Assembly: GCA_963824605.1 (NCBI GenBank) | Contig: CAWGPZ010000006.1 | Span: 321,864-385,863 of the forward strand | Source of the DNA: an uncultured Actinomycetota bacterium | Lineage (GTDB): Bacteria > Actinomycetota > Actinomycetes > JAHEKZ01 | DNA length: 64,000 nt | Direction: 5' to 3' | Part shown: one piece after another, positions 1 through 64,000 of the stretch | Layout of the letters: each line of letters starts with the position of its first letter | Position numbering within the stretch: position 1 is the first letter of the stretch | The notes under the pieces: model-generated | Database searches by the model: none | Told to the model about the DNA's origin: nothing | Seen by the model: only the letters and a program-made list of their open reading frames with translations | Translations under genes and position numbers: made by a program

Positions 1-2
1 GC

Positions 3-1253
3 ATGACCCACGTCCGACCGTCTAGCCTCGGCTCTGTGGCAACTCCGGGATCCGACCGCGGCGCACTGGACGGCGAGCTGTCTGAACTGGTGGCCAAGAT
101 CTCTGACGAGCTGGTCGAGATCCGGCGTGACCTCCACGCGCACCCTGAGCTGGGGCGACGCGAGACCAGGACAACCGCAGTCATCCACGACCGGCTCTCC
201 GCCGCGGGTCTGGATCCGGTCGTCCTGCCGGGCGGGTCTGGGGTCGTGTGCGACATCGGCGAGGGGCGCCGCACCGTGGCGTTGCGGGCCGACATCGATG
301 CCTTGCCGATCGACGACGAGAAGCGTTCGGCCACCTACCGGTCAACGGTGCCCGGCGTGTGCCATGCCTGCGGGCATGACGTCCACACTGCTGTGCTCAT
401 CGGCGTGGGAGTCGTCCTCGCCGAGCTCCACCGGCGGGAAGACTTCGACGGGCGAGTGAGGTTGATCTTCCAGCCGGCCGAGGAGTCGATGCCGGGTGGC
501 GCCATCGATGTCATCGAGGCAGGAACTCTCGACGGGGTCGACCGCATCCTCGCACTGCACTGCGACCCTCGCCAGGACGTCGGCAGCATCGGGGTGCGGG
601 TCGGGGCGATCACGGGCAGCAGTGATCACGTGAGCGTCACCTTGCACAGCGACGGGGGGCACACGGCGCGGCCGCACCTCACCGGCGACCTCGTGTACGC
701 CATGGCCAAGATCATCACCGACGTCCCGTCGATCCTGTCGCGTCGAGTCGACCCACGTGCCGGCCTGTCCGTCGTGTGGGGAACCGTGCGCGCGGGGGGC
801 GCCGCGAACGCGATCCCGCAGAACGGAGAGATCGCCGGCACCGTCCGCTCGCTCGACGCCCGGGTCTGGGAGAACGCCGAAGACGTGGTGACGCGCGCAG
901 TGGAAGATGTCGCCGTGGCCTACGGCGTCGGCGTCACCGTCGACTACACCCGTGGGGTTCCGCCGGTCATCAACGACGCCGCTTCGGTGCGGCTCATCGA
1001 GGCTGTGGCACGTCAGGCGCTCGGCGAGGGCAGGGTCGAGACGGTCGAACAGAGCCTCGGCGGTGAAGACTTCGCGTGGTACCTACCGCATGTGCCAGGT
1101 GCGCTGTTCCGCCTGGGCGTGCAGGTGCCGGGCACACATGACGGTGGCGACCTGCATCAGGGAACGTTCGACGTCGATGAGCGAGCGATCGACGTGGGTG
1201 TGCGGTTGATGGCCGCCGTCGCGCTCCTCGACCTTTCTCAAGCGGCGCGCTAG
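3..1253 (+). CDS. M20 family amidohydrolase (N-acyl-L-amino-acid amidohydrolase / hippurate hydrolase-like). The ORF starts at the window edge, so the true start may lie upstream.
   Basis: 416-aa ORF. Contains HAHPEL and HACGHDVH metal-binding motifs and the overall layout typical of M20D peptidases. Confidence 0.8.
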   Translation: MTHVRPSSLGSVATPGSDRGALDGELSELVAKISDELVEIRRDLHAHPELGRRETRTTAVIHDRLSAAGLDPVVLPGGSGVVCDIGEGRRTVALRADIDALPIDDEKRSATYRSTVPGVCHACGHDVHTAVLIGVGVVLAELHRREDFDGRVRLIFQPAEESMPGGAIDVIEAGTLDGVDRILALHCDPRQDVGSIGVRVGAITGSSDHVSVTLHSDGGHTARPHLTGDLVYAMAKIITDVPSILSRRVDPRAGLSVVWGTVRAGGAANAIPQNGEIAGTVRSLDARVWENAEDVVTRAVEDVAVAYGVGVTVDYTRGVPPVINDAASVRLIEAVARQALGEGRVETVEQSLGGEDFAWYLPHVPGALFRLGVQVPGTHDGGDLHQGTFDVDERAIDVGVRLMAAVALLDLSQAAR

Positions 1254-1708
1254 TTCGGCGAGGGAGCCGGCGCCGAGTTGGGGGGAGCCCCCACCATTCC
1301 GGCTGACTTGAACGGGTCGCGGCGCGGCGGGTCGCCGAGCTCAGCACGGGGGCAGGTGTCGAGGGTCAAGCCGACCCACGTGAGCGCATCGTCGACGAGC
1401 GATTCGACACGCCAGGAGCTTTCGAGCCCGTAGGGAGTCACGGTCACCTTGTAGATGGTGATCTGGTGGCGGTTGGGGGCGTCGTACATGACGGCGATGG
1501 ATCCGAGCAGGCGGGCGTTGCCACGCGTACCGCCCATGCCGTCCCAGGGCGTGTCGTAGCGCTGCCACAGCGACGACGTGGCGTTCCAGACGCCACCGGA
1601 GCTGATATCGAGCCGCTTCAGCTCGTCGAGGACGCGGTTGGCTGCGCGCTCGTCAAGGATCGCTGCTGGCCTGATGATGCGGACGTCGTCACGCGGTGCT
1701 ACACCCAT
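1250..1708 (-). CDS. Conserved hypothetical protein (152 aa) that sits downstream of the GGCT-like gene in an apparent operon.
   Basis: Intact ORF with ATG at 1706-1708. It is convergent with the M20 gene and overlaps it by 4 nt. I recognise no motif. Confidence 0.4.
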   Translation of the reverse strand: MGVAPRDDVRIIRPAAILDERAANRVLDELKRLDISSGGVWNATSSLWQRYDTPWDGMGGTRGNARLLGSIAVMYDAPNRHQITIYKVTVTPYGLESSWRVESLVDDALTWVGLTLDTCPRAELGDPPRRDPFKSAGMVGAPPNSAPAPSPN

Positions 1709-1760
1709 GGTGTGCCTATCGGGCGAAACCGAGCAGAGGTTGAGCCCCTATTCCCGACGA

Positions 1761-2210
1761 TCACGGACCGATGTTTCGGCAGGGGCGAGTTCGCAGGTCG
1801 CGGACGTAGTCATCGGGGGCGCCGGCCCGCTCGGCGGCGTCGGCCATGATGCCGAGGTAGCGGGCCGAGGGGAGGCCGCCCTCGTAGGCGATCAGGACGT
1901 AGAGCCAGGCGAGCTTGTCGCCGTCGAGGGTGTGGATACGCACCCGGATCTTGTCGTAGACCCCGAGCGCACCCTCCCAGGCGTCCAGCGCGCGCTCGTC
2001 GGGGTCGGTGAGGTCGTACAGCACCGCAAACACCTGAGATCCGGCCTCTTCGACGACCGTGGCCAGGGCGCCCTCCCAGCCGAGGTCCTCGCCGCCGAAA
2101 GTCAGCCGCCAGCCGTCCAACCAGCCGGTTCCCGCCGAGGGGGAGTGGGGGGCACGGTCGGCCATCTGCCGCGGATCCATGTTGCTGCCGTAGGCGGCGT
2201 AGAGGGCCAT
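1761..2210 (-). CDS. Gamma-glutamylcyclotransferase-like (AIG2/GGCT fold) protein, 149 aa.
   Basis: N-terminal MALYAAYGSNMD motif typical of GGCT/AIG2 proteins. The 321-aa ORF-track version is an upstream extension through Ser/Thr/Pro-rich sequence. ATG at 2208-2210. Confidence 0.6.
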   Translation of the reverse strand: MALYAAYGSNMDPRQMADRAPHSPSAGTGWLDGWRLTFGGEDLGWEGALATVVEEAGSQVFAVLYDLTDPDERALDAWEGALGVYDKIRVRIHTLDGDKLAWLYVLIAYEGGLPSARYLGIMADAAERAGAPDDYVRDLRTRPCRNIGP

Positions 2211-2262
2211 GGCGACGAGCGTAGGGGCCGCGCCCGAGGGTTCTGGTGATCTGTGCGCCAGA

Positions 2263-3645
2263 ATGTCGGACGTGGCGCGCATGGTGATCATCGGAGGCGG
2301 ACCCGGCGGGTACGAGGCCGCCCTGGTGGCGGCCCAGGTCGGTGCCGAGGTGACGCTCATCGACCGCGACGGTCTGGGCGGGTCGGCCGTGCTCACCGAC
2401 GTCGTCCCCAGCAAGGGGCTCATCACCGTGGCTGACGTCATGGACGAGGTCACCGACTCCCGCCAGCTCGGTGTCCGATTCGGCGGCGGCGTCGGAGTCG
2501 ATCTTGGTGTGGTCAACCAACGCCTCAAGGCCTTGGCCACCGCCCAGTCGGCCGATGTCGAGGCGCACCTGCAACGCGACGGCGTCCGGGTGGTGCGCGG
2601 CACCGGGCGACTTGACGGCCCAGATCGGGTCGTCGCCCAGCTGGTCGACGGTGGTGTTGAGCAGTTCGACGCCGACGCGGTCTTGGTCGCGACCGGGGCG
2701 CATCCGCGAGAGCTCGACGCCGCCAAGCCCGACGGCGACCGGATCCTGTCGTGGACCCAGCTCTACGACCTGGCCGAGCTGCCCCCCGAGCTGATCGTCG
2801 TCGGCTCGGGTGTCACCGGTGCCGAGTTCGCAGGGGCCTACCAGGCGCTGGGGTCGCAGGTGACCTTGATCTCCTCGCGCGACCGGGTGCTGCCAGGGGA
2901 GGACGCCGATGCTGCGGCCGTGCTCGAGGACGTCTTCGAGCGGCGCGGCATGACCGTGCTCTCCCGCTCGCGGGCGATGTCGGCGACGAGCACCTCCGAC
3001 GGAGTAGTGGTCGAGCTGCAGGACGGACGGACGATCACCGGTTCGCACGTGCTGATGGCGGTGGGGTCGGTTCCCAACACCATCGGGGTGGGGCTCGAAG
3101 AGGCCGGCGTCACGATGGACGACGGTGGCTTCGTGCAGGTCGACGGCGTCTCTCGTACGAGTGCGCGTGGGGTGTACGCCGCCGGCGACTGCACAGGCGT
3201 ACTCATGCTGGCGTCCGTGGCAGCGATGCAGGGCAGGATTGCCATGAAGCACGCCCTGGGCGAGGCAGTCAGTCCGCTCACCCTCTCGGTGGTGTCGAGC
3301 AATGTGTTCACCGACCCTGAGATCGCCACGGTCGGCGTCACGCAGCGACAGATCGACGCCGGTGAGGTCTCGGCGGCCCAGGTGAAGCTGCCACTGGCCA
3401 CCAACGCCCGCGCCAAGATGCAGGAGTTCCACGACGGCTTCGTCAAGCTCTACTGCCGCAGGGGTACCGGGATCGTGCTGGGCGGAGTGGTGGTGGCCCC
3501 GCGAGCCAGTGAGCTGATCTACCCGGTGTCGTTGGCCGTGCGGCTCGGGCTCAACGTCGACCAGGTGGCCGATGCATTCACTGTGTACCCGTCGTTGTCG
3601 GGTTCGGTGTCAGAGGCTGCCCGGCAGCTGCATCTGCGTAGCTAG
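2263..3645 (+). CDS. lpdA: LpdA-type flavoprotein disulfide reductase homologue that lacks the redox-active CxxxxC pair (NAD(P)H quinone reductase-like).
   Basis: FAD GxGxxG motif (VIIGGGPGG). Where a true dihydrolipoamide dehydrogenase has GGxCxxxGCxPSK, this protein has LGGSAVLTDVVPSKGLI with no cysteine. C-terminal HPSLSGSVSE dimer-interface motif. Start placed at ATG 2263 (MSDVARMVII), downstream of the overlapping divergent start. Confidence 0.75.
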   Translation: MSDVARMVIIGGGPGGYEAALVAAQVGAEVTLIDRDGLGGSAVLTDVVPSKGLITVADVMDEVTDSRQLGVRFGGGVGVDLGVVNQRLKALATAQSADVEAHLQRDGVRVVRGTGRLDGPDRVVAQLVDGGVEQFDADAVLVATGAHPRELDAAKPDGDRILSWTQLYDLAELPPELIVVGSGVTGAEFAGAYQALGSQVTLISSRDRVLPGEDADAAAVLEDVFERRGMTVLSRSRAMSATSTSDGVVVELQDGRTITGSHVLMAVGSVPNTIGVGLEEAGVTMDDGGFVQVDGVSRTSARGVYAAGDCTGVLMLASVAAMQGRIAMKHALGEAVSPLTLSVVSSNVFTDPEIATVGVTQRQIDAGEVSAAQVKLPLATNARAKMQEFHDGFVKLYCRRGTGIVLGGVVVAPRASELIYPVSLAVRLGLNVDQVADAFTVYPSLSGSVSEAARQLHLRS

Positions 3646-5117
3646 CCCCCGGTACTCGTCGGCGGGATGAGCCCGCCGTCGGCCAGCAGCCCGAGGCTCG
3701 TCTCCAGGGCGCCGGCCACGCGGAGGAGGACGCCCTCGCTGTGTGCCGGTCCGGTGACCGCCAGCCCGACCGGCAGCCCGTGGACGAACCCCATCGGGAC
3801 GCTCAGGATCGGATACCCGGCGATGGCTGGTGCCGACGTGCAGTCACCGCCACTCCCGTAGTCGCCCAGCACGAGGTCGGTCATGGACGCAGGAGGAAAG
3901 GCCGGAGCCACCAGGACGTCGACCTCGTGGGCACTGAAGACTGCGTCGAGACCATCGTCACGCGCCTGACGCACGATGCTGGCCCTGGCAGTGCGGTACG
4001 CCTCGCTGTCGAGCCCTGGCAGCGCCATGGCCTGCTCGAGGTACTCCTGACCGAACCAGCTGAGCTCGGCGTCGGCGTGGTCTCTGTTGAACGCCACGAC
4101 GTCGGCGACGGTCCTGGGCCCTCCTGCAGGGCGGCCTGCCAGGTAGGCGTTGAGGCCGTGCTGGAACTCGTGGAGCAGGACGCGCAGCCCTTCGTCCTCG
4201 TCGTCGCTTGCAGGCACGGGCAGGGACACGGCAGGAACCGGATCCACTATCGACGCGCCGGCCGCTGCGAGCAGCGACACCGCTACTTCTGCAACGGCAT
4301 CGGTCGGGGCGTTGTCGCCGAAGTGGTCCCGCACCACCCCGATCCGCACGCCGGACAGGTCTGCGTCCGTGCTGGCCGCCAGGTAGTGATCGGCGCCGGT
4401 CATGGCGTCGAGCAGCGCGGCGACCAGCCGCACCGAGCGGGCCATCGGGCCTGGTGCGTCCTGGGTGTGCGAAATCGGGATGATCCCGTCGGTCGGCAGC
4501 AGTCCCACGGTTGGTTTGAGCCCGACGACCCCGTTGAAGCTGGCGGGGCAGATGATCGAGCCGTCGGTCTCGGTGCCGACGGCGAGCGGCACCACGCCGA
4601 CTGAGACAGCCGCGGCCGAGCCGGATGAGGATCCGCCGGCGTTGCGCTGCGGGTCCCAGGGGTTGCGGGTGAGCCCACCCCGTGCGCTCCAGCCGCTCGT
4701 CGAGTGCGGTGAGCGCAGGTTGGCCCACTCACTCATGTTGGACTTGCCGAGCACCACCAGACCGGCATCGCGCAGTCGCCTGACCAGTGTGGCGTCCTGA
4801 CGTGGTCGAGTGCCGGTGAGCGCCAAGGAACCGGCGGTCGTCAGCATGCCGTCAGAGGTGTCGATGTTGTCCTTCAGAGCGATGGCCATCCCGTGCAGCG
4901 GGCCGCGGATGTGTCCATCGCGGGCTTCGGCATCGCGCTCCATGGCGATCGACATGGCATCTGGATTGACCTCGATCATGGTGCGGAGCTCTGGGCCGGA
5001 GTCGTCGACCGCCCCTCGTTGCGCGAGGTGGTGGTCGAGCTGCTCGGCGGCTGAGAGCCGGCGCTGGGAGAGCTCGGCGTCGGTGAAGAGCTGAGCCGAT
5101 GGGAGTGGCACCGTCAT
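3642..5117 (-). CDS. Amidase (amidase-signature family).
   Basis: GGSSSGSAAAVSVG...GTETDGSIICPASFNGVVGLKPT amidase signature. Start trimmed to ATG at 5115-5117 (MTVPLPSAQLF), about 60 aa before the KDN motif as in other AS amidases. Confidence 0.8.
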   Translation of the reverse strand: MTVPLPSAQLFTDAELSQRRLSAAEQLDHHLAQRGAVDDSGPELRTMIEVNPDAMSIAMERDAEARDGHIRGPLHGMAIALKDNIDTSDGMLTTAGSLALTGTRPRQDATLVRRLRDAGLVVLGKSNMSEWANLRSPHSTSGWSARGGLTRNPWDPQRNAGGSSSGSAAAVSVGVVPLAVGTETDGSIICPASFNGVVGLKPTVGLLPTDGIIPISHTQDAPGPMARSVRLVAALLDAMTGADHYLAASTDADLSGVRIGVVRDHFGDNAPTDAVAEVAVSLLAAAGASIVDPVPAVSLPVPASDDEDEGLRVLLHEFQHGLNAYLAGRPAGGPRTVADVVAFNRDHADAELSWFGQEYLEQAMALPGLDSEAYRTARASIVRQARDDGLDAVFSAHEVDVLVAPAFPPASMTDLVLGDYGSGGDCTSAPAIAGYPILSVPMGFVHGLPVGLAVTGPAHSEGVLLRVAGALETSLGLLADGGLIPPTSTGG

Positions 5118-6411
5118 GGCGACACTCTGGCAGACAACAATGGTGCAGGGCTGGATCGAGGAGGGCGGAGCAGACGTGAGAGTCGTCGTCGTGGGGGCAG
5201 GATTTGCCGGGCTCATGGCCGCCTGGCGACTACAGGAGTCCGGCCACGAAGTGGTCGTGCTCGAGGCGCGCGATCGAGTGGGCGGTCGGGTGTGGTCGTA
5301 CGAGATCGAAGCTGGCAACCCACAGACCCGGATCGAGCGGGGAGCTGAGTTCATCTTGAGCGGGTACGACCTGATGGAGTCCTTGATGGACGACTTCGGA
5401 CTCGCGTTGGCTCCCATGGGCATGTCGTACTACGTCCGTGAACCACGCGGGGTCGACACCACTCACCCGGCCGTGGCCGAAGCAGCTGGTGTCGTATCGG
5501 CGGCAGCCGCAGAGGCCCCCCGCAGCTCGTCACTCGCCGACCTGCTCAACGAACTCGAACGTTCCGGCGCAGCCGATGCGAACGCCTTGGCCGCCTTTCG
5601 TTCACGACTTGAGGTCACGAACGCCTGTTCAGCCGAATGGCTCTCGGCGGCCGCTGCCGCTGATGTGGCACTTGCGTTCGAGCCGAGGCCGTCCTACCGG
5701 GTGGCCGGCGGCAACCAGCGAGTCGCGATCGAGCTGAGCCGTCGACTCGGTGACGTGGTCCGACTCGGAGAGGTGGCGCGCAGCATCAACTGGGATGAAG
5801 GGTCGTGCCGCGTCGTCACGGACACCGGTGAACTCGTGGCAGACGTCGTCGTCCTGGCGACACCCATGGCTGTGACGCGAGAACTCGAGTTCGACCCGCC
5901 GCTGCCACAGTGGAAGCGTGACGCCTGGGGCAGGGCGGGGGTGGGCCAGGCAGCCAAGCTGCACATCCCGTTCGTCCGGAGTGCGTCGCCAGCTGCCTGG
6001 TCGGCGGTTCAGAACGTGCCCGAAAGATTCTGGACGTGGACCGCGACCGACGAGACCGGTGGCGTGCAGCCGATGGTGCACTGCTTCTCCGGATCTGGTC
6101 CGGCGCTCGAGGCGCTGCAGGTCGAGGCAGGACCGCGCACCTGGGCCGAACACGTGGCGTCCACGCGTGACGACCTGCCGCTCGACGTCGAACGTGCTGT
6201 GGTGACGACCTGGGCGGACGAGCCGTTCTCGCGTGAGGCGTACACGGCGATCACAGTTGAGACCGGAGCCGACGACGACGCGCTGCTTCAGCGTTCGGTC
6301 GGCACACTGCACTTCGCCGGCGAGCACACCGCCGGCGACTGGGCCGGGTTGATGGAGGGTGCCCTGCGCTCGGGTGCGCGAGCGGCCGACGAGGTGCTGG
6401 CACGACGCTAG
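5116..6411 (+). CDS. FAD-dependent amine oxidase (flavin-containing monoamine/putrescine oxidase family).
   Basis: VVVVGAGFAGLMAAWRL...VLEARDRVGGRVWS dinucleotide-binding and amine-oxidase motifs. Start uncertain: 5116 or ATG 5140. Confidence 0.75.
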   Translation: MATLWQTTMVQGWIEEGGADVRVVVVGAGFAGLMAAWRLQESGHEVVVLEARDRVGGRVWSYEIEAGNPQTRIERGAEFILSGYDLMESLMDDFGLALAPMGMSYYVREPRGVDTTHPAVAEAAGVVSAAAAEAPRSSSLADLLNELERSGAADANALAAFRSRLEVTNACSAEWLSAAAAADVALAFEPRPSYRVAGGNQRVAIELSRRLGDVVRLGEVARSINWDEGSCRVVTDTGELVADVVVLATPMAVTRELEFDPPLPQWKRDAWGRAGVGQAAKLHIPFVRSASPAAWSAVQNVPERFWTWTATDETGGVQPMVHCFSGSGPALEALQVEAGPRTWAEHVASTRDDLPLDVERAVVTTWADEPFSREAYTAITVETGADDDALLQRSVGTLHFAGEHTAGDWAGLMEGALRSGARAADEVLARR

Positions 6412-6488
6412 GAGGCATACCGGCGCCCCGGGGAAATGGCAAAGGGGTCAGAGCAAGACGGCATTGCTCCTGGCGATGCCGTCAGGTC

Positions 6489-6866
6489 TCAACCGCCGTA
6501 GGGCCGCGTGAGGATCTCCAGGAGGTGGCCGTTGGGGTCCTCCCAGTACACGCCGCGACCGCCGTCTCGGGTGTTGATCTCGCCGAGCTGCTCTTGGCCA
6601 GGATCTGCCCAGTACGGCAGACCTCGAGTACGGACCCGTTCGAAGATCTCGTCGAACTCGGCCTCGCTGACGATGAATGCGTAGTGCTGGGGATGCACGA
6701 CGTCGTCCACGTCGAGGAAGTCGAGAGAGACGTCGTTGTCGACCTGAACGATGACGAATGATCCGTACCGGGTTGGCGCGGCGAGGCCCAGCACGTCGGC
6801 GAGGAAGGCAGCGGACGCATGCTTGTCGTCCGCCCAGACGATCGTGTGATTGAGCTGAACGACCAT
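6489..6866 (-). CDS. VOC (glyoxalase / bleomycin-resistance fold) family protein.
   Basis: 125 aa starting from ATG 6866, which has an AGGAGA SD 5 nt upstream. The paired beta-alpha-beta-beta-beta composition is consistent with the VOC fold. Weak call. Confidence 0.55.
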   Translation of the reverse strand: MVVQLNHTIVWADDKHASAAFLADVLGLAAPTRYGSFVIVQVDNDVSLDFLDVDDVVHPQHYAFIVSEAEFDEIFERVRTRGLPYWADPGQEQLGEINTRDGGRGVYWEDPNGHLLEILTRPYGG

Positions 6867-7042
6867 GCGATCTCCTACGGAGGGGCCGTACTTGCTGAGG
6901 TGTTCATCCTCGCTGTCGGCAAGCCTCCGAATCAAGGCCTTTGATGACCCGCTCCACGAAGGCCGCTACTTCTGGCGAAGTTGCACGGCTGCCCAGCTCG
7001 AGATCGTCGCTGATCTCGAGCTGGGCAGCCGTTGACCTGGTG

Positions 7043-8080
7043 TCAGGCTGCGGCGGATGCGCGGGGCCGACCAACCAGTCCGAGCAGTCCGGCCAGCAAG
7101 ACGACCGCACCGGCACCGATCATCGTCCAGATGATCGGGACGAACGAGACCGACGTGATGGTGTCGTAGTTCGCCAGATTCTGGTCGAATGCGGCGACCA
7201 GGCCCTGGAACCGCGCCATCGAGTCGGGGAGAGTCTGCATCGCGGAGGCAACCGCTGGGAAGTTGTCGCCGATCATCGCGTTGAGCTCGTCCTGCGACAT
7301 GCCCAGCTGGTCAGCGAGGGCCGGCAGCATCGTGGTCTGCATCTCCTCGCCCATGGCTCCGAGCACCGCGACCGAACCAGCCGCCTGGGTGACGAGCTCC
7401 TGGGTGTACACCGGTTGAAGGTTCGCGTTGAGCTGGTCCGCGTCCGCCGCCTTCTGTGGCAGCGACAGCGCCAGCGGTGCAGCGATCAGCACGCCGCCAA
7501 GCACGAGGGCCAGGATCGCGCCGGTCCGGGCAGTCACCCAGATCAGGACTCCCACGACAATCGCCAGGATCCCGGCGATGAGCATCATCCACGGCACCGT
7601 GGTGGCGGGGAGGTCCTGAGTCGGGATTGCATCGGCCGACTCGAACAGCGGCTGCTGCGTCTGCAGCGTGGTGAGCAGGCCGTCAAAGGTGGGTGCCACC
7701 TCGGGGATAGCGGCCATCCCGTCGCTCACCGCGGGGAACTGCTCGTCCATCATCCCGGAGAACTCCTCGGGAGTCAGCCCCATCTGCTGGGCCAACGCCG
7801 GTCCCATCGTGGTCTGGAACTCTTCACCCACGGCAGCCACACCAGCGACGTCGGCCTTGGCCGTGTCCAGCGACTGCTGGACCAGCAGCGGGCGGAAGTC
7901 GTCGATCAGGTCCTCGAACGCCGGGCCGACGGCGAACAGGTTGTTCATGAAGGTGCTCAACAGCAGCACCACTCCCGCGGCGATCGTCAGGAGCGATGCG
8001 GCCTTCCGCATGGTCGAGGGGCTCCGCGAGGGGCCGGAGGCTCGGTGGCCCGCCGATGACTCGGCGGTGAGTGTGGACAT
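7043..8080 (-). CDS. Four-TM membrane protein built from two tandem copies of a ~120-aa module (a TM helix plus a soluble Gln/Thr-rich segment).
   Basis: Internal repeat: VGEEFQTTMGPALAQQMGLTPEEFSGMMDEQFPAVSDGMAAIPEVAPTFDGL versus LGAMGEEMQTTMLPALADQLGMSQDELNAMIGDNFPAVASAMQTLPDSMARFQGL. Start at ATG 8080, which has an AAGGGAG SD. Confidence 0.55.
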   Translation of the reverse strand: MSTLTAESSAGHRASGPSRSPSTMRKAASLLTIAAGVVLLLSTFMNNLFAVGPAFEDLIDDFRPLLVQQSLDTAKADVAGVAAVGEEFQTTMGPALAQQMGLTPEEFSGMMDEQFPAVSDGMAAIPEVAPTFDGLLTTLQTQQPLFESADAIPTQDLPATTVPWMMLIAGILAIVVGVLIWVTARTGAILALVLGGVLIAAPLALSLPQKAADADQLNANLQPVYTQELVTQAAGSVAVLGAMGEEMQTTMLPALADQLGMSQDELNAMIGDNFPAVASAMQTLPDSMARFQGLVAAFDQNLANYDTITSVSFVPIIWTMIGAGAVVLLAGLLGLVGRPRASAAA

Positions 8081-8202
8081 GGTTGGACTCCCTTTGTTCC
8101 TAGGTGGGGGCCCTGCTCCATTGAGGCAGCGATCGCCGGCCGACGGGAGGGCCGAAGGACCCGGCCCGGTAGTGATGCCCGTCACCGTGCTCGCGACAGC
8201 GG

Positions 8203-9039
8203 CTACCCCCCCGGTCGTAGGGCCCGGGAATCCAGGGTCCGGATGACCTGCTCCACGAATGCCGTTGCTTCCGGCGAGATCGGGCGTGGTTCCGACAGTG
8301 CTCGTTGTTCGTCGAGCGCCGAGGCAATCATGCCTACTGGGCCGAGACGTCTGTCGACGGCGATCTGGCCACCGGCGATCTTCGACACAAGGTCACCGTG
8401 ATTGGCGAAGATGAGAGCACGACATGCGTTGAGGACTGCGTAAGCCGCAGGGGCGTTGGCAATTCCCCAGCGCAACTCGTCGACCAGATACGCAAGCACG
8501 ACCGCCCGAGGAACAGAGCCGAAGACCTCCCGTGGATCTGGGCCGACCAAGGCGAAACCGGCGGCTTCGACAGACGACGTAGTGCATGAGAACGTCACGG
8601 TCACCCGCCACCGAGTCCCCGCGAACTGCACTGGCTGCCTTTCCATGTGAAGCCAGCAACGTGCACAAGGAACGGCCAAGGAGCGCTCGGGTTGGCTGCC
8701 TGTGCGAGGGTCACCACACTGCACTCGAGCCCGGTTCCTGGGCTGCCTGGACCGTGTTCGGCAAGCACCTGCTCGACAGCTGTGAGCGTTGTCTCCCGCT
8801 CGGGGATCGCGAAGCACGATCAGGATGTCCACGTCGCTGCGCGTCGCCACCCATCCGCCGAGCGCCGCCGAGCCATGCAGGTAGGCGCCCACGAGGTGCC
8901 CGTCGCTGCTGCTGGCGACGAGGTCGGCGAGCTTGTGTCCGAAGTCGGCAACGTCTCCGGGAACCTGGGTATGCGCCGTCACGGTTTCCCATCCTTCCCC
9001 AACACGACTCCCACATCCGGGCTCGGCAGACGGCATCAT
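8203..9039 (-). pseudogene. AadA/ANT(3'')(9)-like nucleotidyltransferase (NTase domain plus DUF4111-like C-terminus) with two compensating frameshifts.
   Basis: Frame A holds GAYLHGSAALGGWVATRSDVDILIVL (NTase motif) and the C-terminal ALVGPDPREVFGSVP...AYAVLNACRALIFANHGDLVSKIAG. About 60 aa between them read as Arg-rich nonsense in frame A. In the +1 frame they read IPERETTLTAVEQVLAEHGPGSPGTGLECSVVTLA, which aligns to the AadA core. Shifts lie near 8795 and 8665. Confidence 0.55.
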
Positions 9040-9314
9040 CGATCTTCACATCGCGCGTACAGACCCCCCTGACCGGACCCACCATGACAAAACGCGCCGG
9101 ACCACGCCTCCTCCCTCGACGTTCGTGGTTCTTTCTGCGTTACTCGCCGGTGTTGTCTCCGTTGCCTGCGCGGCAGGGGCGGCAACTGCGCTGGAGACAC
9201 TCGAGCGGCTGGAGGCGCGTCTGGTCGCGATAGAGGGCGTTCTCGCCGAAAGGTCGACGCCCGCAGCGCCCCCTGGGGGACGCGCAGACGCGTCACGCTA
9301 GGCGCATGCGCGCT

Positions 9315-11074
9315 TCAGTCGGCGATGGTGCAGATGCTGGCACCCGCGCTGAGCGTCTGGCCGATCTCGGCCGACAGCGCGGTGATCGTGCCCGCCTTGT
9401 GCGCATTCAGCGGTTGCTCCATCTTCATCGCCTCGAGCACGACGACAAGCTCGCCCGCCTCGACCCGCTGGCCCTCCTCGACGGCGATCTTCACGATCGT
9501 GCCCTGCATGGGGCTGGCGAGGTCGTCGCCGGACGCGGCGGCCCCTGCGCCTCGCTTGGCTGAGCGGCGCGGAGCCGCCTTGCCACCTGAACCAGCTGCG
9601 GGAGCGCCTGCGCTGAACCCGGCCGGCAGGGTGACTTCGATGCGCTTGCCGCCGACCTCGACCGTGAGTGACTCGCGTTCGGCAGCCTCGGCAGCGACTT
9701 CTCCGCCGGCGAACGGTTCGATGGTGTTCGTGAACTCGGTCTCGATCCACCGCGTGTGCACAGCGAAGGCTGCTCGGGATCGTCGGGGGCGAACGCCGGG
9801 TCGCGCATGACGGCGCGGTGGAACGGAAGAGCGGTTGCCATGCCGTCGACCACGAACTCGTCGAGCGCACGCCGCGCTCGCTGAACCGCTTGTTGGCGCG
9901 TCGAGCCGGTCACGATCAGCTTGGCGAGCAGCGAGTCGAAGTTCTGCCCGATCACCGACCCGCGCTCGACGCCGGCATCGAGGCGTACTCCAGGACCAGA
10001 CGGCGGCTGCCAGACCGTCACCGGGCCGGGCGCGGGAAGGAAGCCTCGACCGGGGTCCTCGCCGTTGATGCGGAACTCGAAGGAGTGACCTCGGATGGCT
10101 GGGTCGTCGTACCCCAGCTCCTCGCCGTCGGCGATGCGGAACATCTCGCGCACCAGGTCGATGCCGGTCACCTCTTCGCTGACCGGGTGCTCGACCTGCA
10201 GGCGGGTGTTCACCTCGAGGAAGGAGATCGTGCCGTCTTGGCCGACGAGGAACTCACACGTGCCCGCGCCGACGTACCCTGCCTCGCGCAGGATGGCTTT
10301 GGACGCGCGATAGAGCTCGGCGTTCTGCTCATCCGACAGAAACGGAGCCGGCGCCTCCTCGACCAGCTTCTGGTGACGGCGCTGCAGTGAGCAGTCGCGG
10401 GTCGAGACGACGACGACGTTGCCGTGCTGGTCGGCAAGGCACTGGGTCTCGACGTGGCGCGGACGGTCGAGGTAGCGCTCGACGAAGCACTCGCCGCGGC
10501 CGAACGCGGTAACGGCCTCGCGAACGGCTGAGTCGTAGAGCTCGGGGATCTCCTCCAGTGTCGTGGCAACCTTGAGGCCTCGTCCGCCGCCGCCGAAGGC
10601 CGCCTTGATCGCAATGGGAAGCCCGTGCTCCTTCGCGAAGGTCACGACTTCGTCGGACCCAGCGACCGGGTCGGCGGTGCCTGCCACCTGGGGTGCGTTC
10701 ACCGCCTGCGCGATGTGGCGTGCCTGCACCTTGTCGCCGAGCGATCTGATCGCAGCGGGGGGAGGGCCGATCCAGATGAGCCCGGCGTCCATGACGGCTT
10801 GAGCGAAGTCGGCGTTCTCGGACAGGAAGCCGTAGCCGGGGTGCACGGCATCAGCACCGGACCGCGCAGCGATGTCGAGGACCTTGCCCATGTCGAGGTA
10901 GCTGGAGGCGGGACTGTCGCCGTTCAGGCTGAACGCCTCGTCGGCCGCTCGCGCATGCGGAGCATCTCGATCTGAGTCTGCATAGACGGCAACCGAGGCG
11001 ATTCCGGCGTCACGGCACGCCCTTGCCACTCGGACAGCGATCTCGCCACGGTTGGCGATCAGGACCTTGCGCAC
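9315..11074 (-). CDS. accA: Acyl-CoA carboxylase alpha subunit (biotin carboxylase plus BCCP domain), with an apparent frameshift between the domains near 9770.
   Basis: The biotin carboxylase domain ([16 protein letters not shown]...) sits in the 9491..11074 frame. The BCCP domain with the EAMKME biotinylation motif sits in the 9315..9761 frame. Junction: ...[12 protein letters not shown] / [12 protein letters not shown]. Confidence 0.8.
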
Positions 11075-11155
11075 ATCGACTCCACGTGAGGGATCTGCTC
11101 AGGGCGTCGGCGGCGGCCGGGCCCGGTTCCGGCGCAGTCTATTGAGGCTGGCCCC

Positions 11156-11770
11156 TCAACGGGGCCAGAGGGAGGGAACGCTCACGTCGAGGTCGATGAG
11201 AAGGCGGCGGAGGAGCGGCAGCGAGAGCCCGAGCACCGTGCCTGGATCCCCGTCGATTCCATCGACGAACCATCCACCGAGCCGGTCAAGGGTGAACCCA
11301 CCAGCCACCTTCAACGGCTCGCCGGTGGCGACGTATGCGTCGATCTCGGCATCGCTCGGGGAGCCGAAGCGCACCGTGGCCGAGGCGAGCGCGCTGATGC
11401 TGCGATGGCCCTGGTGGTGCCCGGTCAGCCCGATGAGGCAGTGCCCGGTGTGAAGCACGCCTTGCCGGCCGCGCATCTGCCGCCACCTGGCCACCGCCTC
11501 GTCGACGCTCTCAGGCTTGCCGAAGGCGACGCCATCGCGCTCGAGCACCGAGTCGCAGCCGAGCACCAGTGTGGACTCGACCTCGTCAGTGAGGGCAAGT
11601 CGGTCGGCAACCGCGTGGGCCTTGTGCTCGGCCAGCACGAGCGCAAGCTCGCCAGGCGGACCTGACACCGAGTCCTCATCCACTCCGCTGACGATCACCT
11701 CGGGGTCGACGCCGGCAGCCCGCAGCAGTCCCAGGCGGGCCGGCGACGCTGACGCCAGGACGAACCTCAT
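11156..11770 (-). CDS. maf: Maf-like nucleoside triphosphate pyrophosphatase.
   Basis: [21 protein letters not shown] Maf family N-terminus. Position between accA and accE/accD matches mycobacteria. Confidence 0.8.
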
Positions 11771-11782
11771 CGGCGCCGAGCC

Positions 11783-12016
11783 TCAACGAGGCAGTGTCGA
11801 CGCACGCCACGACCCCGGACCGGCACCAAGCAGTGGGCGCACCTGGCGCGAGCGTGAGGCCCAGAGCGAGCGCTTGGGTCGCGAACTGGGTGGCGAACCG
11901 GCCGCCCGCCGTGAGAGCACGGCGACGACCGCAGCGATCTCATCGGGGTCGGGGTTGCCCGAGACGATCCGCAGCGTCGGCTGGTCGGCAAGTCGGGTCA
12001 CGGTTGGCTCGGTCAC
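11783..12016 (-). CDS. accE: Acyl-CoA carboxylase epsilon subunit-like small protein (77 aa).
   Basis: GTG start overlaps the accD TGA (GTGA) at 12013-12016. [21 protein letters not shown] resembles the AccE5 core. It lies in a different frame of ORF 11783..12454. Confidence 0.45.
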
Positions 12017-13647
12017 AGCGGGATGTTTCCGTGCTTCTTCGGCGGCCGGTTGGCCCGCTTGGTGCGCAGCATCCGCAGCGCTCGCATCACGTTGACACGC
12101 GTCGCCGATGGCTCGATGACGGCATCGATGTAGCCGCGTTCGGCGGCGAGGTACGGGTTGAGCAGCGTGTCCTCGTAGCTCTCGATGAGCTGGGCCCTGG
12201 TGGCGTCGAGGTCGCCCCGCTCGGTCGCGGCCACGATCTCCTTGCGGTGCAAGATGTTGACGGCGCCCTGTGCTCCCATGACGGCGATCTGGGCGGTGGG
12301 CCAGGCGAGGTTGATGTCGGCACCGAGATGCTTCGATCCCATGACGTCGTACGCGCCGCCGTACGCCTTGCGGGTGATGATGGTGACGAGCGGAACGGTC
12401 GCTTCGGCGTAGGCGTAGATGAGTTTGGCTCCGCGCCGAATGATGCCGCCCCACTCCTGGTCGGCACCGGGAAGGAAGCCGGGAACGTCGACGAGCGTGA
12501 GCACCGGGACGTTGAAGGCGTCGCAGGTGCGGACGAACCGCGCGGCCTTCTCGGACGCGTCGATGTCGAGGGTGCCGGCGAACTGCATGGGCTGGTTGGC
12601 CACGACACCGATCGAACGACCCTCCACGCGGCCGAAGCCGGTGAGGATGTTGGGGGCGAAGAGCGGCTGCACCTCGAGGAAGTCGCCCTCGTCGACGATC
12701 GACTCGATCACCCGGTGCATGTCGTAGGGCTGGTTCGCGGAGTCGGGAATCAGCTCGTCGAGTGCGAGGTCGTCAGGGGCCACCTCGTCGACGACGACAG
12801 CGTCGTACGCAGGTGGCTCGTCGAGGTTGTTGCTCGGCAGGAACGAGAGAAGCTGCTGCGTCAGCTCGAGGGCCTCTTGCTCACTGGCCGCCATGAAGTG
12901 CGCGACGCCGCTCTTGGCCTGGTGTGACCGCGCTCCGCCGAGCTCCTCGAACTCGACGTCCTCTCCGGTCACCGTCTTGATGACTTCGGGCCCGGTGATG
13001 AACATGTGCGAGGTCTTGTCGACCATGACGATGAAGTCGGTGATGGCTGGTGAGTAGACGGCGCCCCCGGCGCACGGGCCCATGATCAGCGAGATCTGTG
13101 GGATCACTCCGGAGGCCTGCACGTTGCGGTAGAAGATCTCGCCGTACTGCGCCAGTGAGGCGACGCCCTCTTGGATCCGCGCCCCACCGGAGTCGTTGAT
13201 CCCCACGATGGGCGCACCGGTCTTGAGGGCCATGTCCATGACCTTGACGATCTTCTCGCCGAAGACTTCACCGAGGGATCCCCCGAAGACGGTGAAATCT
13301 TGGGCAAATACGAATACTTGCCGACCGTCGACGGTGCCGTAGCCGGTCACGACCCCGTCGCCGTAGGGCCGCTTGTCCTGAAGACCGAAGTTGTGGGAAC
13401 GGTGCCGGGCCAGCTCGTCGAGCTCGATGAAGGAACCATCGTCGAGGAAGGCCTCGACGCGTTCACGAGCGGTCAGCTTGCCGCGCTTGTGCTGGGCCTC
13501 TACGGCACGTTCTGAGCCGGCGTGAACGGCTTCGTCGACCTTGTGGCGAAGCTGAGCGAGTTTGCCGGCAGTGGTGTGGAGATCGACCTCCTGCTGCCCC
13601 GTCAGCGGTTCAGGTGCCGAGTCACTGGGTGGTGCGGCCATGCTCAC
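12013..13647 (-). CDS. accD: Acyl-CoA carboxylase carboxyltransferase beta subunit (AccD5/PccB-like).
   Basis: 544-aa ORF with carboxyltransferase N and C domains and a conserved [16 protein letters not shown] region. Confidence 0.85.
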
Positions 13648-13779
13648 TCCGGCTCACGAGTCGATGTCGGTCAGGTGGCGGCCAGCGTAGCGACGCGGCC
13701 CACCCGTGGGGGAGTGGGTGCTCAAGTAGGTTCAGCGGTCTGGTCGCGATGCCGATGTCGTAGACGGGAGAATGGGCGG

Positions 13780-15450
13780 ATGGTGGGGCAGGTGGGCGAC
13801 GATGCCGCTCGCGGCGTCGCGCGACAATCACGCGCGCGCAGCGAGGCACGACTGCGTGCGCTCAGCGATGTCGGTCGAGCCGGAGTCGGCCTGCCCAAGC
13901 AGCAGGCGACCAGGCACATCGTGCTGGCCGCCATGCGAGCCAGCGAGGCCGACTCGGCTTCGCTGGGAGTGTGGATGCCTGAGCGCCAGGTCTTGCGGGC
14001 TGTGCTCAACGTGGGTGACCTCGCCCCCTGGGAGGACGAGGAGCCCGAGGACGAGGTCTACGAGGCAGACCAGAGCACCTGGCTGGCAGGTATGGCGGAC
14101 GGGGCCCTTGGAGCAGTTCTCAGCCTCGAGAACCCCGCGATCAGCGACGACGACCGCCTGTATCTCCATGAGCTCGGGAAGGAGAGCTCGATCAGCGTTC
14201 CTCTGCTCTACGCCGGTGAGTGGTGGGGCGAGCTGTTCGTTGCCAGGAGCGCCGCCCGCCCTTCCTTCGTCGAGGCGGACCTCGACTGGGTCTCGGCCGT
14301 GGCGGCCCAGGTGAGTGCCGCGCTCGAAAGCGTCGATCACGCTGCCAGTGTCGAGCAGCTCGCCCAGACCGACTCGATGACTGGCCTTGCCAACCGCCGC
14401 GCACTCGACCGCTGGCTCGACGACGCCATGGTTCAGTGGCGCGATCATCACGTGCCGATCGGGCTGGCGGTGATCGACCTCAACGGGTTGAAGCGGATCA
14501 ACGATGACCAGGGCCACGATGCGGGCGACCGGGTGCTCCGGCAGCTCGCGCACATCCTGTTCGACGCGTCCCGGGGATTTCAGCACTCCATGACGGCCCG
14601 CCTGGGCGGAGACGAGTTCTGCGTCGCGGTGAGCGGCCAGGACGCCGATGAGCTGGTGGACGTAGCAGCTGTGGCGTGTCAGTCCGGTTGGGACCTTCTT
14701 CCGCACGGACTCGCGTGCGGCGTGGTGGTGACCAGCGACGCCGTTGGCCCCGTCGAGCAACCAGCTCGTCTGCTGCGACTGGCCGACGCCGCCCAGTATC
14801 GCGCCAAGCGACTGCATTCCCGGATCCCCGTCGTCTCCGGCCTGCCGTTGCCTGAAGAGCTTGCCGTGTCGCTGACCGACGAGGAGGAGGAGGAGGCGGT
14901 GGTCTCCGACCGGCGCCTGTTTCGCGGGCGTGACGTCGCCAGTCTGGGGCAGCTCACCGATGGGGCGCTCAGAGCGCTCGACCAGGCCAACGAGGAGGCA
15001 CCCCGCAGCAGACTGGGGATGGTCGCCGACCTCTTCACCCATCACGTCGACGGACTCGGGTGGTGGCTGTCGCTGCAGACACGGGGGGCCGATTCGCTGC
15101 GCACGGTCGACTTCTCGCTCTACCGGCGTCCGCCCGGACTGGAGGCCGAGGAGGTGGGTATCGAGGCCAGCGGTGAGTTCGCTCTCGTCAACTATCCGGA
15201 GACCAGGCAGGCGTTGGCTGGGGGCGGCTACTTCGTGACGACCAGCGATATCACGGCAGATCCGGCCGAGCTCGCCATCCTGGACGGCATGGGGGCCACG
15301 GCAGTGGTAGCAGCCGGCGGCATCGACGAGTACGGGGACCGGTGGTTGATCGAGGTCTTCATGGATTCGCTCAGCTCATCGCCCCAAGAGCTTGCCGGCG
15401 TCCTTCGACTGATCGTGTTGGCCGCCCTGCATCCGGTGAGGGCCGACTAG
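13780..15450 (+). CDS. Diguanylate cyclase with GAF-like N-terminal domain, GGDEF domain and a ~190-aa C-terminal domain (paralogue 1).
   Basis: TDSMTGLANRRALD, VIDLNGLKRINDDQGHDAGDRVL and RLGGDEFCVAV motifs. Start trimmed to ATG 13780 (GGGAG SD 11 nt upstream), because the upstream part of the ORF overlaps accD. Confidence 0.75.
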   Translation: MVGQVGDDAARGVARQSRARSEARLRALSDVGRAGVGLPKQQATRHIVLAAMRASEADSASLGVWMPERQVLRAVLNVGDLAPWEDEEPEDEVYEADQSTWLAGMADGALGAVLSLENPAISDDDRLYLHELGKESSISVPLLYAGEWWGELFVARSAARPSFVEADLDWVSAVAAQVSAALESVDHAASVEQLAQTDSMTGLANRRALDRWLDDAMVQWRDHHVPIGLAVIDLNGLKRINDDQGHDAGDRVLRQLAHILFDASRGFQHSMTARLGGDEFCVAVSGQDADELVDVAAVACQSGWDLLPHGLACGVVVTSDAVGPVEQPARLLRLADAAQYRAKRLHSRIPVVSGLPLPEELAVSLTDEEEEEAVVSDRRLFRGRDVASLGQLTDGALRALDQANEEAPRSRLGMVADLFTHHVDGLGWWLSLQTRGADSLRTVDFSLYRRPPGLEAEEVGIEASGEFALVNYPETRQALAGGGYFVTTSDITADPAELAILDGMGATAVVAAGGIDEYGDRWLIEVFMDSLSSSPQELAGVLRLIVLAALHPVRAD

Positions 15451-15585
15451 CGGCCTCGAACCGCGGTCACAGATCCCCAGGAGGTGCAGGGGTGTGCGGC
15501 ATCAGGCCCTCAGCATGGCTGGTCCTGATCACCTGAGGCACCGGTGAGGTCCCTGAGCCCCGGTGGGCTCCTTGGGCTGGCTTCA

Positions 15586-15628
15586 ATCGTGACGGCCCGG
15601 GCCCCTATATCGTGACGGTCCGGGCCCC
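15586..15628 (+). promoter_or_regulatory. Tandem direct repeat, ATCGTGACGG(C/T)CCGGGCCCC twice, lying 55 bp upstream of GGDEF paralogue 2.
   Basis: Two 20-nt copies at 15586-15605 and 15609-15628 with one mismatch. They sit in the 234-bp intergenic region. Confidence 0.3.
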
Positions 15629-15683
15629 GCTGCCCTCAAGGAGTACCGACCGTGGGGCCGATAGAACCGGGAAGGAGGCATTG

Positions 15684-17336
15684 ATGACCGTCGGCCATGA
15701 GCCACGCCTTGGCCCGGCGCGCCGCGAGCATGTCGCGACGCGTCTCGGCGCACTGGCCGAAATCGCCAGGGCCGCATGGGCCGGCAGCCAGCAGGATCTG
15801 CTCCGAGCAGCTGCCACCTCGGCGGCTGAGGCTCTCGGGGCTTCGTCGGTGTCCATCTCGCGATGGGACGCCGAGGTCGGCCAGCTACAGGTGCTGCTGA
15901 ACCAAGGCCATCTGGGCCCGCACGAAGTGGCCGAACCGATCGATGAGATCTACACCGAGGATATTTCTGAGCATCTCAGCGTCATGGCGGAGAAGCTGGC
16001 CGGATGGTCGGCCAACGTCGATGACGTGCAACCGGACGACGTTGATCTCGCGCTCCTGAGGGTGCTGGACAAGCACTGCGCGATTGGCGCCCCCATTCCC
16101 ATGGACGGGCTGGTCTGGGGCGAGCTCTTCGTGACACGAACCGCTGATCAACCCTGCTTTGAGGACGAAGATGTTGATCTCGCGCTCGTGGTCGCCGCGC
16201 AGATTGGCGCCGCCTTGGCGACCGCGGAGCACCTCGACAACGTCGATCGGATGGCCCACACCGACCAGCTGACCGGTATCGGCAACCGTCGAGCTGTCGA
16301 CGAGAGCCTCGACATCGCCTTCAGCCGCCACCGATCCGATGGAGTATCAGTCGGCCTCGTCGTGTGTGACCTCAACGGACTCAAACGGATCAACGACGAC
16401 CAGGGCCATGAAGCCGGTGACCGCGCCCTCGTTCGCTTCGCGACGATGCTCAGCGCCGTGGCCGCGACTATGCCGGGAGCGATAGCCGCGCGGCTTGGGG
16501 GCGACGAGTTCTGCATCGTTGCCTCTGGGGTGTCTGCCGATGACGTCGTCGAAGCCGCTCGCGAGCTGTGCCGCATGGTTCTGCGCTCTCCCCTGGAGGG
16601 GGTGTCGTGCGGTGTCGCCTCCACCGAGGACGACGTCGGTGATGTAGAAACCGCCGGCCGGCTGTTCCGGCTCGCAGATGCGGCGCAGTACCGCGCCAAA
16701 CGCAGTCGCGCCACCGTCCCGATCGTGGCGGGCCGTGGGGTGCCCGCGAGCCTGTCCACGCAGCACGGTGCGGAGGCGGCCATCGCCGCCGGGGAGCGCC
16801 GGATGTTCCGCGGGCGCGATCTGTCGGACACGGCCCGGCTGCTCCGCGCAGGGGTGTCGGCGCTGGACGATGCGCGAACTCTGGGAGTTGAGGAGCGCCT
16901 TGTTCTGGTGGCTGAGCGAGTTGCCGAGCAGTGCAATCCCCTGGGGTGGTGGCTCTCACGGGCCGACATGGGCAAAGGGGTTGTCCGAACGGCCCGTCGC
17001 GCGATCTACCGGGATCCTTCCCGGCCCGGCGAGGAGATCACCTCTGACATCGGCAACGAGTACGCCTTGTCCGACTACCCACCGACAGCCCATGCCCTTG
17101 CTGGCCACGTGGTGTCGCTCCAGGCGAGTGATCCCAATACCGACCCCGCTGAGCTGGCAATGCTGGACGGCATCGGCGCGACCACCATGCTGATGGCCGG
17201 TATCACCGACCCCAAGGGGCAGGCATGGTTGTTGGAGATCATCGGTGACGCGATGAGCGCGCCGATGGTCGACTACGAGCTGTCTCTGCGCGCCCTGATG
17301 GGACTCGCGGCCATCGAGGCGAACGCGAGTAGGTGA
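15684..17336 (+). CDS. Diguanylate cyclase with GAF-like N-terminal domain, GGDEF domain and C-terminal domain (paralogue 2).
   Basis: TDQLTGIGNRRAVD, VCDLNGLKRINDDQGHEAGDRAL and RLGGDEFCIVA motifs. Collinear with paralogue 1. ATG 15684 is preceded by a GGAAGGAGG SD. Confidence 0.75.
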   Translation: MTVGHEPRLGPARREHVATRLGALAEIARAAWAGSQQDLLRAAATSAAEALGASSVSISRWDAEVGQLQVLLNQGHLGPHEVAEPIDEIYTEDISEHLSVMAEKLAGWSANVDDVQPDDVDLALLRVLDKHCAIGAPIPMDGLVWGELFVTRTADQPCFEDEDVDLALVVAAQIGAALATAEHLDNVDRMAHTDQLTGIGNRRAVDESLDIAFSRHRSDGVSVGLVVCDLNGLKRINDDQGHEAGDRALVRFATMLSAVAATMPGAIAARLGGDEFCIVASGVSADDVVEAARELCRMVLRSPLEGVSCGVASTEDDVGDVETAGRLFRLADAAQYRAKRSRATVPIVAGRGVPASLSTQHGAEAAIAAGERRMFRGRDLSDTARLLRAGVSALDDARTLGVEERLVLVAERVAEQCNPLGWWLSRADMGKGVVRTARRAIYRDPSRPGEEITSDIGNEYALSDYPPTAHALAGHVVSLQASDPNTDPAELAMLDGIGATTMLMAGITDPKGQAWLLEIIGDAMSAPMVDYELSLRALMGLAAIEANASR

Positions 17337-17396
17337 CCCTGCTTCTGGACCGCCCGCGCACACCAGGCTGGGAGTCGCGGTCACTACGGTGGACCG

Positions 17397-18215
17397 ATGG
17401 CAGCCAGTCGCACACCGGATCGGTCTCCTCGAGTGCCTCTGGACGCCGAGCGGCTGCGCGCGCAGGTGCTGACGCCGGGCAGCCTCTGGTCGGGGTTGAC
17501 CGTTCTTTCCTCCATCGGATCCACCAATGTGGAGATGGCCGATCGTGCGCGTGGTGGCGCGCCCCACGGAGGGGTACTGGTCGCCGAGGAACAGACCGCG
17601 GGACGAGGGCGACGCGACCGGGGCTGGTCCGCTCCCACGTTCTCATCAGCGATGCTGAGCGTCGTGGTGCGGCCCCCACCGCCTTCGTCGCGGTGGGGAT
17701 GGATCCCGCTGCTCACCGGACTGTCGGTGGTCGATGCCGTTGCTGTGCATGGCGTGACGGCCGCCCTCAAGTGGCCGAACGATGTGATGGTGGGTGGTCG
17801 AAAACTGTGCGGAGTGCTCTGCGAAGTCGTACCGACCCCCACGGGCAGTGCGGTGGTCGCTGGGTGGGGAGTGAACGTCGATCAGGAGGCGGGAGAGCTG
17901 CCGGTCGAGGCCGCGACGTCGGTGCTTCTTGCTGGGGGATCCGTCGACCGCTCGGCGCTGGTGGTGGAGATGCTTGCTGCATGGGAGCGGTGGTACCGCC
18001 GATGGGAGCGCGGAGAAGCGGTGGTCTCGGAGACCTACGCCGAGTACTCGAGCACGCTCGGGCAAGCAGTGCGTGCGCACCTGCCCGATGGGGGACAGAT
18101 CGAAGGGCTCGCCTCAGGCATCAGTGACAGCGGGGGTTTGGTGATCGACGTCGATGGACGCGAACGCGAGGTGGCCGCCGCCGATGTCGTTCACCTTCGC
18201 CCCGCATCTCCCTGA
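17397..18215 (+). CDS. birA: Biotin--[acetyl-CoA-carboxylase] ligase.
   Basis: GRGRRDRGW and KWPNDVMVGGRKLCGVL motifs. No N-terminal HTH. Neighbours the acc genes. Confidence 0.8.
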   Translation: MAASRTPDRSPRVPLDAERLRAQVLTPGSLWSGLTVLSSIGSTNVEMADRARGGAPHGGVLVAEEQTAGRGRRDRGWSAPTFSSAMLSVVVRPPPPSSRWGWIPLLTGLSVVDAVAVHGVTAALKWPNDVMVGGRKLCGVLCEVVPTPTGSAVVAGWGVNVDQEAGELPVEAATSVLLAGGSVDRSALVVEMLAAWERWYRRWERGEAVVSETYAEYSSTLGQAVRAHLPDGGQIEGLASGISDSGGLVIDVDGREREVAAADVVHLRPASP

Positions 18216-18247
18216 CCCGGCGCTCTTGGGCTCATCTTTCTGGCACC

Positions 18248-18763
18248 ATGCTGCCTATGGCCTACCCCGACAAGCTGTTGACCGATGGTGAAACGGTCGT
18301 CTACGACATGCGTCCGCACTGGCGGGTTCTCTTCATTCCGGCCGTTGCACTGGTGCTCTTGGTGTTCGGCACGGTCTTCTTGTCGGCCCAGGTCCCCGAG
18401 GGGTGGAACTGGGCCAGCTGGGTGGTGCTCGGTGGTGCAGCTGTCGTGTTTGTCGTGTGGGTGGTCAAGCCCGTGATCCAGTGGGCGACCTCTCAGTACG
18501 TCCTGACCAACCGCCGAGTCATCATCAGGTCCGGGGTGGTGGCTCGTCAGGGGAGAGACATGCCACTTGCCCGCGTCAACGATGTGCATTTCAACTACGG
18601 CGTGATCGATCGGATGCTTGGCTGCGGAGACCTGATCGTGGAGTCAGCCGGAGAGACCGGGCGCCTGTTGATCTCGGCGGTACCCGACGTCGAACTGATC
18701 CAGCGCGAGATCTTCCGTCTTCATGAGGAGGACGACCGGCGACGCCGGCAGGAGGGCGACTGA
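18248..18763 (+). CDS. Membrane protein with a bacterial PH domain (YdbS/DUF304-like).
   Basis: Two N-terminal TM helices followed by a YVLTNRRVIIRSGVVARQGRDMPLARVNDV PH-like domain. Confidence 0.65.
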   Translation: MLPMAYPDKLLTDGETVVYDMRPHWRVLFIPAVALVLLVFGTVFLSAQVPEGWNWASWVVLGGAAVVFVVWVVKPVIQWATSQYVLTNRRVIIRSGVVARQGRDMPLARVNDVHFNYGVIDRMLGCGDLIVESAGETGRLLISAVPDVELIQREIFRLHEEDDRRRRQEGD

Positions 18764-18787
18764 ACGCGCGGCGTCTACGATCTGCAC

Positions 18788-19459
18788 GTGACCATCGTGC
18801 TGTTGGCTGAAGACGACGACGCCATCAGCGAGCCGCTTTCCCGGGCTTTGCGGCGGCAGGGGTACGACGTCGAGGTCGCTGAAACGGGTGCGGAGGCGTT
18901 GAAAGGAGCGCGGGGCAGTGACCTGCTCCTGCTCGATCTGGGTCTGCCGGGCCTCGATGGGCTCGATGTCTGCCGCGCGCTTCGGGCCGAGGGGTCCCCC
19001 ATCCCGGTCCTGATGCTGACTGCCCGCACGTCCGAGATCGACGCAATCGTCGGTCTCGATGCGGGGGCCGACGACTACGTGGCCAAACCGTTCCGCACCG
19101 CTGAGCTGATGGCGCGCATCCGAGCGTTGCTGAGGCGTGGTCAGGGTGAGTCGGAGGTTCTCTACGGTCAAGACCTGCGCATCGACGTGGGGGCGCGACA
19201 GGTCTGGCAAGGAGAGCGTGCGGTGGATCTATCGAGTCGGCAGTTCGAGCTGCTGGCCTACCTGGTGCGCCGACAGGGTGACGTTGTCGGCCGTGAAGAA
19301 CTGATGCGTCGGGTGTGGCAAACCACCTGGATCGGGTCGACCAAGACCGTGGACATGCATGTCTCATGGTTGCGTCGTGCTCTGGGCGATGGTGGCGCCT
19401 CAGCGTCGCGCTACATCGCCACCGTCCGTGGTGTCGGCTTCCGTTTCGAGGAAGGTTGA
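18788..19459 (+). CDS. OmpR-family response regulator.
   Basis: Receiver domain (LLAEDDD...LLLLDLGLPGLDG...MLTAR) plus winged-helix output (TVRGVGFRF). Confidence 0.85.
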   Translation: MTIVLLAEDDDAISEPLSRALRRQGYDVEVAETGAEALKGARGSDLLLLDLGLPGLDGLDVCRALRAEGSPIPVLMLTARTSEIDAIVGLDAGADDYVAKPFRTAELMARIRALLRRGQGESEVLYGQDLRIDVGARQVWQGERAVDLSSRQFELLAYLVRRQGDVVGREELMRRVWQTTWIGSTKTVDMHVSWLRRALGDGGASASRYIATVRGVGFRFEEG

Positions 19460-19461
19460 TC

Positions 19462-20753
19462 GTGCGGCGTCGATTCCTTCGGGCAACCTTCGGCGTGAGC
19501 GTCTCCATGGTGGTTCTGATGACACTCGCCATGCTCTGGGGGGATTGGACGGGTACCAGGGCGAACATCCAGCGGCAGCTCGGCGCCCAGGCAGACGATG
19601 TCGCAGGCAGCTGCACGAATGGGGGCACACTCAGGGCGAAGTCACCGCTGCCGACCTGCAGCAAATCGTGCCGTTCAATCATCGACTCGAGCTCACCACT
19701 GTCTCCGGCACCGAGCTGGCGGCCGGCAGTTCGACGACGACGGGTCCCTCCGTTCGAACGCACGGTCGACGATGTCGGGGTCATGCGCCTGATCGACACG
19801 AGTGGAACGCTTAGCCGAAACCACCTGGTCGCCACAATCACGATCGTCTTGATCGGGCTGGTGCTCGCCGTCGTGGCGGTCGCCGTGTCGATCCGCACGT
19901 CGCGCCGTCTCACCGAGCCCATCAACGAACTTGCGGCACATGCCGATCGGCTCGGATCTGGCGACCTGCGACCGTCCGACGTCCGCTATGGCATCTCTGA
20001 GCTCGACCGGCTTGCCGACTCGATGGACGCTTCGGTCGTTCGGGTAGCGGCGCTGCTGGCCGAGGAGCGCAGGGTGTCGATCGACGCGTCCCACCAGCTG
20101 AAGACCCCCTTGACCGCGCTGTCGCTACGCCTTGGAGGAACTGGCCGAGTGGCCAGATGACGGCGCCGTTCGAGCGGAGGCGCGCAAGGCGCTCGAACAG
20201 GTCGTCCGGCTGTCTGATGTTGTCGACGATCTACTGATCGACCGCCGATCGCCGAATGCCCGACGAGTGGCGATGCCGCTGAACCTGGTCATCGAGCAGC
20301 AGCTGAGCGAGTGGCGTCCGGCCTTCGATGCGGCTCATCGTCAGATTGTCGGCGACGGTGGACGTGCCGCCGACAACGACCGTGGATGCGGGTCCGGTCG
20401 GACAGGTGCTCGCGTCTTTGATCGAGAACAGCCTGCTGCACGGCGGTGGCACGACCACGATCGAGGCGCACCGTCCGCAGTCGGCCACCTGGATCGAGGT
20501 CTACGACGAAGGGGAGGGGGTGCCCGACGACGTGGCGCCTCGGGTGTTCGAGCGAGATGTCAGTGGCACCGGAGGAACCGGGTTGGGTCTTGCCGCGGCC
20601 CAGGACGCCGCCGTGTCAGTCGGAGGCAGGCTTGCGCTCGTCGGTCGCCGCCCCGCCCACTTCCGGTTCTTCCTCGACGGCAGGGAAGACCCAGCGTCGA
20701 TAGGACCAGAAACGAAAGAGAGTGCCGAGGCCGACCCCCACCACGTTGGCTGA
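19462..20753 (+). CDS. Sensor histidine kinase (TM, HAMP, HisKA, HATPase_c). Its reading frame is broken at least twice.
   Basis: GTG 19462 with a GAGGAAGG SD. The H-box SIDASHQLKTPLTALSLRL is in frame 1 (to 20160). LEELAEWPDD...LNLVIEQQLSEWRPAFDAAHRQI is in frame 2. N-box QVLASLIENSLLHGGG and G-box GTGGTGLGLAAAQDAA are in frame 0. Confidence 0.65.
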
Positions 20754-21143
20754 GATGTTGTCGGCCAGTGCAGAGTCGAGTCCGAGGACATAGCGCGAGA
20801 GCGCGAGCGGGACGAGCGTGATGGCCAACCCGATCGCGTTCAGGACGAAGTAGAGCGAGTACTCGCGCCAGAATCCACGTCGGCCCCGGTCCTTCCAGGT
20901 CCATTCGCGGTTCGCCTGGTAGGCGAAGACCGTCGCGACCACTGTCGACACGGTCTTGGCAGTCAGCGGTCTGTCGGCCAGGACCCCGGGGTCTCCGACA
21001 TGCACCAGGACGTTGAACAGTCCGACATCGATGACATAGGCGACGATGCCGACGGCACCGAAGCGGGAGAGTTCGCCTGCTCCGCGTCGTAGCCTGCGCC
21101 CGAAGGCGTTGACGGCCTCCGTCGGCGTCTTCATCGTCATCAC
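20616..21143 (-). CDS. GtrA-family membrane protein (polysaccharide-synthesis associated).
   Basis: 175 aa with four TM helices and an RFWSYRRWVF C-terminal motif. Overlaps the nrtR stop (ATGA). Confidence 0.65.
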   Translation of the reverse strand: MMTMKTPTEAVNAFGRRLRRGAGELSRFGAVGIVAYVIDVGLFNVLVHVGDPGVLADRPLTAKTVSTVVATVFAYQANREWTWKDRGRRGFWREYSLYFVLNAIGLAITLVPLALSRYVLGLDSALADNISANVVGVGLGTLFRFWSYRRWVFPAVEEEPEVGGAATDERKPASD

Positions 21144-21883
21144 CCGGTGAGGGTACGGGGTGGATCGGGTGGGCGAAGGACCGCAAACTGGTCGGTGACC
21201 TCGATCTGCCGTGCTCTGAACCGATACTGAGCGGCCGGGCGCCCTCCTGAACGTCCGGGCGCAGAGAAGGTGCCGGTCTCGACGATCTGCTGCCGGCGCA
21301 ACAGGATGCGCTTCAGGTTGGTGGTGGAGACGTCGTGTCCGAGGGCGGCTTGGTAGACCGCCTGGAGCTCAGAGGCGGTGAACGCAGCTGGCGCCAGGGC
21401 GAAGCCAAGGTTGGTGTAGCAGAGCTTTGCGCGTAGCCGCCGGACGCCGCTCGCAGTGATCGATGAATGGTCGAACGCCATCACGGGGAGCGCATCCACG
21501 CGGTGCCATGCGGCATCGGGGGGGATGACCGAGCGCTCGTCAGCCGGAACGAGTCCGAGGTACGCGGTGGCAAGCACCCGGCCACGCGGAGCCCGCTCGA
21601 GGTCACTGCGGGTCTCGAGCTGTTCGAGGTGTGCGAGATGCCGCACGTCGACCTTCTCGGCGAGCTGATGGGCGATCGACTGACCCAGGGTCTCGCTGTC
21701 GGCCAGCGGGCCGCCGGGCAGCGCCCATGAGCCGGCGGCCGGTCCTCGGTCGTGTTGCCAGAGCAACACGTGCAGCGCGGCGTTCCTGACCTGCAGCACG
21801 ACGGCGAGCACTTCGTGATTGACGCGCCTGCGAGGGGCGGAACCCCCGGCTCCGGTGGTCGCAGCTACGCCCTCGGTTGGCAC
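21140..21883 (-). CDS. nrtR: Nudix-related transcriptional regulator NrtR (Nudix domain plus C-terminal winged-helix domain).
   Basis: 247 aa. Nudix fold in the N-terminal half and a DNA-binding-like C-terminal half. Divergent from the nadABC genes, which is the classical NrtR genomic context. Confidence 0.7.
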
Positions 21884-21921
21884 AGTGGGACCTCCTCCAG
21901 GCGTGGTAGCGTGGATCTACG

Positions 21922-21948
21922 AGGTTATGGACTGTCAGACAATAACCT
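21922..21948 (+). promoter_or_regulatory. 27-bp imperfect palindrome AGGTTATGGACTGTCAGACAATAACCT, a candidate NrtR operator.
   Basis: 7-bp perfect arms AGGTTAT/ATAACCT; 21 of 27 positions are self-complementary. Lies in the nrtR-nadA intergenic region, about 60 bp upstream of nadA. Confidence 0.45.
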
Positions 21949-22009
21949 CGGGCTCACGGTAGCAGGGCGCGTGGACCGGTCCCGGGTTTCCAGCTGTTGG
22001 AGGTGCGGC

Positions 22010-22990
22010 GTGGCGGACACGCCTCAGGTCGATCCGGCCTATGCGGAAGAGGTTCGACGCCTCGCGGTTGAGCGCGATGCCCTCATCTTGGCCCACAACT
22101 ATCAGGTGCCCGAGATCCAAGAGGTGGCTCACCACGTCGGCGACTCGCTGCAGCTTGCGCGGTTGGCAGCAGCGAGCACTGCCTCCACGATCATCTTGTG
22201 CGGCGTTCACTTCATGGCCGAGTCGGCCAAGCTGCTTGCACCCGACCGCACCGTCCTGATCCCTGATCTGGGGGCGGGATGCTCGCTGGCCGACACCATC
22301 ACCGCCGATCAGCTGCGCGAGTGGAAGGCCGAGCATCCTGGTGCGGTCGTGGTCTCGTACGTCAACACCTCGGCAGCGGTCAAGGCCGAGACCGATATCT
22401 GCTGCACGTCGTCGAACGCCGTCGACGTCGTCAACTCGATCCCCGCCGATCGCGAGGTTCTCTTCCTGCCCGACCAGTTCCTGGGTGCGCATGTTCAGCG
22501 CGAGACCGGGCGCGCCAACATGCACATCTGGATGGGTGAGTGCCATGTGCACGCGGCGATCAGCGGTGACCAGCTGCTGAAACGGGTTCACGAGCTGCCC
22601 GATGCCGAGCTGCTGATCCACCCCGAGTGTGGGTGCGCCACCTCTGCGCTCTACCTGGCCGGCGAGGGCGTCGTTCCTGAGGCTCGGACACATATCCTGT
22701 CGACCGGCGGCATGCTGACCAAGGCCAGCCAGCTGGGGTCGTCAACCGTCCTGGTCGCCACCGAGACGGGCATGTTGCACCAGCTGCGCAAGGCGAACCC
22801 ACTGGCAGACTTCCAGGCAGTCAACCCCAAGGCTGACTGCAAGTACATGAAGATGATCACCCCGGAGAAGCTTGTGCGGTCCCTCCGCGAGAACGTCTTC
22901 GAGGTGACGGTCGACCCTGATGTTGCTGCTCGTGCACGGCGATCGGTCGAGCGCATGGTAGAGCTCGGCGGGGCCCCGGTCCCCGCGTGA
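22010..22990 (+). CDS. nadA: Quinolinate synthase.
   Basis: [23 protein letters not shown] and HPECGC motifs. GTG 22010 is preceded by GGAGG. ORF-track start 21752 would run across the operator. Confidence 0.85.
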
Positions 22991-24645
22991 CCCGTGTGGT
23001 GCCTGGGTTGCTCGGGCCCTTGCCGCGTCTGCCGTTGACACCGACCGCTGAGCGTCGCGCGGACGTCGTCGTGGTCGGCTCGGGTGCCGCGGGGGCAACG
23101 GCGGCTCGCGGCATTGCCCGTTCAGGGCGTCGGGTCCTCGTGGTCACCAAGTCGAGCTTGGGGGCGGGATCGACGACGTGGGCCCAGGGTGGCTTGGCCG
23201 CTGTCCTGGACGCCGCCGACGACTCATGGGACGAGCACGTGGCTGACACGTTGACGGCGGGGGCGGGTCTGTCGGATCAGGTAGTCGTCGAGCAGCTCGT
23301 CCGGCAGGCGCCGTCCGCCGTTCAGGAGCTGATCGACCTGGGCGCCGAGTTCGACCGTGATCTGGCGGGTCGCCTCGCGCTGGCCCGCGAGGGAGGGCAC
23401 CAGCGACGACGCATCGTCCACGCAGGGGGAGACGCCACCGGGGCCGAGGTGCAGCGGACGCTCGATGGTTCACTCCGCGCACTTGGCGTCGAGGTGCAGG
23501 AGCGCAGCATCGCCATCGACGTCGTCACGGACGCCGACGGACGGGTCGCTGGGGTGCTCATCGCCCATGTCGACGAGGGCGGAGCCATCTCCGATGCCAC
23601 TTTGGTGCAGACCTCGGCCGTGATCGTGGCTACCGGAGGTCTGGGTCAGGCGTTCGCCGTCACGACCAACCCCCCGGAGTCGACGGGTGACGGACTCGCG
23701 CTCGCTTGGCGGGCGGGCGCGGCCGTTGCTGATGTCGAGTTCGTGCAGTTTCACCCGACGGCCTTCTGGCAACCGGGCTCCAGCGGCCAGCAGCTGCTCG
23801 TCTCAGAGGCGTTACGCGGTGAGGGCGCGACATTGGTCGATGGCGCCGGGCTCTCGGTGATGGACGGCGTTCATCCGCTCGGTGACCTTGCCCCCCGGGA
23901 TGTCGTTGCCACCGCGATCGCGCTGCGGATGCGCGAGGCCCCTGGTGGGATCAGTGACCATGTCTTTCTTGATGCGACGTCGATGGGTCCGGCCGTTGCT
24001 GAACGGTTTCCGACGATCGTCGCCAGATGCCGTGCGGCGGGGATTGACCCCGTGAACGACCCCATACCGGTGGCACCGGCTGCGCACTTCGCCTGTGGCG
24101 GCGTCCGGGCTCAGCTCGATGGAACAACCTCGGTGCCCGGGCTCTTCGCTGTCGGCGAGGTGGCCGCCACCGGTATCCATGGGGCCAACCGACTTGCTTC
24201 CAACGGTGTCACCGAAGGGCTCGTGGCGGGGCACCTGGTCGCCACCGCGCTGGCCAAGGAGCTGCCACAGAGCGGCCCTCCCGTGCCGGGCGACCCTCGT
24301 CTCGGCGTGGCCCGTTCGCTTGATCGAGACGACCTGGCGCTGGCGATGAGTCGTTGGGTCGGGCCGCTACGTGATGCGGCGGGTTTGGCGTCTGCGTGGT
24401 CGGAGGTCACCGCCCTCGACGAGCACTCGACGCTCGGCTCACTCGCCGACGTCGAGGCGACCAACCTGAGAGCTGTCTCCGAGCTGATCGTCCGTGCCGC
24501 AGTGATGCGAGAGGAGAGTCGGGGAAGCCATCGGCGGCGTGACTTCACCCAGCCCAGCGATCGGTGGCGTCACCGCATCGTCCAACGCTGGGACGGGACT
24601 TCCGTGCTCACCTCGGCTGAGCCAGTGGGAGAGGAGAAGCGGTGA
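22987..24645 (+). CDS. nadB: L-aspartate oxidase.
   Basis: [13 protein letters not shown] motif and succinate dehydrogenase/fumarate reductase flavoprotein-like architecture. GTG overlaps the nadA stop (GTGA). Confidence 0.85.
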
Positions 24646-25571
24646 CCTATCACGCTCTTTCGCCGCAGACCGCGGAGCTGCTTGAGGCCGCGGGCCTCGA
24701 CGTCGACTTGGTGCTGAGAATCGTCACCGCCGCGCTGGACGAAGACCTGGCCTATGGTCCTGACGTCACGACCTCAGCGACCGTGCCGGAGGACCAGTGG
24801 GTCGCCGCCACCATCAGTGCCCGCGGGACCGGCGTGGTGGCCGGGGTGCCCGTCGCGGTCGCCGCGCTCGATCTCGTCACGGGCCCGGGCAGCTGGCGCT
24901 TGCTCTCGCACGCGTGGGACGGGTCGAGGGTGCATCCCGGTGACGCTGTGGTGGCGCTGGAGGCGCAGACGCGCGGCCTCCTGACCGCCGAGCGCACCGC
25001 ACTCAACTTCTTGGGTCATCTGTCCGGGGTGGCGACGACCACCGCGGAGTGGGCGAAGGCGGTGAGCCCGGCGCAGGTGCGCGACACACGCAAGACCATT
25101 CCCGGCCTACGGGTGCTCGACAAGTACGCCGTTCGCTGCGGTGGCGGTGTCAACCACCGCATGGGCCTCGGTGATGCTGCCTTGGTCAAGGACAACCATG
25201 TCGTGGCCGCCGGCGGCGTCCGCGAGGCGGTGGAGGCGGTTCGGGCAGCCGCTCCATCGATCGAGCTTGAGGTCGAGTGCGACGACGTCGCGCAGGTCAG
25301 CGAGGCCATTGCCGCGGGGGCTGCCCTGATCCTGCTCGACAACATGAGCCTCGATCAGATGAGGGAGGGCGTGGCTCTCGGAGATCGAGCATCCGAGAAC
25401 GTCAGGTTCGAGGCGTCCGGGGGGCTCACGCTGGACACGGCAGCGGCTGTCGCGGCGACCGGCGTCGACTTCGTCGCCGTGGGAGCGCTGACGCACTCGG
25501 CCGCCGTCCTCGACCTCGGTCTCGATGTGCATCGGGTCATCGAAGGCTCGGTAGGGTCATCGCGTGACTGA
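24642..25571 (+). CDS. nadC: Nicotinate-nucleotide pyrophosphorylase (quinolinate phosphoribosyltransferase).
   Basis: QPRTase fold motifs (KDNH, LLDNM). GTGA overlap with nadB. Confidence 0.85.
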   Translation: MTYHALSPQTAELLEAAGLDVDLVLRIVTAALDEDLAYGPDVTTSATVPEDQWVAATISARGTGVVAGVPVAVAALDLVTGPGSWRLLSHAWDGSRVHPGDAVVALEAQTRGLLTAERTALNFLGHLSGVATTTAEWAKAVSPAQVRDTRKTIPGLRVLDKYAVRCGGGVNHRMGLGDAALVKDNHVVAAGGVREAVEAVRAAAPSIELEVECDDVAQVSEAIAAGAALILLDNMSLDQMREGVALGDRASENVRFEASGGLTLDTAAAVAATGVDFVAVGALTHSAAVLDLGLDVHRVIEGSVGSSRD

Positions 25572-26757
25572 GGGCTCCCCGACATCTGCTCCCCGTGCAC
25601 CGTTGCCCAACGGGCCTGCAGACTTCCCAGTGGTGGGAGTCGTGGGCGGTGGTCAGCTGGCCCGGATGATGCAGCAGCCGGCGATCGCCCTGGGCGTCCA
25701 GCTCCGGCTGTTGGCCGACTCACCCGATGACAGCGCCGCCCAGGTCATTGCCGACACTGTCATCGGCGACTTCCGCGACCTCGACACGTTGCGCGCCTTC
25801 GCGCACGGCTGTTCGGTCATCACGTTCGACCATGAGCACGTACCCACTGAGCACTTGCGAGCGTTGGTCCGCGACGGCGTCGTCGTGCGACCTGGTCCGG
25901 ACGCATTGGTGTTCGCCCAGGACAAGGGCCTGATGCGCGAAAGGCTGGCGGCTCTGGGTGCGCCACTTCCACGCTGGCTGCCCGTGTCGTCCGTCGACGA
26001 TGTTCGTGCCTTCGCCGCCGGCTCCGGCTACCCCCTGGTGATCAAGGCCACGCGCGGGGGCTACGACGGCAAGGGCGTTTGGGTGGTGAGCAGCGAACAA
26101 GAGGCCGGCGAGGTGCTGTCGCACGACCAGGTGCCTGGTTTCATCGTCGAGGAACTCGTGGGCTACACGCGTGAGCTGTCGGCCATGGTGGCCCGCAGCC
26201 CGAGCGGGCAAGCCGTTGCCTACCCCGTTGTCGAGACGGTGCAGCGCGATGGCATCTGTCACGAGGTGTACGCGCCAGCTCCAGGCATTGCAGAGGACCA
26301 CGCGGTTGCCGCGCAACAGATCGCCCTTCGAATCGCCGGTGAGCTCGACGTGGTCGGCATGATGGCCGTCGAGCTGTTCGACACCCCAGCCGGTGTGCTG
26401 GTGAATGAGCTGGCGATGCGTCCCCACAACTCCGGGCACTGGGGCATCGACGGTGCCGTCACGAGTCAGTTCGAGAACCACCTGCGCGCGGTTCTCGACC
26501 TCCCCCTGGGCGACCCTTCGACAACAGCGCCCTGCACGGTCATGGTCAACCTGTTGGGGGGCGAGCTTGGTGACCTCTACCCGGCCTACCTCCACTGCAT
26601 GGCCCGCGATCCCGGAATGAAGTTCCACATGTACGGCAAGACAGTCAAGCCGGGGCGCAAGATCGGGCACGTGACTGCCATCGGGACGGATCTGTCCGAT
26701 CTGCTGGAACGGACCCGCCACGCCGTGGCGTACCTGAGAGGTGACATCGATGAGTAG
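25564..26757 (+). CDS. purK: N5-carboxyaminoimidazole ribonucleotide synthase.
   Basis: ATP-grasp domain and PurK N-terminus ([14 protein letters not shown]). Overlaps the nadC end by 8 nt. Confidence 0.85.
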
Positions 26758-27280
26758 TGCCGACGAGAGCCCAGTGATCAGCATCGTGATGGGCAGTGAC
26801 TCTGACTGGCCGGTCATGGAATCGGCCGCGGAGGCGCTGGAGGAGTTCGGAATCGGCTACACCGTTGATGTCGTCTCTGCCCACCGCACGCCCTTCGACA
26901 TGTTGGAGTTCGGACGTTCGGCAGCCTCCCTCGGGCGGAAGGTCATCATTGCCGGCGCCGGTGGTGCCGCTCACCTGCCGGGAATGCTGGCCTCGGTCAC
27001 GCCGCTTCCAGTGATCGGTGTTCCCGTGCCTTTGGCGCGCCTCGACGGCCTCGACTCGCTTCTGTCGATCGTGCAGATGCCCGGCGGCGTGCCCGTCGCC
27101 ACGGTGGCAATCGGCAATGCGCGGAACGCCGCTCTCCTGGCGGTGCGCATCCTGGCGGTGGCCGACAGCCACCTGCAGGAGCAGATGGTGGCGTTCCAGC
27201 AACGCATGGCCGACGAGTCATCGGCCAAGGGAGACGCGCTCCGTCGTCGTCGGTCGGGCGACGTGGGATTCACGGCCTAG
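26741..27280 (+). CDS. purE: N5-CAIR mutase.
   Basis: [12 protein letters not shown] and [12 protein letters not shown] PurE motifs. Confidence 0.85.
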
Positions 27281-27786
27281 TGCACCGCATGGATCCGGTG
27301 CCGGTACGGGCGGCGCGCACCACGGTGACCCAGATCATGACCTCCCTCGATGTCAACCTGCTCGGAACCGTGCACGGTGGGGTGGTCATGCGCATGGTCG
27401 ACTCGGTCGCCGGAGCCGCCGCCGGCAGGCACAGCCGAGGACCGGCGGTCACGGTGTCGATGGACGAGATGGTCTTCCTGAGACCGGTCCGGGTCGGTGA
27501 CCTCGTGCATGCCCACGCACAGGTGAACTGGGCCGGACGGACCTCGATGGAGGTCGGCGTCAGAGTCACCTCAGAACGATGGAACGAGATCGATCCTCCT
27601 GTGCACGTCGCCTCCGCCTACCTCGTGTTTGTGGCAGTCGACGACAGCGGCAACCCGCGCGAGGTCCCGCCGGTCCTCGCCGAGACCGACGAGGACCGCA
27701 GGCGCAACGCCGAAGCTGGGATCCGGCGGCAGCACCGACTCGCTCGCCGCGACGAGATCGCGCGACTTCGGGCCGGTGAGAAGTAG
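27280..27786 (+). CDS. Hotdog-fold acyl-CoA thioesterase (YciA-like).
   Basis: LLGTVHGGVVMRMVDSVAG hotdog thioesterase motif. The start abuts the purE stop. Confidence 0.65.
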   Translation: MHRMDPVPVRAARTTVTQIMTSLDVNLLGTVHGGVVMRMVDSVAGAAAGRHSRGPAVTVSMDEMVFLRPVRVGDLVHAHAQVNWAGRTSMEVGVRVTSERWNEIDPPVHVASAYLVFVAVDDSGNPREVPPVLAETDEDRRRNAEAGIRRQHRLARRDEIARLRAGEK

Positions 27787-27801
27787 TCGGGCTGCCGGGC
27801 G

Positions 27802-29238
27802 TCAGCCGCAGAGGTTGTCTGCGGCGGTGCGCGAGTCGAGCTTGGAGTCCTGTCGGGCCACCCGCACACGCAGCGGCTTGCTGTAGTCGGCTCCGACAAC
27901 GATCTGGAAGGTGCTTCCGAGGCCCGACACCTCTTCGAAGGTGGCGTCCGGGAAGGCAGCCTTCAGCGTCTTGGCCGAGGTGTTCCACTCGGGGTCGAAC
28001 CGGATCACGGTGGCCGTGACATCACTGCGGTCGTCATTGCCGGGCGCGGCCGCGATCGTGTAGCCGGCCTTGTCGAGGTGCGCGCTCGCGCTTCCGGCGA
28101 GCCCCTCGACGTCGCTTCCGTTGAGGACCTGTACGTCGATGTCGGACGGTGCGACCTGAACCGTCGGGCCCTTCTTCTCCTTGACCAGCGGCTCGTCTTT
28201 CTCGATTGAGTCGAAGACGAGGGCGGCCTTCTTCGCATCCCACTCCACCGAGCTTCCGACCGGGGTGGCCAGATTGACGTTGGACAGGGGAACGGTCAGG
28301 AATCTGATGTCTCGTGGGGTGAGTCCCTCCAGCTCGCCGGCGAGATCGAGCAGCATGTCGCGCGACATTCCTTCATCCACGTCGACGGAGTCGAGCGCGG
28401 CGCCCAGGAACGCGTTGAGCTTGACCGGGTTGAGCAGGACCCCTGCGCTCGTGGCCTCTTGGACCATCGATCCCACGAAGCGCTGCTGCCGCTCCATCCG
28501 TCCGATGTCGGCAGTGGCATCGATATAGCGCGCCCGTACATATGCCAGGCCCATCAGCCCGTCGACATGTGACTTACCAGCAGGAAGGGTGAGTCCGCTG
28601 CGCCAGTCGTCCACGGCGTTGGGGAGGCACACGTCGACCCCCCCGAGGGCATCGACCATGTTCACCACGCCGGCGAATCCGACTTCCACGTAGTGGTCGA
28701 TCGTGAGTCCGGTCTCGCCCTTGACGGTCTCGATGAGCAGGGGGGCGCCGCCGAGCGCATATGCGGCGTTGAGCTTGTTCTTGCTGGCCGGCTGCTTCTT
28801 GCCGTTGGCATCGGTGTGGGCCGGAATCGTGACGTAGGAGTCGCGCGGCAGGCTCACGACCGTGGCGCTCTTCCGGTCTCCCGAGATGTGCAGCAGCATC
28901 ATCGTGTCCGATCGCTGCCCGGTCGAGCTGTTGGCCGCCGTTCCCGTTCCCAGCTCGCGCGCCTCGGCGCGGGTGAGGCCCTCCCGGCTGTCCGACCCGA
29001 CGATCAAGATGGTGAGGGGGCCGCTGCTGTCTCCACTCAGAAGCCCCGAGAGCCCAAGAATCCGACCGATCTTGGCGTCGTAGTAGGTGGCCATGACCCA
29101 CCCACCGGTGCTGGTGACAAAGACAACAGCCGCCAATGCTGTCGTCAGCCAGGTCACCCAGCGACGCTTGTCCGAGGCGGGCTTGACCGTGGTCCCGGCT
29201 GTGCGCGGGGAGAGCTCCGGGGGAAGGGCGGCGCTCAT
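27802..29238 (-). CDS. LCP (LytR-CpsA-Psr) family cell-wall glycopolymer phosphotransferase with a C-terminal LytR_C domain.
   Basis: TM anchor, then an LCP core (LNAAYALGGAPLLIETVKGETGLTIDHYVEVGFAGVVNMVDALGGVDVCLP). Start trimmed to ATG 29238 (MSAALPPEL). Confidence 0.8.
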   Translation of the reverse strand: MSAALPPELSPRTAGTTVKPASDKRRWVTWLTTALAAVVFVTSTGGWVMATYYDAKIGRILGLSGLLSGDSSGPLTILIVGSDSREGLTRAEARELGTGTAANSSTGQRSDTMMLLHISGDRKSATVVSLPRDSYVTIPAHTDANGKKQPASKNKLNAAYALGGAPLLIETVKGETGLTIDHYVEVGFAGVVNMVDALGGVDVCLPNAVDDWRSGLTLPAGKSHVDGLMGLAYVRARYIDATADIGRMERQQRFVGSMVQEATSAGVLLNPVKLNAFLGAALDSVDVDEGMSRDMLLDLAGELEGLTPRDIRFLTVPLSNVNLATPVGSSVEWDAKKAALVFDSIEKDEPLVKEKKGPTVQVAPSDIDVQVLNGSDVEGLAGSASAHLDKAGYTIAAAPGNDDRSDVTATVIRFDPEWNTSAKTLKAAFPDATFEEVSGLGSTFQIVVGADYSKPLRVRVARQDSKLDSRTAADNLCG

Positions 29239-29525
29239 CTGTCGTGGTTCTCCTGGGCAACGTAGTGAGGAAGGCTCGGTGGAGCCCGCGGATGGGACGC
29301 CCGAACCGTCGCGACGGTTCCACCCTGGTCCACTGAGCGTAGGGGAGTGAGCGATGTCGCCGGGATCGGCACGCCGTGTCTTGTGCCTGCGTGGGGTGGC
29401 CTCCAAGGGCTCGGAGCCGACGCCCGTTAGGCTGGGCTATTCACATGAGTGCGTCTCCTGCAGCGCCGGCAGCGTCTTCGCAACCGGCAGACCCGTCCGC
29501 CACGCCGGCCCATCGTCCGTCGGCC

Positions 29526-30396
29526 ATGGCGCGAACACGCGCGATCTGGACCAACCGGCGAATCCTGCGCATCCTGATCGTCCGCGACCTGAAGGTCAGG
29601 TACAGCGACTCGGTGCTGGGATTCTGCCTGGACGCTGCTCGACCCGCTGCTGCTGACCCTCGTCTACTGGTTCGTCTTCGGTGTCATCGTTTCCCGAGGG
29701 TCGGCCACAGAGCAGCCGTACATCCTCTGGCTGCTCACCGGGATCTTGCCCTTCCAGTGGACGTCGCATGTGTTGGGCGACTCAGGACGGCTGCTCGGCA
29801 ACGATGCCAAGCTGGTCACGTCGTCGAGCCTGCCGCGCGAGATCTGGGTGCTGAGATCGGTCTCCTCCCGCTTCGTCGAGTTCTTGTTCACCCTGCCGAT
29901 CACCGCAGTGTTCGTCATCTTCTTCCTGGTGTTCACTGATCAAGATCCGGCGCGCGTCCCCACGATCTGGATCCTGATCCTTCCGGTGGCCTTCGCCGTC
30001 CAGTTCCTCTTCAATGTGGGGCTCGGCCTCCTGCTGTCACCGCTCTGCATGCTCTATCCCGATGTCCAACGGGTGGTGCGGGTTTTCGCCACGCTCTATC
30101 GCTACCTGTCACCGGTGATCTACGGAGTGGCCACGCTCGAAGTCTCGCTGAAAGCCCAGAGCTGGCCGAGCTGGATGCTCATCGGTGACCAGACCTGGCC
30201 TGAGTGGGTGCTGACGATCTACTCGCTCAACCCGCTCACAGGAATCCTGAACGCGTACCACGCCGTCCTCTTCCCGGACGAGGCTCCAGACGTTCTGCCG
30301 CTACTGGGCCTGGCCGCCTTGCTGTCTGCTGTCATCTTCATCTATGGCTGGTGGTTGTTCCGCCGGCTCGAGTCACGCGTACTGAAGGAGCTCTGA
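29526..30396 (+). CDS. ABC-2 type polysaccharide/teichoic-acid exporter permease (TagG/Wzm-like), with an apparent frameshift near 29620.
   Basis: The N-terminus (RILRILIVRDLKVRYSDSVLGF) is in the 29376 frame. The remaining six TM helices (WTLLDPLLLTLVYWFVFGVIV...) are in the 29746..30396 frame. Confidence 0.7.
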
Positions 30397-31370
30397 TGGA
30401 CGCGCCAATGGCTGCGGACACGTCTGGTTCCTCGGCGATGCCCGAGGCCCCGCCGGAGACCGTTGATGCTCCGGTCGCCATCGAGGCACACCAACTCGGC
30501 GTCAAGTTCCGGCGCAACCGCATCCGACACCGGCGACTCTCCGACCTGATCAGGCAGGAGAAGCAGGGGCGGGCGAGAAGTGAGTTCTGGGCGCTCCGCA
30601 ACGTGTCGTTTCAGATCACGCAGGGTGAGTCGGTAGGGATCATCGGGGCGAATGGCCAGGGCAAGAGCACCCTGCTCAAGCTGGTCGCCGGCACGCTGAT
30701 CCCCGATGAGGGGTGGGTGCGACTGGTGGGAGGAGTGGCACCGCTGGTCAACATCTCCGGTGGGTTCAAGGCAGACCTGACCGTTCGCGACAACCTGCAC
30801 ATCGTCGGGGGACTCCACGGCATGCTGCGTGATGAGGTCGAGGAGCGGTTCGACGACATCATCGACTTCGCTGAGGTCGGCGACTTCGTCGACACCCCGT
30901 TCCGGCACCTCTCCAGCGGCATGCGAACCCGAGTGGCGTTCTCCCTCATCACCTCCCTGGACGAACCCACCGTGATCATCGACGAGACGCTGTCGGTGGG
31001 CGACCGCTCGTTCAAGCGCAAGGCGTACGAGCGCCTCGACACGATGCTCGCGGGGGGCAGGACGGTCTTCATCGTCTCGCACAGCGAACGTCAGCTTCAG
31101 CGACTGTGCACGCGAGGGATCTATCTGCGCAGGGGCCGGGTGCAGGCCGATGGTGACATCGGAGAGGTGCTCCAGCAGTACAACGCCGACCGCGAGACCG
31201 AGGGGCACCCCGGATGGAAGGGCGAACGAAAGAGGGCGCGCCGCGAGCGACGTCAACGTCGCAGAGAGGCAGGGCGTCTGGCCGCCGCGGGCCTCTTGCC
31301 CACCGACAACGTCGACTTCGACGAAGAGGGTGAAGACCTTCCTGACGCTCCAGCGCCAAGGCAGGTCTAG
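30396..31370 (+). CDS. ABC exporter ATP-binding protein (TagH/Wzt-like).
   Basis: Walker A GANGQGKST, signature LSSGMRTRV and Walker B IIDE motifs. Its ATG shares a nucleotide with the permease stop codon. Confidence 0.8.
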   Translation: MDAPMAADTSGSSAMPEAPPETVDAPVAIEAHQLGVKFRRNRIRHRRLSDLIRQEKQGRARSEFWALRNVSFQITQGESVGIIGANGQGKSTLLKLVAGTLIPDEGWVRLVGGVAPLVNISGGFKADLTVRDNLHIVGGLHGMLRDEVEERFDDIIDFAEVGDFVDTPFRHLSSGMRTRVAFSLITSLDEPTVIIDETLSVGDRSFKRKAYERLDTMLAGGRTVFIVSHSERQLQRLCTRGIYLRRGRVQADGDIGEVLQQYNADRETEGHPGWKGERKRARRERRQRRREAGRLAAAGLLPTDNVDFDEEGEDLPDAPAPRQV

Positions 31371-31538
31371 CCGCGAGAGTGGTGCTGGTCGTTCCTGACC
31401 AGGACAGATCGGCGGAAGAACGCACCCAGCAGTGGGCGGACCACGGGGGTCTCTCGGTCACGACGCCCACCTCGTCGCACTCTCCCGAACGGGAGTGCAG
31501 GTGATCGCGAGGCCAAGGAGGGCGTGCGGCGCTGATGC

Positions 31539-32988
31539 TCAGCCGGGCACGTTACAGATGTTGTCATTGGCCTGCCGGATACCCGTGGAGTCACGGGGCT
31601 TCCTGACCACGACGCGATCCACGCCTTGCCAGTCGTCTCCGACGACCACCTCAACCGTGGTGCCGAGTCCCGGCCGCAGCACCCGCGTCGAACCGGGTAT
31701 CGCCGCGGTGACGGTTCGCGCCGCGTCCGCCCCAGACTTGTCGTAGCGGACCACGGTGGAGATGAAGTCGCTGCTCTCGGCGACGCCTACACCGATGACC
31801 GAGTAGCCCTTCGCGGCGAGCTCGGCGGCCGCGGTCGTCGCCCTCCCGTCAGTGCCGCTCCCGTTGAGCACACGCACCGACACCGAAGCGGGCGGGACTC
31901 TCAGGGGCTTGCCGTCGATCATCGTCGGGTCGGGCTGTGGGGGCGGGTACGACTCGTCGGCAGCGATCGCCTTCCACAGTGCGTTGGCTCTTCTTCTTGT
32001 TCCAGACCACCGTGTTCGGGTCGTCAGGGTTCACGATCCATGGTGAGGTCACGAAGGTGATGTCCTTGGGAGGGATACCCCGGACTTCCTGCGCGATCTG
32101 CCGCATGCGGTTGAGGTTCGCGAGCTCAGGGTCGGTGGTCAGTGACTTCGTGGCCGCCTCGAGGAACCGCACGAGCTTCACCGGGTTGAGAAGTGTGTTG
32201 GAGCTCTTTGCCTTGGTGATGAGTGAGGACAGAAAGGCCTGTTGACGGTCGATCCGATCGATGTCGCTTCCGGTGCCGATGGCCCTGACCCGGACGAACG
32301 CCAGGGCCTGGTCGCCCGTGACCGTGGTCGTGCCCGCCTCGAGGTTGAGGCCGCTCTTGGGCTCGACAACAGCTTCTGGAAGGCAGACGTCGACGCCTCC
32401 GAGGGCGTCAACGATGTCGTTGAAGCCGGAGAAGTCGACGATGATGAAGTGGTCGATGAACACGCCGGTGTTCTGTTCGACGGTCTTGATCGTGCAGCCT
32501 GGCCCACCGGTCGAGAAGGCGGAGTTGAACCGGTCGGTGTAGGGGGTGGACTGTCCTGTCTGTGTCTTGCACGAGGGGATGTCGAGAACGGTGTCGCGCG
32601 GGATGCTCACCACCAGGGCACTCTCGCGGTCGGCCGGAAGGTGAACGAGCAAAGTGGTGTCCGATCGCGCCCCAGTGATCTCAGCCTCTGGGCCGTAGCC
32701 CCGGCCCTGCCCTGCCCTGGTGTCCGACCCCATGACCAAGATGTTGAGCGGCTCGTTCTCGACATCGGCCGGCCTGGCCACCTTCGTCGGGCGATCGGTG
32801 CCGACGTTGTCCGAGGTGAACACGTCGACCTTGCCGATGTTCCCCTCGAAGCGTTGGTAGAGGTAGAAACCGGTGGCCGCGCCGGCGACGACCAGCAGGG
32901 CGACGATCACCGCCAGCCACTTGACGGTTCGGCGCAGCCGCGGGTGGCCGGAGGAGATCTGCTCCTCCGGTGGTGCGGTGTCCGACAT
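31539..32988 (-). CDS. Second LCP family protein. Its LytR_C domain lies in the +1 frame (apparent frameshift near 31970).
   Basis: The LCP core is in the 31849..32988 frame. The LytR_C domain (VSVRVLNGSGTDGRATTAAAELAAKGY) is in the 31539..31922 frame. The junction VVWNKKKSQR / ALWKAIAADESY aligns to VEWDAKKAALVFDSIEKDE of the first LCP. Confidence 0.7.
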
Positions 32989-33058
32989 GGAGTCCTCGTC
33001 GTCGTGGGTCGAGATCGGTCGCGTGCGATATGGGCCGGCCCTGCAGGATACGGACTCT

Positions 33059-33835
33059 TCAGGCCAGGATCCGAATTGAGTCTGGGGGTGCTACGCCCTC
33101 AGGAAGGGTTCCGGCCACAGCCGTCACCCGTTCGGATACCCACCGTGAGACGCAGTGCTCGGCCTCCGGGTTCCCCACCCAGACGACGCTGGCGCCCGCG
33201 GCAAGTGGTGCCAGCCACTGGTCCACCACGTCGCTGATCCCGTTCAGGGAGCCCAAGGCGGCGACCCGGTCGGTCGCGACGATATCGAGGGCCCCGGCGC
33301 GGGCCTCGGCGGCCGCACCGAGCTCTCCTGCTGGTCCCACAGGACCCGCCACCTGATCGGGCATCAGGCGCACATCGACCGTGAAGTCACGGACGAGCGG
33401 GGGGAGCGAGGTCTTGAAAGGGGCGGCCAAGGGGGCAAGTGAGACCGCGAAGACCTCGTCGGCGTCCGGTGGCTGCCCCACGAGCTCGGGCCCGATCACG
33501 GCGACGTCGACACGCCCATGGCTGGCCCCGACGCCCGACCCGGCCCCCACCGTCCGCTGTACGACGGCGCCGAGGTGGACCTCCGCCCCCACCGCATCGG
33601 CGGCAAGCACCCAGACCGCCGTGGTCCAGTGACGCGGCAGGTGGAGCGAGATCGTGGCGCCCGGCCCCACTCCGCACTCCAGAATCAGCAGGTTGATGGT
33701 CTTGGCCACCCAGTTCGCAAGGGTGGTCGTCGACAGCTCGACACGTTCGCCGGTGCGGTCGTCGTAGTAGGTCAGGCGAGGGCCGGCCGGATCGCTGGTC
33801 AGGGCCTGCCGCAGGTGTTCGGAAGTAGAGGTCAC
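33059..33835 (-). CDS. Conserved actinobacterial protein (TIGR03089-like), neighbour of the LCP/cpsA locus.
   Basis: 258 aa from GTG 33835. The 439-aa ORF-track version extends through Ser/Thr-rich sequence. Family assignment is from memory of the mycobacterial cpsA neighbour and is weak. Confidence 0.45.
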   Translation of the reverse strand: MTSTSEHLRQALTSDPAGPRLTYYDDRTGERVELSTTTLANWVAKTINLLILECGVGPGATISLHLPRHWTTAVWVLAADAVGAEVHLGAVVQRTVGAGSGVGASHGRVDVAVIGPELVGQPPDADEVFAVSLAPLAAPFKTSLPPLVRDFTVDVRLMPDQVAGPVGPAGELGAAAEARAGALDIVATDRVAALGSLNGISDVVDQWLAPLAAGASVVWVGNPEAEHCVSRWVSERVTAVAGTLPEGVAPPDSIRILA

Positions 33836-33941
33836 GCGAGCTAGGGTAGGGACTCGTCTCCAGCCGGGCCCCTGTCCGGCCGATGGCACCAGGGAATCCT
33901 TTTCCCATCGGACCACCGACTTCCCCCCGGAGAGGCTCCTC

Positions 33942-36581
33942 GTGCGTTTCCCCCGTCCGGCACCAGCCGGAGCGATGTTCGCCGTCGTGCTCGTCGTGCC
34001 CACCGCGATCATCGCGCCGTCCTTCACCGCCTCCTCGCCCACGCCGCACCCAGTGGCTGCCGAGGTGCAGTCAGTTCGCGTCACCGGGGTCGACCGGGGT
34101 GCGCTGCGCCAGGCGCCGGTCCCCGACGAGCTGGAGTCGACGTGGCGCAAGATCGCCACCAGGTCGACCGCAGCGCGGGCGGCCGCTCGCCCGCCGGTCG
34201 CGGTGACCGAGCCGATCGAGACCGACGACTTCCGGATGCTCGGTGTCACCTGGACAGGTGCAGCGCCCAGCGAAGAGGGTGCCGTGCTCGTGACAGCCCG
34301 TACACGTACCGAGAACAGCTGGACGGAATGGTTCGAGGTTCCGACCAGTGTCGACACGGGTACCGAACCTTCACCCAACGGTCGCTACGGAACGGTGCCG
34401 TACTGGGCGGGCGACTCCGACGCCGTGCAGGTGCGGGTCGACGCCGTCGGCAATGCGCGTCCGACCGACGTTCGGGCAGACCTGATCGAACCCGGCACGT
34501 CCGAGGCCGATGCTGCGATCGGCGGCCAGTGGAGTGGCTCGACGGCGACGGCGGCCACCGAGCGTCCGCCGATCGTGACGAGGGCGGAGTGGGGGGCCAA
34601 CGAGTCGCTGCGCGACAAGAATCTGGAGAACAGCGACACCTTCAAGGTGGCGTTCGTCCATCACAGCGCGGGCAGCAACAACTACTCGCGGAGTGAGAGC
34701 CCCGCGGTCGTGCGCGGGCTCTACAGCTACTACGTCAATACGCTCAAGTACGCGGACATGGGGTACAACTTCCTCGTCGACAAGTACGGAACGATTTACG
34801 AGGGACGCGCAGGTAGCATCACCGAGCCGGTCCGGTCGGCGGCCTCCGGCGGTTTCAACACCGACACCTTGGCCGTTGTGGCCATGGGGAACTTTGAGAC
34901 GGCAACAGCCTCCGATGCCATGGTGCGTGGGATCTCGAAGGTCTTGGCATACCGGCTCTCCCACTACCACCGCGATCCGTTCGGCCGGAAGGTCTTGAAG
35001 GCCGAGGTCGGTTCGTCGAAGTACTCGGCGGGCACCAAGGTCAAGTTCAAGGTGATCTCGGGTCACCGAGACTCCCAGCTCACTGCGTGTCCAGGGGGGA
35101 ACCTGTACCAGCGGCTTCCCAAGATCCGGAACCTGGCCAAGGGATACATGGGCGCAAGCCTCATCGAACCGACGCTCTCGCGCACCAGCGTCCCAGTCGG
35201 GTCTGATGTCGCGATCGCCGCCCGAGCTCGCGTGACCCAGTCACAGAACTGGGCACTGACGGTGCGTGACCAATGCACCGGGACCTTGGTACAACGACTG
35301 AAGGGCACGGCGTCACCCACCGACCCGGTCAAGGTGGTATGGCGCGGACGGAACGAGAACGGCAAGCTCGCACCCCCTGGTCGATATCGAGTGACCCTGA
35401 CGAGCACCGGCAACGGCAGCAGCGCCTGGCCCTACGTGCGGTCGGTCGTCGTGGGCGTCGGCGGAGCCGCCGCCAAGCCCACGGAATCGTCACTCAAGGC
35501 GACGGCAGCCGGCACGTATGTACCGCAGCGCCCGCAGGCGCTGCTCTCGACGACGTCCGGCAAGGGCATCAAGAACAAGCTGATCCTTGGGCCGGACCGT
35601 CGTCTCGACGTTCAGGTTCTCGGCAGGGCCGGGGTACCGAGCAGCGGTGTCACGGCAGTGGCTCTGTCGGTCGAAGCGGACTGCGCGAGCAAGGGCACCC
35701 GGGTGACGGTCGGTCCCGACTCTGTGAGTGGGGCCGGGGCCCGAGCCCTCTCGGTCAACCGCAACGGCACGGCGCGTGCGTTCGTCGTGGTGCGCGTCGG
35801 ACCTGACGGGGGCGTTCGCTTCCAGAACTCGGCGGGCGCTGTCGGCCTGAAGGCATCGGTCGTGGGGTATCTCAGCACAAACGGCGGAGGCGGCGCGTTG
35901 AAGCCGCTGAATCGCACCTCGTTGGGCGGCGCCAGCCCACTCCCGGTGGGCACGTCCTCGGTGCCCGTTGACGTCGCCGGCCGGGCTGGGGTGCCCGTCG
36001 ATGCCAAGGCAGTCGTCCTGGCGATCCGTCGGGCGGAGAAGTCGCCGGTCGGGGCCGTGTGGGCATGGCCTGCTGGTACCGGGAAGCCGGCAACGCCGAC
36101 GTGGAAACGTCCGCGAGGGAGCGCCAGTGTGTCTCAGGTGGTGGTGCCGCTGGGTGGCAACGGAGGAATCCGGGTGGCCGCCGACCGGTCTGGATCGGTG
36201 GCGCTCGACGTCGCGGGGTACGTCGCCGCCGACGGAACACGCTCGGTGCACCCCGTCGTGCCGAAGTCATTGCTCGGAAGTGGCACGCGCCTGGGCAAGG
36301 GCGACGCCACGACCGTCAGCGTGCGCGGCCGTGCCGGCGTTCCGTCCGATGCCACCGCAGTCATGGTCCAGGTCACCGGATCGGCGGGCAAGAACCAGGG
36401 GCGGCTCACCGTCTGGCCGAGGGCTGCGAACGAGCCGAAGTCTGCAGACCTCGTCGTCCCAGCCCGGGCAGGGCGTGAAACCCTTGCCGTGCTGCGCCTC
36501 GGCAAGGGGGGCGACGTCCGCCTGCGCGCCCGCGAGGCCAGTCTGCGGGCGAACCTGACGGTCGTCGGCTGGATCCGGTAA
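33942..36581 (+). CDS. Secreted N-acetylmuramoyl-L-alanine amidase (Amidase_2/PGRP domain) with three C-terminal ~100-aa repeat modules.
   Basis: Signal peptide. Amidase_2 motifs RAEWGANES and AFVHHSAGSNNYS...GYNFLVDKYGTIYEGR. Three modules of the form G.AGVP..A.AV..... to V.G[YW]. Confidence 0.7.
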   Translation: MRFPRPAPAGAMFAVVLVVPTAIIAPSFTASSPTPHPVAAEVQSVRVTGVDRGALRQAPVPDELESTWRKIATRSTAARAAARPPVAVTEPIETDDFRMLGVTWTGAAPSEEGAVLVTARTRTENSWTEWFEVPTSVDTGTEPSPNGRYGTVPYWAGDSDAVQVRVDAVGNARPTDVRADLIEPGTSEADAAIGGQWSGSTATAATERPPIVTRAEWGANESLRDKNLENSDTFKVAFVHHSAGSNNYSRSESPAVVRGLYSYYVNTLKYADMGYNFLVDKYGTIYEGRAGSITEPVRSAASGGFNTDTLAVVAMGNFETATASDAMVRGISKVLAYRLSHYHRDPFGRKVLKAEVGSSKYSAGTKVKFKVISGHRDSQLTACPGGNLYQRLPKIRNLAKGYMGASLIEPTLSRTSVPVGSDVAIAARARVTQSQNWALTVRDQCTGTLVQRLKGTASPTDPVKVVWRGRNENGKLAPPGRYRVTLTSTGNGSSAWPYVRSVVVGVGGAAAKPTESSLKATAAGTYVPQRPQALLSTTSGKGIKNKLILGPDRRLDVQVLGRAGVPSSGVTAVALSVEADCASKGTRVTVGPDSVSGAGARALSVNRNGTARAFVVVRVGPDGGVRFQNSAGAVGLKASVVGYLSTNGGGGALKPLNRTSLGGASPLPVGTSSVPVDVAGRAGVPVDAKAVVLAIRRAEKSPVGAVWAWPAGTGKPATPTWKRPRGSASVSQVVVPLGGNGGIRVAADRSGSVALDVAGYVAADGTRSVHPVVPKSLLGSGTRLGKGDATTVSVRGRAGVPSDATAVMVQVTGSAGKNQGRLTVWPRAANEPKSADLVVPARAGRETLAVLRLGKGGDVRLRAREASLRANLTVVGWIR

Positions 36582-36641
36582 AACCGCAGCTCAGAGCGGA
36601 GATGCTCAGGTTCATCGCCGCTCCTGCCGAGACACCACTCT

Positions 36642-39314
36642 GTGACGGGTGTGACGTGTGAGACGAGCCGGAGAACGAGTCCCCACCTCTTGCGCACGGT
36701 GGTGGTCGCCATCATTGTCGCCACCTTGGTGGGCGGCTTCCTCTCCCTCGTCGCCGCCCCAGCGAGGGCTGGCGGAGCCGTAGAGGCGTACAGCCGTCCG
36801 TCCAGCGGGGTCTTCCAGCTCGATGGACTCGGCTACGGGCATGGCATCGGCATGTCGCAGTTCGGCGCCGAGGGGATGGGGCGTCTGGGCAAGGGCTACC
36901 GCGAGATCGTCAAGTTCTACTACCCGGGTACGCGCCTGGCAGAGGTGTCGTCCAGCCGTCAGATCAGGGTCGGGCTCTCGGGCATCGTCGGCAGTACTCC
37001 ACAGGGGACCGGGGTCGTCGTGCCGGCGCGCTCGGGTCTGTCCCTCAGCCACAGAGGCAGCGCCATCGCACTGCCGGCCAACGTGGGCGGCAAGTCGGTG
37101 TCGACGTTTCGCGTGGTCAGGGGCAGCGCAGGTCTTGCGGTCTGGGCGGTCTCGTCGGCCAAGGCAGTGAAGGTGGCCGGAGGGCTCGGCGGATCCGTGA
37201 GATGGCGCACCAGCTCATCGGTGTCCAAGAGCAAGGTGGGCGTTCAGGCGTCCAATGGCAACAAACGGACCTACCGAGGGTTCCTCGACGTCGTGGCCAG
37301 TCCGTCGTCGGTCTACGTCGTGAACCGCCTGCTGCTCGAGGACTACTTGCGGTCGGTGGTCTCATCTGAGGTTCCCAGCTCGTGGACGGAGGCGGCCCTC
37401 CGGGCCCAGGCAGTGGCGGCACGCAGCTACGCCCTGCTCGCCCAGGTCAACGCGCGCGCGGCCAACCGGGCCTACGACATCTGCGACACCACGTCCTGCC
37501 AGGTGTACTCCCCGATCTCGGCCGAGAGTGCAGCTGAGGTGTCGGCGGTACGGGCCACAGCGCATCGCTACCTCCGCGCGAACGGTCAGCCGGTCTTTGC
37601 GATGTTCAGCTCTGCCAATGGCGGGTACTCGGTGGCCGGGAGCCGCTCGTACCTCGTCGCCAAGAAGGATCCCTACGACGGGGTGGTGACCGGAGGCGCA
37701 AACTGGGGCCACAGCTGGTCGACCTCAGTGAGCGCGTCGAAGATCGAGAGTGCCTGGCCGCAGATCGGAACGCTGAAGACGTTGAAGGTGCTCGGTCGAG
37801 ATGGCAACGGCTCGTGGGGTGGGCGGGTCCTGTCCGTGGGCCTTGTGGGGAGCAAGAGCACCGTGACCGTGTCAGCCGACAGCTTCCGCTGGGCTGCTGG
37901 CCTCAAGAGCACCTGGTGGACGATCACGAACGTCGATGGCACCGGCCTGTCACCGGCGAAGAACGTGCGCGTCGCGAAGGGAGATCTCTCGGCGGTCGTG
38001 CGCTGGGGGCCCCCGGCCACTGATCGTGGCGTCAAGGCGTACCGGATCATCATCTCGTCGACCGACCAGACCCACCGGGTGAGCAGTGACGCCCGTCGGC
38101 TGCGGATCACGGGGCTGACCAACGGGAAGCAGTATCGAGCCAAGGTTGCTCCGATCTATCGCTCGGGTCGAGGTCCCCTCGCCGCGACACCAGCTTTCGT
38201 GCCGTCCTCGTCCTACTCCTACTTCCAACAGCTGGCGACGCGCCGCATCGTCGATCGAGGCGAGACACGTGCTGTGACGCGCGACGGCCAGGTATCTGTT
38301 TCCGTGGTCGGATCGGGCCAGGCGCCTGAGCAGGGAACTCGTGCCGTTGCGGTGCGTGTGTCGGCAGCCAGTGCGGGGGACCCAGGTCGGGTCAAGGTCT
38401 GGCCATGCGGCGTGTCCGACCGGAGTCAGGTGGCCGTCACCTACCAGGCAGAGGGGTCGAACTCAGGCCTTGCCACGGTTCGGGTGCCGGCGAAGGGCAG
38501 GTTGTGTCTGGGAGCCAGTACGAAGCTGACATCGCTCGATGTCGACCTGCTGGGCTACTACACGTCGTCCGGCGTGGGCACCAAGGTGATGCGCTCAGTG
38601 GCCGTCCGACGCCTGGTGAACAGCAGCACCGGTCTCGGCTGGGGCAAGGGACGTCTGGCATCCGGCGAGCCGCGAACGGTCAAGATCGCCGGACGCGAAG
38701 GGGTGCCAGCTGATGCTCGCGCCGTTGTCGTGAACATCGGACTCGTCGAACCCACCGAGAATGCCACTGTGAGCACAGCTCCGAAAGGCACTCCCGTGTC
38801 ACTCGGGGCCGTCGTGCGAGCCCCGGCAGGATCGTGGCGCACCGGCACGACAGTTGTCCGGCTTGACGCCGACGGACGCCTCCCGCTGCGACTGACAAAG
38901 GGCAAGGCACACATAGAGGTGGACGTGCTCGGGTGGTTCCGCTCCCAGCAGGGGGACCGATCTGGCCGGTTCCGCACCGTCAAGGGATTCACCGCCCTTG
39001 AGTCGGGATCGTCAGGCGCGCTCTCTGCGGGGGAGTCGCGAACCGTGCGGGTGCGGGGTGCCGGCACCGACGTGCCGGGCGCAGCCTCGTCGGTGATGCT
39101 GCAGGCCATCGCCCGAGGCGATGGTTCGAGCGGGTACCTGACGGTGCTGCCCACCGGTTCGCTCAAGACCGCGCGGCCCTTGTTGGCGTTCGACAGGAAG
39201 GGCACGCATCGGACATTGATGGTCGTTCCGGTCGGTGAGGACGGGAAGATCACCGTCACCGCCAAGGGCAGCGCTGCGAGTGTGTCGCTCCGCGTGGTCG
39301 GCTGGTACTCCTAG
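36642..39314 (+). CDS. Secreted SpoIID/LytB-domain protein with an FN3 domain and three C-terminal repeat modules of the same family as the preceding gene.
   Basis: Signal peptide. SpoIID motifs GYGHGIGMSQFGA, LEDYLRSVV...ALRAQAVAARSYAL, YDICDTTSCQVY and SSANGGYS. FN3 at about aa 440-520. Three repeat modules ending DLLGYYTSS, DVLGWFRS and VVGWYS. Confidence 0.7.
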   Translation: MTGVTCETSRRTSPHLLRTVVVAIIVATLVGGFLSLVAAPARAGGAVEAYSRPSSGVFQLDGLGYGHGIGMSQFGAEGMGRLGKGYREIVKFYYPGTRLAEVSSSRQIRVGLSGIVGSTPQGTGVVVPARSGLSLSHRGSAIALPANVGGKSVSTFRVVRGSAGLAVWAVSSAKAVKVAGGLGGSVRWRTSSSVSKSKVGVQASNGNKRTYRGFLDVVASPSSVYVVNRLLLEDYLRSVVSSEVPSSWTEAALRAQAVAARSYALLAQVNARAANRAYDICDTTSCQVYSPISAESAAEVSAVRATAHRYLRANGQPVFAMFSSANGGYSVAGSRSYLVAKKDPYDGVVTGGANWGHSWSTSVSASKIESAWPQIGTLKTLKVLGRDGNGSWGGRVLSVGLVGSKSTVTVSADSFRWAAGLKSTWWTITNVDGTGLSPAKNVRVAKGDLSAVVRWGPPATDRGVKAYRIIISSTDQTHRVSSDARRLRITGLTNGKQYRAKVAPIYRSGRGPLAATPAFVPSSSYSYFQQLATRRIVDRGETRAVTRDGQVSVSVVGSGQAPEQGTRAVAVRVSAASAGDPGRVKVWPCGVSDRSQVAVTYQAEGSNSGLATVRVPAKGRLCLGASTKLTSLDVDLLGYYTSSGVGTKVMRSVAVRRLVNSSTGLGWGKGRLASGEPRTVKIAGREGVPADARAVVVNIGLVEPTENATVSTAPKGTPVSLGAVVRAPAGSWRTGTTVVRLDADGRLPLRLTKGKAHIEVDVLGWFRSQQGDRSGRFRTVKGFTALESGSSGALSAGESRTVRVRGAGTDVPGAASSVMLQAIARGDGSSGYLTVLPTGSLKTARPLLAFDRKGTHRTLMVVPVGEDGKITVTAKGSAASVSLRVVGWYS

Positions 39315-39347
39315 GGCGGTCTGCGCGGTCGGCCCTAGGCTGACGCC

Positions 39348-40382
39348 ATGCGCGAAGCGGTCCTTCTGGTCGGAGGTCAGGGCACTCGGCTGCGGCCGCT
39401 CACCCTGACCACTCCCAAGCCTCTGCTTCCGGTCGCCGGCGTCCCGTTCCTGACGCATCAGCTGGCCGCCCTACGCCAGGCGGGTGTTGAGCACGTCGTG
39501 CTGGCGACTTCTTATCGAGCCGAGATCTTCCAGGAGACCTTTGGCGACGGGTCGCCCGTGGGCCTGCGCCTCACCTATCTGCACGAGGACGAGCCGCTTG
39601 GTACGGGAGGCGCGATACGCAACGCGGCCGAGGGGCTGGTGTCGAAGCCGGATGATCCTGTCGTCATCTTGAACGGCGACGTGCTGTCGGGGCACAACCT
39701 CACAGCCCAGATCGACGCGCACGTGGCTCGTGGCGCCGACGTCACGCTGCATCTCGTCGAGGTTGACGACGCTCGCTCATATGGGTGCGTACCCACTGAT
39801 GACGATGGTCGAGTGACCGCGTTTCTCGAAAAGATGGAGAACCCCGTCTCGTCGTGGGTGAATGCGGGCGCCTACGTGTTTCGGCGTTCGGTGATCGATG
39901 CCATTCCTTCCGGTGAGGTGGTGTCGGTCGAGCGCGACACCTTTCCTGGGCTGTTGGCATCTGGTCGCCTCGTCCGAGCCTGGAAGGAGACCGCCTACTG
40001 GTGCGATGTGGGGACTCCGGAGGCCCTGGTCCGGTGCTCGGCAGACATCGTGCTCGGCATCGCCCCATCGACCGTTCAGCAGCTCGCCCCTGCGCCGGCT
40101 TGGTTCGCTGACGCCGATCGTCCGCCGGCTGATGCGCAGGTCTTTGGAGGGTCAGCTATCGCTGCCGGATCGGTGATCGAGTCAGAGGCCGTCGTCGATG
40201 CGTCGATCATCATGGCGGGTGCGCGGATCGGTGCCGGTGCGCAGATCACACGCAGCGTCATTGGAGCTGGCGCCATGGTGGGTGCCGGCTCCGTGGTCGT
40301 CGAATCCGCCGTGGGTGACGGGGCCGTCGTGGCCCCGGGCGCCCAGCTCGCATCGGGGTCAAGGGTCGAGGCGACTCCCTGA
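39348..40382 (+). CDS. Mannose-1-phosphate guanylyltransferase (GDP-mannose pyrophosphorylase).
   Basis: LLVGGQGTRLRPLT nucleotidyltransferase motif, followed by a left-handed beta-helix C-terminal domain. Confidence 0.8.
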   Translation: MREAVLLVGGQGTRLRPLTLTTPKPLLPVAGVPFLTHQLAALRQAGVEHVVLATSYRAEIFQETFGDGSPVGLRLTYLHEDEPLGTGGAIRNAAEGLVSKPDDPVVILNGDVLSGHNLTAQIDAHVARGADVTLHLVEVDDARSYGCVPTDDDGRVTAFLEKMENPVSSWVNAGAYVFRRSVIDAIPSGEVVSVERDTFPGLLASGRLVRAWKETAYWCDVGTPEALVRCSADIVLGIAPSTVQQLAPAPAWFADADRPPADAQVFGGSAIAAGSVIESEAVVDASIIMAGARIGAGAQITRSVIGAGAMVGAGSVVVESAVGDGAVVAPGAQLASGSRVEATP

Positions 40383-41327
40383 GTGGCCGCCAGTGAGGGT
40401 CCTGGGGCTGAGCGCTCCTGGCAGCCGAGTTTCCCCATCGATCTCGGTGCGGTGCTCGGGCCGCTCAGCCGCGGCACGGGTTATCGAACCTTTCAGTTCG
40501 CGGGTTCGCCCTCCGGCCCGAGACGGTCAGCCTGGTGGGCGACCTCGACTCCCAGCGGCCCCGGCACACTGCATCTGGTGACCCGGCCCAGGGACGGCGA
40601 GGTGTGCGCATCGGCGTGGGGCCCCGGAGCGCACTGGCTGTGTGCCGGGGTTCCGTCCCTCCTGGGTGCAGAGGACGACCTCGAGGGATTCGAACCGGTC
40701 CACCCGCAGGTGCTGGAGGCGTGGCGGCGAGCGCCTGGCTGGCGGCTCATGCGCAGCAGGCGTCCGCTCGACGCGTGTCTGAACGCGGTGATCGAGCAGA
40801 AGGTCACGGGAGTCGAGGCCCGCCGGGCGTGGCAGACACTGGTCGGGCGCTTCGGCGAGCCAGCTCACGGCCCGGCACCGCGCGGAATGGCGGTACCACC
40901 GACACCGACCGCGTGGCGCGATGTCTCTGATGCCGACTTCCACCGGGCAGGCGTCACCCCGCATCGCGTCAGAACGCTACGGACCGTCGTCTCAGCAGCC
41001 AGGGCGATCGAGCGGACGAGTGACGCGACGAGCAGTGAGGCTGATCGCGTTCTTCGGGCCCTGCCGGGAGTGGGAGCGTGGACCTCCGCCGAGGTGCGGC
41101 AGCGGTCGCACGGCGATCCGGATGCCCTCTCGGTGGGGGACTTCCATGTCGCCAAGGACCTCTGCTACTGGTTGACCGGAGAGCGCGGAGACGACGCGCG
41201 TATGGAGGAGCTGCTCGAGCCCTACGCGGGCCATCGCTACCGCGTGCAACGGCTCATGGAGATGTCAGGAGTGAGCGCGCCCAGGCGCGGGCCCCGGATG
41301 GGCGTGCCTCGCCACAGATCTGGGTAG
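40383..41327 (+). CDS. AlkA-like DNA-3-methyladenine glycosylase (HhH-GPD superfamily).
   Basis: HhH motif LRALPGVGAWTSAEV, followed by a Gly/Asp-containing loop. Confidence 0.6.
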   Translation: MAASEGPGAERSWQPSFPIDLGAVLGPLSRGTGYRTFQFAGSPSGPRRSAWWATSTPSGPGTLHLVTRPRDGEVCASAWGPGAHWLCAGVPSLLGAEDDLEGFEPVHPQVLEAWRRAPGWRLMRSRRPLDACLNAVIEQKVTGVEARRAWQTLVGRFGEPAHGPAPRGMAVPPTPTAWRDVSDADFHRAGVTPHRVRTLRTVVSAARAIERTSDATSSEADRVLRALPGVGAWTSAEVRQRSHGDPDALSVGDFHVAKDLCYWLTGERGDDARMEELLEPYAGHRYRVQRLMEMSGVSAPRRGPRMGVPRHRSG

Positions 41328-41590
41328 TGCCAAGCCGGTGAACAAGATCGGCGCTCGCATCTCGTCGTGACCCTGTCCTTCCGCGTCCACTACACCCTCA
41401 TCAGGGGATCGGGAGGGGCAGCGGGCTGCCACGTAAGAACGTGGTGGGCGTGCGCCCGGGCGCGGGGCATCCAGGAAGCCGGCAGCCGCGCGGCACCTGC
41501 GTATCTCTTCGACCACCAGAGACGCGGGTGGTCGCCGCTGACAGGACCACGCTCCCACGACTACCACGCCGTAGGCACGTGAACCGTTTC

Positions 41591-42871
41591 TCACACATCG
41601 ACGATGTAGTCGCTGACGTCGCTCGTGGTCCGTGGAGGCGCGGGCGCCGCCGGGTAGCCGATCGCGACGGCACCCATCGGCTGCCAGCCGTCGGGGAGCG
41701 CCAGCTCAGCTCGTGCGACTTCTGGGCAGAAGAGCGTTGACGATATCCATGCAGACCCCAGGCCGTGCGTGGCAAGTGTGATCAGGAAGTTCTCGATCCC
41801 GGCTCCCATCGCGAGCAGGAACATCGACCGTTCCGCTGTCGCGCGGCGGCTGTCACGGTAGACGTGTGCACCATCGTCGACGAGGCAGGGAACGACCAGT
41901 GACGGAGCACGACGAAGCTGGTCACCCCGAACGACCCGTGCTTCGATCAGGTCCGACTCGACACCGTCGGCGCGGAGGTCGGCACGCCACCTGTCGGCCA
42001 TCGCGTCAAGGAATGCGTTTCGCGTGCGATCGGAGATGACCACGAACCGCCAGGGAGTCGTGTGGTGCGGTGCGGGTGCGGTGAGGGCGTCGCCGACCGC
42101 CGACTCGATGACGGCGCGCGGGACAGGTCGGTCCTGAAAGGTGCGTACCGTCCGGCGCGAGCGAACGAGGTCGAAGGAGCCGACGGGGAACAGGTCGTCG
42201 TCGCTGGTGCGGATGAGCGCCGACGCCCCCGGCCCGTCAACGCTTTGCACGAGATGTCCAAGGCCCCGTACCACCGCAACGGGTGTGCCGGCGGCCTTGC
42301 CCATGACGAGCTCGCAGGCTGCAGCGATCTCATCGGCAACAGCCGGCATGGTGGCGGTCAGGGCGTTTCCATGGGTGTCATGCGAACCGCGCAGGTCGAG
42401 CATGGGCATCAGGCCGGCGACCCCGATCGCGATGTCGGTCTGTCCGAGACGCCACGCTCGCCCCGCGGTGTCGGTGATGATGACGGCCACTGGGCCGTCC
42501 ACCGTCTCTTGGAGCGCCGCGCGCAACGAACGTGCCGAATGGTCGGGCTCGAGAGGCAAGAGCACCAGAGAGTCGCGCTGGGTGTTGCTGGCGTCCACGC
42601 CTGCTGCAGCGAGCACCAGTCCATGGCGCGTCTCCACGATCTTGAGATCGCCACGCTCGGCGACCACCCGGACCGTTTCGCTGTCGATCACCTCGTTGCG
42701 CGAACGGCCCGTGACGACTCGTCCCTCGGCCTTGGCCACCACCTTGCTTGAAATGACAACGATGTCGCCGGCCCGCAGATCGCGGTGGGCCGCAACGATC
42801 TCGGATGCCAGGTCGTGGCCCGGCGTGATCTCGGGCATGCCTTCAACCGCAATGGCGTGCAGGCTGCTCAC
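41591..42871 (-). CDS. fbiB: Bifunctional F420 biosynthesis protein FbiB (CofE gamma-glutamyl ligase domain plus nitroreductase-fold domain).
   Basis: CofE motifs (VISSKVVAKAEGR, ITDTAGRAWRLGQTDIAIG) and a C-terminal FMN nitroreductase domain (RRTVRTF). Confidence 0.8.
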   Translation of the reverse strand: MSSLHAIAVEGMPEITPGHDLASEIVAAHRDLRAGDIVVISSKVVAKAEGRVVTGRSRNEVIDSETVRVVAERGDLKIVETRHGLVLAAAGVDASNTQRDSLVLLPLEPDHSARSLRAALQETVDGPVAVIITDTAGRAWRLGQTDIAIGVAGLMPMLDLRGSHDTHGNALTATMPAVADEIAAACELVMGKAAGTPVAVVRGLGHLVQSVDGPGASALIRTSDDDLFPVGSFDLVRSRRTVRTFQDRPVPRAVIESAVGDALTAPAPHHTTPWRFVVISDRTRNAFLDAMADRWRADLRADGVESDLIEARVVRGDQLRRAPSLVVPCLVDDGAHVYRDSRRATAERSMFLLAMGAGIENFLITLATHGLGSAWISSTLFCPEVARAELALPDGWQPMGAVAIGYPAAPAPPRTTSDVSDYIVDV

Positions 42872-42876
42872 GACGA

Positions 42877-43860
42877 TCAGCGCCGAAGTTCGAGGGCGAG
42901 GTCGAGGGCTGAACCGGCGAGGTCAGCGGCCGCTTGGGGCGTCGTCATGAGCAGCGGACCCGATCGCTGGACGATGCCTGGCGGAGCCTGCGTCGCGGCG
43001 TCCTCATCGGCGACGAGCCATCCGTCGAGCAGACCACCGGCGATCCGCGCACCGTAGTGACCGGCTACTCCTGCCGCTGACGTCTCGACGCCTATCGCCG
43101 TGAGACAGGCTTCTGCCATACCGCGAACGGGTGCGCCGGCAATGATGGGTGAGACGCCAGCCACTGGAGCGGTCGCACCACGTAGTGCGTCAGCGATGCC
43201 GTTCACCTGCAGGATCGCGCCGATGCTGACGACCGGGTTCGAGGGTGGGAGCAAGATGACGTCCGCGTTGCCGATGGCGTCGAGCACGGCCGGCGTGGGT
43301 TTGGCCTCGGCGGCACCCAAGAAGACGAACTCCTGCGCCCGCCGCTGTGCGTTCTCACGCACCCACCACTCCTGGAAGTGCAGCGCCTCGCGCGCTCCTG
43401 CATCGTCGAGCACGACCACATGTGTCTCGACGGGGTCATCGCTCATCGGAAGGAGGCGAACCCCCGGCTGCCACCTCGTGCACAGAGCGGACGTGACGTC
43501 GGTCAGCGACCAACCGGCTCTCAGCATCTGCGTGCGGACGATGTGGGTTGCGAAGTCGCGGTCACCGAGGGTGAACCAGTCAGGGGGAACCTCGTAGGCA
43601 GCCAGTTCGGCGCTGACGGTGAAGGACTCATCGGATCGCCCCCAGCCCTGGGCGTCGTGGATTCCGCCACCGAGCGTGTACATCACGGTGTCGAGGTCGG
43701 GGCAGACGCGCAGTCCGAACAAGGTGATGTCGTCTGCGGTGTTCCCGATCACTGTGACCTCGGCGTGGGACCACGGGTCGTTTCGGCCCTCCAGATGGCT
43801 CCGCAGGCCACGCAGAAAGCGTGCGCCGCCGATGCCCCCTGCCAATGCGGTGATCTGCAT
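42877..43860 (-). CDS. fbiA: 2-phospho-L-lactate transferase (CofD/FbiA).
   Basis: MQITALAGGIGGARFLRGL CofD N-terminus. Lies upstream of fbiB in the same orientation. Confidence 0.8.
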   Translation of the reverse strand: MQITALAGGIGGARFLRGLRSHLEGRNDPWSHAEVTVIGNTADDITLFGLRVCPDLDTVMYTLGGGIHDAQGWGRSDESFTVSAELAAYEVPPDWFTLGDRDFATHIVRTQMLRAGWSLTDVTSALCTRWQPGVRLLPMSDDPVETHVVVLDDAGAREALHFQEWWVRENAQRRAQEFVFLGAAEAKPTPAVLDAIGNADVILLPPSNPVVSIGAILQVNGIADALRGATAPVAGVSPIIAGAPVRGMAEACLTAIGVETSAAGVAGHYGARIAGGLLDGWLVADEDAATQAPPGIVQRSGPLLMTTPQAAADLAGSALDLALELRR

Positions 43861-43902
43861 GGCAACATCCTGTCAGTGAACAGACCCACGGATATCTCGG
43901 CC

Positions 43903-44760
43903 ATGACCCAGCGATGGGCCGACGCTCTGGCGGCGTGGGCCATACCTCCGCGCATTCTTGACGACGCTACGCGCGACCCGTGGATGCTGCCGGTCACCGG
44001 GTTCGCCGAGCGGGCCGACCGGGCGGTGAACGAGCCGTCCGGCGTCTCGTTCGAGAGGGCGGCTGAGGTCCTTCGCAACGAGGCGGGATCGGTACTCGAT
44101 GTGGGCGCGGGGGCAGGCGCTGCGTCACTACCTCTCGCGCCGATGGCCACGAGGCTCACCGCTGTCGACAGCAATCGCTCCATGCTCGATGCCTTTGCCG
44201 AACGGGCCGATCGCCTAGGCGTTGAGCACCGGGAGATCGAGGGCCGATGGCCAGACGTGGCCGCCGACGTCCCGGCTCATGACGTCACTGTCGCGCATCA
44301 CGTGATCTTCAACGTTGCGGACATCGCCCCGTTCCTGGTCGCCCTCGATCGCACCTCGGTGCGCCGGGTGGTTCTCGAGCTGCCGCCGCATCATCCGCTC
44401 GCGTGGTTGAACCCGCTGTGGAAGCAGTTCCACGACCTCGACCGTCCGGTGAGCCCGATCGCCGGTGATCTGGTGGAGATCCTGGGGGCGATGGGTGCGG
44501 CCGACCTCGAAGCCGACTACTGGCAGCTGCAGGATCCCGCGACCTCCGACGGGTCTGACGACGAGAACCTCGCCGAGCGGGCAGCCGTCGTCGCTCAGCG
44601 GCTCTGTCTTCCGGTTGACCGCGAGACGCGACGTGGCGAAGGCACTCCCGGATGTCGATCCCGGATACCACCGCGACGTCGTGACGATCAGCTGGACGCC
44701 GGGATCGTTGAGGGGCTGAGCGAGGATCCGCTCGACGCGGGGATCAGCACCTCGAACTGA
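43903..44760 (+). CDS. Class I SAM-dependent methyltransferase.
   Basis: VLDVGAGAGAASL SAM-binding motif I. Start trimmed to ATG 43903 because upstream of it the ORF is antisense to fbiA. The C-terminal ~50 aa may be off-frame. Confidence 0.5.
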   Translation: MTQRWADALAAWAIPPRILDDATRDPWMLPVTGFAERADRAVNEPSGVSFERAAEVLRNEAGSVLDVGAGAGAASLPLAPMATRLTAVDSNRSMLDAFAERADRLGVEHREIEGRWPDVAADVPAHDVTVAHHVIFNVADIAPFLVALDRTSVRRVVLELPPHHPLAWLNPLWKQFHDLDRPVSPIAGDLVEILGAMGAADLEADYWQLQDPATSDGSDDENLAERAAVVAQRLCLPVDRETRRGEGTPGCRSRIPPRRRDDQLDAGIVEGLSEDPLDAGISTSN

Positions 44761-45760
44761 CAGCCGCCGCTGACGTTCTGCACGCGCACCACTCCGCTGT
44801 GCGCCTCGACGATGCCCTGGACGATCGCCAGCCCCAGACCTGCCCCACCGTAGGGGTCCGGTGTGCGCGCGAGGTCGCCACGAAACCCGGCTTCGAAGAT
44901 GCGGCCGAGATCTGTCTCGGGAATGCCGCCACAGCCATCGGTCACGGTGACCCTGGCGGTGTCATCGACGATCGCCGCGGAGACGTGGACCACGCCGTCG
45001 TGGGGTGTGTGCCGGATGGCGTTGCTCACGAGATTGGTGATCGCTCGCCGCAACTCGCGCTCGTCGGCGCTGATGCTGGCCGTGATCCCCGTGCTGCCGG
45101 TGCGCTCAGGGCTCGCCCCGGCCGTCAGGTGCACCCCGCGTGCGGCCGCAAGCGGCGCAGCCGCGGCGACGACGTCGCCGACCACATCCGTCAATGAGAT
45201 GCGCTCGCGCACCAGCTGAAGCGTTCCGGCATTGATACGGGAGAGCTCGAAGAGATCATCGACCATGCCGGTCAGTCGGTCCACCTCGGTGCGTAGCTGT
45301 CGGTGGTATCGTCGGGATCGGGCGCCACGCCGTCCTCGAGAGCCTCGGTCATCGCACGCATCCCGGCCAGCGGCGTCCGCAGATCGTGCGACACCCAGGC
45401 GACCAGCTCGCGCCGCGTTCGTTCAGCCTCTTCGGTTCGGGCCTGCTTCTCCGCGAGCTGGCGTGAGTGCTCCTCGATCTGGTCGACCCGGCGGGACAGG
45501 AGCAGCCCGATGCCGACAGCGACGAAGCCGGCGGAGGTGCACACCACAAGGACGACACCGAGGTCATGGGACGAGAGGAACATCCGCTGGGCGGTGGCCA
45601 CCACGCCGACCACGACGGCCACGACGGCCGTGACCGGCGCGAGCCACGCCAGAGTGCGAGCCGACCGGCGGCCCAGCAGGTGAAGGACGACAAGACCGAG
45701 GGCGCCGACGACGGCGCTACTCACTATCGCGGTGACGGTCACCGCCAGCCAGGGATTCAT
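44688..45760 (-). CDS. Sensor histidine kinase. HisKA and HATPase_c lie in different frames (apparent frameshift near 45280).
   Basis: The 45272..45901 frame carries the TM sensor and H-box ELVAWVSHDLRTPLAGMRAMTEAL. The 44688..45284 frame carries the N, G1 and G2 boxes. Its ATG overlaps the upstream regulator's TGA (ATGA) at 45757-45760. Confidence 0.65.
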
Positions 45761-46557
45761 GCGTCCGACCCCGCTGCGTCCCAGCGGTAGCCCACGCCCC
45801 ACACAGTCATGAGCCGAGTGGGCTCGGTGGGATTCGGCTCGACCTTCTCTCGCAGCCGACGCACGTGCACGGTGACGGTGGACTGGTCGCCGAACGACCA
45901 CCCCCAGACCTGCTCCATGAGCTCTCCTCGGGTGAAGGCACGTCCCGGATGTGCCAGCAGGAAGGCCAGCAGGTCGAACTCACGACTGGTCAACGGCAGG
46001 GGGTCGTCGCCGCGCAGCGCGGTGTGGGCCGTGGTGTCGAGAACCAGGTCTGCATCGCGCAGAACCGGGTCGACGCTGGGTGGCGAAAGCCCGGTTGAGT
46101 CGCCACCTGATCGCCGCAGGACGGACTGAACGCGAAGAACGAGCTCGCGAGGACTGAACGGCTTGGTGACGTAGTCGTCGGCTCCCACCTCCAGCCCGAG
46201 TACGCGGTCCACTTCACCGCCAAGGGCGGTGAGCATGATCACCGGGACGTCGGACGTCGAACGCAGACGTCGACAGACCTCCAGGCCGTCGAGGTCGGGC
46301 AGCATCAGGTCGAGGACGACGAGATCAGGAGCCTCGGCGTCAAAGGCGGCCAGGCCCGAGGCTCCGGTCGCGGCGTGCACCGCCTGCAGGCCTGCTCGTT
46401 CGAGGTAGGTGACCACGACCTCCGCGACGGTGGGGTCGTCATCAACCACCAGCACCCTGGCGGGCACCGTCGCCGAGGGGGAGGCGTCGTCGCCCTCGGC
46501 GGCCGGCGTTTTCGGTGACCTGGAGGGGGTGCTCACAGTGTCAGCGTACGTGGGCAT
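45757..46557 (-). CDS. OmpR-family response regulator.
   Basis: VLVVDDDPTVAEVV...LVVLDLMLPDLDG...TKPFSPRELVLRV and a winged helix MTVWGVGYRW. Start uncertain: ATG 46557 gives a 33-aa N-terminal extension. Confidence 0.8.
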   Translation of the reverse strand: MPTYADTVSTPSRSPKTPAAEGDDASPSATVPARVLVVDDDPTVAEVVVTYLERAGLQAVHAATGASGLAAFDAEAPDLVVLDLMLPDLDGLEVCRRLRSTSDVPVIMLTALGGEVDRVLGLEVGADDYVTKPFSPRELVLRVQSVLRRSGGDSTGLSPPSVDPVLRDADLVLDTTAHTALRGDDPLPLTSREFDLLAFLLAHPGRAFTRGELMEQVWGWSFGDQSTVTVHVRRLREKVEPNPTEPTRLMTVWGVGYRWDAAGSDA

Positions 46558-46790
46558 TGCCGTGAGCACCCCTCGTCCGAGGTCGGCAGGTAGGGCGCAA
46601 CGTCCTGCGTGACGACGCTCACGGCCCAGCGACAGCAAGGGGTGCGAGTGTGAGAACAGCTGCCGCCGCTGCCACGGCGACGCGTGACGTGATCATGACC
46701 ACTCCTTCGGTTCGACGGTCGGGTGCTCATGACGCTAGGGAGCATCAGTGCGCGATCCGAGGGCGAAGCCGATGACGAGACCCTTACCGA

Positions 46791-49437
46791 ATGCTGACGT
46801 ACGCTCGGCGCGTGCCACCACCGCCGCGTGACGACTCCTTGAGCAGGGACGCGAGCTCGCACCGCCAGATCGGGCGTGCGTTGCGGCGTGCGGAGCAGGG
46901 GCGTGAGCTGGACGTGAACGAGGCGTCAGCCCTGATGGCTGCGACGGGCCACGCACTCGACGACCTTCTGGCCCTCGCCTCGGCGATGCGTGACCGAGGG
47001 TTGGCCGACGCTGGGCACCCAGGAGTGATCACCTACTCGCGCAAGGTCTTCATTCCGTTGACGCGGCTCTGTCGCGACCGATGCCACTACTGCACGTTTG
47101 TTGCTGCCCCCGCGGAGGTCCCTGCGCCCTATCTGTCACCGGACGAGGTGCTGGCGATCGCGCGTTCCGGTGCAGCCGAGCAGTGTAAGGAAGCCTTGTT
47201 CACCTTGGGTGATCGGCCGGAGGACCGGTGGCCCCAGGCGCAGGCATGGTTGGACGCTGCCGGGTATGCGAGCACCCTCGACTACCTGCGGGCGATGGCT
47301 GTCCTCGTCCTCGAGGAGACCGGGCTGCTTCCGCACCTGAACCCCGGAGTGATGAGCTGGCAAGAGCTCATGCTTCTGAAGCCCGTCGCACCCTCGATGG
47401 GCATGATGCTCGAGACGACGAGCGAGCGACTGTGGTCTACGCCTGGTTCTCCGCACTACGGGTCGCCTGACAAAGAGCCAGTCGTTCGCCGTGGCGTCCT
47501 CGAGAATGCCGGACGTCTCTCCATTCCTTTCACGACCGGAGTCCTGATCGGGATCGGCGAGACGTTGCAGGAGCGCGCTGAGAGTCTTCTCGCGATCAGG
47601 TCGTCTCATCGTGCACATGGGCATGTGCAGGAAGTGATCGTCCAGAACTTCCGAGCCAAGCCCAGGACGGCGATGGCCGATGCCCTCGACAGTGCAGAGG
47701 ACGACCTGCTCGCGACCGCTCGCAACTGCTCGGCTCCTGCTCGGAACAGGGATGCGGGTGCAGGTGCCGCCGAACCTCTCCGACGGCGCGGTGCTGCCGA
47801 GACTTGTGGCGGCCGGTATCGATGACTGGGGTGGTGTCAGCCCCCTGACTCCCGACCACGTGAACCCCGAGCGTCCCTGGCCGCACGTCGAGGTGCTCGC
47901 CTGCGCCACGCGTGAGGCCGGATACACGCTGCGCGAACGACTCACCGTGCATCCGTCATACGTGCACCGTGGCGAGCACTGGATCGATCCACGTGTCCAG
48001 CCGCACGTGGACGCCCTGGCTGAACCATCGGGCCTGGCTCGGCGAAACACCTCCCCAGTGGGTCGGCCGTGGCAGGAGCCGGGCGAGCTCACCGATGCGG
48101 GTCGCATCGATCTGCATCGGGAGGTGGATGCATCAGGTCGCGCTTCGATGATCCGGGGCGATGTCGACCAGGCGTTCGGGGCATGGAGCGTCGTGGCCGA
48201 TCGGGTGACGGCGTCCCGAGCGGTCGGCGGGATCGGAGTCGGCCCTCGCCTCGACACCGGCGTTCGCGACGCGCTGCGTGTGGCAGAGCGCGACCCGGCT
48301 GCGCTCCTGCTGCCTGAGAACGACTCTCTCGCGCTCGCCGCTCTGACGGCACGCGGCCCGGACCTGGAGGCGGTGGCCAGCCTCGCCGACGCGGTGCGCA
48401 GCGACGTCGTTGGCGACGAGGTGACGTTCGTCGTCAACCGCAATATCAACTTCACCAATATCTGCTACACCGGATGCCGGTTCTGCGCCTTTGCTCAACG
48501 CCGCTCCGACGCCGACGCCTACGAGCTCTCGATCGAAGAGGTCGTCTCCCGGGCGGCCGAGGCCTGGGAGCTCGGGGCCACCGAGGTCTGTCTGCAAGGC
48601 GGCATCGATCCGCAGCTGCCGGCCACGCACTATGTGGATCTGGTGGGCGCACTTCGGCGGGCCCTACCGGATCTGCATGTGCATGCGTTCAGCCCGATGG
48701 AGGTGGCCTCAGGGGCGGCGCGCGCAGGGGTGCCCATTCCTCACTTCCTCGCCGAGCTGGCAGACGCCGGCCTGGGGTCGCTGCCCGGAACGGCTGCGGA
48801 GATCTTGGACGACGATGTCCGATGGGTCTTGACCAAGGGAAAGCTTCCGACCGCCACCTGGGTCGAGGTCGTCGAGGCTGCTCACCGCTTGGGTCTACCC
48901 ACGAGCAGCACGATGATGTTCGGCCACGTCGACCGCCCCGACCACTGGCTCACGCATCTGCGTGTTCTCGCCGAGGTCCAGGACCATGCCGCCGCTGCTG
49001 GCGTTCGTGGATTCACCGAGTTCGTTCCGCTCCCGTACATCCATCACTCTGCGCCGCTGTACCTGGCGGGCATTGGTCGTCCTGGCCCTTCGCAGGACGA
49101 GTCGCGGGTCGTTCACGCTGCTGCCCGACTGCTGTTGCACGGCCGCATCGATCACGTTCAGGTCTCGTGGGTCAAGCTCGGCGCTGCGGGGTCCCAGATG
49201 ATGTTGCGCTCAGGTGCTGACGATCTCGGCGGAACGCTCATGGAGGAGACCATCAGCCGCATGGCGGGGAGCAGCCACGGCTCGGCGATGACCGTGGGAG
49301 CGCTTGCTGGTTGGGCGAGCGACATCGGGCGTACGAGCCGCCAGCGCACCACGACCTATGGCCCGGTGAGCGAAGAAAGGTCCGAACGGTCGATTCGTAC
49401 CGGGGGAGTGCTGCCGGAGCGGGCTCGTACCGTCTGA
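46791..49437 (+). CDS. fbiC: FO synthase FbiC (fused CofG and CofH radical-SAM domains), with an apparent frameshift near 47740.
   Basis: Cof[11 protein letters not shown] is in the 46791 frame. Cof[11 protein letters not shown] and [19 protein letters not shown] are in the 47680 frame. Junction: ...DDLLATAR / [15 protein letters not shown]. Confidence 0.8.
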
Positions 49438-49526
49438 CCTGCGGTGATATCCCGATCGGTCGCTCTGGCAGTAGTCAGGTGATCACTCTCCGTATCTGGA
49501 ATGACGAACGAATAGCAGAGGAAGTG

Positions 49527-49556
49527 TTGACAGCAGGGCAACGACACCCCTGTAAT
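49527..49556 (+). promoter_or_regulatory. Sigma-70 (SigA)-like promoter TTGACA-N18-TGTAAT. The predicted start site falls at or next to the whiB ATG, suggesting a leaderless transcript.
   Basis: -35 TTGACA at 49527-49532 and -10 TGTAAT at 49551-49556. The ATG at 49564 lies 8 nt downstream of the -10. Confidence 0.35.
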
Positions 49557-49563
49557 TCCACCC

Positions 49564-49911
49564 ATGTCGTTTGGCTGGCCCGTGGCCGGGCGACACCCCG
49601 TTGGGTCGAGGAGGAACGGTGACCGAGGCCATCAGTCTGATGGACATACAGGACGTGCAGGACGTGCAGGAGGCCAGGAGGCACAGGAGGCGGAACTGTC
49701 GTGGCAAGAGCGTGGGCTCTGTGCCCAGACCGATCCGGAGGCCTTCTTCCCTGAGAAGGGCGGGTCGACGCGCGAGGCCAAGAAGGTCTGCCTCGGCTGC
49801 GACGTGCGTGGTGACTGCCTCGAGTACGCCCTCGCTCACGACGAGCGGTTCGGGATCTGGGGCGGGCTCTCCGAGCGTGAGCGTCGGCGCCTCAAGAAGG
49901 AAGCGGTCTAG
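49564..49911 (+). CDS. whiB: WhiB-family transcription factor (WhiB2/WhmD-like).
   Basis: CAQTDPEAFFPEKGGSTREAKKVCLGCDVRGDCLEYALAHDERFGIWGGLSERERRRLKK is near-identical to the WhiB2 core. The N-terminus is uncertain: GTG 49619 in another frame has a GAGGAGG SD. Confidence 0.75.
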   Translation: MSFGWPVAGRHPVGSRRNGDRGHQSDGHTGRAGRAGGQEAQEAELSWQERGLCAQTDPEAFFPEKGGSTREAKKVCLGCDVRGDCLEYALAHDERFGIWGGLSERERRRLKKEAV

Positions 49912-50000
49912 CGCGCTCGGGCGACACCTCGTGCAGGGGAAGACCGCAGCACGGCGACTTCGGCGCTCGGCCTGTGGCCCCGTAGGGTGGGACGCCGATC

Positions 50001-52460
50001 ATGAGCCAGGACGACTCCCCTACCGCTACACCCGCCGACCATCGAGTCGTCGCGGTGTTGGTCGCCCACGACGGGGCAGACTTTCTCCCGCGTTCGCTCG
50101 CTGCTCTGGAAGCGCTCGACCCGGCCCCCGACATCGTCGTAGCGGTCGACACCGGCTCGGCTGACAGCACCGCTGAACTGCTGGCCGAGGCACCGGCCAT
50201 CGACCTGGTCGTCACCCTCTCCGCCGACACCGGCTTCGCCACAGCGGTGCACGCCGGCATCGCGGCGGCCCCCACGGTGAGCGCGGCTGACGGCGGGACA
50301 TCCCAGTGGCTGTGGCTGCTGCACGACGACAGCGCTCCAGACCCGTCGGCGCTGGGAGTGCTCCTGCGTAACGCCGCCGACCAGCCATCGGTGGGTGTGT
50401 GGGGGCCGAAGGTCCTGGGCTGGGACGAGCCGCGACGTCTGCTGGAAGCAGGGGTGTCCATCTCACGTTCCGGTCGTCGGCACACCGGCCTTGAGCCGGG
50501 CGAACAGGACCAGGGGCAGTACGACGGGCAGCGCGATGCGCTCGCGGTCGGCAGCGCAGGCCTGCTCGTGCGCCGTGACGTCTGGGACGACCTCGGCGGG
50601 CTCGATGGGTCCATGCGCTTCTTCCGAGACGACATCGACTTCGGGTGGCGGGCGAACCTTGCCGGCCATCGCGTCGCTGTCGCCACTGACGCCGTGCTGC
50701 ATCACGCCGAGGCCATGGCACGCGGGCGCCGCGCTGATGCGCCGCGAGACCCCCATGCCGTGGACCGAGGCAGTGCCCTGTACACGTTGCTCGCCAACAG
50801 CCGCCGCTCGACGGTGCTCTTCCGGTGGGTGTGGCTCCTCCTTCAGACCCTGGTCCGGGCACTGGGGTACGTCCTCGGAAAGGCGCCCCGCGAGGCCGCT
50901 GCCGAGATGAGTGCGATGGTGACCGTTCTCCTGCGGCCCATGCTGATCTGGCGTGCGCGGCGTGTGCGCCGCAGTCGACGAAGGGTGCCCGCGCGCAGTC
51001 TCCGGTCGCTCTTCCCCCCTCCAGGGCAACAGGTGCGACAGACGATCGAGACGCTGGCTGGGTCGCTGACCGTCCAAACCGATGTCCACCCCAGCACCAT
51101 CTTGGAGTCCGGTCCCGCCGAGGACGATCTGGACTCGTTCGTCGCCGTCAGCTCGGGCCGGCTTGGTCGGTGGGCCCGCCGCCCTGGGGTCATCCTCTTC
51201 GCCGGCCTTCTGGCCGTTCAGGTCGTGGCCTGGCGTGGTCTCTACCGAGGCGGGGTCCTCCATGGCGGGGCACTGCTGCCGATGCCGACAGGTGCGACAG
51301 ATCTCTGGCAGGCCTACACCGCCACGTGGCACCCGGTGTCGCTCGGTAGCGGAACCATGGCGCACCCCTCGACGGCAGTTCTGGGGCTCATCGCGACTGC
51401 GCTGCTGGGTCATGCCACGTGGGTCGTGCCGGTCATCCTGGTCGTCGGACCGGCGTTGGCCGGGTTGTTGGCCTACCAGGTCACTCGGTCGTTCGGCCTC
51501 TCCACGCGGCTGCGGGTCTGGGTGGGAGTCGCTTATGCGCTCAACCCGGTGTTTCTCGCGGCCACGGCCCAAGGCCGCTGGACGACCGTGCTCATCGGCG
51601 TCCTGGTGCCGCTTGCAGGTGTCGCCGTTGCCCGCGGCGTGGGCATCGGGACCGAGGCTGCCTCGGTGAGAGCGACCGCTGTCGCGGTCCTGCTGCTCGG
51701 CGTGATGCTTGCGTTGGCGCCTCCCCTTCTCGCTCCCCTGGTGGCGATGGCGGTGGCACTGGCGTTCCGGTCGCCGGCTCGCAGCGCTCCGTCGCCCAGC
51801 GATGTCAGGCATCCGGCGCGGCGGATGGCCATCGTGCTGGCGGTCGCCCCGCCAGTGCTTCTGCTGCCGTGGTGGCCAGTGGTGGTGAGTGACCCGAGCG
51901 TTCTCCTGCTGGAACCGGGTGTGGCATGGGTGGGTGACACCGAGGCTCCCTGGCAGGCGATCTTCTTCGATCCGGGCGGCTGGTGGTCAAGTCCCTGGTG
52001 GTTCGGACTCGGACTGGCAGTGGCGGCGCTCATGGCGGTCCTGAGGGCCCAGCAAGTGCCACCTGTGCGAGCAGCACTGATGGTTCTCGGGCTCTGTCTG
52101 GCCTGGGCGCTGGTCCTCGAGTCGGTCGTGGTGACTCCCGCGACGAGCACTCAGCCGGTGGCCGTGTGGAGTGGCTCGGTGCTGGTCCTGGCGGTGGCTG
52201 CGAGCCTGGTCGCGGTGGCGACCGCGGCGCGCGGCAGTCGCCAGCGGCTGCAGCGAGCCACCTTCTCATGGCGCCAGCCCGCTCTTCGCCGCCGTCGCCA
52301 CGCTCGCCGTTCTGAGCCCACTGGTGTGGGGCATCTCATGGGTGGACCGCGGAGCGACCGACCCGCTCGATCGCGGATCGGCCAACCCGCTGCCGGCGTT
52401 CGTGCGCGCGCAGTCCGAGCTCCCCGAGCAGATCCGCACCTTGGTGCTCGAACCAGCTGA
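50001..52460 (+). CDS. GT2 family glycosyltransferase fused to a large polytopic membrane domain.
   Basis: N-terminal GT-A fold (VAVLVAHDGADFLPRSL...VVAVDTGSADST). From about aa 320 onward the hydropathic composition indicates more than 10 TM helices. Confidence 0.65.
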   Translation: MSQDDSPTATPADHRVVAVLVAHDGADFLPRSLAALEALDPAPDIVVAVDTGSADSTAELLAEAPAIDLVVTLSADTGFATAVHAGIAAAPTVSAADGGTSQWLWLLHDDSAPDPSALGVLLRNAADQPSVGVWGPKVLGWDEPRRLLEAGVSISRSGRRHTGLEPGEQDQGQYDGQRDALAVGSAGLLVRRDVWDDLGGLDGSMRFFRDDIDFGWRANLAGHRVAVATDAVLHHAEAMARGRRADAPRDPHAVDRGSALYTLLANSRRSTVLFRWVWLLLQTLVRALGYVLGKAPREAAAEMSAMVTVLLRPMLIWRARRVRRSRRRVPARSLRSLFPPPGQQVRQTIETLAGSLTVQTDVHPSTILESGPAEDDLDSFVAVSSGRLGRWARRPGVILFAGLLAVQVVAWRGLYRGGVLHGGALLPMPTGATDLWQAYTATWHPVSLGSGTMAHPSTAVLGLIATALLGHATWVVPVILVVGPALAGLLAYQVTRSFGLSTRLRVWVGVAYALNPVFLAATAQGRWTTVLIGVLVPLAGVAVARGVGIGTEAASVRATAVAVLLLGVMLALAPPLLAPLVAMAVALAFRSPARSAPSPSDVRHPARRMAIVLAVAPPVLLLPWWPVVVSDPSVLLLEPGVAWVGDTEAPWQAIFFDPGGWWSSPWWFGLGLAVAALMAVLRAQQVPPVRAALMVLGLCLAWALVLESVVVTPATSTQPVAVWSGSVLVLAVAASLVAVATAARGSRQRLQRATFSWRQPALRRRRHARRSEPTGVGHLMGGPRSDRPARSRIGQPAAGVRARAVRAPRADPHLGARTS

Positions 52461-53115
52461 CGGCCGGCTGGCCTACACGGTCCTTCGTGACAGAGACGCC
52501 ACATGGGGCGACGTCGAGAACGCGCCTCCCGCCGACCGGCTCCTCTCGATGGACCTGGTGGTCTCCGACCTGGCGTCCGGGCGGGGCTTTGCTCCCGTCG
52601 ATGAGCTGGTGGCTCGTGGCGTGCAGTATGTCCTTGCGGTTCCACCCGTTGACGCGGATCTGGAGGTCGCCCTCGACTCCGCCCCTGGCCTGCTGAGGAT
52701 CGCCAACCCAGGCGACGCCTCGCTGTGGCGCGTCGAGCTGGACGCGGGCCGCGTCCAGCTGTTGGGCGCCGATGACCAGAGAGAGGTGCTGCCCTCGGAG
52801 GTAGCGGGCGACCCGTCGTCAGCGCGGGTTGAGGTGCCCGGGGCAGAAGGCGACCGACTGCTGGAGCTCGCCGAGCTCGCCGACGAGGGGTGGGTCGGCA
52901 CCGCCACCTCCCAGGACCAGACCCGCGAGCTGCCTGTCGGTGCAGCAACGGAGTGGGGACAGCGCTTTGTGGCCGGCGCCGTGGCCGCCGAGGTGTCGAT
53001 GGTGGTCGAGAATCCGTGGCGTCGCGCCTTGCTGTGGAGTCAGCTGGTTCTTGTTGTGCTCCTCGTGCTCGTTGCTCTGCCTGGCAGGTCCCGCCGAGAC
53101 GAGGAGGCGGTGTGA
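52171..53115 (+). CDS. Probable C-terminal continuation of the GT2 membrane protein in the +1 frame (frameshift near 52290), or alternatively a separate gene.
   Basis: After the Arg/Trp-rich first 30 codons, this frame reads as a TM helix plus a periplasmic domain and ends in a TM anchor LLWSQLVLVVLLVLVALPG. The upstream frame ends in an Arg-rich tail. Confidence 0.4.
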   Translation: MARCWSWRWLRAWSRWRPRRAAVASGCSEPPSHGASPLFAAVATLAVLSPLVWGISWVDRGATDPLDRGSANPLPAFVRAQSELPEQIRTLVLEPADGRLAYTVLRDRDATWGDVENAPPADRLLSMDLVVSDLASGRGFAPVDELVARGVQYVLAVPPVDADLEVALDSAPGLLRIANPGDASLWRVELDAGRVQLLGADDQREVLPSEVAGDPSSARVEVPGAEGDRLLELAELADEGWVGTATSQDQTRELPVGAATEWGQRFVAGAVAAEVSMVVENPWRRALLWSQLVLVVLLVLVALPGRSRRDEEAV

Positions 53116-54632
53116 ACGGCATGAGGGGTGGGTGGCATCACCCCGGTGTCCAGATGCTCGTCGTCCTCGTTCTGGTGATTGCTGCCGCAACGATCGCCAC
53201 CACCGTGTCGACCAGCCGCGCGAGGCCTGCCGCCGTCACCCCTGAGGTCGTACCGGTGACGGAGACCACTGTGGCGTGCCCTGGGCTGCGGTCGCGCAAG
53301 GGTTTCACCGAGTCGGCAGTCGCTGCCGCCACGCCGCCGACGGTGTCCGGGGTCGACCGGGAGGCATCGGGCAGCGGCATCGTGCGCACCTTGTCGCCAA
53401 GGGTCGCGCGCGAGAAGACGCTGATCAGCCTGGCTGAACCCGGTGACAGGGGTGCCTACGTCGGGCGCAACGGCGAACGTGACTCGGTCACGGGTTCGGC
53501 TTCGGGATCTCTGGCCCCAGGGTTCTCGGTGACCCAGACCGAGCGGACCGTCGACGGGGCAGGGCGGGGCCTCGCCTCCACCCAGTGCCAGCCCACCGGA
53601 ACTGACTTCTGGTTCGTCGGAGCGGCGTCCGGCGTTGGGCAGCGCGCGGTCCTGGTACTGACCAACCCCGAGTCAGCCACGGCCACGGTCGACGTCACCC
53701 TCCACGGGCGTGACGGCGTCATTGACGCCCCAGGGGCACGAGGAGTTCAGGTTGGCCCGCGGACCAGCGTCGACCTGCGCATCGATGAGGTGGCACCGGG
53801 CGAGAAGGTCCTCGCGGTCCATGCCCAGGTGCGGGTGGGCAGGCTCTCAGCGGCCATCACCGAAACCGACGCCGACGGGTTCGAGCCGGGAGGGACTGAC
53901 TGGATCCCGGCCGCGTCGCCGCCGACCACGAACATCGTGGTACCGGGCGTGCCCGCGGTTTCCCGTTCCCGCGAGGCGAAAGTGCGCCTCGATGTCGTGG
54001 CGGAAGGCGAAGCCGCCGTGGTGACGATATCCGTGGTGACTCCCGATGGTTCTTTTGCGCCAGAGGGCGTCGACGTCCTGGATGTGCCCGAGCAAGGCGT
54101 CGCATCGGTCGACCTCACCGAGGTCCTGGGAGGAGACCCAGCGGCCATCGTCCTGTCGTCAGACGTTCCGGTGACCGCAGGTGCGCGAGTGCTGCTGAAG
54201 AACCCCGACATATTCGGGGACGTGCTGTTCCTGGCGGCCGCCGATTCCCTCGGCGCTCCGGCGGTCGTTCCTGACAACCGCACGACCAAGGACCTGCGGA
54301 CGCGTCTCATCCTGAGCGCCCCGGACGGCGGTGCGACGGCCGTCGTCAAGGGATTCGCGGCCGGCCGTGAGTGGACGGCTGGGCGTGTGTCCCTGGCATC
54401 CGGTGCGACCAAGGTGATGACGATCCCCCCCAAGCGGATCAAGGGCAGGAAGGTCGACAGCTTCGGCCTCGTGATCACACCTGGAGGCAGCGGGTCGTTG
54501 TACGGCGTTCGCATGCTCGACGAAGAGGGACCTCGCGGCCCCCTGGTCACGTCATTTCCGCTGACGACCGCGCGGTTGTTGGCCGAGGTACCAGAGACGT
54601 TTCCCGACATCTCTGTCGGGTCGAATGACTGA
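53112..54632 (+). CDS. Membrane-anchored extracytoplasmic protein of unknown function (about 506 aa).
   Basis: GTG overlaps the upstream stop codon (GTGA) and is preceded by GAGGAGG. Single N-terminal TM helix (MLVVLVLVIAAATIATTV). The remainder is Gly/Val/Thr-rich beta-type sequence. Confidence 0.5.
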   Translation: MNGMRGGWHHPGVQMLVVLVLVIAAATIATTVSTSRARPAAVTPEVVPVTETTVACPGLRSRKGFTESAVAAATPPTVSGVDREASGSGIVRTLSPRVAREKTLISLAEPGDRGAYVGRNGERDSVTGSASGSLAPGFSVTQTERTVDGAGRGLASTQCQPTGTDFWFVGAASGVGQRAVLVLTNPESATATVDVTLHGRDGVIDAPGARGVQVGPRTSVDLRIDEVAPGEKVLAVHAQVRVGRLSAAITETDADGFEPGGTDWIPAASPPTTNIVVPGVPAVSRSREAKVRLDVVAEGEAAVVTISVVTPDGSFAPEGVDVLDVPEQGVASVDLTEVLGGDPAAIVLSSDVPVTAGARVLLKNPDIFGDVLFLAAADSLGAPAVVPDNRTTKDLRTRLILSAPDGGATAVVKGFAAGREWTAGRVSLASGATKVMTIPPKRIKGRKVDSFGLVITPGGSGSLYGVRMLDEEGPRGPLVTSFPLTTARLLAEVPETFPDISVGSND

Positions 54633-54717
54633 CCGGGTCATGGCGGTGGTGGCGACACGAGCGGGAGTGGCGTCGGAAATGACCGCCTCGCTCCCGGACG
54701 GGCGATAGCGTCGCGCC

Positions 54718-55089
54718 GTGAGTCCTATGAGGCGCTGCTCGCGTACGGCGTGCAATCGCACGGCCGTGATGACGCTGACCTACGTGTACGCCGATTCCAC
54801 GGCGGTGCTGGGTCCCTTGGCGACCTACGCCGAGCCGCACTGCTACGACCTGTGCGAAGTCCACGGCGAGCGACTCACCGCACCCAGAGGCTGGGAGATC
54901 CTTCGGCTGGCCCCTGATCCGGCTCAGCTCGGCCCGAGCAGCGACGATCTCGAGGCGCTGGCCGATGCCGTCCGCGAGGCCGGGCGTCCTGTGGGCCCGG
55001 TTCCGGCAGCCGCGTCGCCTGCGCCGGTCGAGCACGGGCGTCGTGGACACCTCTGGGTCCTCCCTCCGTTGGAGGAGTCCGAGGGGTAG
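54718..55089 (+). CDS. DUF3499-like Cys-containing protein, conserved next to phosphomannomutase in actinobacteria.
   Basis: CSRTACNRTAVMTLTYVYADSTAVLGPLATYAEPHCYDLCEVHGERLTAPRGWE pattern. Family name is from memory. Confidence 0.5.
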   Translation: MSPMRRCSRTACNRTAVMTLTYVYADSTAVLGPLATYAEPHCYDLCEVHGERLTAPRGWEILRLAPDPAQLGPSSDDLEALADAVREAGRPVGPVPAAASPAPVEHGRRGHLWVLPPLEESEG

Positions 55090-55239
55090 CCGCCCCGTAT
55101 ATCCGTTTTGCGGCGAAAGCCGTGAATCTCCCTGAATTCAACCCCAACCGGCACCGGTGCCGATAGCACCCTCGCATCGCGGTCCGCCGCCCGTACGGAT
55201 CGACCGGCACCTGCCGGAACAACAGTGGAGGAGAAGACC

Positions 55240-55497
55240 ATGGCCCGTTCGTCCTCGCAGCCGATGACCGTTCCACTCGGTTCGTTGACGCAGGCTGGTG
55301 CCCGGGTCGAGGTCGCCTGCAGTGAGTGCGGGAGCGAGCGCGTCACACACCTGGCGATGACGCTCACCGACGGCACCCCTGTGGAGTTCGTGTCGTGCCA
55401 CCGATGCGAGCACAAGACGTGGGTGGACGCGAGTGGGGTGCAGCATCAGGAGCTGCCGGTCACGAGCGTCCTCGACAAGACGCGCAAGCCGAGCTGA
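55240..55497 (+). CDS. Small Zn-ribbon-like protein (85 aa).
   Basis: CSECG...SCHRCEH Cys pairs. ATG 55240 is preceded by GGAGGAG. Confidence 0.4.
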   Translation: MARSSSQPMTVPLGSLTQAGARVEVACSECGSERVTHLAMTLTDGTPVEFVSCHRCEHKTWVDASGVQHQELPVTSVLDKTRKPS

Positions 55498-55541
55498 CCG
55501 GGCGCTCAGCAGCGTCTCCTGGCTCGGTAGGGTCCAGGTCT

Positions 55542-56954
55542 GTGACCCCTGAACGAGCCCGATCAGCCCCGTCGCCCCCCGTGGACCCCGCAGTCCTTGC
55601 GCAGATCGTCAAGGCGTACGACGTCCGAGGCGTCGTCCCCGACCAGCTCAACGCGCAGATCTGCCGCGACATCGGCGTCGCCTTCGTGCAGCTGCTGAGA
55701 ACGGAGGGCGACGTACCAGGAGTCGTCGTGGGGCACGACATGCGCCCGACCTCACCTGAGCTGGCGAGGGCGTTCGCCGAGGGCGCCGCGTCCGCCGGTC
55801 TGGACGTCACGATGATCGGCCTGGCGAGCACCGATCAGCTGTACTGCGCGTCGGGTCTCCTGGGTCTCCCAGGAGCGATGTTCACGGCCAGCCACAACCC
55901 GGCCGAGTACAACGGGATCAAGCTCTGCCGGGCTCACGCCGCACCGGTGGGCCAAGAGACCGGTCTGGCCCAGATCAGGGATGCGCTGGCGTCCGGGGTG
56001 AGCACCACCGAATCGGCGCCAGGAACCATTACCGAGCGGGACATGCTCGCCGAGTATGTGCGGCACCTCCACTCGCTGGTCGACCTGAGCGGCGTTCGCC
56101 CTCTGACGGTGGTGATCGACGCGGGCAATGGCATGGCCGGCCACACTGCGCCGGCGGTCTTCGCCGGCCTGCCGATGACCATCATCCCGCTGTACTTCGA
56201 ACTTGACGGAACTTTCCCCAACCACGAGGCCAACCCGATCGATCCGGACAACCTGCGCGACCTGCAGGCGGCGGTCGTCGAGCACGCTGCCGACATCGGT
56301 CTCGCCTTCGACGGCGACGCCGATCGTTGCTTCATCGTGGACGAACGCGGCTCCATCGTGTCGCCCAGCGTGCTGGCGGCGCTCATCGCCGACCGAGAGC
56401 TGGCGCGTGACCCCGGCAGCACCGTGATCTACAACCTCATCACCAGTCGCGTCGTTCCCGAGGTCGTCGCAGAGGCAGGGGGCGTCGCCGTGCGCTCCCG
56501 TGTCGGCCACTCGTTCATCAAGGGCGTCATGGCCGACACGGGCGCCGTGTTCGGGGGCGAGCACTCAGGTCACTTCTACTTCCGTGACTTCTGGCGTGCC
56601 GACTCGGGCATGCTCGCCGGCATGCACGCCCTGGCCGCCCTCGGCAGCACTGACGCACCGCTGTCGCGGCTGTTGGCTCCCTACGACCGCTATGCGGCGA
56701 GCGGCGAGATCAACTCGACCGTCGCCGACCAGGCGCAGGTGCTCGACGACATCCGCCGCCGCTGGATCGCCCGCGACGGTGTGACGATCGACGAGCTCGA
56801 CGGACTCACGGTGGCCAGCGATGACTGGTGGTTCAACGTGCGGGCCAGCAACACCGAACCTCTCCTGCGCCTCAACGTCGAGGCCAAAGAGCTCACCACC
56901 CTCGAGACGGTCCGCGACGAGGTGCTGGCGCAAATCCGCGGCGATGCCGAATGA
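55542..56954 (+). CDS. Phosphomannomutase / phosphoglucomutase.
   Basis: TASHNPAEYNGIK active-site serine loop and FDGDADR metal-binding loop. GTG 55542 chosen because it clears the upstream gene. Confidence 0.85.
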   Translation: MTPERARSAPSPPVDPAVLAQIVKAYDVRGVVPDQLNAQICRDIGVAFVQLLRTEGDVPGVVVGHDMRPTSPELARAFAEGAASAGLDVTMIGLASTDQLYCASGLLGLPGAMFTASHNPAEYNGIKLCRAHAAPVGQETGLAQIRDALASGVSTTESAPGTITERDMLAEYVRHLHSLVDLSGVRPLTVVIDAGNGMAGHTAPAVFAGLPMTIIPLYFELDGTFPNHEANPIDPDNLRDLQAAVVEHAADIGLAFDGDADRCFIVDERGSIVSPSVLAALIADRELARDPGSTVIYNLITSRVVPEVVAEAGGVAVRSRVGHSFIKGVMADTGAVFGGEHSGHFYFRDFWRADSGMLAGMHALAALGSTDAPLSRLLAPYDRYAASGEINSTVADQAQVLDDIRRRWIARDGVTIDELDGLTVASDDWWFNVRASNTEPLLRLNVEAKELTTLETVRDEVLAQIRGDAE

Positions 56955-57169
56955 CTGATCCCGGTGTCAGCGACCCTCACTGGCCGGCGATCGACCCAGG
57001 CCTGCTCGAGATCATCGTCTGCCCTGCCTGTCGCTCCGACCTCGTGCCTCAGCCCGATCCGACCGGGCCGCACTCCCTTCAGTGCACGGGCTCGGACTGC
57101 GGTCTGAACTATCCGGTGCGTGACGGAATCCCTGTGCTCCTGGTCGAAGAGGCCGGTCCTGGTGACTGA
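56951..57169 (+). CDS. Trm112-like (DUF343) small protein.
   Basis: LLEIIVCPACRSDL...YPVRDGIPVLLVEEA. ATGA overlap with the phosphomannomutase stop. Confidence 0.6.
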   Translation: MTDPGVSDPHWPAIDPGLLEIIVCPACRSDLVPQPDPTGPHSLQCTGSDCGLNYPVRDGIPVLLVEEAGPGD

Positions 57170-58274
57170 GTCTGGGCGTGGTCCGGGCCAGATCGACCTC
57201 GACGACATCAGCGCGGTTCGAGCCGGTGACCCCGGTTCGATGCTCGACGACGTCGCCTCGGCGGCTGACCAGGTTCGTCAGGCGGTGGTTGCGTGTGAGC
57301 GCGCGGGCGTGACGGTTGTTCGCGACGGTGGTCGGCCGCGTGCGGTGGTCGTGACCGGCATGGGCGGCTCAGGAATTGCCGGGCATGTCCTGCAGGCCGC
57401 TGCCGGTCCGGAGTGCCCCGTTCCGGTCGAGCGTGTTCGTGGATGGACCTTGCCTGCGTGGGTGGGCGCCGATGACCTCGTCATCGCCGTGTCGAGCTCG
57501 GGACGTACCGCTGAGACGATCGCCTGCACCAGGACCGCCATCGAGCGAGGCGCACGAACCGTCGTTGTTGCCGCCGAGGGTTCACCGCTGGTCGAGCTCG
57601 CGGACGGCGCTGGAATCCCGTGGGTTCCCGTCCCACCAGGTCGGCCACCGCGAGCCAATCTGTGGGCCTTGTCGGTTCCGCTTCTCGTCGCGGCAGACGC
57701 CCTCGGCGTCGTCGATGCCGAAGCAACGAGACTCGAAGCCGTCGCCGAGCTCCTCGACCGATTGGCCGAGCAGTGTGCGCCGACAGTTCCGAGCCTCGAC
57801 AACCCCGCCAAGCGGCTGGCCCTCGACCTCTACGGCACGCTGCCGATGATCTGGGGCAGCAGCGACCTGGCCGGCATCGCGGCCTATCGTCTGCTGTGTC
57901 AGCTCGCTGAGAACGCCAAATACCCGGCCGTCAACGGCGTCCTGCCTGAGGCTCTGCACAACCAGGTGGTCACCTTCAGCGCTCCACGCTCGTCTGGCCT
58001 CCCGATCCGACTCGTCCTGCTGCGCGACACGGTGGAGCAGTGGCAGGTGGCCGTCGCAGCCGATGAGGCGGAGACCCTCGCAGGTGAGTCAGGGGTGGGC
58101 GTCAGCCGATTGATGGCCGTAGGCGAGCATCCGCTGCAGCGCATGGCCAGCCTGTGCGCAGTCGGTGACTTCGCCAGCGTGTACCTCGGTCTTCTCGGCG
58201 GAGTCGACCCCACACCGATTCCGCCGATCGAGATCTTGAAGGCTCGGGTTGAGGCCCGGCGCTCCAGTCGATGA
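57162..58274 (+). CDS. SIS-domain bifunctional phosphoglucose/phosphomannose isomerase-like protein.
   Basis: Two SIS-like halves (VVVTGMGGSGIAG, AVSSSGRTAET). Position downstream of phosphomannomutase matches mycobacterial synteny. Confidence 0.65.
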   Translation: MTESGRGPGQIDLDDISAVRAGDPGSMLDDVASAADQVRQAVVACERAGVTVVRDGGRPRAVVVTGMGGSGIAGHVLQAAAGPECPVPVERVRGWTLPAWVGADDLVIAVSSSGRTAETIACTRTAIERGARTVVVAAEGSPLVELADGAGIPWVPVPPGRPPRANLWALSVPLLVAADALGVVDAEATRLEAVAELLDRLAEQCAPTVPSLDNPAKRLALDLYGTLPMIWGSSDLAGIAAYRLLCQLAENAKYPAVNGVLPEALHNQVVTFSAPRSSGLPIRLVLLRDTVEQWQVAVAADEAETLAGESGVGVSRLMAVGEHPLQRMASLCAVGDFASVYLGLLGGVDPTPIPPIEILKARVEARRSSR

Positions 58275-59209
58275 GCGCGGAGGGCGGTACGCGGGCGATC
58301 CTGGCGGCGATGCTCGCCAATCTCGGCATCGCCATCACCAAGTTCTTCGCCTTCTTGGTATCGGGCTCGTCGTCGATGCTTGCTGAGTCGGTGCACTCGG
58401 TAGCCGACTCCGGTAACCAGGTGCTGCTGCTCATCGGTGGGCAGCGATCGAAGCGGGCAGCAACGCCCGAACACCCATTCGGCTACGGCCGTGAGCGATA
58501 TCTGTACGCCTTCGTCGTCTCGATCGTGCTCTTCGCCGTGGGCGGTCTCTTCTCGATGTACGAGGGCGTGCACAAGATCCGCCACCCCGAGGAGCTCACC
58601 AACATCGTCGTGCCGATCGTGGTTCTCCTCGTCGCGATCGGGCTCGAAGGGTTCTCGCTCAGGACCGCTGTGGTCGAGTCGAACAAGGTGCGACGCGGAC
58701 TCTCGTGGGTGCAGTTCGTCCGTCGCGCGAAAGCGCCGGAGCTGCCGGTTGTCCTGCTCGAGGATGTCGGCGCCCTCATCGGTCTGGTGCTCGCGCTGGC
58801 CGGCGTCGGACTGACGGCCATCACCGGCGACGCGGTGTGGGACGGTCTGGGCACCGTCGCCATCGGCACCCTGCTCATCGTGATCGCCATCGTGTTGGGC
58901 ATCGAGACCAAGAGCCTGCTGCTCGGCGAGGGAGCACTCCCGAGCGATGTCGATGCCATCCGGGCGGCCCTGCTCGATGGTGTCGACATCAAGCGCGTGA
59001 TCCACATGAAGACCCTCTTCCTGGGTCCGGAAGAGCTGCTGGTCGCCGCCAAGATCACGCTGTCGTCCAGTGCGTCCGTAGCCGACGTCGCGAAGGCAAT
59101 CAACGACGCGGAGGTGCGCATTCGGGCGTCCGTGCCGGTTCCGATGGTGATCTACCTTGAGCCTGACGTACTGACCGCCGGCCGGGAGGACCCGACGTCG
59201 GCCAGGTGA
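58271..59209 (+). CDS. Cation diffusion facilitator family transporter.
   Basis: Six TM helices with an HSVADSGNQ motif, plus a C-terminal cytoplasmic domain. Confidence 0.8.
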   Translation: MSAEGGTRAILAAMLANLGIAITKFFAFLVSGSSSMLAESVHSVADSGNQVLLLIGGQRSKRAATPEHPFGYGRERYLYAFVVSIVLFAVGGLFSMYEGVHKIRHPEELTNIVVPIVVLLVAIGLEGFSLRTAVVESNKVRRGLSWVQFVRRAKAPELPVVLLEDVGALIGLVLALAGVGLTAITGDAVWDGLGTVAIGTLLIVIAIVLGIETKSLLLGEGALPSDVDAIRAALLDGVDIKRVIHMKTLFLGPEELLVAAKITLSSSASVADVAKAINDAEVRIRASVPVPMVIYLEPDVLTAGREDPTSAR

Positions 59210-59236
59210 TGTCATGGGGCGCAAAGCGGTTGGCCC

Positions 59237-60742
59237 TTGTACTCTGGGTCCGTGACTGCTTCCACACTCCCAGCCCCCACATCCGCGCGCGTTCTCGACT
59301 CCGGCGACTTCAAGGTCGCCGATCTCGCACTCGCTGAGTTCGGACGCAAAGAAATTCGTCTGGCCGAGCACGAGATGCCCGGACTCATGGCAATTCGCCG
59401 AGAGTACGCCGACGCCCAGCCGCTCGCCGGCGCTCGCATCATGGGATCGCTGCACATGACGTTGCAGACGGCGGTCCTGATCGAGACGCTCACAGCACTC
59501 GGTGCAGATGTCCGCTGGGCCAGCTGCAACATCTTCTCCACTCAGGACCATGCTGCCGCGGCGATCGTCGTCGGACCGTCTGGCTCGCCCGACGCGCCCT
59601 CGGGTGTTCCGGTGTTCGCCTGGAAGGGCGAGACCCTCGACGAGTACTGGTGGTGCACGGAGCAAGCACTTACGTGGCCAGGTCAGTCGGCAGGTGAGGG
59701 TCCCAACATGATCCTCGACGACGGCGGCGACGCCACGATGCTCGTTCACAAAGGTGTCGAGTTCGAGAAGGCAGGTGCCGCCCCCGATCCCTCGACCGCA
59801 GACAGCGAGGAGTTCGAGGTTGTCCTGCGCCTGCTGAACCGAACTCTGGCAGAGACACCCAACAAGTGGACCGAGGTTGCCTCTGGGATCCGGGGTGTCA
59901 CCGAAGAGACCACAACAGGGGTGCACCGCCTCTACCAGATGCTTGAGACCAAGGAACTGCTCTTTCCCGCGATCAACGTCAACGACTCGGTGACCAAGAG
60001 CAAGTTCGACAACAAGTACGGCTGCCGCCACTCCCTCATCGACGGCATCAACCGGGGAACGGACACCTTGATCGGCGGCAAGACTGCCGTCGTCTTCGGC
60101 TACGGCGACGTCGGCAAGGGATCCGCAGACTCTCTTCGAGGTCAGGGTGCCCGCGTACTGGTGACCGAGATCGACCCGATCTGTGCTCTCCAGGCAGCGA
60201 TGGACGGCTACCAGGTGGTCCGCCTCGAAGACGTCGTCGAAACGGCTGACATCTTCATTTCGGCGACCGGCAACAAGGACGTCATCACGGTCGCCGACAT
60301 GGCCAAGATGAAGCACCAGGCCATCGTCGGCAACATCGGTCACTTCGACAACGAGATCGACATGGCCGGTCTGGCGTCCCGCCCCGGCGTTCGGCGCGAG
60401 AACATCAAGCCTCAGGTTGATCTGTGGCACTTCGACGACGGCCATGCGGTGCTCATCCTGAGTGAGGGCCGGCTGCTGAACCTGGGCAACGCCACTGGTC
60501 ACCCGAGTTTCGTCATGTCCAACTCGTTCGCCAACCAGACGATCGCCCAGATCGAGCTCTTCACGAAGACGGCTGACTACCCCGTGGGGGTCTACACGCT
60601 GCCCAAGCACCTCGACGAGAAGGTGGCTCGGCTGCACCTCGATGCTCTGGGCGTGCACCTCACCGAGCTCACCGACGATCAGGCCGAGTACCTGGGCATC
60701 CCCAAGAACGGCCCCTACAAGCCAGACCACTACCGATACTGA
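59237..60742 (+). CDS. ahcY: Adenosylhomocysteinase.
   Basis: [28 protein letters not shown] and [11 protein letters not shown]-binding motifs. Confidence 0.9.
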
Positions 60743-60751
60743 GCACCGCTG

Positions 60752-61418
60752 ATGCGGTACGGCGTCCTCGGTACGGGAGTGGTCGGCCAGACTCTCGGTT
60801 CTGCGCTCATCGGTACCGGCCACGACGTCTGCATGGGCTCGCGCACTGAGCTGAACGAGAGCTCCGGGGCGTGGGCTGACGCCAACGGCGAACGCGCATC
60901 GACGGGCACATTTGCAGGTGCGGCCGCCTTCGGCGACGTCGTCATCAACTGCACCGCAGGCGTCCACTCACTCGCCGCGATCGATGCCGCCGGACCAGAT
61001 GCGCTTGCCGGCAAGACCCTGATCGACGTGGCCAACCCGCTTGACTTCTCCGCAGGGTTTCCGCCCCGACTCGCCGTCGAGAGCGACGACAGCCTCGCCG
61101 AGCAGATTCAGCGACGCCTGCCGCGTACTCACGTGGTGAAGGCGCTGAACACCGTCACCGCCGCCGTCATGGTCGATCCAGGGCTGCTCCCGGAAGCCAC
61201 TGATCTGTTCATCTGCGGCGACGACGCTGACGCCAAGGCGACCGTCACCGACCTGGTGACGGCCTGGGGCTGGGAGCGCGCGCGGGTGCGCGACCTCGGG
61301 GGGTTGGTCTGTGCCCGCGCCACCGAGCAGTACCTGATGCTGTGGCTGCCGCTCATGGCAGTTGTCTCCTCGCCCGACCTTCAACGTGCGCCTCGTCGCT
61401 GCCGAAGACATGGCATGA
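60752..61418 (+). CDS. NADPH-dependent F420 reductase-like Rossmann protein. Its C-terminal ~15 aa and stop codon lie in another frame (apparent frameshift near 61375).
   Basis: MRYGVLGTGVVGQTLGSALIGTGHDVCMGSR N-terminus. The ORF track fuses it to the downstream gene. The alternate frame ends PTFNVRLVAAEDMA-TGA, overlapping the next ATG. Confidence 0.55.
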
Positions 61419-62338
61419 GCGACAACGTGGGGCACGCGCCGGCCGGCTGGTATGCAGACCCGACGCAGCCCGAGCTGCAGCGCTACTGGGACGGCATGGC
61501 ATGGACGTCGGCCACGGCGCCCATGTCACCGCTCCAGTGGGTAGCGCCTTCCGTGCCGCCGTCGGACGCCGAAGCCACCGAGCAGCAGGCGCACGGGTCA
61601 GGGGTGCACCAGGTCTACGGCCAGCCTTCGGGGTCCTGGGGCCTCGGCGACATCGGATGGTTCGTGCTCGTGGTGATCGGCACCATCATCGCCAGTGCCG
61701 TGCTGGTCATCCCTGTCGTCTTCGTCGCCGAGGACGCCTTCACCTCCGACGGCGGCATCAATGGTGGCTCGAGCGCCGGTAGCTGGGTGCTGACCGGGGC
61801 GCAGGCTGTCTTCTTTGCCGGCCTGGCTGCCTGGCCGCTGATCGCCGCCTGGCGCAAGTCACAGGGTTGGCGCAAAGCCTATGGATTCGTCGTCTCCTGG
61901 CGTGCGGTGGGGATTGGCATCGCTGGTGGGTTCGCCACCTTGGTGGCGATGGTGGTGCTGACCGATCTCACCGCAAGGATTCTGGACGAGGAGGTGACCT
62001 CGGCTGGGGCCGACGCCGCTGAGTCGATGACGGGCAGCACGGTGGCCTTCGTGTTCTTCCTGCTCCTGATCGCGATCGGGGCCCCCTTCGTCGAAGAGCT
62101 CGCCTTCCGCGGGTTGGTGTGGGGAGCGGTCGTCAAGCGCGGTTGGTCGCCGTGGTTGGCCACCGTCATAGCAGGGGTGCCCTTCGCCCTGTTCCACATC
62201 GAGCCGCTTCGCGTCGTCCCTCTGCTGGCCGCTGGGCTCGTGCTGGGAGTGGTGCGCCAGTACGGCGGCTTGAGCGGTGCCATGCTTGCGCACTGCGTCG
62301 TCAACACCATTGGCGCGATCGGTATCGCGTTCGCCTAG
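61415..62338 (+). CDS. DUF2510-containing CPBP-family intramembrane protease (CAAX protease-like).
   Basis: GWYADPTQPELQRYWDGMAWT (DUF2510). CPBP motifs EELAFRG and FALFH. Confidence 0.65.
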   Translation: MSDNVGHAPAGWYADPTQPELQRYWDGMAWTSATAPMSPLQWVAPSVPPSDAEATEQQAHGSGVHQVYGQPSGSWGLGDIGWFVLVVIGTIIASAVLVIPVVFVAEDAFTSDGGINGGSSAGSWVLTGAQAVFFAGLAAWPLIAAWRKSQGWRKAYGFVVSWRAVGIGIAGGFATLVAMVVLTDLTARILDEEVTSAGADAAESMTGSTVAFVFFLLLIAIGAPFVEELAFRGLVWGAVVKRGWSPWLATVIAGVPFALFHIEPLRVVPLLAAGLVLGVVRQYGGLSGAMLAHCVVNTIGAIGIAFA

Positions 62339-62384
62339 GACCCAGGTTCCGCAGCCACTGCGGCGCCACGCCCCAAGCACTCCG

Positions 62385-63275
62385 TCACGACGGGGCGGTG
62401 AACCCCCCGGCGTTCCCATCGGGCGGAGGGGGTGCCTCACCGCTGGTTGTCGAGATCTCGGGTGTCGAGACCGCAGGTGGGGACGCCTCGATAGCCGGCG
62501 ACCCGCTCGCGGGAGCGCCGGCGATCGTCGCGCGGCGGCTGCGTTCGGCCAGGACCGCGTTGAGAAAGATCTCGGGGCCGACCCCCGGCGGCGGGGGAGG
62601 GGACACCTGCCTGATCATGTCGTCGGCGATCGCCCGCCCCAGTGCGTCTCGGGCCCCGTCGTTGAGCGAAGCGGCCCGTACCAGGAACTGTCGGGCGCTG
62701 AGCGCTGTTGCAGGCTGGAGTCTGGTCAGGTCGAGCGAGGCGGCCCACGGTTGCAGACTCGGGGGCAGCCACCACTGTGCAGTGGGGGAAGTAGGCGCGC
62801 GCTCGCGCACCACCACGGTTCCGGCCAGGTAGTCGCCGACCCGCTTGCCCTCGGGCGAGAGCAGGCTCGTGATGACAGCGATCGCTCCGAAGCACAGGTA
62901 GATCTCGACAACAGCCATGAGGCCCCTGGCCAATGCGTGGCGAAAGCGAATGGCGCCGCCGTCGTCTCGGACTACACGCAGTCCCATCGCGAGCTTGCCG
63001 ACCGTCCGCCCGCGGGTCAGGGTCTCCATTGCCACCGGATAGCCCACGACGACGGCGATCGTTCCCACGAAGACGAAGACGACGGCAAGCACGTCGTCTG
63101 CGAGCCCGGACGTCGCGCCGAGCAAGAACGTCAGAGCGACGAGAGCGCCCACCTGCAGCACGAGATCTATCAGGAACGCGATGGCGCGGCTTGGAAGCTT
63201 GGCGAGCCGAAGGTCGACGACCACGGCATCACCTGTGACCAGGCCAGCTCCGTCTCCGGCGCCTCGGTGTGTCAT
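62385..63275 (-). CDS. RDD family membrane protein.
   Basis: RAIAFLIDLVLQ N-terminal motif, TM helices and a Pro-rich C-terminal tail. Confidence 0.6.
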   Translation of the reverse strand: MTHRGAGDGAGLVTGDAVVVDLRLAKLPSRAIAFLIDLVLQVGALVALTFLLGATSGLADDVLAVVFVFVGTIAVVVGYPVAMETLTRGRTVGKLAMGLRVVRDDGGAIRFRHALARGLMAVVEIYLCFGAIAVITSLLSPEGKRVGDYLAGTVVVRERAPTSPTAQWWLPPSLQPWAASLDLTRLQPATALSARQFLVRAASLNDGARDALGRAIADDMIRQVSPPPPPGVGPEIFLNAVLAERSRRATIAGAPASGSPAIEASPPAVSTPEISTTSGEAPPPPDGNAGGFTAPS

Positions 63276-63339
63276 GGCCTCCCTCTGACCGCGTCACTGA
63301 GCTCAACGGCGGTGCGCGTGCGGCTATTGTGCCGGATCA

Positions 63340-64000
63340 ATGGACCTCGACCGATTCATTGCGACGCGCCGACCCCACTGGGATCGCCTCCGGGCACTCA
63401 CCCGTCGCTCGCGCTTGTCCGGCGCAGAGGCTGACGAGTTCGTGGATCTCTACGGCCGAACAGCAACCGACCTGTCAGTGATCCGCTCCGAGGCGCCAGA
63501 TCCTGCTCTTGTCTCAGACCTCTCGGCGCTGGTGGCGCGAGCGCGTGGGACCACCACGGGCACCCGGCGCTTCACGACCGACGACGTGGCGCGCTACTTC
63601 ATCGTGACCTTTCCGCTGCTGGTGTATCGGGCACGATGGTGGGTGGCGGGGGTGACTGTTGGCTTCCTGCTCGTCTCGGTGTCGATCGGCACCTGGGTGG
63701 CAGCCAACCCGGATGTGCAGGGTGCGCTGGCTCCGCCCGAGGTCGTGCAACAGCTGGTCGAAGAGGACTTCGAGAGCTACTACTCCTCAGACCCAGCCGG
63801 CTCGTTCGCGGCGAGAGTGTGGACGAACAACGCCTGGGTGGCTGCGCTTTCCCTGGCCTTCGGTGCGTTGCTCGGGCTACCCGTGCTGTGGGTGCTGTGG
63901 CAGAACGCCACGAACGTGGCTGTTGTCGCGGGGTTCATGGCGGCTGGCGGCCGACTCGATCTCTTCTTCGGTCTGATCCTGCCGCATGGTCTGCTCGAGC
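63340..64000 (+). CDS. SpoIIM-like (DUF95) membrane protein. It is 3'-partial and runs off the window. It is absent from the ORF track because the track lists stop-terminated ORFs only.
   Basis: Manual translation from ATG 63340 is open to the window end. It contains WTNNAWVAALSLAFGALLG and ILPHGLLE motifs of the SpoIIM family. Confidence 0.5.
   Translation, partial: MDLDRFIATRRPHWDRLRALTRRSRLSGAEADEFVDLYGRTATDLSVIRSEAPDPALVSDLSALVARARGTTTGTRRFTTDDVARYFIVTFPLLVYRARWWVAGVTVGFLLVSVSIGTWVAANPDVQGALAPPEVVQQLVEEDFESYYSSDPAGSFAARVWTNNAWVAALSLAFGALLGLPVLWVLWQNATNVAVVAGFMAAGGRLDLFFGLILPHGLLE

Follow-up and report, generated by a model that had tools for sequence, protein, structure and literature searches.

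Why do conserved protein domains, some of them in essential genes, change reading frame repeatedly along a single stretch of actinobacterial DNA? The question is raised by a window of 64,000 nucleotides from an uncultured Actinomycetota bacterium, the whole stretch analysed here, which belongs to a 469,134-bp contig (NCBI and ENA). A first-pass annotation had attributed the broken frames to indel errors in the assembly and not to reductive evolution. Our data support this reading: the breaks are private to the window, they are reversible, their placement is blind to coding sequence, and no other form of decay accompanies them. With a probability of roughly 0.93, judged from sequence comparison, the frame breaks are uncorrected single-base errors in a long-read consensus, and the organism almost certainly has all eleven genes intact.

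We placed the junctions by nucleotide alignment to relatives that are 98.7-99.9% identical to the window; a GC3 frame plot was dropped for this purpose because it was too noisy at 67% GC. They comprise some 30 independent contigs, each from another sample (JGI, MEGAHIT k141_, SPAdes NODE_, Logan and NCBI). The matches among species-representative genomes all belong to other species, at 84-94% amino-acid identity, and served at the protein level, not for single-base assignment. The alignments reveal 21 single-base indels private to the window (14 insertions and 7 deletions), or about 1 per 3 kb, a higher density than the 1 per 5-6 kb first estimated. Every private indel is 1 nt long, and none is a multiple of three. 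Eighteen fall within 11 genes: those for an AadA-like nucleotidyltransferase, AccA, two sensor kinases, an ABC-2 permease, an LCP protein, a methyltransferase, FbiC, WhiB, a 1037-aa GT2 glycosyltransferase and an F420-oxidoreductase-like protein. The other three are intergenic (31528, 46766 and 54641). Frame breaks thus affect about 20% of the roughly 56 genes in the window. All ten junctions named in the first-pass annotation are real and lie at most 32 nt from where it had put them; every gene on its list is shifted, but it missed the methyltransferase (44625), the eleventh gene, and the three intergenic indels. A Pfam search of the ORFs agrees with its observation that conserved domains are split across frames (LCP2, sensor kinase, fbiC and accA).

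The gene for the biotin carboxylase and BCCP alpha subunit, accA (9315-11074, minus strand; 586 aa in relatives), carries a 1-nt deletion at 9768, where a shift had been expected near 9770. The deletion truncates the product, which loses its biotinyl domain together with the last part of Biotin_carb_C, and AccA is intact at 586 aa in all five relatives L001-L005. The partner genes accD (544 aa) and birA (272 aa) are unbroken in the window, as had been claimed; a candidate accE-like frame at about 11783-12010 on the minus strand, recognised by eye only, is open. In an ABC-2 type transporter permease (29526-30396, plus strand; 289 aa in relatives), described earlier as tagG-like with a shift near 29620, the alignment finds a 1-nt insertion at 29624, against which at least seven relatives agree. 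The second LCP gene (31539-32988, minus strand; 482 aa in relatives) has a 1-nt insertion at 31988, first put near 31970, which leaves LytR_cpsA_psr and LytR_C in different ORFs by Pfam; a private 1-nt deletion at 31528 lies in the spacer, 11 nt past the LCP2 stop codon. The SAM-dependent methyltransferase gene (43903-44719, plus strand; 271 aa in relatives) carries an insertion of 1 nt at 44625 that puts its final ~31 residues out of frame. Sensor histidine kinase 2 (44688-45760, minus strand; 357 aa in relatives) has a 1-nt deletion at 45312, within HisKA and previously located near 45280. In a sensor kinase, Pfam shows HisKA broken off at position 35 of its 66-position profile, with HATPase_c next in a different frame.

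The same pattern continues to the end of the window. A private 1-nt insertion at 46766 lies 24 nt upstream of the start of fbiC, the bifunctional FO synthase gene (CofGH; 46791-49437, plus strand; 881 aa in relatives), which itself has a 1-nt insertion at 47721 (first given as near 47740) and whose CofG and CofH halves occupy different frames by Pfam. The suspected shift at the N-terminus of the whiB-family gene (49619-49911, plus strand; 97 aa in relatives) proved real: a 1-nt deletion at 49675 places the first ~19 codons off-frame relative to the remainder. The GT2 membrane glycosyltransferase gene (50001-53115, plus strand; 1037 aa in relatives) has an insertion of 1 nt at 52287, against an earlier estimate near 52290, and a private 1-nt deletion at 54641, on which ten relatives agree against the window, follows 9 nt past the stop of a DUF5719 gene. 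At 60752-62338 on the plus strand, a 528-aa ORF fuses an F420_oxidored/NAD(P)-binding gene with a gene for a CPBP/Rce1-like protease; eight relatives agree against it, and in relatives the former encodes 221 aa and the latter 307 aa. One extra nucleotide at 61373 (CC to CCC), about 13 codons ahead of the stop of the F420 gene, causes the fusion. The shift foreseen near 61375 therefore exists, but its outcome is fusion with a downstream protease gene that is itself intact (start 61415).

Two genes carry several indels each. The AadA-like nucleotidyltransferase gene (8206-8982, minus strand; 258 aa in relatives), compared with L002 and L003, has insertions at 8792, 8657 and 8564 and a compensated pair, an insertion at 8635 and a deletion at 8627. 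The two shifts predicted near 8795 and 8665 are real (8792 and 8657), but the net count is three, with 8564 added. About 76 central codons are out of frame, yet the ORF is open throughout, and a 278-aa ORF holds both domains because the frame comes back after 8564. L002 is 96% identical at this locus and L003 carries a 90% allele; both encode colinear 258-aa proteins. Sensor histidine kinase 1 (19507-20753, plus strand; 414 aa in relatives, with HAMP, HisKA and HATPase_c) contains four private indels, a deletion at 19607 and insertions at 19756, 20134 and 20348; the last two had been detected, near 20130 and 20340, and the first two had been overlooked.

Are these disruptions inherited? At all 21 sites the compared relatives, from 1 to 10 per site, agree against the window, and none of the 21 indels is common to any relative, so the disruptions are not inherited across related strains. 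Aligning each gene to orthologues from related genomes, as the first-pass annotation had proposed, pinpointed the single-base indels, and reverting 16 single bases yields 11 full-length ORFs, each with one gap-free tblastn match at 97.8-100% identity: AccA (586 aa), kinase 1 (414), ABC-2 permease (289), LCP2 (482), methyltransferase (271), kinase 2 (357), FbiC (881), WhiB (97), GT2 (1037), F420 oxidoreductase (221) and CPBP protease (307). Because near-identical copies in many assemblies are intact, the breaks are almost certainly errors of sequencing or assembly. Several differences that had been candidates for window-private indels were rejected: those at 155, 4534 and 5000 against L001 turned out to be private to L001, those at 5977 and 8093 against L002 are private to L002, and at 62421-62430 a difference of 5-6 nt combines an in-frame two-codon polymorphism with an error private to L065. 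True polymorphic indels among the relatives are all multiples of three in coding sequence (14884/14901; 33525, 12 nt; 62421, 6 nt); the intergenic ones lie at 15475, 15522, 15604 and 62347.

If the frameshifts were genuine and strain-specific, they would record a very recent, massive pseudogenisation, whether by reductive evolution or by a burst of indels. In favour of this, the indels stand in the contig's public record, with exact matches in the protein collection for products such as the 527-aa AccA fragment and the 528-aa fusion ORF, and clusters of four and five indels would fit the neutral decay of two hypervariable accessory genes. Nevertheless, this interpretation is very unlikely: about 20% of some 56 genes, accA and the whiB-family gene among them, would have to be broken although the divergence from intact relatives is only ~0.1-1%. 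Genes of these kinds are generally regarded as essential in actinobacteria. It would also have to accommodate the types of change that are seen. No gene segment of the window contains an internal stop codon, and larger deletions and a raised nonsynonymous fraction are absent relative to the relatives, as are disruptions common to them. The private substitutions of the window are 53 synonymous and 17 nonsynonymous (76% synonymous), compared with 108 and 35 in short-read relatives, which points to purifying selection and runs counter to genuine pseudogenisation. Set against these substitutions, there are 13 coding frameshifts in the window and 0 in the short-read relatives (Fisher p = 1.2e-6). 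The substitutions of the contig look genuine, and their spectrum matches that of the relatives; selection has therefore filtered the substitutions of the window but not its indels. Coding DNA is struck in proportion to its length: 13 of the 16 indels at 9.2-64 kb are in coding sequence and 3 are intergenic, where ~93% coding would be expected (binomial p = 0.10 for depletion).

Mycobacterium leprae, whose genome is rich in pseudogenes and under reductive evolution, offers a useful comparison. As in M. leprae, many genes of the window are interrupted by frameshifts with domain order kept. Unlike those of M. leprae, the disruptions in the window are private to one assembly, strike core genes while relatives 99% identical are intact, and are accompanied by neither nonsense mutations nor deletions nor a relaxed dN/dS. 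We see only a very slim chance that the indels are real and that, in an uncultured actinomycete lineage about 0.5-1% distant from its intact relatives, ~20% of the genes, including accA, fbiC and whiB, were very recently frameshifted, for example by a burst of indel mutagenesis, or, in a weaker version, that the multi-indel kinase 1 and AadA-like genes alone are true strain-specific pseudogenes.

Alternatively, programmed ribosomal frameshifting or transcriptional slippage could yield full-length proteins from the shifted genes. Programmed frameshifts such as those of prfB (+1) and dnaX (-1) are conserved in orthologues and depend on defined slippery or stimulatory sequences. The window resembles these cases in that its proteins are encoded across two reading frames, and the preserved domain order across the shifts is the one feature in favour of such decoding. 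However, the window shifts lack defined slippery sequences: the junction contexts inspected are heterogeneous and share no motif. Moreover, both +1 and -1 events occur, in 11 unrelated genes, and three identical-looking events are intergenic. Orthologues at 99% identity are unshifted, which means that no frameshift is conserved and contradicts programmed frameshifting; we consider it wildly improbable.

Consensus error thus remains the preferred reading, and the distribution of the indels bears on how such errors may have arisen. The indels are not concentrated in homopolymers, as 17 of 21 (13 of 16 between 9.2 and 64 kb) lie outside homopolymer runs; the 4 of 21 that extend a run (20134, 46766, 61373 and 8564) lengthen runs of 1-2 nt, all to at most 3 nt. 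Four indels fall within 741 bp (p = 0.014) and five within 229 bp (p = 2.5e-5); three indel-free stretches exceed 9 kb (p = 0.009). These clusters and long gaps do not agree with a simple model of uniform error. Non-homopolymer indels are unlike the classic Nanopore signature, and both clusters lie in accessory genes where true decay is least implausible; these two observations and the misfit of the uniform model count against consensus error.

The two dense clusters coincide with strain-variable accessory loci, kinase 1 and the AadA-like gene. Kinase 1 is the most strain-polymorphic locus of the window, with 38-49 polymorphic sites per 500 bp compared with ~5-15 elsewhere, and its haplotype in the window is a patchwork of two main haplotypes; the AadA-like island is missing from L001 and present as a 90% allele in L003. 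It is possible, though we would not favour it, that low coverage alone did not produce the artefacts and that they arose specifically where reads of several co-occurring strains were collapsed into one chimeric consensus. The position of both clusters on the most strain-variable loci, the patchwork at kinase 1 and the variability of the AadA-like island among L001 and L003 would fit such a collapse. Yet 12 of the 21 indels are isolated, mostly where polymorphism is ordinary or low (accA, fbiC, GT2, LCP2 and others), and natural recombination could equally yield a patchwork. Strain collapse is a sub-mechanism of the consensus-error explanation, not an alternative to it.

A link to assembly type argues further for consensus error. 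With contigs classed as long- or short-read from contig naming and record titles, uncompensated 1-2-nt indels are absent from the short-read-style contigs (~192 kb from JGI, MEGAHIT, SPAdes and Logan) compared with the repaired window, and three other long-read contigs, two Flye-style and one from a Nanopore MAG, each have private frameshifts of their own in different genes or at different sites. Three +1 events private to L001 (contig_20146, 868 kb) cut short an amidase and an M20 peptidase, and manC is also split in this contig. In L054/L065 (contig_7167, 1.44 Mb), kinase 2 is broken at a different site and an RDD gene is broken. MFD09779.bin.3.245, a Nanopore MAG from Microflora Danica, has two shifts in GT2 and at least five in fbiC. 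The occurrence of such private frameshifts in long-read-style contigs and not in short-read-style ones also weighs against genuine pseudogenisation. Besides the window's own, the AccA homologues without a biotinyl domain (P0021, P0026, P0053 and P0057) all lie on ENA contigs of 73-386 kb, a further point in favour of consensus error. Against it, L002, an NCBI MAG assigned to neither class, also carries a private +1 event, which truncates an amine oxidase.

A break site shared between the window and the MFD09779 MAG would have suggested a systematic or biological hotspot. Their fbiC fragments are similar in length (P0125, 584 aa, and 585 aa in the window) and begin at the same alternative-frame ATG, but a shared site is rejected: the shift in the MAG comes ~24 codons later, and at least two further stretches there are out of frame.

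Long-read MAGs of the MFD project were assembled with Flye --meta --nano-hq and one round of Medaka, without short-read polishing (PMC12313526), and Nanopore bins below ~40x require polishing, as indels fragment their gene calls (PMC9262707). Our contig probably derives from a Nanopore-only assembly of the Flye/Medaka type, made from a low-coverage or strain-mixed population. Its consensus quality would fall further where co-occurring strains differ, which would account for the clustering at kinase 1 and at the AadA-like island. Indel errors that fragment ORFs in long-read assemblies (Nanopore or PacBio CLR) are the target of the IDEEL test (PMC9262707). The window shares with them single-base indels that split or truncate ORFs while substitutions are essentially correct, damage that can be repaired from orthologues, and comparable breaks in long, Flye-style contigs. 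It differs from the classic case in that its events are mostly non-homopolymer, favour insertions (14) over deletions (7), and cluster in strain-variable loci.

The frame breaks probably have no biological significance, as the organism most likely carries intact accA, fbiC, whiB and the others. Their consequences are for annotation. About 1 in 5 genes of the window is mis-called as truncated, split or fused, the 528-aa F420 oxidoreductase-CPBP product being one example, and pseudogene calls, novel domain fusions and inferences of absent domains from this MAG are untrustworthy without polishing. Frameshifted products, the 528-aa fusion and the 527-aa AccA among them, are already public in protein collections. 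Non-homopolymer errors massed in strain-variable loci are, in addition, a reason for caution where metagenomic long-read assemblies are corrected at homopolymers only.

Gapped alignment of the window to contigs of relatives places a private single-base insertion or deletion, one seen in this assembly only, at or near every position where the first-pass annotation had reported a frame break. Pfam scans bear out its description of the adjoining ORFs, which carry successive pieces of single proteins in different frames. Single events break accA (a deletion at 9768), the ABC-2 permease gene (an insertion at 29624), the second LCP gene, LCP2 (insertion, 31988), the sensor histidine kinase gene kinase 2 (deletion, 45312), fbiC (insertion, 47721), the GT2 glycosyltransferase gene (insertion, 52287) and the F420-oxidoreductase-like gene (insertion, 61373). 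The shift considered possible at the whiB N-terminus corresponds to a deletion at 49675. The earlier list was nonetheless incomplete. In kinase 1, a second sensor histidine kinase gene, the two expected insertions (20134 and 20348) are accompanied by a deletion at 19607 and an insertion at 19756; in the AadA-like gene, the shifts expected near 8795 and 8665 lie at 8792 and 8657, and there is a third insertion at 8564 as well as a compensated pair at 8635/8627. A methyltransferase gene (insertion, 44625) and three intergenic sites (31528, 46766 and 54641) had not been named. In total there are 21 window-private events (14 insertions and 7 deletions), 18 of them within genes, affecting 11 of about 56 genes.

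For comparison we used about 30 independent contigs that derive from other samples, match the window at 98.7-99.9% identity and jointly span 9188-64000; they were found via AccA, FbiC and ManB homologues and via window proteins that occur unchanged elsewhere; positions 1-21078 are covered by two relatives at 97-97.5% identity. None of the 21 indels is shared with any relative. We reverted the 16 single-base indels at 9.2-64 kb by removing ten inserted bases and putting back six missing ones. In this repaired window each relative protein has one full-length match without gaps at 97.8-100% identity: AccA (586 aa), kinase 1 (414), the ABC-2 permease (289), LCP2 (482), the methyltransferase (271), kinase 2 (357), FbiC (881), WhiB (97), GT2 (1037), the F420 oxidoreductase (221) and a CPBP protease (307). 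In the unrepaired window all of these except the protease are divided over two frames or lack their end. The insertion at 61373, about 13 codons ahead of the stop of the 221-aa oxidoreductase gene, brings that gene into frame with the intact downstream protease gene and creates a 528-aa ORF with F420_oxidored, DUF2510 and Rce1-like domains.

Frameshifts of this kind depend on the type of assembly. When all relatives were aligned to the repaired window, about 192 kb of JGI, MEGAHIT (k141_), SPAdes (NODE_) and Logan contigs contained no uncompensated 1-2-nt indels; the sole differences were a polymorphic in-frame repeat of 12 nt and, in one contig (L006), a net-zero cluster of substitutions. Contigs of the same species with Flye-style names carry private frameshifts of their own in other genes. 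L001 (ENA ERZ25039514 contig_20146, 868 kb) has an amidase cut to 288 versus 445 aa, an M20 peptidase cut to 375 versus 416 aa, and a methylmalonyl-CoA mutase and manC that are each split. L054, L065 and L078 correspond to ERZ25039603 contig_7167 (1.44 Mb), and the first two break the RDD-family gene and, elsewhere than the window does, kinase 2. Indels are thus a general problem of this long-read assembly set. In MFD09779.bin.3.245, a Nanopore MAG from Microflora Danica, the GT2 gene is shifted twice. The MAG's 584-aa FbiC fragment (P0125, on a 131,086-bp contig) and the 585-aa fragment of the window begin with one and the same alternative-frame ATG, and two or more additional out-of-frame stretches inside P0125 imply that the MAG's fbiC holds at least five indels. 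Four other AccA homologues without the biotinyl domain all lie on long ENA contigs.

Window-private substitutions (53 synonymous, 17 nonsynonymous) are indistinguishable in ratio from those of short-read relatives (108 and 35), and are thus genuine and filtered by selection. In the same region the window has 13 coding frameshifts versus none in the short-read relatives (p = 1.2e-6). Thirteen of the 16 indels fall in coding sequence, in a region that is about 93% coding, and their lengths are never divisible by three; the truly polymorphic indels among relatives are multiples of three inside genes, or intergenic, and behave as real indels should. A search of the gene segments for internal stop codons found none. 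Because of these five lines of evidence (privacy, dependence on assembly type, selection, placement and the absence of other decay), we hold with high confidence, though not at the level of reads, that the frame breaks are uncorrected indel errors and not reductive evolution, as had been proposed. There is no biological feature behind them.

Neither the context nor the distribution of the events is what a simple error model would give. Only 4 of 21 extend a short run, and homopolymers of four or more bases contain none of them. Kinase 1 has four events within 741 bp (p = 0.014) and the AadA-like gene has five within 229 bp (p = 2.5e-5); three stretches of more than 9 kb are free of events (p = 0.009). 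Both clusters coincide with the most strain-variable loci. Kinase 1 (19400-20450) varies far more than any other gene in these approximately 99%-identical strains: 38-49 sites per 500 bp are polymorphic there, versus about 5-15 elsewhere. The window combines pieces of its two main haplotypes (L001/L002 and L075/L076). A recombination hotspot could account for such variability, and so could a diversifying sensor domain. The AadA-like locus (8189-9188) is a strain-variable island, missing in L001, where about 1 kb is replaced by 511 bp of unrelated sequence with a 74-aa ORF, and present in L003 as a 90% allele adjoined by a 157-aa Ion_trans_2 channel gene. Most likely, reads of co-occurring strains were collapsed, which would degrade consensus calling at variable loci, above a background of sporadic low-depth errors. 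There is a small residual possibility that these two accessory genes are truly decaying in this strain.

At least one relative belongs to the Microflora Danica long-read MAGs, for which Flye assembly (--meta --nano-hq) was followed by a single Medaka round and no short-read correction; coding density is reduced in those of lower coverage (PMC12313526). Short-read polishing is needed for Nanopore bins of less than about 40x coverage, in which leftover indels yield frameshifted, fragmented gene calls (PMC9262707). The window's contig probably comes from such a Flye/Medaka-type pipeline. The public protein collection contains the window's exact 527-aa frameshifted AccA, encoded by just one contig of 469,134 bp (NCBI, ENA), so the indels are part of a deposited assembly. 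Until that assembly has been polished, the contig's gene calls should be regarded as artefacts, among them the truncated AccA and the apparent oxidoreductase-protease fusion.

By relatives' gene calls and Pfam matches, the window (66-69% G+C throughout) is a housekeeping and cell-envelope region of a kind typical of actinomycetes, with accD, maf, accA, birA, nadABC, purKE, two LCP genes, an ABC-2 exporter, manC, manB, a PGI-like gene, fbiA (cofD), fbiB, fbiC, whiB, the GT2 gene and sahH. At 39348-62338, cofD/fbiA, fbiB and fbiC are grouped with whiB, manC, manB, the PGI-like SIS protein gene, the 1037-aa GT2 with a DUF5719 partner, and the F420_oxidored-family gene, an F420, whiB and mannose-activation arrangement that presumably resembles the mycobacterial whiB2-fbiA-fbiB-manB region.

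Other differences were seen among the strains. The window shares with L055, L056 and L057 a 12-nt in-frame repeat at 33525-33538 (GGCCCCGACGCCCGACC context) that L054, L058, L059 and L075 lack; unlike the private 1-nt indels, it looks like a genuine strain polymorphism. The RDD-family gene differs in length by 6 nt, in frame, at its 3' end (62421-62430; the window encodes 296 aa, short-read relatives 294 aa). This difference and an intergenic T/TT polymorphism at 62347, common to some relatives, look like natural variation. L002 (NCBI MAG GCA_942492725.1) has a private 1-nt insertion at about 15095 (window 5977) that shortens an amine oxidase, 431 aa long in L001 and in the window, to 351 aa; this insertion is either real or an error of that assembly.

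Follow-up and report, generated by a model that had tools for sequence, protein, structure and literature searches.

The two consecutive genes between an accD5-like gene and birA in the window (the whole 64,000-nt stretch of uncultured Actinomycetota DNA analysed here) probably encode two paralogous, soluble and catalytically competent diguanylate cyclases (DGCs), each predicted to consist of a GAF domain, a signalling helix, a GGDEF domain, a flexible acidic linker and a second, C-terminal GAF domain (Table 1). The C-terminal 170 to 190 residues or so (CT) are not a new fold; they repeat the N-terminal GAF domain (N-GAF) of the same protein in a diverged form. In current domain libraries the proteins come out as GAF-GGDEF, and a third of each is overlooked. 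Recognition of the second terminal GAF brings out a family with the architecture GAF-GGDEF-GAF that comprises several hundred sequence clusters of genomic and metagenomic origin; those of its members with a context that was read are in Actinomycetes-like surroundings. Within a well-known enzyme class it is a modest variant of architecture and not a new kind of system, and the finding leaves the understanding of c-di-GMP signalling unchanged.

The open reading frames and the domain order confirmed an earlier, sequence-only reading of this DNA, which had described two consecutive three-part genes of 556 and 550 aa. The paralogy that it claimed runs along the full length of both proteins (BLASTP, 41% identity over 549 columns, E 8e-115, all three parts covered), and the motifs that it listed were all found, with the catalytic motifs intact in both copies: LNGLKRINDDQGH at residue 234 in copy 1 and 230 in copy 2, GGDEF at 276 and 272, GWWLS at 427 and 421, and DPAELA at 494 and 487. 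The maximum Kyte-Doolittle value in a 19-residue window is 1.4-1.55, and both proteins are soluble. The accD5-like left neighbour is divergent from copy 1 and has orthologues with 82-98% identity at the same position in nine related loci (L001-L009). The right neighbour, birA, begins 60 nt past copy 2; no terminator was predicted between the two, the sole terminator-like sites being inside birA, and an Rfam scan of the whole window gave no RNA family.

Table 1. Coordinates of the array, its predicted domains, the neighbouring genes and the intergenic elements in the window
Feature	Position	Strand	Details
Acyl-CoA carboxylase beta subunit gene (AccD5/PccB-like)	12013-13647	-	Pfam Carboxyl_trans, E 6.8e-205
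Divergent intergenic region, accD5 / copy 1	13648-13779		Alignment of seven orthologous regions
Predicted DGC, copy 1	13780-15450	+	556 aa, ATG start, GAF-GGDEF-GAF, soluble, pI 4.6
Copy 1, N-terminal GAF	13882-14274	+	Residues ~35-165; Pfam GAF, 36 bits
Copy 1, GGDEF catalytic domain	14368-14814	+	Pfam and TIGR00254 matches; GGDEF residues 276-280 = nt 14605-14619
Copy 1, cryptic C-terminal GAF	14935-15435	+	Residues ~386-552
Intergenic region, copy 1 / copy 2	15451-15683		233 bp
Tandem duplication, 23-bp period	15586-15628	+	Two 20-nt copies
Conserved element 5' of copy 2	15635-15641		CTCAAGG
Conserved element 5' of copy 2	15657-15667		GCCGATAGAAC
Shine-Dalgarno sequence of copy 2	15670-15678		GGAAGGAGG
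Predicted DGC, copy 2	15684-17336	+	550 aa, ATG start, GAF-GGDEF-GAF
Copy 2, GGDEF domain	16260-16706	+	Pfam, 100.4 bits; GGDEF residues 272-276 = nt 16497-16511
Copy 2, cryptic C-terminal GAF	16821-17321	+	CT profile match, 7.2e-64
birA (biotin-protein ligase)	17397-18215	+	Pfam BPL_LplA_LipB and BPL_C

The C-terminal domain is a diverged GAF

The last ~190 aa had been described as a domain of no obvious family, and for library searches this was borne out: in both proteins the region has no Pfam match at curated cut-offs and no NCBIfam match, and five C-terminal sequences searched against Pfam, including GAF, GAF_2 and GAF_3, gave nothing at E <= 10. Sequence searches of the PDB, whether with one sequence or with the CT profile, returned chance-level matches only (E 0.2 to 1.2), and a word-index search of 5.8 billion proteins gave only four matches, all of them fragments without names. 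At the level of profiles, however, the region is a GAF. Alignment of the CT profile (105 sequences) with the N-GAF profile (58 sequences) in hhalign gave a probability of 98% (E 1.6e-13, 140 columns), and in a reciprocal HMM-to-sequence test the N-GAF HMM matched 65 of the 105 CT sequences (E <= 10, with these 105 sequences as the database), the listed scores being 22-80 bits, and it matched the C-terminal sequence of copy 2 with an E value of 4.7e-07. The two domains have an identical order of secondary-structure elements in the full-length AF2 model, and the predicted structure of the C-terminal one is an antiparallel sheet flanked by helices in the GAF topology. The profile-profile alignment and the reciprocal HMM matches refute, as far as computation allows, the idea of a new ligand-sensing domain unrelated to known families, which has next to no probability left in spite of the empty Pfam, NCBIfam, PDB and word-index searches. 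The sequence-only reading had named a known domain, such as a second GAF, as the outcome that would count against it, and a cryptic GAF is what we found. The C-terminal domain resembles the N-terminal GAF of the same protein more than any other, which suggests an ancient internal duplication as its origin. Foldseek searches with the full-length model were dominated by GGDEF matches and returned nothing on the C-terminus, for which a separate model of that part was needed.

The three domains in this order mark out a metagenome-derived family, so far without a name, with at least 358 representatives (clusters at 50% identity, E <= 1e-3). The architectures recorded comprise 63 GAF-GGDEF-CT proteins, 39 GGDEF-CT proteins and 48 with the CT only (mostly short fragments), besides one with a split GGDEF match and one in which no part was matched; Pfam GAF was matched in the N-terminal domain of 54 of 64 family members. 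A GGDEF domain with a sensor on either side is indeed unusual as far as could be checked; our literature search found no report of a GGDEF flanked by sensors or of GAF-GGDEF-GAF or GGDEF-GAF proteins, and for a C-terminal GAF in diguanylate cyclases only PelD and Cph2 came up.

The tethered C-terminal GAF would probably act as a second regulatory input, either by binding a ligand or through partner or dimer contacts. The invariant residues of the domain are W428, P473, E497, E525 and D529, none of which equals a known, testable GAF ligand motif, and the domain may have no ligand at all. It is possible, if somewhat doubtful, that the domain serves in protein-protein interaction or oligomerisation and is not a small-molecule sensor, and that it holds together homo- or hetero-oligomers of the tandem paralogues or docks to a local partner in the manner of Streptomyces CdgE. 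In copy 1 the domain follows a flexible acidic linker (residues 367-383) that is modelled with low confidence (pLDDT < 50, AF2), and up to three co-located paralogues have been retained, both of which are consistent with such a module, and many GAF domains serve as dimerisation modules. Protein-protein contacts are also known for CdgE, which contacts RmdB and sigma-WhiG (PMC13232838). However, CdgE makes these contacts with 382 aa and no C-terminal domain, the conserved W428, E497, E525 and D529 suit a pocket as well as an interface, and the window names no partner. A good deal less probable is a more specific form of sensing, in which the terminal GAF would be an allosteric nucleotide sensor standing in for the RxxD inhibitory site that the family lacks, and its ligand might be c-di-GMP itself or cAMP. 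In more distant relatives an adenylate cyclase gene is found upstream of the single-copy member, at a distance of one or two genes. If cAMP were bound, it would be wired directly to c-di-GMP synthesis, and with a nucleotide sensor the tandem paralogues would have split the input among ligands after the linked cyclase gene was lost.

Copy number and history of the array

The lineage-specific duplication that had been proposed from the window is supported among its relatives. Nine related loci from uncultured-Actinomycetes MAGs carry the array at the same place with one to three copies, and in the tree the array copies form three positional clades, each with 100% bootstrap. The middle clade and the copies of L007 and L009 are weakly placed (52-62% bootstrap), so the exact order of the duplications is uncertain. 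Copy 2 is the orthologue of the last copy in the three-gene arrays, and the middle copy has been lost in the lineage of the window, while L005, which has two copies, may never have had it. A remnant of the middle copy was found only in L001, the 91%-identical relative; none was detected in the 233-bp spacer of the window, of which only the last ~70 nt match, to the promoter-proximal region of the orthologues. The tandem arrangement is common among relatives and one of them holds a degenerate copy, the pattern that the sequence-only reading had set against its own proposal.

The array does lie between accD5 and birA, two genes that in more distant relatives are immediate, divergent neighbours, but it cannot simply be called foreign to the neighbourhood. 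The more distant relatives have a single copy, which comes after birA, a bPH_2 gene and an adenylate cyclase gene. In the wider family, birA, bPH_2 and/or an adenylate cyclase gene are found upstream in four of the six other contexts read, and the two short contexts have only a downstream GtrA gene in common. The family is an old resident of the accD5-birA-purE neighbourhood of high-G+C, Actinomycetes-like genomes, where it is normally present as one gene after birA, bPH_2 and the adenylate cyclase gene. In the lineage of the window the gene moved between accD5 and birA and expanded to three copies, with subsequent loss of the middle one.

Decay is common in tandem duplicates, the middle copy has decayed in L001 and disappeared altogether from the window, and neighbouring genes in the window contain 1-bp indels, at 9769 and within 19600-20350, that may be assembly errors. 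All of this would fit with only one of the two remaining copies being a functional cyclase and the other a degenerate GGDEF protein that has no catalytic activity (a receptor or a decaying duplicate). This is nevertheless unlikely, as the GGDEF motif and D233, N241 and D250 (equivalent to D327, N335 and D344 of PleD) are kept in both copies, both are free of frameshifts when compared with L001, and the dN/dS of the GGDEF domain across orthologues is 0.04-0.23 for both. The same range holds for the GAF, GGDEF and CT domains in each copy when compared with five or six orthologues (0.10-0.21 for the CT of copy 2); purifying selection acts on every domain of either copy. The sensor domains of the two copies are only 34-39% identical while the catalytic domains are 52% identical, and this difference in divergence suggests that the copies may sense different signals. 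Arrays of one to three copies in one uncultured lineage constitute a natural series for following the divergence of sensor domains after duplication.

Catalytic domains and comparison with known cyclases

Both proteins are likely to be active, GAF-regulated diguanylate cyclases, an activity that we infer from their residues. The GGDEF domain scores 87.5 bits in copy 1 and 100.4 bits in copy 2 with PF00990 (cut-off 23.8) and 86.9 and 93.8 bits with TIGR00254 (cut-off 37.4), and the N-terminal domain scores 36 and 27 bits with PF01590 (cut-off 22.4). Column conservation over 64 members shows D233, D250, D278, F280 and R274 to be invariant in the family, and N241, G277 and E279 are each present in 62 of the 64. 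By analogy with other sensor-GGDEF enzymes, on which the mechanism is modelled, the N-terminal GAF would dimerise and, through the 31-residue helix that follows it in the AF2 secondary structure of copy 1 (residues 166-196), set the register in which a pair of GGDEF domains can come together to form c-di-GMP from two GTP. The RxxD I-site, five residues upstream of GGDEF, is present in none of the 64 members (the four residues there are FQHS and MPGA in copies 1 and 2, respectively), so canonical product feedback is missing and neither protein belongs with the product-inhibited DGCs. The absence of the usual inhibition site raises the question of how control of a diguanylate cyclase from both ends would work. 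Some GGDEF enzymes, such as the Geobacter Hypr GGDEFs, are promiscuous, and 6d9m, a structure of such an enzyme, is among the structural matches, but it is highly improbable that these domains make another cyclic dinucleotide (Hypr-type cGAMP or c-di-AMP) and not c-di-GMP, since the specificity position D250 (D344 in PleD), where Hypr enzymes carry Ser, is Asp in 64 of 64 members.

Among the nearest known counterparts is Streptomyces CdgE (sco4931 / sven4602 / ssfg_02707), likewise a soluble DGC with an N-terminal GAF and a GGDEF domain; the enzymes of S. venezuelae and S. ghanaensis are active in vitro. The GGDEF glycines are residues 271-272 in CdgE, and the motif is at 276 and 272 in the window proteins. 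However, CdgE of S. ghanaensis has 382 aa and is described as GAF-GGDEF only, in contrast to 556 and 550 aa with a C-terminal GAF here, and on this descriptive comparison the window proteins fall outside the CdgE group of two-domain proteins of ~380 aa. CdgE is also product-inhibited, unlike a family without the RxxD site, and single-copy, unlike the array. A search with the N-GAF profile gave 14 mostly fragmentary proteins, without names or a link to CdgE. In S. coelicolor, cdgE is a few genes away from pccB (SCO4926), birA and cya (SCO4928), which resembles the context of the wider family.

The full-length AF2 model of copy 1 (pLDDT 91.9, pTM 0.79) has sensor-coupled DGCs as its Foldseek neighbours, namely PadC (5llw/5llx) and the GAF-GGDEF protein DcsBis (PA2771 of Pseudomonas aeruginosa, 4zmu). 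DcsBis corresponds to the first two domains of the window proteins and, at E 1.6e-14 and 21% identity, is one of the best structural matches of the model, but it is proteobacterial, has ~340 aa and lacks a C-terminal domain, and its low TM of 0.41 (normalised by target length) means that its domain arrangement is not superposable on the model. PadC, a bacteriophytochrome-linked DGC of Idiomarina (5llw/5llx/6et7), is ~10% identical in sequence and has its PAS-GAF-PHY bilin photosensor wholly N-terminal to the GGDEF domain, whereas the window family has no PAS or PHY. Synechocystis Cph2 shares with the window proteins a GAF downstream of a GGDEF domain, but there it is a bilin-binding cyanobacteriochrome domain that precedes and controls a second GGDEF, while here the GAF is terminal with no second catalytic domain after it.

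Intergenic regions

The suggestion that copy 2 is regulated separately had been based on its strong Shine-Dalgarno sequence and on an upstream direct repeat. The repeat is real (ATCGTGACGG(C/T)CCGGGCCCC; 15586-15605 and 15609-15628, with no further match in the window) but specific to the window, being absent from L001 and from the other orthologues, and without such conservation it is no evidence for regulation. A sigma-70 promoter scan, which is ill suited to a high-G+C genome, found nothing. The BldD box (TNACN5GTNA) was sought because Streptomyces cdgE is BldD-controlled; there is none in the two upstream regions, and the count across the window is at chance level (9 against 7.4 expected). 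In the alignment of the accD5 / copy 1 spacer, CAGCGTAGCGACG (13683-13695) is nearly invariant (a single base varies), and conservation is partial in GTTCAG and GCCGAT, whose core bases are invariant; these elements may have a promoter role, and each copy may have its own promoter. Upstream of copy 2, CTCAAGG, GCCGATAGAAC and the Shine-Dalgarno sequence are kept in all six orthologous loci (6/6), and with these elements separate regulation of this copy is plausible.

The terminal domain of the two cyclases

The two cyclases of the window are indeed tandem paralogues, as the sequence-only reading had proposed: both are full-length open reading frames, their products are 41% identical from end to end (E 8e-115), and all the motifs quoted for them were found in both proteins. 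By Pfam, residues ~40 to 183 of both form a GAF domain and residues ~195 to 344 a GGDEF domain, and NCBIfam matched its generic GGDEF domain model. Both proteins are acidic and without a hydrophobic segment and are therefore cytoplasmic. The last ~190 residues of either protein (the C-terminal domain, CT) gave no match in Pfam, even at E ≤ 10, or in NCBIfam; a search of 5.8 billion proteins returned four matches, all fragmentary, and sequence searches of the PDB (single sequence and profile) found no relative. When a small CT profile was run exhaustively with HMMER against 1.84 billion cluster representatives, it recovered 358 proteins at E ≤ 1e-3 (173 at E ≤ 1e-10), in which CT is nearly always C-terminal to a GGDEF domain. 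Locating the three parts of the window protein in the matches listed gave 63 GAF-GGDEF-CT, 39 GGDEF-CT, and 48 CT-only proteins, the last mostly short fragments, along with a single GGDEF-GGDEF-CT (its GGDEF match split in two) and one in which no part was matched.

The same reading had seen no obvious family in this region, a view that does not hold: on several lines of evidence CT is a known domain, a cryptic and diverged GAF. A profile of 105 CT domains aligned with one of 58 N-terminal GAF domains of the same family at 98% in hhalign (E 1.6e-13, 140 columns), the two HMMs match each other's sequences directly (in the small database of the 105 CT sequences, 65 scored E ≤ 10, with listed scores of 22 to 80 bits), and in the full-length AlphaFold2 model from a 64-sequence alignment (pLDDT 91.9, pTM 0.79) the helices and strands of CT follow one another as they do in the N-terminal GAF. 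CT modeled in isolation reached a pLDDT of 92.9. It most resembles the first GAF of the same protein, so an old internal duplication is its likely origin.

Catalysis and possible allosteric control

Both proteins are probably ordinary in kind, GAF-regulated diguanylate cyclases, and what is unusual is a second, terminal, unannotated GAF in a family without the canonical product-inhibition site (I-site). Across the 64-member family alignment, D233, N241, and D250 (PleD D327, N335, and D344) and the residues of the GGDEF motif vary little or not at all, and the Asp at the D344 position disfavors Hypr-type cGAMP synthesis. None of the 64 members has the canonical RxxD at its place five residues before GGDEF. 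In the full-length model, a 31-residue helix (166 to 196) connects the first GAF to GGDEF in the usual signaling-helix arrangement, the linker to the second GAF contains a low-confidence acidic stretch (residues 367 to 383), and the best structural neighbors, PadC and the GAF-GGDEF enzyme DcsBis, are both cyclases coupled to a sensor. A bolder and less likely reading takes the terminal GAF as an allosteric site for a nucleotide, c-di-GMP or cAMP, in place of the I-site; the adenylate cyclase neighbor that recurs in distant relatives makes it worth considering.

The closest characterized enzyme is Streptomyces CdgE, a GAF-GGDEF cyclase like the first two domains of the window proteins; CdgE has 382 aa and is described without a C-terminal domain, whereas the window proteins carry a second GAF. 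In S. coelicolor, the locus number of its gene (sco4931) would place it close to pccB, birA, and cya. CdgE is active in vitro, product-inhibited, and under BldD, MtrA, and BldC control, and a recent report describes contacts that it makes with RmdB and sigma-WhiG (PMC13232838). In Cph2, a GAF also follows GGDEF, but it serves a second GGDEF domain, and a literature search found no paper on a GAF-GGDEF-GAF or GGDEF-GAF architecture.

History of the array and its neighborhood

Full-length relatives were found in a genome scan at nine loci, all in uncultured Actinomycetes/Actinomycetota metagenome-assembled genomes. By tblastn with the window's proteins, 9 of 9 share a frame in which accA3-maf-accE-accD5 lie on one strand and birA-bPH_2-response regulator on the other, with the array in between (accE being below the listing threshold in L009). 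There is one copy in L009, two in the window, L005, and L007, three in L003, L004, and L008, at least two in L002, where the contig ends, and at least one in L006, where it ends inside copy 1. The closest relative, L001, whose proteins share 91% identity with those of the window, has two copies with a ~107-codon GGDEF remnant between them, a decayed middle paralogue with 72 to 78% nucleotide identity to intact middle copies. A comparison of the window's 233-bp spacer with middle copies found no such trace. First, middle, and last copies form positional orthologue clades in a neighbor-joining tree, each with 100% bootstrap (the deeper branch order being weakly supported, at 52 to 62%), and the window's copies belong to the first and the last of these. 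Together with the L001 remnant and the window's spacer, this argues that the window array descends from one of three copies and has lost the middle member. The tandem thus reflects amplification and turnover specific to the lineage. Selection maintains the two genes, their C-terminal GAF included, since dN/dS against five or six orthologues is 0.04 to 0.23 in all three domains of both copies. Between the copies, GGDEF is 52% identical and the GAFs only 34% and 39%, in keeping with divergence of the sensory parts.

Gene contexts of six more distant members mark the family as an old resident of this neighborhood, where one gene located after birA is the norm. In the three longer ones, the cyclase is preceded by a class III nucleotide cyclase gene (Guanylate_cyc) along with birA, bPH_2, or both, in two cases with one or two metabolic genes in between (HMGL-like and, at one locus, enoyl-CoA hydratase). 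Both contexts that reach accD5 intact have it next to birA in divergent orientation, and one of them continues with a minus-strand GtrA gene and purE; two short contexts have only the downstream GtrA gene in common. In the window's lineage, by contrast, the gene is found between accD5 and birA and is amplified, and a two-component pair replaces the adenylate cyclase. The proposed insertion between accD and birA is thus right as to position in this lineage, but the gene was relocated within its own neighborhood and is not foreign.

Several loci add side observations. Between array and birA, an additional Carboxyl_trans paralogue (38 to 39% identical to AccD5) is present in L007 and L009, the two related loci that have diverged most. 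L007 has a further GAF-GGDEF gene after bPH_2, the family's position in distant relatives; its ~150-aa C-terminal tail has GAF-like motifs (GFVLSRLESG..., GWLLELLG) and no match to the C-terminal GAF profile. In the distant loci L019, L020, L021, L022, and L023 (contexts of P0034, P0021, and P0040), a class III adenylate/guanylate cyclase gene (PF00211) precedes the lone GAF-GGDEF-GAF gene by one to three genes and is its immediate neighbor in L022 and L023, a recurrent pairing of two second-messenger synthases. P0099 (GAF-HD-GAF-GGDEF-C-terminal GAF), another of the six distant members, lies in an unrelated context of CstA, GMC oxidoreductase, and aminotransferase genes.

Intergenic DNA and neighboring genes

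Features of the cyclase locus and of related loci (window coordinates unless a locus is named)
Feature	Position	Strand	Remark
Small accE-like ORF, maf, accA3			Beyond accD5, on its far side from the array
accA3-like biotin carboxylase/BCCP gene	9315-11074	-	Split into frames 9491-11074 and 9315-9761
Carboxyl_trans gene (AccD5/PccB-like)	12013-13647	-	Left neighbor, divergent from copy 1
CAGCGTAGCGACG	13683-13695		Upstream of copy 1
Copy 1	13780-15450	+	ORF, 556 aa
Direct repeat	15586-15628		Two 20-nt copies, 23-bp period
CTCAAGG	15635-15641		Upstream of copy 2
GCCGATAGAAC	15657-15667		Upstream of copy 2
Copy 2	15684-17336	+	ORF, 550 aa, co-directional with copy 1
birA	17397-18215	+	Right neighbor of array
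bPH_2 membrane protein gene			Next after birA
Response regulator gene	18788-19459		After bPH_2
Histidine kinase gene	19456-20760	+	Broken across frames
GtrA-like gene	20616-21143	-	Called by eye
NUDIX/NrtR-like regulator	21140-21883	-	Called by eye
Quinolinate synthase-like ORF	inside 21752-22990	+	Divergent, called by eye
Decayed middle paralogue	L001:9663-10228
Extra Carboxyl_trans paralogue	L007:11542-12981
Extra Carboxyl_trans paralogue	L009:9690-11156
Further GAF-GGDEF gene	L007:14775-16250
P0099	L024:4776-7400		874 aa

The direct repeat noted upstream of copy 2 exists and is unique in the window, but L001 has a single unit and the other orthologues none, so it is a local duplication of recent origin and lends no support to the separate regulation suggested for copy 2. 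Conserved ahead of the last copy in 6 of 6 orthologous loci are CTCAAGG, GCCGATAGAAC, and the Shine-Dalgarno sequence, which would fit a promoter or leader of its own. In the divergent accD5-cyclase region, CAGCGTAGCGACG is nearly invariant over seven loci, with one variable base, and could equally belong to the accD5 promoter; its minus strand holds TACGCT, a possible -10 element for accD5. No terminator was predicted between the copies or ahead of birA, no BldD-type box was found upstream of either copy, and Rfam had no RNA family match in the whole window.

The G+C content around the cyclase locus is 0.65 to 0.70, and both copies are free of the 1-bp indels relative to L001 seen in two other genes. 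The accA3-like gene has a 1-bp deletion near 9769 relative to L001, where it is in frame; either the assembly has an indel at this point or the gene is a pseudogene. The histidine kinase gene differs from that of L001 by four 1-bp indels (near 19608, 19754, 20131, and 20347), which suggests that long-read assembly errors affect one of the two assemblies or both. The genes downstream of the two-component pair (20616-22990) were called by eye, using their translations and a comparable context in L026.

Follow-up and report, generated by a model that had tools for sequence, protein, structure and literature searches.

The locus analyzed here lies within a 64-kb stretch of genomic DNA (hereafter the window) and is built around nrtR, encoding a Nudix-related transcriptional regulator of 247 amino acids (21140-21883, minus strand). 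This gene is transcribed divergently from nadA (quinolinate synthase; 22010-22990), nadB (L-aspartate oxidase; 22987-24645) and nadC (quinolinate phosphoribosyltransferase; 24642-25571), all on the plus strand, whose products matched PF02445 (E = 3.6e-109), FAD_binding_2 with Succ_DH_flav_C, and QRPTase_N with QRPTase_C, respectively. All four genes begin with GTG. The start codons of nadB and nadC overlap the stop codons of nadA and nadB, in both cases as GTGA. A GGAGG sequence at 21999-22003 precedes the nadA start, and both this Shine-Dalgarno sequence and the start codon are conserved; the nrtR start is preceded by GGAGGAGG (21891-21898, minus strand). On the other side of nrtR lies gtrA (20616-21143, minus strand), encoding a small membrane protein of the GtrA family (PF04138; the GtrA/DPMS transmembrane domain matched at E = 2e-24 along the full profile, 1-117 of 117). 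An earlier note on this DNA had described an ATGA overlap between nrtR and gtrA; the overlap is present, but the junction, GGGTGATGACG, reads GTGA, the GTG start of gtrA at 21143 lying over the nrtR TGA stop (21142-21140). If an ATG at 21140 were used instead, the overlap would be 1 nt.

Profile searches bear out the earlier reading of a Nudix plus winged-helix protein of the NrtR family divergent from nadABC. Both domains scored above their Pfam cut-offs: NrtR_WHD (PF21906) at 40.9 bits (cut-off 27) over residues 160-222 and profile positions 1-61 of 61, and NUDIX (PF00293) at 26.2 bits (cut-off 21.1) over residues 27-136. Among PDB entries, phmmer matched the protein over almost its whole length to AraR (5bs6; E = 9.2e-20, residues 33-227) and Shewanella NrtR (3gz5; E = 1.5e-15, residues 27-221). 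Read from the translation, its Nudix box is degenerate (G58-x5-E64-x7-HQLAEKVDV, compared with REUxEExGU), resembling that of the non-hydrolysing, ligand-binding NrtR of Mycobacterium smegmatis (MsNrtR), where GX5EX7RQUXEKXDU stands against GX5EX7HQLAEKVDV in the window. The MsNrtR peptide carrying the acetylated lysine, LVAkLSYTNIGFALAPK, is also conserved. Anchored on this K134 peptide, the DNA-contact residues that were mutated in MsNrtR, T169, N170, R173 and R196 (PMC6800001), correspond to T188, N189, R192 and R215 of the window protein, which are invariant in the alignment of NrtR homologues.

Within the 126-bp nrtR/nadA intergenic region, a 27-bp palindrome, AGGTTATGGACTGTCAGACAATAACCT, was found exactly where it had been reported, at 21922-21948. 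We list it, with no strand assigned, as a candidate NrtR box on the basis of its sequence and symmetry, its matrix score and its orthologous sites. It is centred on 21935, 75 nt ahead of the nadA GTG (22010), in agreement with the distance of about 75 bp given before. The 7-bp perfect arms previously described are correct and longer still, reaching 9 bp over 31 nt (CGAGGTTAT...ATAACCTCG, 21920-21950), while the count of 21 self-complementary positions out of 27 has to be corrected to 22 (11 of 13 mirrored pairs). Such symmetry is rare in the window, where only 3 of ~64,000 27-mers have at least 11 of 13 mirrored pairs and the 31-mer at 21920-21950, with 13 of 15, is the single best 31-nt palindrome.

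We compared the region with 80 genome loci encoding NrtR homologues of 59-85% identity. A box of the form GTTwTnnGnCTnnnAGnCnnwAAC adjoined nrtR in every one of them. The earlier note had made its reading depend on conservation of the palindrome upstream of nadA in related genomes, and the same motif was indeed present in 66/66 intergenic regions from loci where, as in the window, nrtR is divergent from nadA; it was also kept in the 14 loci that lack nadA as divergent neighbour. At locus L080 the box tracks nadA. A scoring matrix was constructed from 55 orthologous sites, excluding that of the window. With this matrix the window site scored 36.4 bits, the next best position reached 9.7, and a scan of the 64-kb window found no second box. 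Across the 771 kb covered by the 80 loci each locus had a single strong site, invariably at nrtR or nadA, which was equally true of the 15 loci outside the matrix training; elsewhere, scores above 12 bits were confined to three weaker second sites ~43 nt from the main one. The clade-specific box pattern was detected in four high-G+C metagenomic contigs, all at nrtR<>nadA. GTT/AAC, G9 and CT-N3-AG are invariant among 70 distinct sites, and the window's clade carries the arm variant GTTAT/ATAAC.

The box was also compared, as the earlier note had suggested, with published motifs of the lineage. The M. smegmatis site, bound by NrtR in EMSA and SPR, is GTTTTCGA-N7-TCGAAAAC (PMC6800001). The window sequence, GTTATGGA-N7-ACAATAAC, shares 11 of the 16 specified positions with it, and the family matrix is variable at the mismatches; the site of locus L057, GTTTTCGACTATCAGACGAAAAC, bridges to the mycobacterial consensus. 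Both palindromes lie between the divergent genes and in the same register, but the outer arms are GTTTT/AAAAC in M. smegmatis and GTTAT/ATAAC (both arms) in the window and its closest clade, and one inner half-site of the window box is imperfect. Most NrtR operator motifs are ~21-bp palindromes built on a conserved GT-N7-AC core (Rodionov et al., 2008, NAR; PMC2330246). At these positions the window reads GA-N7-AC, retaining half of the core, and the family-wide core becomes G[C/A]-N7-[A/T/G]C in its subgroup, where only the outer G (0.97) and C (0.78) are kept.

A generic sigma-70 scan found no promoter in the region. Actinobacterial -10 elements follow the consensus TANNNT, or its extended form, and on this consensus together with conservation we predict two extended -10 elements: TGGTAGCGT for nadA (21904-21912, plus strand) and TGCTACCGT for nrtR(-gtrA) (21956-21964, minus strand). 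On the nadA side, TG.TA.CGT is invariant or nearly so in 13 clade sequences, and in 77/80 loci the nadA-sense strand carries TGnTAnnnT 5-11 nt ahead of the box. The facing TGnTAnnnT, on the nrtR-sense strand to the right of the box, occurs in 13/13 clade sequences but in only 8/80 loci and is hence clade-specific. The nadA element ends 9 nt and the nrtR element 7 nt short of the box, which puts the predicted start sites at ~21918-21920 and ~21948-21950, respectively. With these elements flanking it on opposite strands, the box would lie over the beginnings of the two divergent transcripts, and the nadA-strand element would place the operator at the start of transcription, not 'upstream' of the promoter.

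The 27-bp palindrome very probably serves as operator for the NrtR repressor whose gene adjoins it. An NrtR dimer would bind the half-sites GTTAT-G-CT and AG-C-ATAAC through its C-terminal winged helix, which is joined to a putatively inactive Nudix-like sensor domain. Situated between two facing extended -10 promoters, the box would span approximately +1 to +30 of the nadA-nadB-nadC and nrtR-gtrA transcripts, so that its occupation would repress both de novo NAD synthesis and nrtR itself. By analogy with characterised NrtR proteins, an NAD-derived ligand, most likely ADP-ribose, would bind the Nudix-like domain and take NrtR off the DNA. We infer the binding, the direction of regulation, the effector, the transcription start sites and the co-transcription of gtrA. 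Repression of both nrtR and nadABC is suggested by the position of the box relative to the -10 elements and by M. smegmatis genetics, where deletion of nrtR de-repressed nrtR-lacZ ~10-fold and raised nadABC transcripts (PMC6800001). ADP-ribose releases MsNrtR from DNA, at very high concentration (PMC6800001). The effector could be NAD instead, because NdnR of Corynebacterium glutamicum binds DNA better with NAD, which acts as its co-repressor (PMC6800001, citing Teramoto et al., 2012), whereas for other NrtRs ADP-ribose is the inducer.

The earlier note had called gtrA an unexpected operon partner, and the association is real, start/stop-coupled and specific to the closest clade: the [G/A]TGA overlap is conserved in L001 and L003-L007, the ATGA form occurring in L005 and L006, and the 12 closest loci are the only ones in which gtrA adjoins nrtR. 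It seems unlikely, however, that gtrA is more than a passenger gene and functions in an NAD/ADP-ribose regulon, for example as a precursor transporter or by linking NAD status to envelope glycosylation. The overlap has been kept over 68-95% GtrA identity, we found no terminator-like site between nrtR and gtrA, and gtrA, if co-transcribed, would come under NrtR autoregulation. Against this, no gtrA homologue was found within 5 kb of nrtR in 71 other loci, and L009, the nearest outgroup, has a 446-aa ORF in the opposite orientation (by sequence it looks like an acyl-CoA dehydrogenase) between the two genes, which shows that they can be parted; these loci therefore give no indication of a role in NAD metabolism. 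GtrA-family proteins are linked to polyprenyl-phosphate sugar flipping, not to NAD metabolism (PMC7389260), and have 0 occurrences in the NrtR regulons of Rodionov et al. (PMC2330246). We are equally doubtful that the clade's NrtR autoregulatory unit captured a translationally coupled GtrA protein, its operator being rebuilt between facing extended -10 promoters with transcripts overlapping across it. Were gtrA responsive to NAD/ADP-ribose, this would tie cofactor homeostasis to envelope glycosylation or to the translocation of polyprenyl-phosphate sugars; another reading would give a GtrA-like protein a role in NAD-precursor transport.

The palindrome could also be read as an RNA-level hairpin in the nadA and/or nrtR 5' leaders (an attenuator, a processing site or a riboswitch-like element) rather than protein-binding DNA, which we disfavour as highly improbable. 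With start sites as predicted, both leaders would contain the entire palindrome; its outer 9 bp can pair in an RNA fold, and in the window's clade positions 6/22 have switched jointly from T:A to A:T. Nevertheless, the leader folds no better than shuffled sequences (z = 0.44), no Rfam family, NAD riboswitches included, reaches threshold, and cmscan, run permissively on 21850-22060, yielded nothing but two miRNA models, whose 25 and 16 bits fall far below their gathering scores of 70 and 80. Several of the mirrored inner pairs usually fail to complement each other (7/21, 29 of 70 sites; 10/18, 18 of 70; 13/15, 24 of 70) while GTT/AAC, G9 and CT/AG never vary in sequence, a combination that fits a dimeric protein site and not a stem, and M. 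smegmatis NrtR binds the same motif as double-stranded DNA (PMC6800001). No more credible is an operator for a different transcription factor encoded elsewhere, with NrtR binding another sequence: the window site does depart in one half from the general GT-N7-AC core, but the box accompanies nrtR at every locus, even without a divergent nadA, and so tracks the regulator gene, the orthologous mycobacterial site is bound by NrtR (PMC6800001), and no other conserved palindrome was seen in the intergenic footprint of the clade alignment.

Read as an NrtR operator, the box has its closest counterpart in M. smegmatis (MSMEG_3198; Gao et al., 2019, eLife; PMC6800001), which shares the divergent nrtR/nadA-nadB-nadC layout. 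The window differs in the gtrA gene fused to the nrtR cistron and, with its clade, in the two facing extended -10 elements bracketing the box, a predicted detail that is new here. The operon diagram nrtR<#>nadA-nadB-nadC and the regulation of de novo NAD synthesis are identical to those of the Actinobacteria-1b regulon predicted in 2008 for Mycobacterium, Nocardia, C. diphtheriae and Thermobifida (PMC2330246), and in the window, too, the regulon appears limited to one locus. The host, from an uncultured Actinomycetes/Nanopelagicales-like lineage, lies outside that survey. C. glutamicum NdnR (Actinobacteria-1a), as described in the work citing it, is likewise an actinobacterial protein of the NrtR family that represses its own gene along with de novo NAD genes, but there the regulator gene heads a co-directional nrtR-nadA-nadC-sufS operon. 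Shewanella oneidensis NrtR (PDB 3GZ5/3GZ6) and Bacteroides AraR (PDB 5BS6) have the same Nudix-like plus winged-helix architecture and different targets (prs-nadV and arabinose utilisation, respectively), operator consensus and effector, that of AraR being arabinose.

The divergent nrtR/nadABC operator arrangement is already described and tested in mycobacteria, and the window is an ordinary new example that leaves the understanding of NrtR unchanged. It provides a family-wide NrtR site matrix of 70 distinct sites and modest additions for modelling actinobacterial regulons, namely the nadA-strand extended -10 by the box and the clade's arm variant, second facing promoter and coupled gtrA. The mycobacterial-type NrtR circuit, in which one operator serves divergent nrtR and nadABC, reaches uncultured freshwater/soil actinomycete lineages unchanged.

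Having annotated the locus with Pfam, we found nrtR on the minus strand (21140-21883; NrtR_WHD, 40.9 bits, and NUDIX, 26.2 bits) next to gtrA (20616-21143, minus strand; GtrA family, E 2e-24) and divergent from nadA (22010-22990; NadA), nadB (22987-24645; FAD-dependent L-aspartate oxidase type) and nadC (24642-25571; quinolinate phosphoribosyltransferase). Both nrtR and nadA start with GTG, each after a GGAGG-type ribosome-binding site, and an inverted repeat at the locus, I2, proved to be merely these two ribosome-binding sites on opposite strands. The 27-bp palindrome described in an earlier note does lie at 21922-21948; its centre, which had been placed about 75 bp upstream of nadA, lies 75 nt from the start codon of nadA and 52 nt from that of nrtR. 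Its self-complementarity had been given as 21 of 27 positions and is actually 22 of 27 (11 of 13 mirrored pairs), and the symmetry reaches further out, with 9-bp perfect arms over 31 nt (21920-21950). In the window, which is 67% G+C, 11 of 13 complementary pairs are attained by just three 27-mers, and no other 31-mer is as palindromic as that at 21920-21950; a palindrome this good is therefore unlikely to have arisen by chance within the 126-bp intergenic region. Two GC-rich 27-nt palindromes elsewhere in the window, at 52735-52761 (GAGCTGGACGCGGGCCGCGTCCAGCTG) and 13940-13966 (CCAGCGAGGCCGACTCGGCTTCGCTGG), have 12 of 13 pairs, a symmetry above that of the box. A loose search of the window for GGTTAT-N13-ATAACC with 3 mismatches, superseded by the matrix scan below, yielded 7 matches (2.7 expected); these were GC-rich near-misses except for the true site.

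Homologues of the window's NrtR protein number in the thousands. An alignment of 20 of them (A1) was used to fetch 80 nrtR loci from different species' genomes (59-85% identity), which take in Nocardiopsis, Blastococcus, Streptomonospora, Micromonosporaceae, Gaiellaceae MAGs and several 'Actinomycetes' or Nanopelagicales MAGs. A divergent nadA lies <500 nt from nrtR in 66 of the 80, and the conservation upstream of nadA on which the earlier note had staked its proposal was found throughout, the pattern GTTwTnnGnCTnnnAGnCnnwAAC being present in 66/66 of these divergent intergenic regions. With a position weight matrix built from 55 distinct sites, the window excluded, the window site scored 36.4 bits (34.8 on the other strand), compared with 9.7 bits for the second-best position in the 64-kb window and a background mean of -53. 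Scanning the 80 loci (771 kb, both strands) retrieved one site >22 bits per locus, including the 15 loci that had supplied no site to the matrix. This site is always on the 5' side of nrtR, except in L080, where it is upstream of nadA; apart from these sites, the 771 kb contained matches >12 bits at just three positions, weaker secondary sites each some 43 nt from the principal site. These weaker boxes (16-22 bits) occur in three distant loci from Actinomycetota MAGs (L040, 738/781; L053, 798/840; L060, 1700/1744) and suggest tandem operators in those lineages. In L080, a MAG contig that lacks the divergent pairing of nrtR and nadA, the sole box (2141-2167) lies about 2 kb from nrtR, and the site can therefore follow the target gene and not the regulator.

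We also scanned a metagenome collection for exact matches to the clade-specific form GGTTATNGNCTNNNAGNCNATAACC and obtained 23. Four were in contigs of 66-67% G+C, all of them between nrtR and nadA. The remaining 19 were in contigs of 31-52% G+C without an NrtR or nadA homologue by tblastn and were taken as unrelated or chance matches; the site fell inside an ORF in 9 of the 13 low-G+C matches inspected. Near-perfect palindromes of the form GGTTATAGTCT(T/A)4AGACTATAACC, with a GT-N7-AC core, were seen in three metagenome contigs of 34-37% G+C (L084, 566-590; L088, 3-27; L094, 1537-1561); the stretches fetched from these contigs gave no NrtR homologue.

That the palindrome is an operator for another transcription factor is unlikely, as the site tracks nrtR in 80/80 loci. 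A role at the RNA level is not supported: there was no Rfam match, the nadA leader is no more stably folded than its shuffled versions (z = 0.44), and the conserved columns of the 70 distinct sites do not vary in base, with several mirrored inner pairs mostly non-complementary. A chance origin is excluded by the conservation of the site across loci.

The candidate NrtR operator was compared with published profiles using the consensus quoted by Gao et al. (PMC6800001) together with our matrix. The mycobacterial nrtR/nadABC intergenic region contains a 23-bp palindrome, GTTTTCGA-N7-TCGAAAAC, binding of which by MsNrtR, the NrtR of M. smegmatis, was demonstrated by EMSA and SPR; MsNrtR is released by ADP-ribose, and deletion of nrtR de-repressed nrtR-lacZ about ten-fold and raised nadABC transcripts and NAD (PMC6800001). 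The window's counterpart in that register is GTTATGGA-N7-ACAATAAC, identical to the M. smegmatis box at 11 of 16 positions, and the mycobacterial consensus is near-exactly reproduced at other loci such as L057 (GTTTTCGACTATCAGACGAAAAC) and L039. As judged from sequence, the window site is therefore a lineage variant of the mycobacterial NrtR box. The general GT-N7-AC core of Rodionov et al. is partly kept in the window's subgroup, in which G9 and C19 of the box are conserved but the inner T/A positions vary. In the window's clade both arms deviate from the GTTTT/AAAAC of most other lineages, reading GTTAT/ATAAC (A at position 6 of the box, T at position 22); in several distant loci a single arm has the A form.

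The regulator itself matches solved NrtR-family structures over its full length (AraR, 5bs6; Shewanella NrtR, 3gz5) and also the NadQ winged helix. Its Nudix box, G58-x5-E64-x7-H-Q-L-A-E-K-V-D-V, has the REUxEE catalytic residues replaced almost identically to that of MsNrtR (GX5EX7RQUXEKXDU), a protein without ADP-ribose hydrolase activity that is nonetheless ADP-ribose-responsive (PMC6800001). A peptide of the window NrtR can be aligned to LVAkLSYTNIGFALAPK, the peptide acetylated in MsNrtR (K134 = K153, an offset of 19), and by this offset the DNA-contact residues T169, N170, R173 and R196 would correspond to T188, N189, R192 and R215, which are invariant in A1 and conserved in the 80-locus alignment. 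The recognition helix differs between lineages (TNLKRIL versus TNLQ/RRVL) with no strict correlation to box type. K191/I193 were considered as determinants of GTTAT versus GTTTT arms, yet these clade markers recur in the next outgroup, L009, whose arms are of the GTTTT type; the recognition helix yielded no convincing determinant, the signal being confounded by phylogeny.

The overlap of nrtR and gtrA, noted earlier as ATGA, reads GTGA (or TGATG) in the junction sequence. As for gtrA being an unexpected operon partner, the adjacency with overlap holds in close relatives and is confined to them: gtrA lies directly 3' of nrtR in 11, including metagenome contigs L082, L095 and L100, with the start/stop overlap kept in L001 and L003-L007. 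In L009 gtrA is about 1.2 kb from nrtR, separated by an opposite-strand ORF of 446 aa whose sequence looks like that of an acyl-CoA dehydrogenase. Relaxed tblastn, which replaced naive ORF picking as the latter is unreliable in high-G+C DNA, found no gtrA homologue less than 5 kb from nrtR at the other 71 loci, even at E 0.01. GtrA-family proteins are tied to polyprenyl-phosphate sugar translocation (PMC7389260). We read the pairing as clade-specific synteny that is predicted to put gtrA under nrtR autoregulation; a functional link of gtrA to NAD metabolism, for which we saw no evidence, is improbable.

Beyond gtrA, a histidine kinase gene (19456-20753, plus strand), 3' of an intact response regulator gene (18788-19459), is broken across three reading frames. 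Against an intact orthologue (at least 433 aa, contig L082, 88% DNA identity) it shows six 1-nt gaps in the window, with uncompensated insertions of one base near 20133 and near 20347, as well as frameshifted sequence at about 19607-19753. The adjoining genes are intact, and the split kinase is either a decaying pseudogene or the product of local assembly indels. If its frame runs to the first stop at 20753, the convergent kinase and gtrA 3' ends overlap by about 138 nt (20616-20753); no terminator-like hairpin was found between them. On the other side, purK and purE (26741-27280, plus strand) directly follow nadC on the same strand (region 25564-27280). From its first in-frame start (GTG 25564, plus strand) purK overlaps the nadC stop by 8 nt, although its true start is uncertain, with alternative GTG starts at 25630-25642. 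The position of purK 3' of nadC is also kept in the close clade (L003, L004, L006, L008, L009, L082 and L085), and transcription from the NrtR-controlled promoter may therefore continue into purK and purE.

In 13 aligned sequences of the intergenic region, all from the window's clade, three conserved blocks stand out beyond the two ribosome-binding sites: TGGTAGCGT to the left of the box, the box itself, and ACGGTAGCA to its right (minus strand, TGCTACCGT). Each flanking block conforms to TGnTAnnnT, the actinobacterial extended -10 consensus. In 77/80 loci the left element lies on the nadA-sense strand, 5-11 nt ahead of the 27-mer, where by an estimate from base composition <1% per locus is expected by chance; it is a family-wide feature. 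Its counterpart to the right, on the nrtR-sense strand, occurs in 13/13 clade members versus only 8/80 loci overall. A generic search of 20500-22100 for promoters and terminators gave no site, as expected of a sigma-70 scan, which is uninformative for promoters of the high-G+C actinobacterial type.

Taking the usual spacing of 6-8 nt from -10 to start, transcription of nadA is predicted to begin near 21919 and that of nrtR near 21949. The two promoters would thus face each other, giving transcripts that share about 30 nt and placing the operator at approximately +1 to +30 of both. The palindrome was correctly recognized and is a clear case of a system already described, nrtR<#>nadA-nadB-nadC having been entered as the 'Actinobacteria-1b' regulon (Rodionov et al., PMC2330246). 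The facing-promoter geometry around the box is a new detail that we infer, in which a single bound NrtR dimer could block both promoters.

Follow-up and report, generated by a model that had tools for sequence, protein, structure and literature searches.

A secreted amidase and a SpoIID/LytB-type protein encoded side by side in an uncultured actinobacterium share a three-repeat module that is most likely a cell wall anchor

Introduction

The closest described systems to the gene pair reported here are the SpoIID/SpoIIP pair of Firmicutes and the SpoIID/AmiA pair of Waddlia, in both of which an amidase partner is needed to denude the glycan: the SpoIID enzymes characterised so far are inactive unless the amidase acts first, and denuded glycan is the only substrate that they accept (PMC6221140, PMC6635528). 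The catalytic residue of C. difficile SpoIID has been validated as Glu101 (PMC6221140). One review (PMC7985256), in which SpoIID is the amidase and SpoIIP the transglycosylase, was set aside because the primary work quoted in those two papers has the activities the other way round. Among amidases, Mycobacterium tuberculosis Rv3811 has been listed as the Amidase_2-type enzyme Ami3 (PMC3987819).

Two non-covalent anchors of Firmicutes, SLH and CWB2, are also relevant. Both need three tandem repeats, which act as a pseudo-trimer (PMC4973711). Non-covalent wall attachment in Actinomycetota outside Corynebacteriales is poorly described. Here we analyse two adjacent actinobacterial genes whose products combine a putative amidase and a putative SpoIID-type enzyme with one and the same kind of three-repeat module.

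Results and Discussion

Two adjacent genes with a common layout

The DNA analysed is a 64-kb stretch (the window) from a lineage represented by metagenome-assembled genomes only. Its open reading frame list bears out the two co-directional genes of a preliminary description, p1 and p2, with 60 nt between them (Table 1), and Pfam and NCBIfam matches agree with the earlier naming of p1 as an amidase and of p2 as a SpoIID/LytB protein with an FN3 domain. Judged from their translations, the two proteins have the same layout: a signal peptide, a catalytic part, an Ig-like spacer (FlgD_ig or fn3) and, at the C-terminus, three tandem repeats that we call the triplet. A GGAGAGG ribosome-binding site lies 6 nt 5' of the GTG start codon of p1.

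Table 1. Positions in the window of the p1 and p2 genes, their predicted parts and the surrounding genes discussed in the text
Feature	Position	Strand	Remarks
LCP transferase	27802-29406	-	wall-glycopolymer context
TagH/Wzt-like ABC ATPase	30204-31370	+	wall-glycopolymer context
LCP transferase	31849-32988	-	wall-glycopolymer context
TIGR03089-family gene	33059-33850	-	NCBIfam E=6e-60; divergent from p1; conserved left neighbour (synteny)
p1	33942-36581	+	ORF, 879 aa; putative secreted Rv3811/Ami3-type N-acetylmuramoyl-L-alanine amidase
p1 N-terminal signal or anchor segment	33942-34037	+	MRFPR, then ~20-aa hydrophobic run, read from translation
p1 Amidase_2/PGRP catalytic domain	34644-35096	+	aa 235-385; Pfam PF01510 E=1.2e-9
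p1 FlgD_ig Ig-like spacer	35241-35411	+	aa 434-490; Pfam E=3e-8
p1 triplet	35511-36578	+	units aa 524-648, 652-765, 768-879; leave-one-out HMMs
p2	36642-39314	+	ORF, 890 aa; putative secreted SpoIID/LytB-type lytic transglycosylase with fn3 spacer and triplet
p2 signal peptide	36642-36770	+	hydrophobic helix aa 19-34; A41-R42-A43, then G44
p2 GHGxGMSQxGA segment	36816-36944	+	aa 59-101; corresponds to C-terminal part of Firmicute SpoIID
p2 SpoIID/LytB core	37317-37991	+	aa 226-450; invariant predicted catalytic Glu243
p2 fn3 spacer	37953-38177	+	aa 438-512; Pfam E=6e-7
p2 triplet	38217-39311	+	units aa 526-644, 648-770, 775-890; leave-one-out HMMs
manC, mannose-1-phosphate guanylyltransferase	39348-40382	+	NCBIfam NF052502, 446.6 bits vs cutoff 440
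SpoIIM-family gene	63340 to window end		PF01944, E=8e-23

p1, a putative Rv3811/Ami3-type amidase

In a Pfam search PF01510 matches p1 with 39 bits against a cutoff of 26, and PGRP structures in the PDB match it down to E=1.5e-15. Residues H240/H241, Y275, H375, T381 and C383 are invariant across 36 amidase homologues. By comparison with T7 lysozyme and PGRP-LB we take H240/H241, H375 and C383 to be the His/His/Cys zinc ligands and Y275 to be catalytic; the H+6/H+8 spacing of p1 equals that of T7 lysozyme (H122-K128-C130), with a Thr or Lys two residues before the Cys.

The type assignment, Rv3811_N lying N-terminal to Amidase_2, comes by way of a protein 96% identical to p1 (P0139), whose precomputed annotation lists PF01510, PF27503 (Rv3811_N) and PF13860. 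PF27503 is annotated in nearly all of the listed p1 homologues; for p1 itself the search with the local Pfam copy gave no match to it. By this annotation p1 shares Rv3811_N and the Amidase_2 core with M. tuberculosis Rv3811 and differs from it in adding FlgD_ig and the triplet; identity across the family is moderate. In one relative (L013) the gene order GlfT2 / Glf / GT / LCP / amidase resembles what we take to be the Rv3808c-Rv3811 neighbourhood of M. tuberculosis. To our knowledge no adjacent SpoIID partner has been reported in mycobacteria.

p2, a SpoIID/LytB protein with permuted segments

p2 matches TIGR02669 at E=2e-50 (172 bits; NCBIfam cutoff 83.3) and the SpoIID model PF08486 at E=7e-24 (84.7 bits; Pfam cutoff 23). 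Its Glu243 aligns to the Glu of LAGEM in C. difficile SpoIID (5i1t, the E101 residue) and to that of ASEM in 4rwr, and is invariant across 52 SpoIID sequences, as are G64, G66, H67, G68, G70, S72 and Q73. A predicted catalytic Glu and the GHGxGMSQ motif are common to p2, the solved Firmicute enzymes (4rwr, 5i1t) and the Waddlia SpoIID that works with AmiA. A structural model of full-length p2 also has the helix at residues 19-34, with low pLDDT over residues 1-46.

The order of the segments differs. Residues 63-100 of p2 align to residues 281-318 of 4rwr, and the same segment matches positions 295-337 of the 338 in TIGR02870, so by both alignments p2 does not have the linear segment order of the solved Firmicute SpoIID enzymes. 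The SpoIID domain of p2 is circularly permuted, since its N-terminal GHG segment aligns to the Firmicute C-terminal part, and the GHG segment likewise comes first in all 122 homologues that have both segments. We found no description of this permutation in the open-access full-text literature, and absence there is not proof of novelty.

Is the pair then an actinobacterial form of the sporulation machinery? The preliminary description had likened it to SpoIID/SpoIIP and, together with a SpoIIM-like gene at 63340, to a dedicated septal module, which would make p1 and p2 the counterpart of the Firmicute SpoIID/SpoIIP/SpoIIM engulfment machine. The chemistry would indeed be alike (amidase first, SpoIID then cutting the denuded glycan; PMC6221140), Chlamydiales use SpoIID homologues at their division septa (PMC6635528), and the window does hold a genuine PF01944 gene. 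However, p2 scores 103.3 bits against TIGR02870, the spore_II_D equivalog, for which the cutoff is 234.75, and it is permuted relative to the sporulation enzyme; p1 is an Amidase_2/PGRP protein of the Rv3811 type, and its Pfam matches at E<=1 are Amidase_2 and FlgD_ig only, with none to the SpoIIP family. The SpoIIM-family gene is 24 kb from the pair, with unrelated F420, sugar and glycosyltransferase genes in between; its divergently transcribed neighbour is an RDD gene, and it does not occur in the conserved pair neighbourhoods fetched from relatives. The proteins of the window also differ from SpoIID/SpoIIP in being secreted, in having putative anchor modules and in lacking a sporulation context. 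Membership in that machine is not supported, and we consider it very improbable.

Coupling of amidase and SpoIID in relatives

Of 8 relatives known from metagenome-assembled genomes, all 8 have the gene order TIGR03089 / amidase / SpoIID / manC, down to 62-66% identity, and so does L013 at 43% identity. Elsewhere the two enzymes are fused: in one such protein (P0075) residues 3-495 match p1 5-498 and residues 503-1360 match mature p2 (residues 45-890), and another (P0201) sits at the corresponding locus. The fusion proteins retain the p1-type N-terminus. L015 has an adjacent amidase and SpoIID with three CWB2 repeats each in place of the triplets, and in Thalassiella the repeat is present on both enzymes, whose genes lie on either side of a Wzm/Wzt cluster. 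The amidase and SpoIID genes are not adjacent in Cellulomonas, Nocardioides mesophilus and one Mycobacteriales MAG. The pair is thus conserved in relatives, by synteny and by fusion, but its adjacency is not universal in Actinomycetota.

The synteny and the fusions support a functional coupling of amidase and SpoIID. With this pair the dependence of SpoIID on an amidase would reach further than sporulation and Chlamydiales, and its pairing, its fusions and the matched swapping of anchors, seen in three lineages, amount to a natural experiment on the co-targeting of two sequential wall hydrolases.

The triplet repeat

The six repeats first noticed by eye as shared motifs, three in each protein, were all recovered by leave-one-out HMMs, each unit being found with a model of the remaining five (E=4e-19, 6e-18 and 7e-26 for p1 units 1-3 and 2e-18, 3e-20 and 6e-22 for p2 units 1-3). 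BLASTP aligns p1 552-877 with p2 548-888 at E=7e-30 and, in a register shifted by one unit, at E=2e-17. The motifs GRAGVP..A.AV, TVWP and VVGY/W are present as described, and the C-termini are VVGWIR (p1) and VVGWYS (p2). The units are longer than the ~100 aa first given, 112-125 aa, and 41% of each protein consists of the triplet, against the "nearly half" of the first estimate. No seventh copy was found in any reading frame of the window.

The C-terminal halves of p1 and p2 have no match in Pfam or NCBIfam, and the repeat, as was first suspected, belongs to no named family in Pfam, the newer release used for the precomputed annotations included, in NCBIfam 20.0 or among PDB sequences; a search of the last with a six-unit profile gave chance-level matches only (a nanobody framework at E=0.13 and Nup54 at E=0.33). 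Nor did we find a description of the module in the open-access full-text literature, where absence is not proof of novelty. When held-out units were classified with HMMs specific to position 1, 2 or 3, 86 of 183 were placed correctly, a weak result, and pairwise scores among the six window units give no clear pairing by position, so we do not claim ancient, non-interchangeable unit positions such as those of CWB2.

Across the family ten polar positions (R21, D24, T25, R26, N63, T65, S88, N91, N100 and D126) are 80-96% conserved. The six window units lack nearly all ten and have kept the structural core. If these positions form a ligand site, that site may have been altered or lost in the window lineage.

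Predicted fold of the triplet

An AF2 model of the 368-aa triplet (pLDDT 96.5, pTM 0.93; inter-unit linkers of ~6-8 residues) predicts that the p2 triplet is one rigid body of three 8-stranded beta-sandwiches, with units of ~120 aa. The full-length p2 model replicates this fold, and the two models together agree with the beta-sandwich units guessed at from the sequence. The full-length model has a pTM of 0.57, so no fixed docking of the triplet to the catalytic domain is predicted either way.

A Foldseek search of the PDB with the triplet model gave global TM values of ~0.2 and points to jelly-roll folds only. Single units resemble the galactose-binding-like CBM6/35/36 modules and viral jelly-rolls; the closest folds are the CBM6/35/36 modules and the tip of the Bdellovibrio bacteriovorus MAT-fibre adhesin Bd2133 (PDB 8ok3 / 8ond), which has the fold predicted for the repeat unit. 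At 9% identity to Bd2133, homology is not established. Bd2133 uses three chains, a homotrimer on a beta-helical fibre, whereas here three copies stand in one chain on globular enzymes. Single-chain jelly-roll trimers of the TNF and C1q type are, with CBM6/35/36, among the closest known systems. The triplet most probably forms a pseudo-trimer within one chain, comparable with the homotrimeric tip of Bd2133 or with TNF/C1q heads of the single-chain kind; the pTM of 0.93 and the copy number of none or three (below) agree with this.

A widespread module and its probable role

A word-indexed homologue search with the six-unit profile returned 18 short fragments and was uninformative on distribution; an exhaustive profile search was used instead, and gave 22,113, 13,575 and 4,406 cluster representatives at E<=1e-3, 1e-10 and 1e-30, respectively. 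Exactly three copies are present in 125 of 147 top representatives and six in another 9. Proteins found through their catalytic domain, rather than through the module, have either no copy (98) or three (132), apart from 7 that are truncated or were detected in split form. The module occurs at either terminus and on unrelated catalytic domains, its partners including Amidase_2, SpoIID, CHAP, M15_4, S8, CAP, PhoX, RCC1 and PKD. SpoIID can do without the triplet in some relatives (L008 and L013).

In several respects this is how the CWB2 and SLH anchors of Firmicutes behave: three tandem non-identical repeats, present all or none, N- or C-terminal on many secreted proteins including peptidoglycan hydrolases and proteases, and forming one compact three-part body, which for the triplet is predicted. 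The triplet differs from them in having no sequence similarity (no CWB2 (PF04122) or SLH profile matched p1, p2 or the 69 family members scanned) and in its predicted all-beta, eight-stranded sandwich, which is unlike the CWB2 and SLH folds. A wall-targeting role, as proposed in the preliminary description, is plausible, since homologues of p1 and p2 carry CWB2 or LGFP anchors where the triplet sits. The triplet is a very common, unnamed and apparently actinobacterial domain that most likely tethers proteins to the cell wall. Over 22,000 sequence clusters, a confident predicted structure, a strict three-copy rule and the lack of a name in the libraries searched make it a candidate general actinobacterial surface-display anchor; modelling it as a new domain family would improve the annotation of thousands of "hypothetical" proteins, and in Streptomyces and its relatives it could find use as a tag that targets proteins to the wall.

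For the pair as a whole we favour, with some confidence, a two-enzyme unit that cuts the peptidoglycan of the cell's own wall, both enzymes being brought to one address by like non-covalent triplet anchors. Judging from the identity of the proteins, p1 would strip stem peptides from MurNAc as an Amidase_2/PGRP zinc amidase, and p2 would then cleave the denuded glycan strands as a lytic transglycosylase. The triplet body would bind a wall component, either peptidoglycan or, more likely, an LCP-attached glycopolymer made by the neighbouring genes, and so would match the role of the three-repeat SLH and CWB2 anchors.

The likeness of single units to CBM6/35/36 and viral jelly-rolls means that other ligands are possible. 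The triplet could bind carbohydrate or act as an adhesin towards a target outside the cell, for example an environmental polysaccharide or the walls of other bacteria, and the enzymes could be secreted bacteriolytic weapons; that the closest folds include the adhesin tip of a predatory bacterium, and that the family is attached to many secreted enzymes, among them proteases and PhoX, would fit this. We think it unlikely, as the pair occupies a conserved core locus in relatives, between LCP/TIGR03089 and manC-fbiAB, and CWB2, a self-wall anchor in C. difficile (PMC4973711), takes the triplet position on both enzymes elsewhere. The partner list of the sample, 25 families, has no glycoside hydrolase. 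A tblastn search of 50,697 phage records with a canonical triplet gave no match, and at that sensitivity there is no support for its use in phage endolysins or receptor-binding proteins.

The retention of the structural core in window units that have lost the conserved polar residues could also suit a protein-protein module, acting in oligomerisation, surface-layer-like self-assembly or autoinhibition of the catalytic domain, and jelly-roll trimers (TNF, C1q, nucleoplasmin, capsids) often mediate protein-protein contacts. The exchange of the triplet with CWB2 and LGFP modules in both enzymes favours anchoring instead, and autoinhibition fits poorly with a module found on unrelated catalytic domains and at either terminus; this alternative seems to us quite unlikely.

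The own-wall anchor reading can be carried further, though what follows is tentative, and we would not call it probable. Single-chain, pseudo-trimeric wall anchors with three repeats might come in three classes, SLH, CWB2 and the triplet. The triplet would be structurally unrelated to the other two and would be an anchor specific to Actinomycetota, which binds an LCP-attached glycopolymer (galactan or teichoic-like) from the neighbouring genes and displays hydrolases, proteases, phosphatases and adhesins genome-wide; the window lineage would then have a derived version, its ligand site remodelled together with the wall polymer.

manC and neighbouring genes

Wall-glycopolymer neighbours similar to those in Table 1 occur in L011-L014, L016 and L018. 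On the other side of the pair, manC follows the p2 stop codon after 33 nt, one fewer than first reported. Consensus scans found no sigma-70-like promoter or intergenic terminator, which is weak evidence in an actinobacterium of 67% GC. A hairpin that overlaps the p2 stop codon was considered as a terminator or attenuator and rejected (z = -1.1, not significant, and not conserved in relatives). The co-transcription suggested earlier is plausible given the 33-nt gap, the lack of a conserved terminator and the conserved adjacency of the two genes, and manC is probably in one operon with p2. The p2-manC adjacency is kept in L001-L008, L011 and L013.

The amidase and SpoIID/LytB genes

The preliminary description had proposed two co-directional genes separated by 60 bp, and both were recovered as open reading frames with that spacing (p1 and p2; coordinates are listed in the table). 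p1 starts with GTG 6 nt downstream of the ribosome binding site GGAGAGG, and each protein has at its N-terminus a positively charged stretch and, after it, a hydrophobic segment; in p2 this segment is a helix (residues 19-34) and precedes A41-R42-A43 and G44. The proposed domain assignments, an Amidase_2/PGRP-type amidase and a SpoIID/LytB protein with an FN3 domain, also agree with the profile matches.

Features of the amidase and SpoIID/LytB genes and of the SpoIIM-family gene region (nt, window position; aa, residue)
Feature	Location	Strand	Basis or remark
p1	nt 33942-36581	+	ORF, 879 aa
Amidase_2 domain	p1 aa 235-385	+	Pfam/NCBIfam
FlgD_ig domain	p1 aa 434-490	+	Pfam/NCBIfam
p1 repeat units	p1 aa 524-648, 652-765, 768-879	+	leave-one-out HMM
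p1 triplet	nt 35511-36578	+	
p2	nt 36642-39314	+	ORF, 890 aa
Permuted SpoIID/LytB domain	nt 36816-37991, p2 aa 59-450	+	alignment to 4rwr, 5i1t
SpoIID/TIGR02669 domain	p2 aa 226-450	+	Pfam/NCBIfam
fn3 domain	p2 aa 438-512	+	Pfam/NCBIfam
p2 repeat units	p2 aa 526-644, 648-770, 775-890	+	leave-one-out HMM
p2 triplet	nt 38217-39311	+	
RDD-family gene	nt 62385-63275	-	divergent from SpoIIM-family gene
SpoIIM-family gene (PF01944)	nt 63340 to window end, runs off at 64000		Pfam; divergent from RDD gene

Judged by its homologues, p1 is an Rv3811/Ami3-type amidase: close relatives carry PF27503 (Rv3811_N) and PF01510 in their annotation, and in mycobacteria Rv3811 is Ami3, an enzyme of the Amidase_2 type (PMC3987819). 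Residues H240/H241, Y275, N276, H375, T381 and C383 are invariant in 36 p1 homologues. p1 should be active as an amidase, because its H/T/C spacing equals what we take to be the spacing of the zinc and catalytic residues in T7 lysozyme and the catalytic PGRPs.

p2 scores 172 bits against TIGR02669 (cutoff 83), its E243 aligns with the catalytic Glu of solved SpoIID enzymes (C. difficile E101; PMC6221140), and E243 and the GHGxGMSQ motif are invariant in 52 p2 homologues. The GHGxGMSQxGA segment is N-terminal in p2 and C-terminal in the Firmicute SpoIID structures 4rwr and 5i1t, and on this alignment the p2 domain is circularly permuted relative to them. The permuted order is common to 122 of 122 actinobacterial homologues that have both segments, and our literature search for circular permutation of SpoIID found no mention of it. 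Apart from this segment order, both enzymes are ordinary members of known families.

The pair had been likened to the sporulation hydrolases SpoIID and SpoIIP, and its chemistry does parallel theirs, but our results do not support placing it in that machine, because p1 is from a different amidase family than SpoIIP, p2 scores 103 bits against the sporulation equivalog TIGR02870 (cutoff 234.75) and is permuted relative to sporulation SpoIID, and the SpoIIM-family gene is remote. That gene, which had been counted with the pair, does exist, but it lies 24 kb away beyond F420-biosynthesis, radical-SAM, glycosyltransferase, DUF5719, phosphomannomutase and isomerase genes; the pair's conserved neighbourhood in the fetched loci of relatives does not include it, and no link between it and the pair is visible in the window.

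The C-terminal triplets and their family

The C-terminal halves of p1 and p2 align with each other (E=7e-30), and also when shifted by one unit (E=2e-17). All six proposed repeat copies were recovered, each by an HMM made from the other five (E 1e-18 to 1e-26), and an HMM scan of the other frames of the window found no further copy. The units are 112-125 aa long rather than the ~100 aa first estimated, and each set of three tandem units (triplet) makes up 41% of its protein, which had been put at nearly half.

Searched exhaustively with the six-unit profile in HMMER, 1.84 billion cluster representatives gave 22,113 proteins at E<=1e-3; at E<=1e-10 the number was 13,575, and at E<=1e-30 it was 4,406. 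The best 147 representatives, a list biased toward high copy numbers, have exactly three tandem units in 125 cases and six in 9, and most of the remainder have five, probably six with one unit missed; the triplet either follows the signal peptide directly or is C-terminal. Because this list favours high copy numbers, units were also counted in proteins recovered by catalytic domain: 132 have three, 98 lack the repeat, and the remaining seven are truncated ORFs or proteins whose units were split or missed in detection.

The family consensus is PAR.LDTR ... GRGGVP..GV.AVVLNVTAT.P ... TVWP.G..RP.ASNLN ... DV.GYF. Could the repeat belong to a family that already has a name? Pfam and NCBIfam gave no match to the C-terminal halves of p1 and p2, and none of their models covers the repeat in 69 diverse family members, in keeping with the earlier failure to assign it; precomputed annotations from a newer Pfam release that includes PF27503 list the catalytic domains alone, even in proteins with canonical triplets. 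Source names are "hypothetical protein" or are taken from other domains. The named carriers are all Actinomycetota (Streptomyces, Actinopolymorpha, Calidifontibacter, Flindersiella, Cellulomonas and Thalassiella), and the partners are varied secreted modules (Amidase_2, SpoIID, CHAP, Peptidase_M15_4, subtilase, CAP, PhoX, RCC1, PKD, FG-GAP and fn3), with no glycoside hydrolase among the 25 partner families listed for the sample. Within the fetched loci, a six-frame HMM scan found the repeat confined to amidase and SpoIID genes. The triplet, a very common, unnamed and confidently modelled three-unit beta-sandwich module, is the interesting object here.

Ten polar positions (R21, D24, T25, R26, N63, T65, S88, N91, N100 and D126, family HMM numbering) are 80-96% conserved in the general family and drop to 4-47% in this window's amidase/SpoIID lineage; the six units of the window keep them in 6 of 60 cells and retain the structural core (G48, P53, V60, P79, G110 and G129). 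The canonical R..DTR motif persists in two or all three units of more distant amidase homologues (Thalassiella, Cellulomonas) and of one SpoIID protein, which makes the window triplets, on sequence grounds, a derived sub-branch. Should the polar set be the ligand site, its specificity was changed or lost in this lineage, and the site may have been remodelled.

Predicted structure of the triplet

The suggestion that the units are beta-sandwiches is borne out by the AlphaFold2 model of p2 523-890 (82-sequence alignment; mean pLDDT 96.5, pTM 0.93), which has three eight-stranded sandwiches joined by linkers of ~6-8 residues. In a full-length p2 model from a different, 52-sequence alignment the triplet has pLDDT 90-97 and the overall pTM is 0.57, which indicates that the joints between the catalytic part, fn3 and triplet would be flexible. 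Foldseek returned only jelly-roll-type sandwiches at low global TM, among them a single-chain adiponectin C1q trimer and a viral triple jelly-roll. The Bd2133 tip, a ~120-aa beta-sandwich whose homotrimer is an adhesin head carrying ions on its three-fold axis, had no PDB homologue at the time according to its authors (PMC10769870). Given the pTM, how short the linkers are, the rule of no units or three, and the Foldseek and Bd2133 matches, the most economical reading of the model is that the triplet would be a single-chain pseudo-trimer.

The amidase and SpoIID genes appear to work together

Eight MAG relatives, at identities from 89% down to 62-66%, share the order TIGR03089 gene (-), amidase, SpoIID, manC (mannose-1-phosphate guanylyltransferase), 314-aa gene ... 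fbiB fbiA, and the locus order persists at 43% identity in a further relative's locus, L013. In several relatives the enzymes are a single polypeptide of ~1,360 aa. In one such fusion, P0075, the amidase half, lacking its triplet, spans residues 3-495 (matching p1 5-498), and mature SpoIID with fn3 and triplet spans 503-1360 (matching p2 45-890); another, P0201, occupies the same locus, between TIGR03089-like/LCP genes and manC ... fbiB fbiA. The adjacency is not universal: Cellulomonas sp. Root930 lacks a SpoIID gene within 8 kb of its amidase, and no amidase adjoins the SpoIID gene of Nocardioides mesophilus or one Mycobacteriales MAG. Thalassiella azotivora has the repeat in both enzymes, whose genes lie 6.6 kb apart on either side of a Wzm/Wzt/glycosyltransferase cluster.

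The putative anchors vary among relatives. The amidase keeps its triplet where SpoIID lacks one in the locus L008 (9072-10652, ~526 aa) and where it lacks both fn3 and triplet in L013 (10800-12029, 409 aa). CWB2 is usually described from Firmicutes; in L015 (8001-12541), an actinobacterial MAG locus of 72-75% GC, the two genes overlap by 4 nt and, in the triplet's place, each enzyme has three copies of CWB2 (from residues 505 and 423). CWB2 (PF04122) is also annotated in many other actinobacterial homologues, and some homologues have LGFP repeats instead of the triplet.

Characterised SpoIID enzymes leave intact peptidoglycan uncut and cleave its glycan only after an amidase has stripped the stem peptides (PMC6221140, PMC6635528); a review (PMC7985256) swaps the two roles relative to the primary work that those papers cite, calling SpoIID the amidase and SpoIIP the transglycosylase. 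Fusion, adjacency and matched anchors are what would be expected if p1 prepares the substrate of p2 at the same site, and we infer this order of action here.

The neighbouring genes encode two LCP glycopolymer transferases, a TagH/Wzt-like ABC ATPase and the mannose-1-phosphate guanylyltransferase, and related loci additionally hold Glf/GlfT2, Wzm/Wzt and YfhO. The L013 order from 1387 to 10625 (GlfT2, Glf, GT2, LCP, 281-aa gene, Rv3811-type amidase) resembles what we take to be the Mycobacterium tuberculosis Rv3808c-Rv3811 neighbourhood, and suggests an old link between this type of amidase and wall-galactan genes. SLH and CWB2 in Firmicutes are three-repeat anchors that form one pseudo-trimeric unit and bind peptidoglycan-linked polymers (PMC4973711). 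Because of this precedent and the wall-polymer neighbours, we propose that the triplet would be their actinobacterial analogue, a three-repeat anchor of the same kind with an unrelated beta-sandwich fold, whose ligand would be either peptidoglycan or a locally encoded wall polymer. The wall-targeting role first suggested for the repeats has good circumstantial evidence (positional exchange with CWB2 and LGFP; LCP/Wzt neighbours), but the binding itself is our inference.

Transcription and other genes in the window

The proposed co-transcription with manC is plausible but unproven: manC begins 33 nt past p2, a scan found no terminator-like site between p1, p2 and manC, and the adjacency is kept in relatives even where amidase and SpoIID are fused. 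The ~15 nt directly 5' of the manC ATG (CTAGGCTGACGCC) are conserved in relatives. An 8-bp perfect inverted repeat (CCTAGGGC...GCCCTAGG, 39310-39339) overlaps the p2 stop codon; as a hairpin it is not significant (z = -1.1 vs shuffles), and relatives do not conserve it.

Envelope and sugar-nucleotide genes form a second cluster in the window: an 819-aa GT2-family glycosyltransferase (50001-52460) and the adjoining DUF5719 protein (52890-54632), with phosphomannomutase (55326-56954) after them and then a bacterial PGI-like SIS protein (57120-58274). In the region 13522-17336, two genes of the GAF-GGDEF diguanylate-cyclase type (13522-15450, 15612-17336) lie side by side, and a HAMP-domain protein gene (19315-20160) comes after them.
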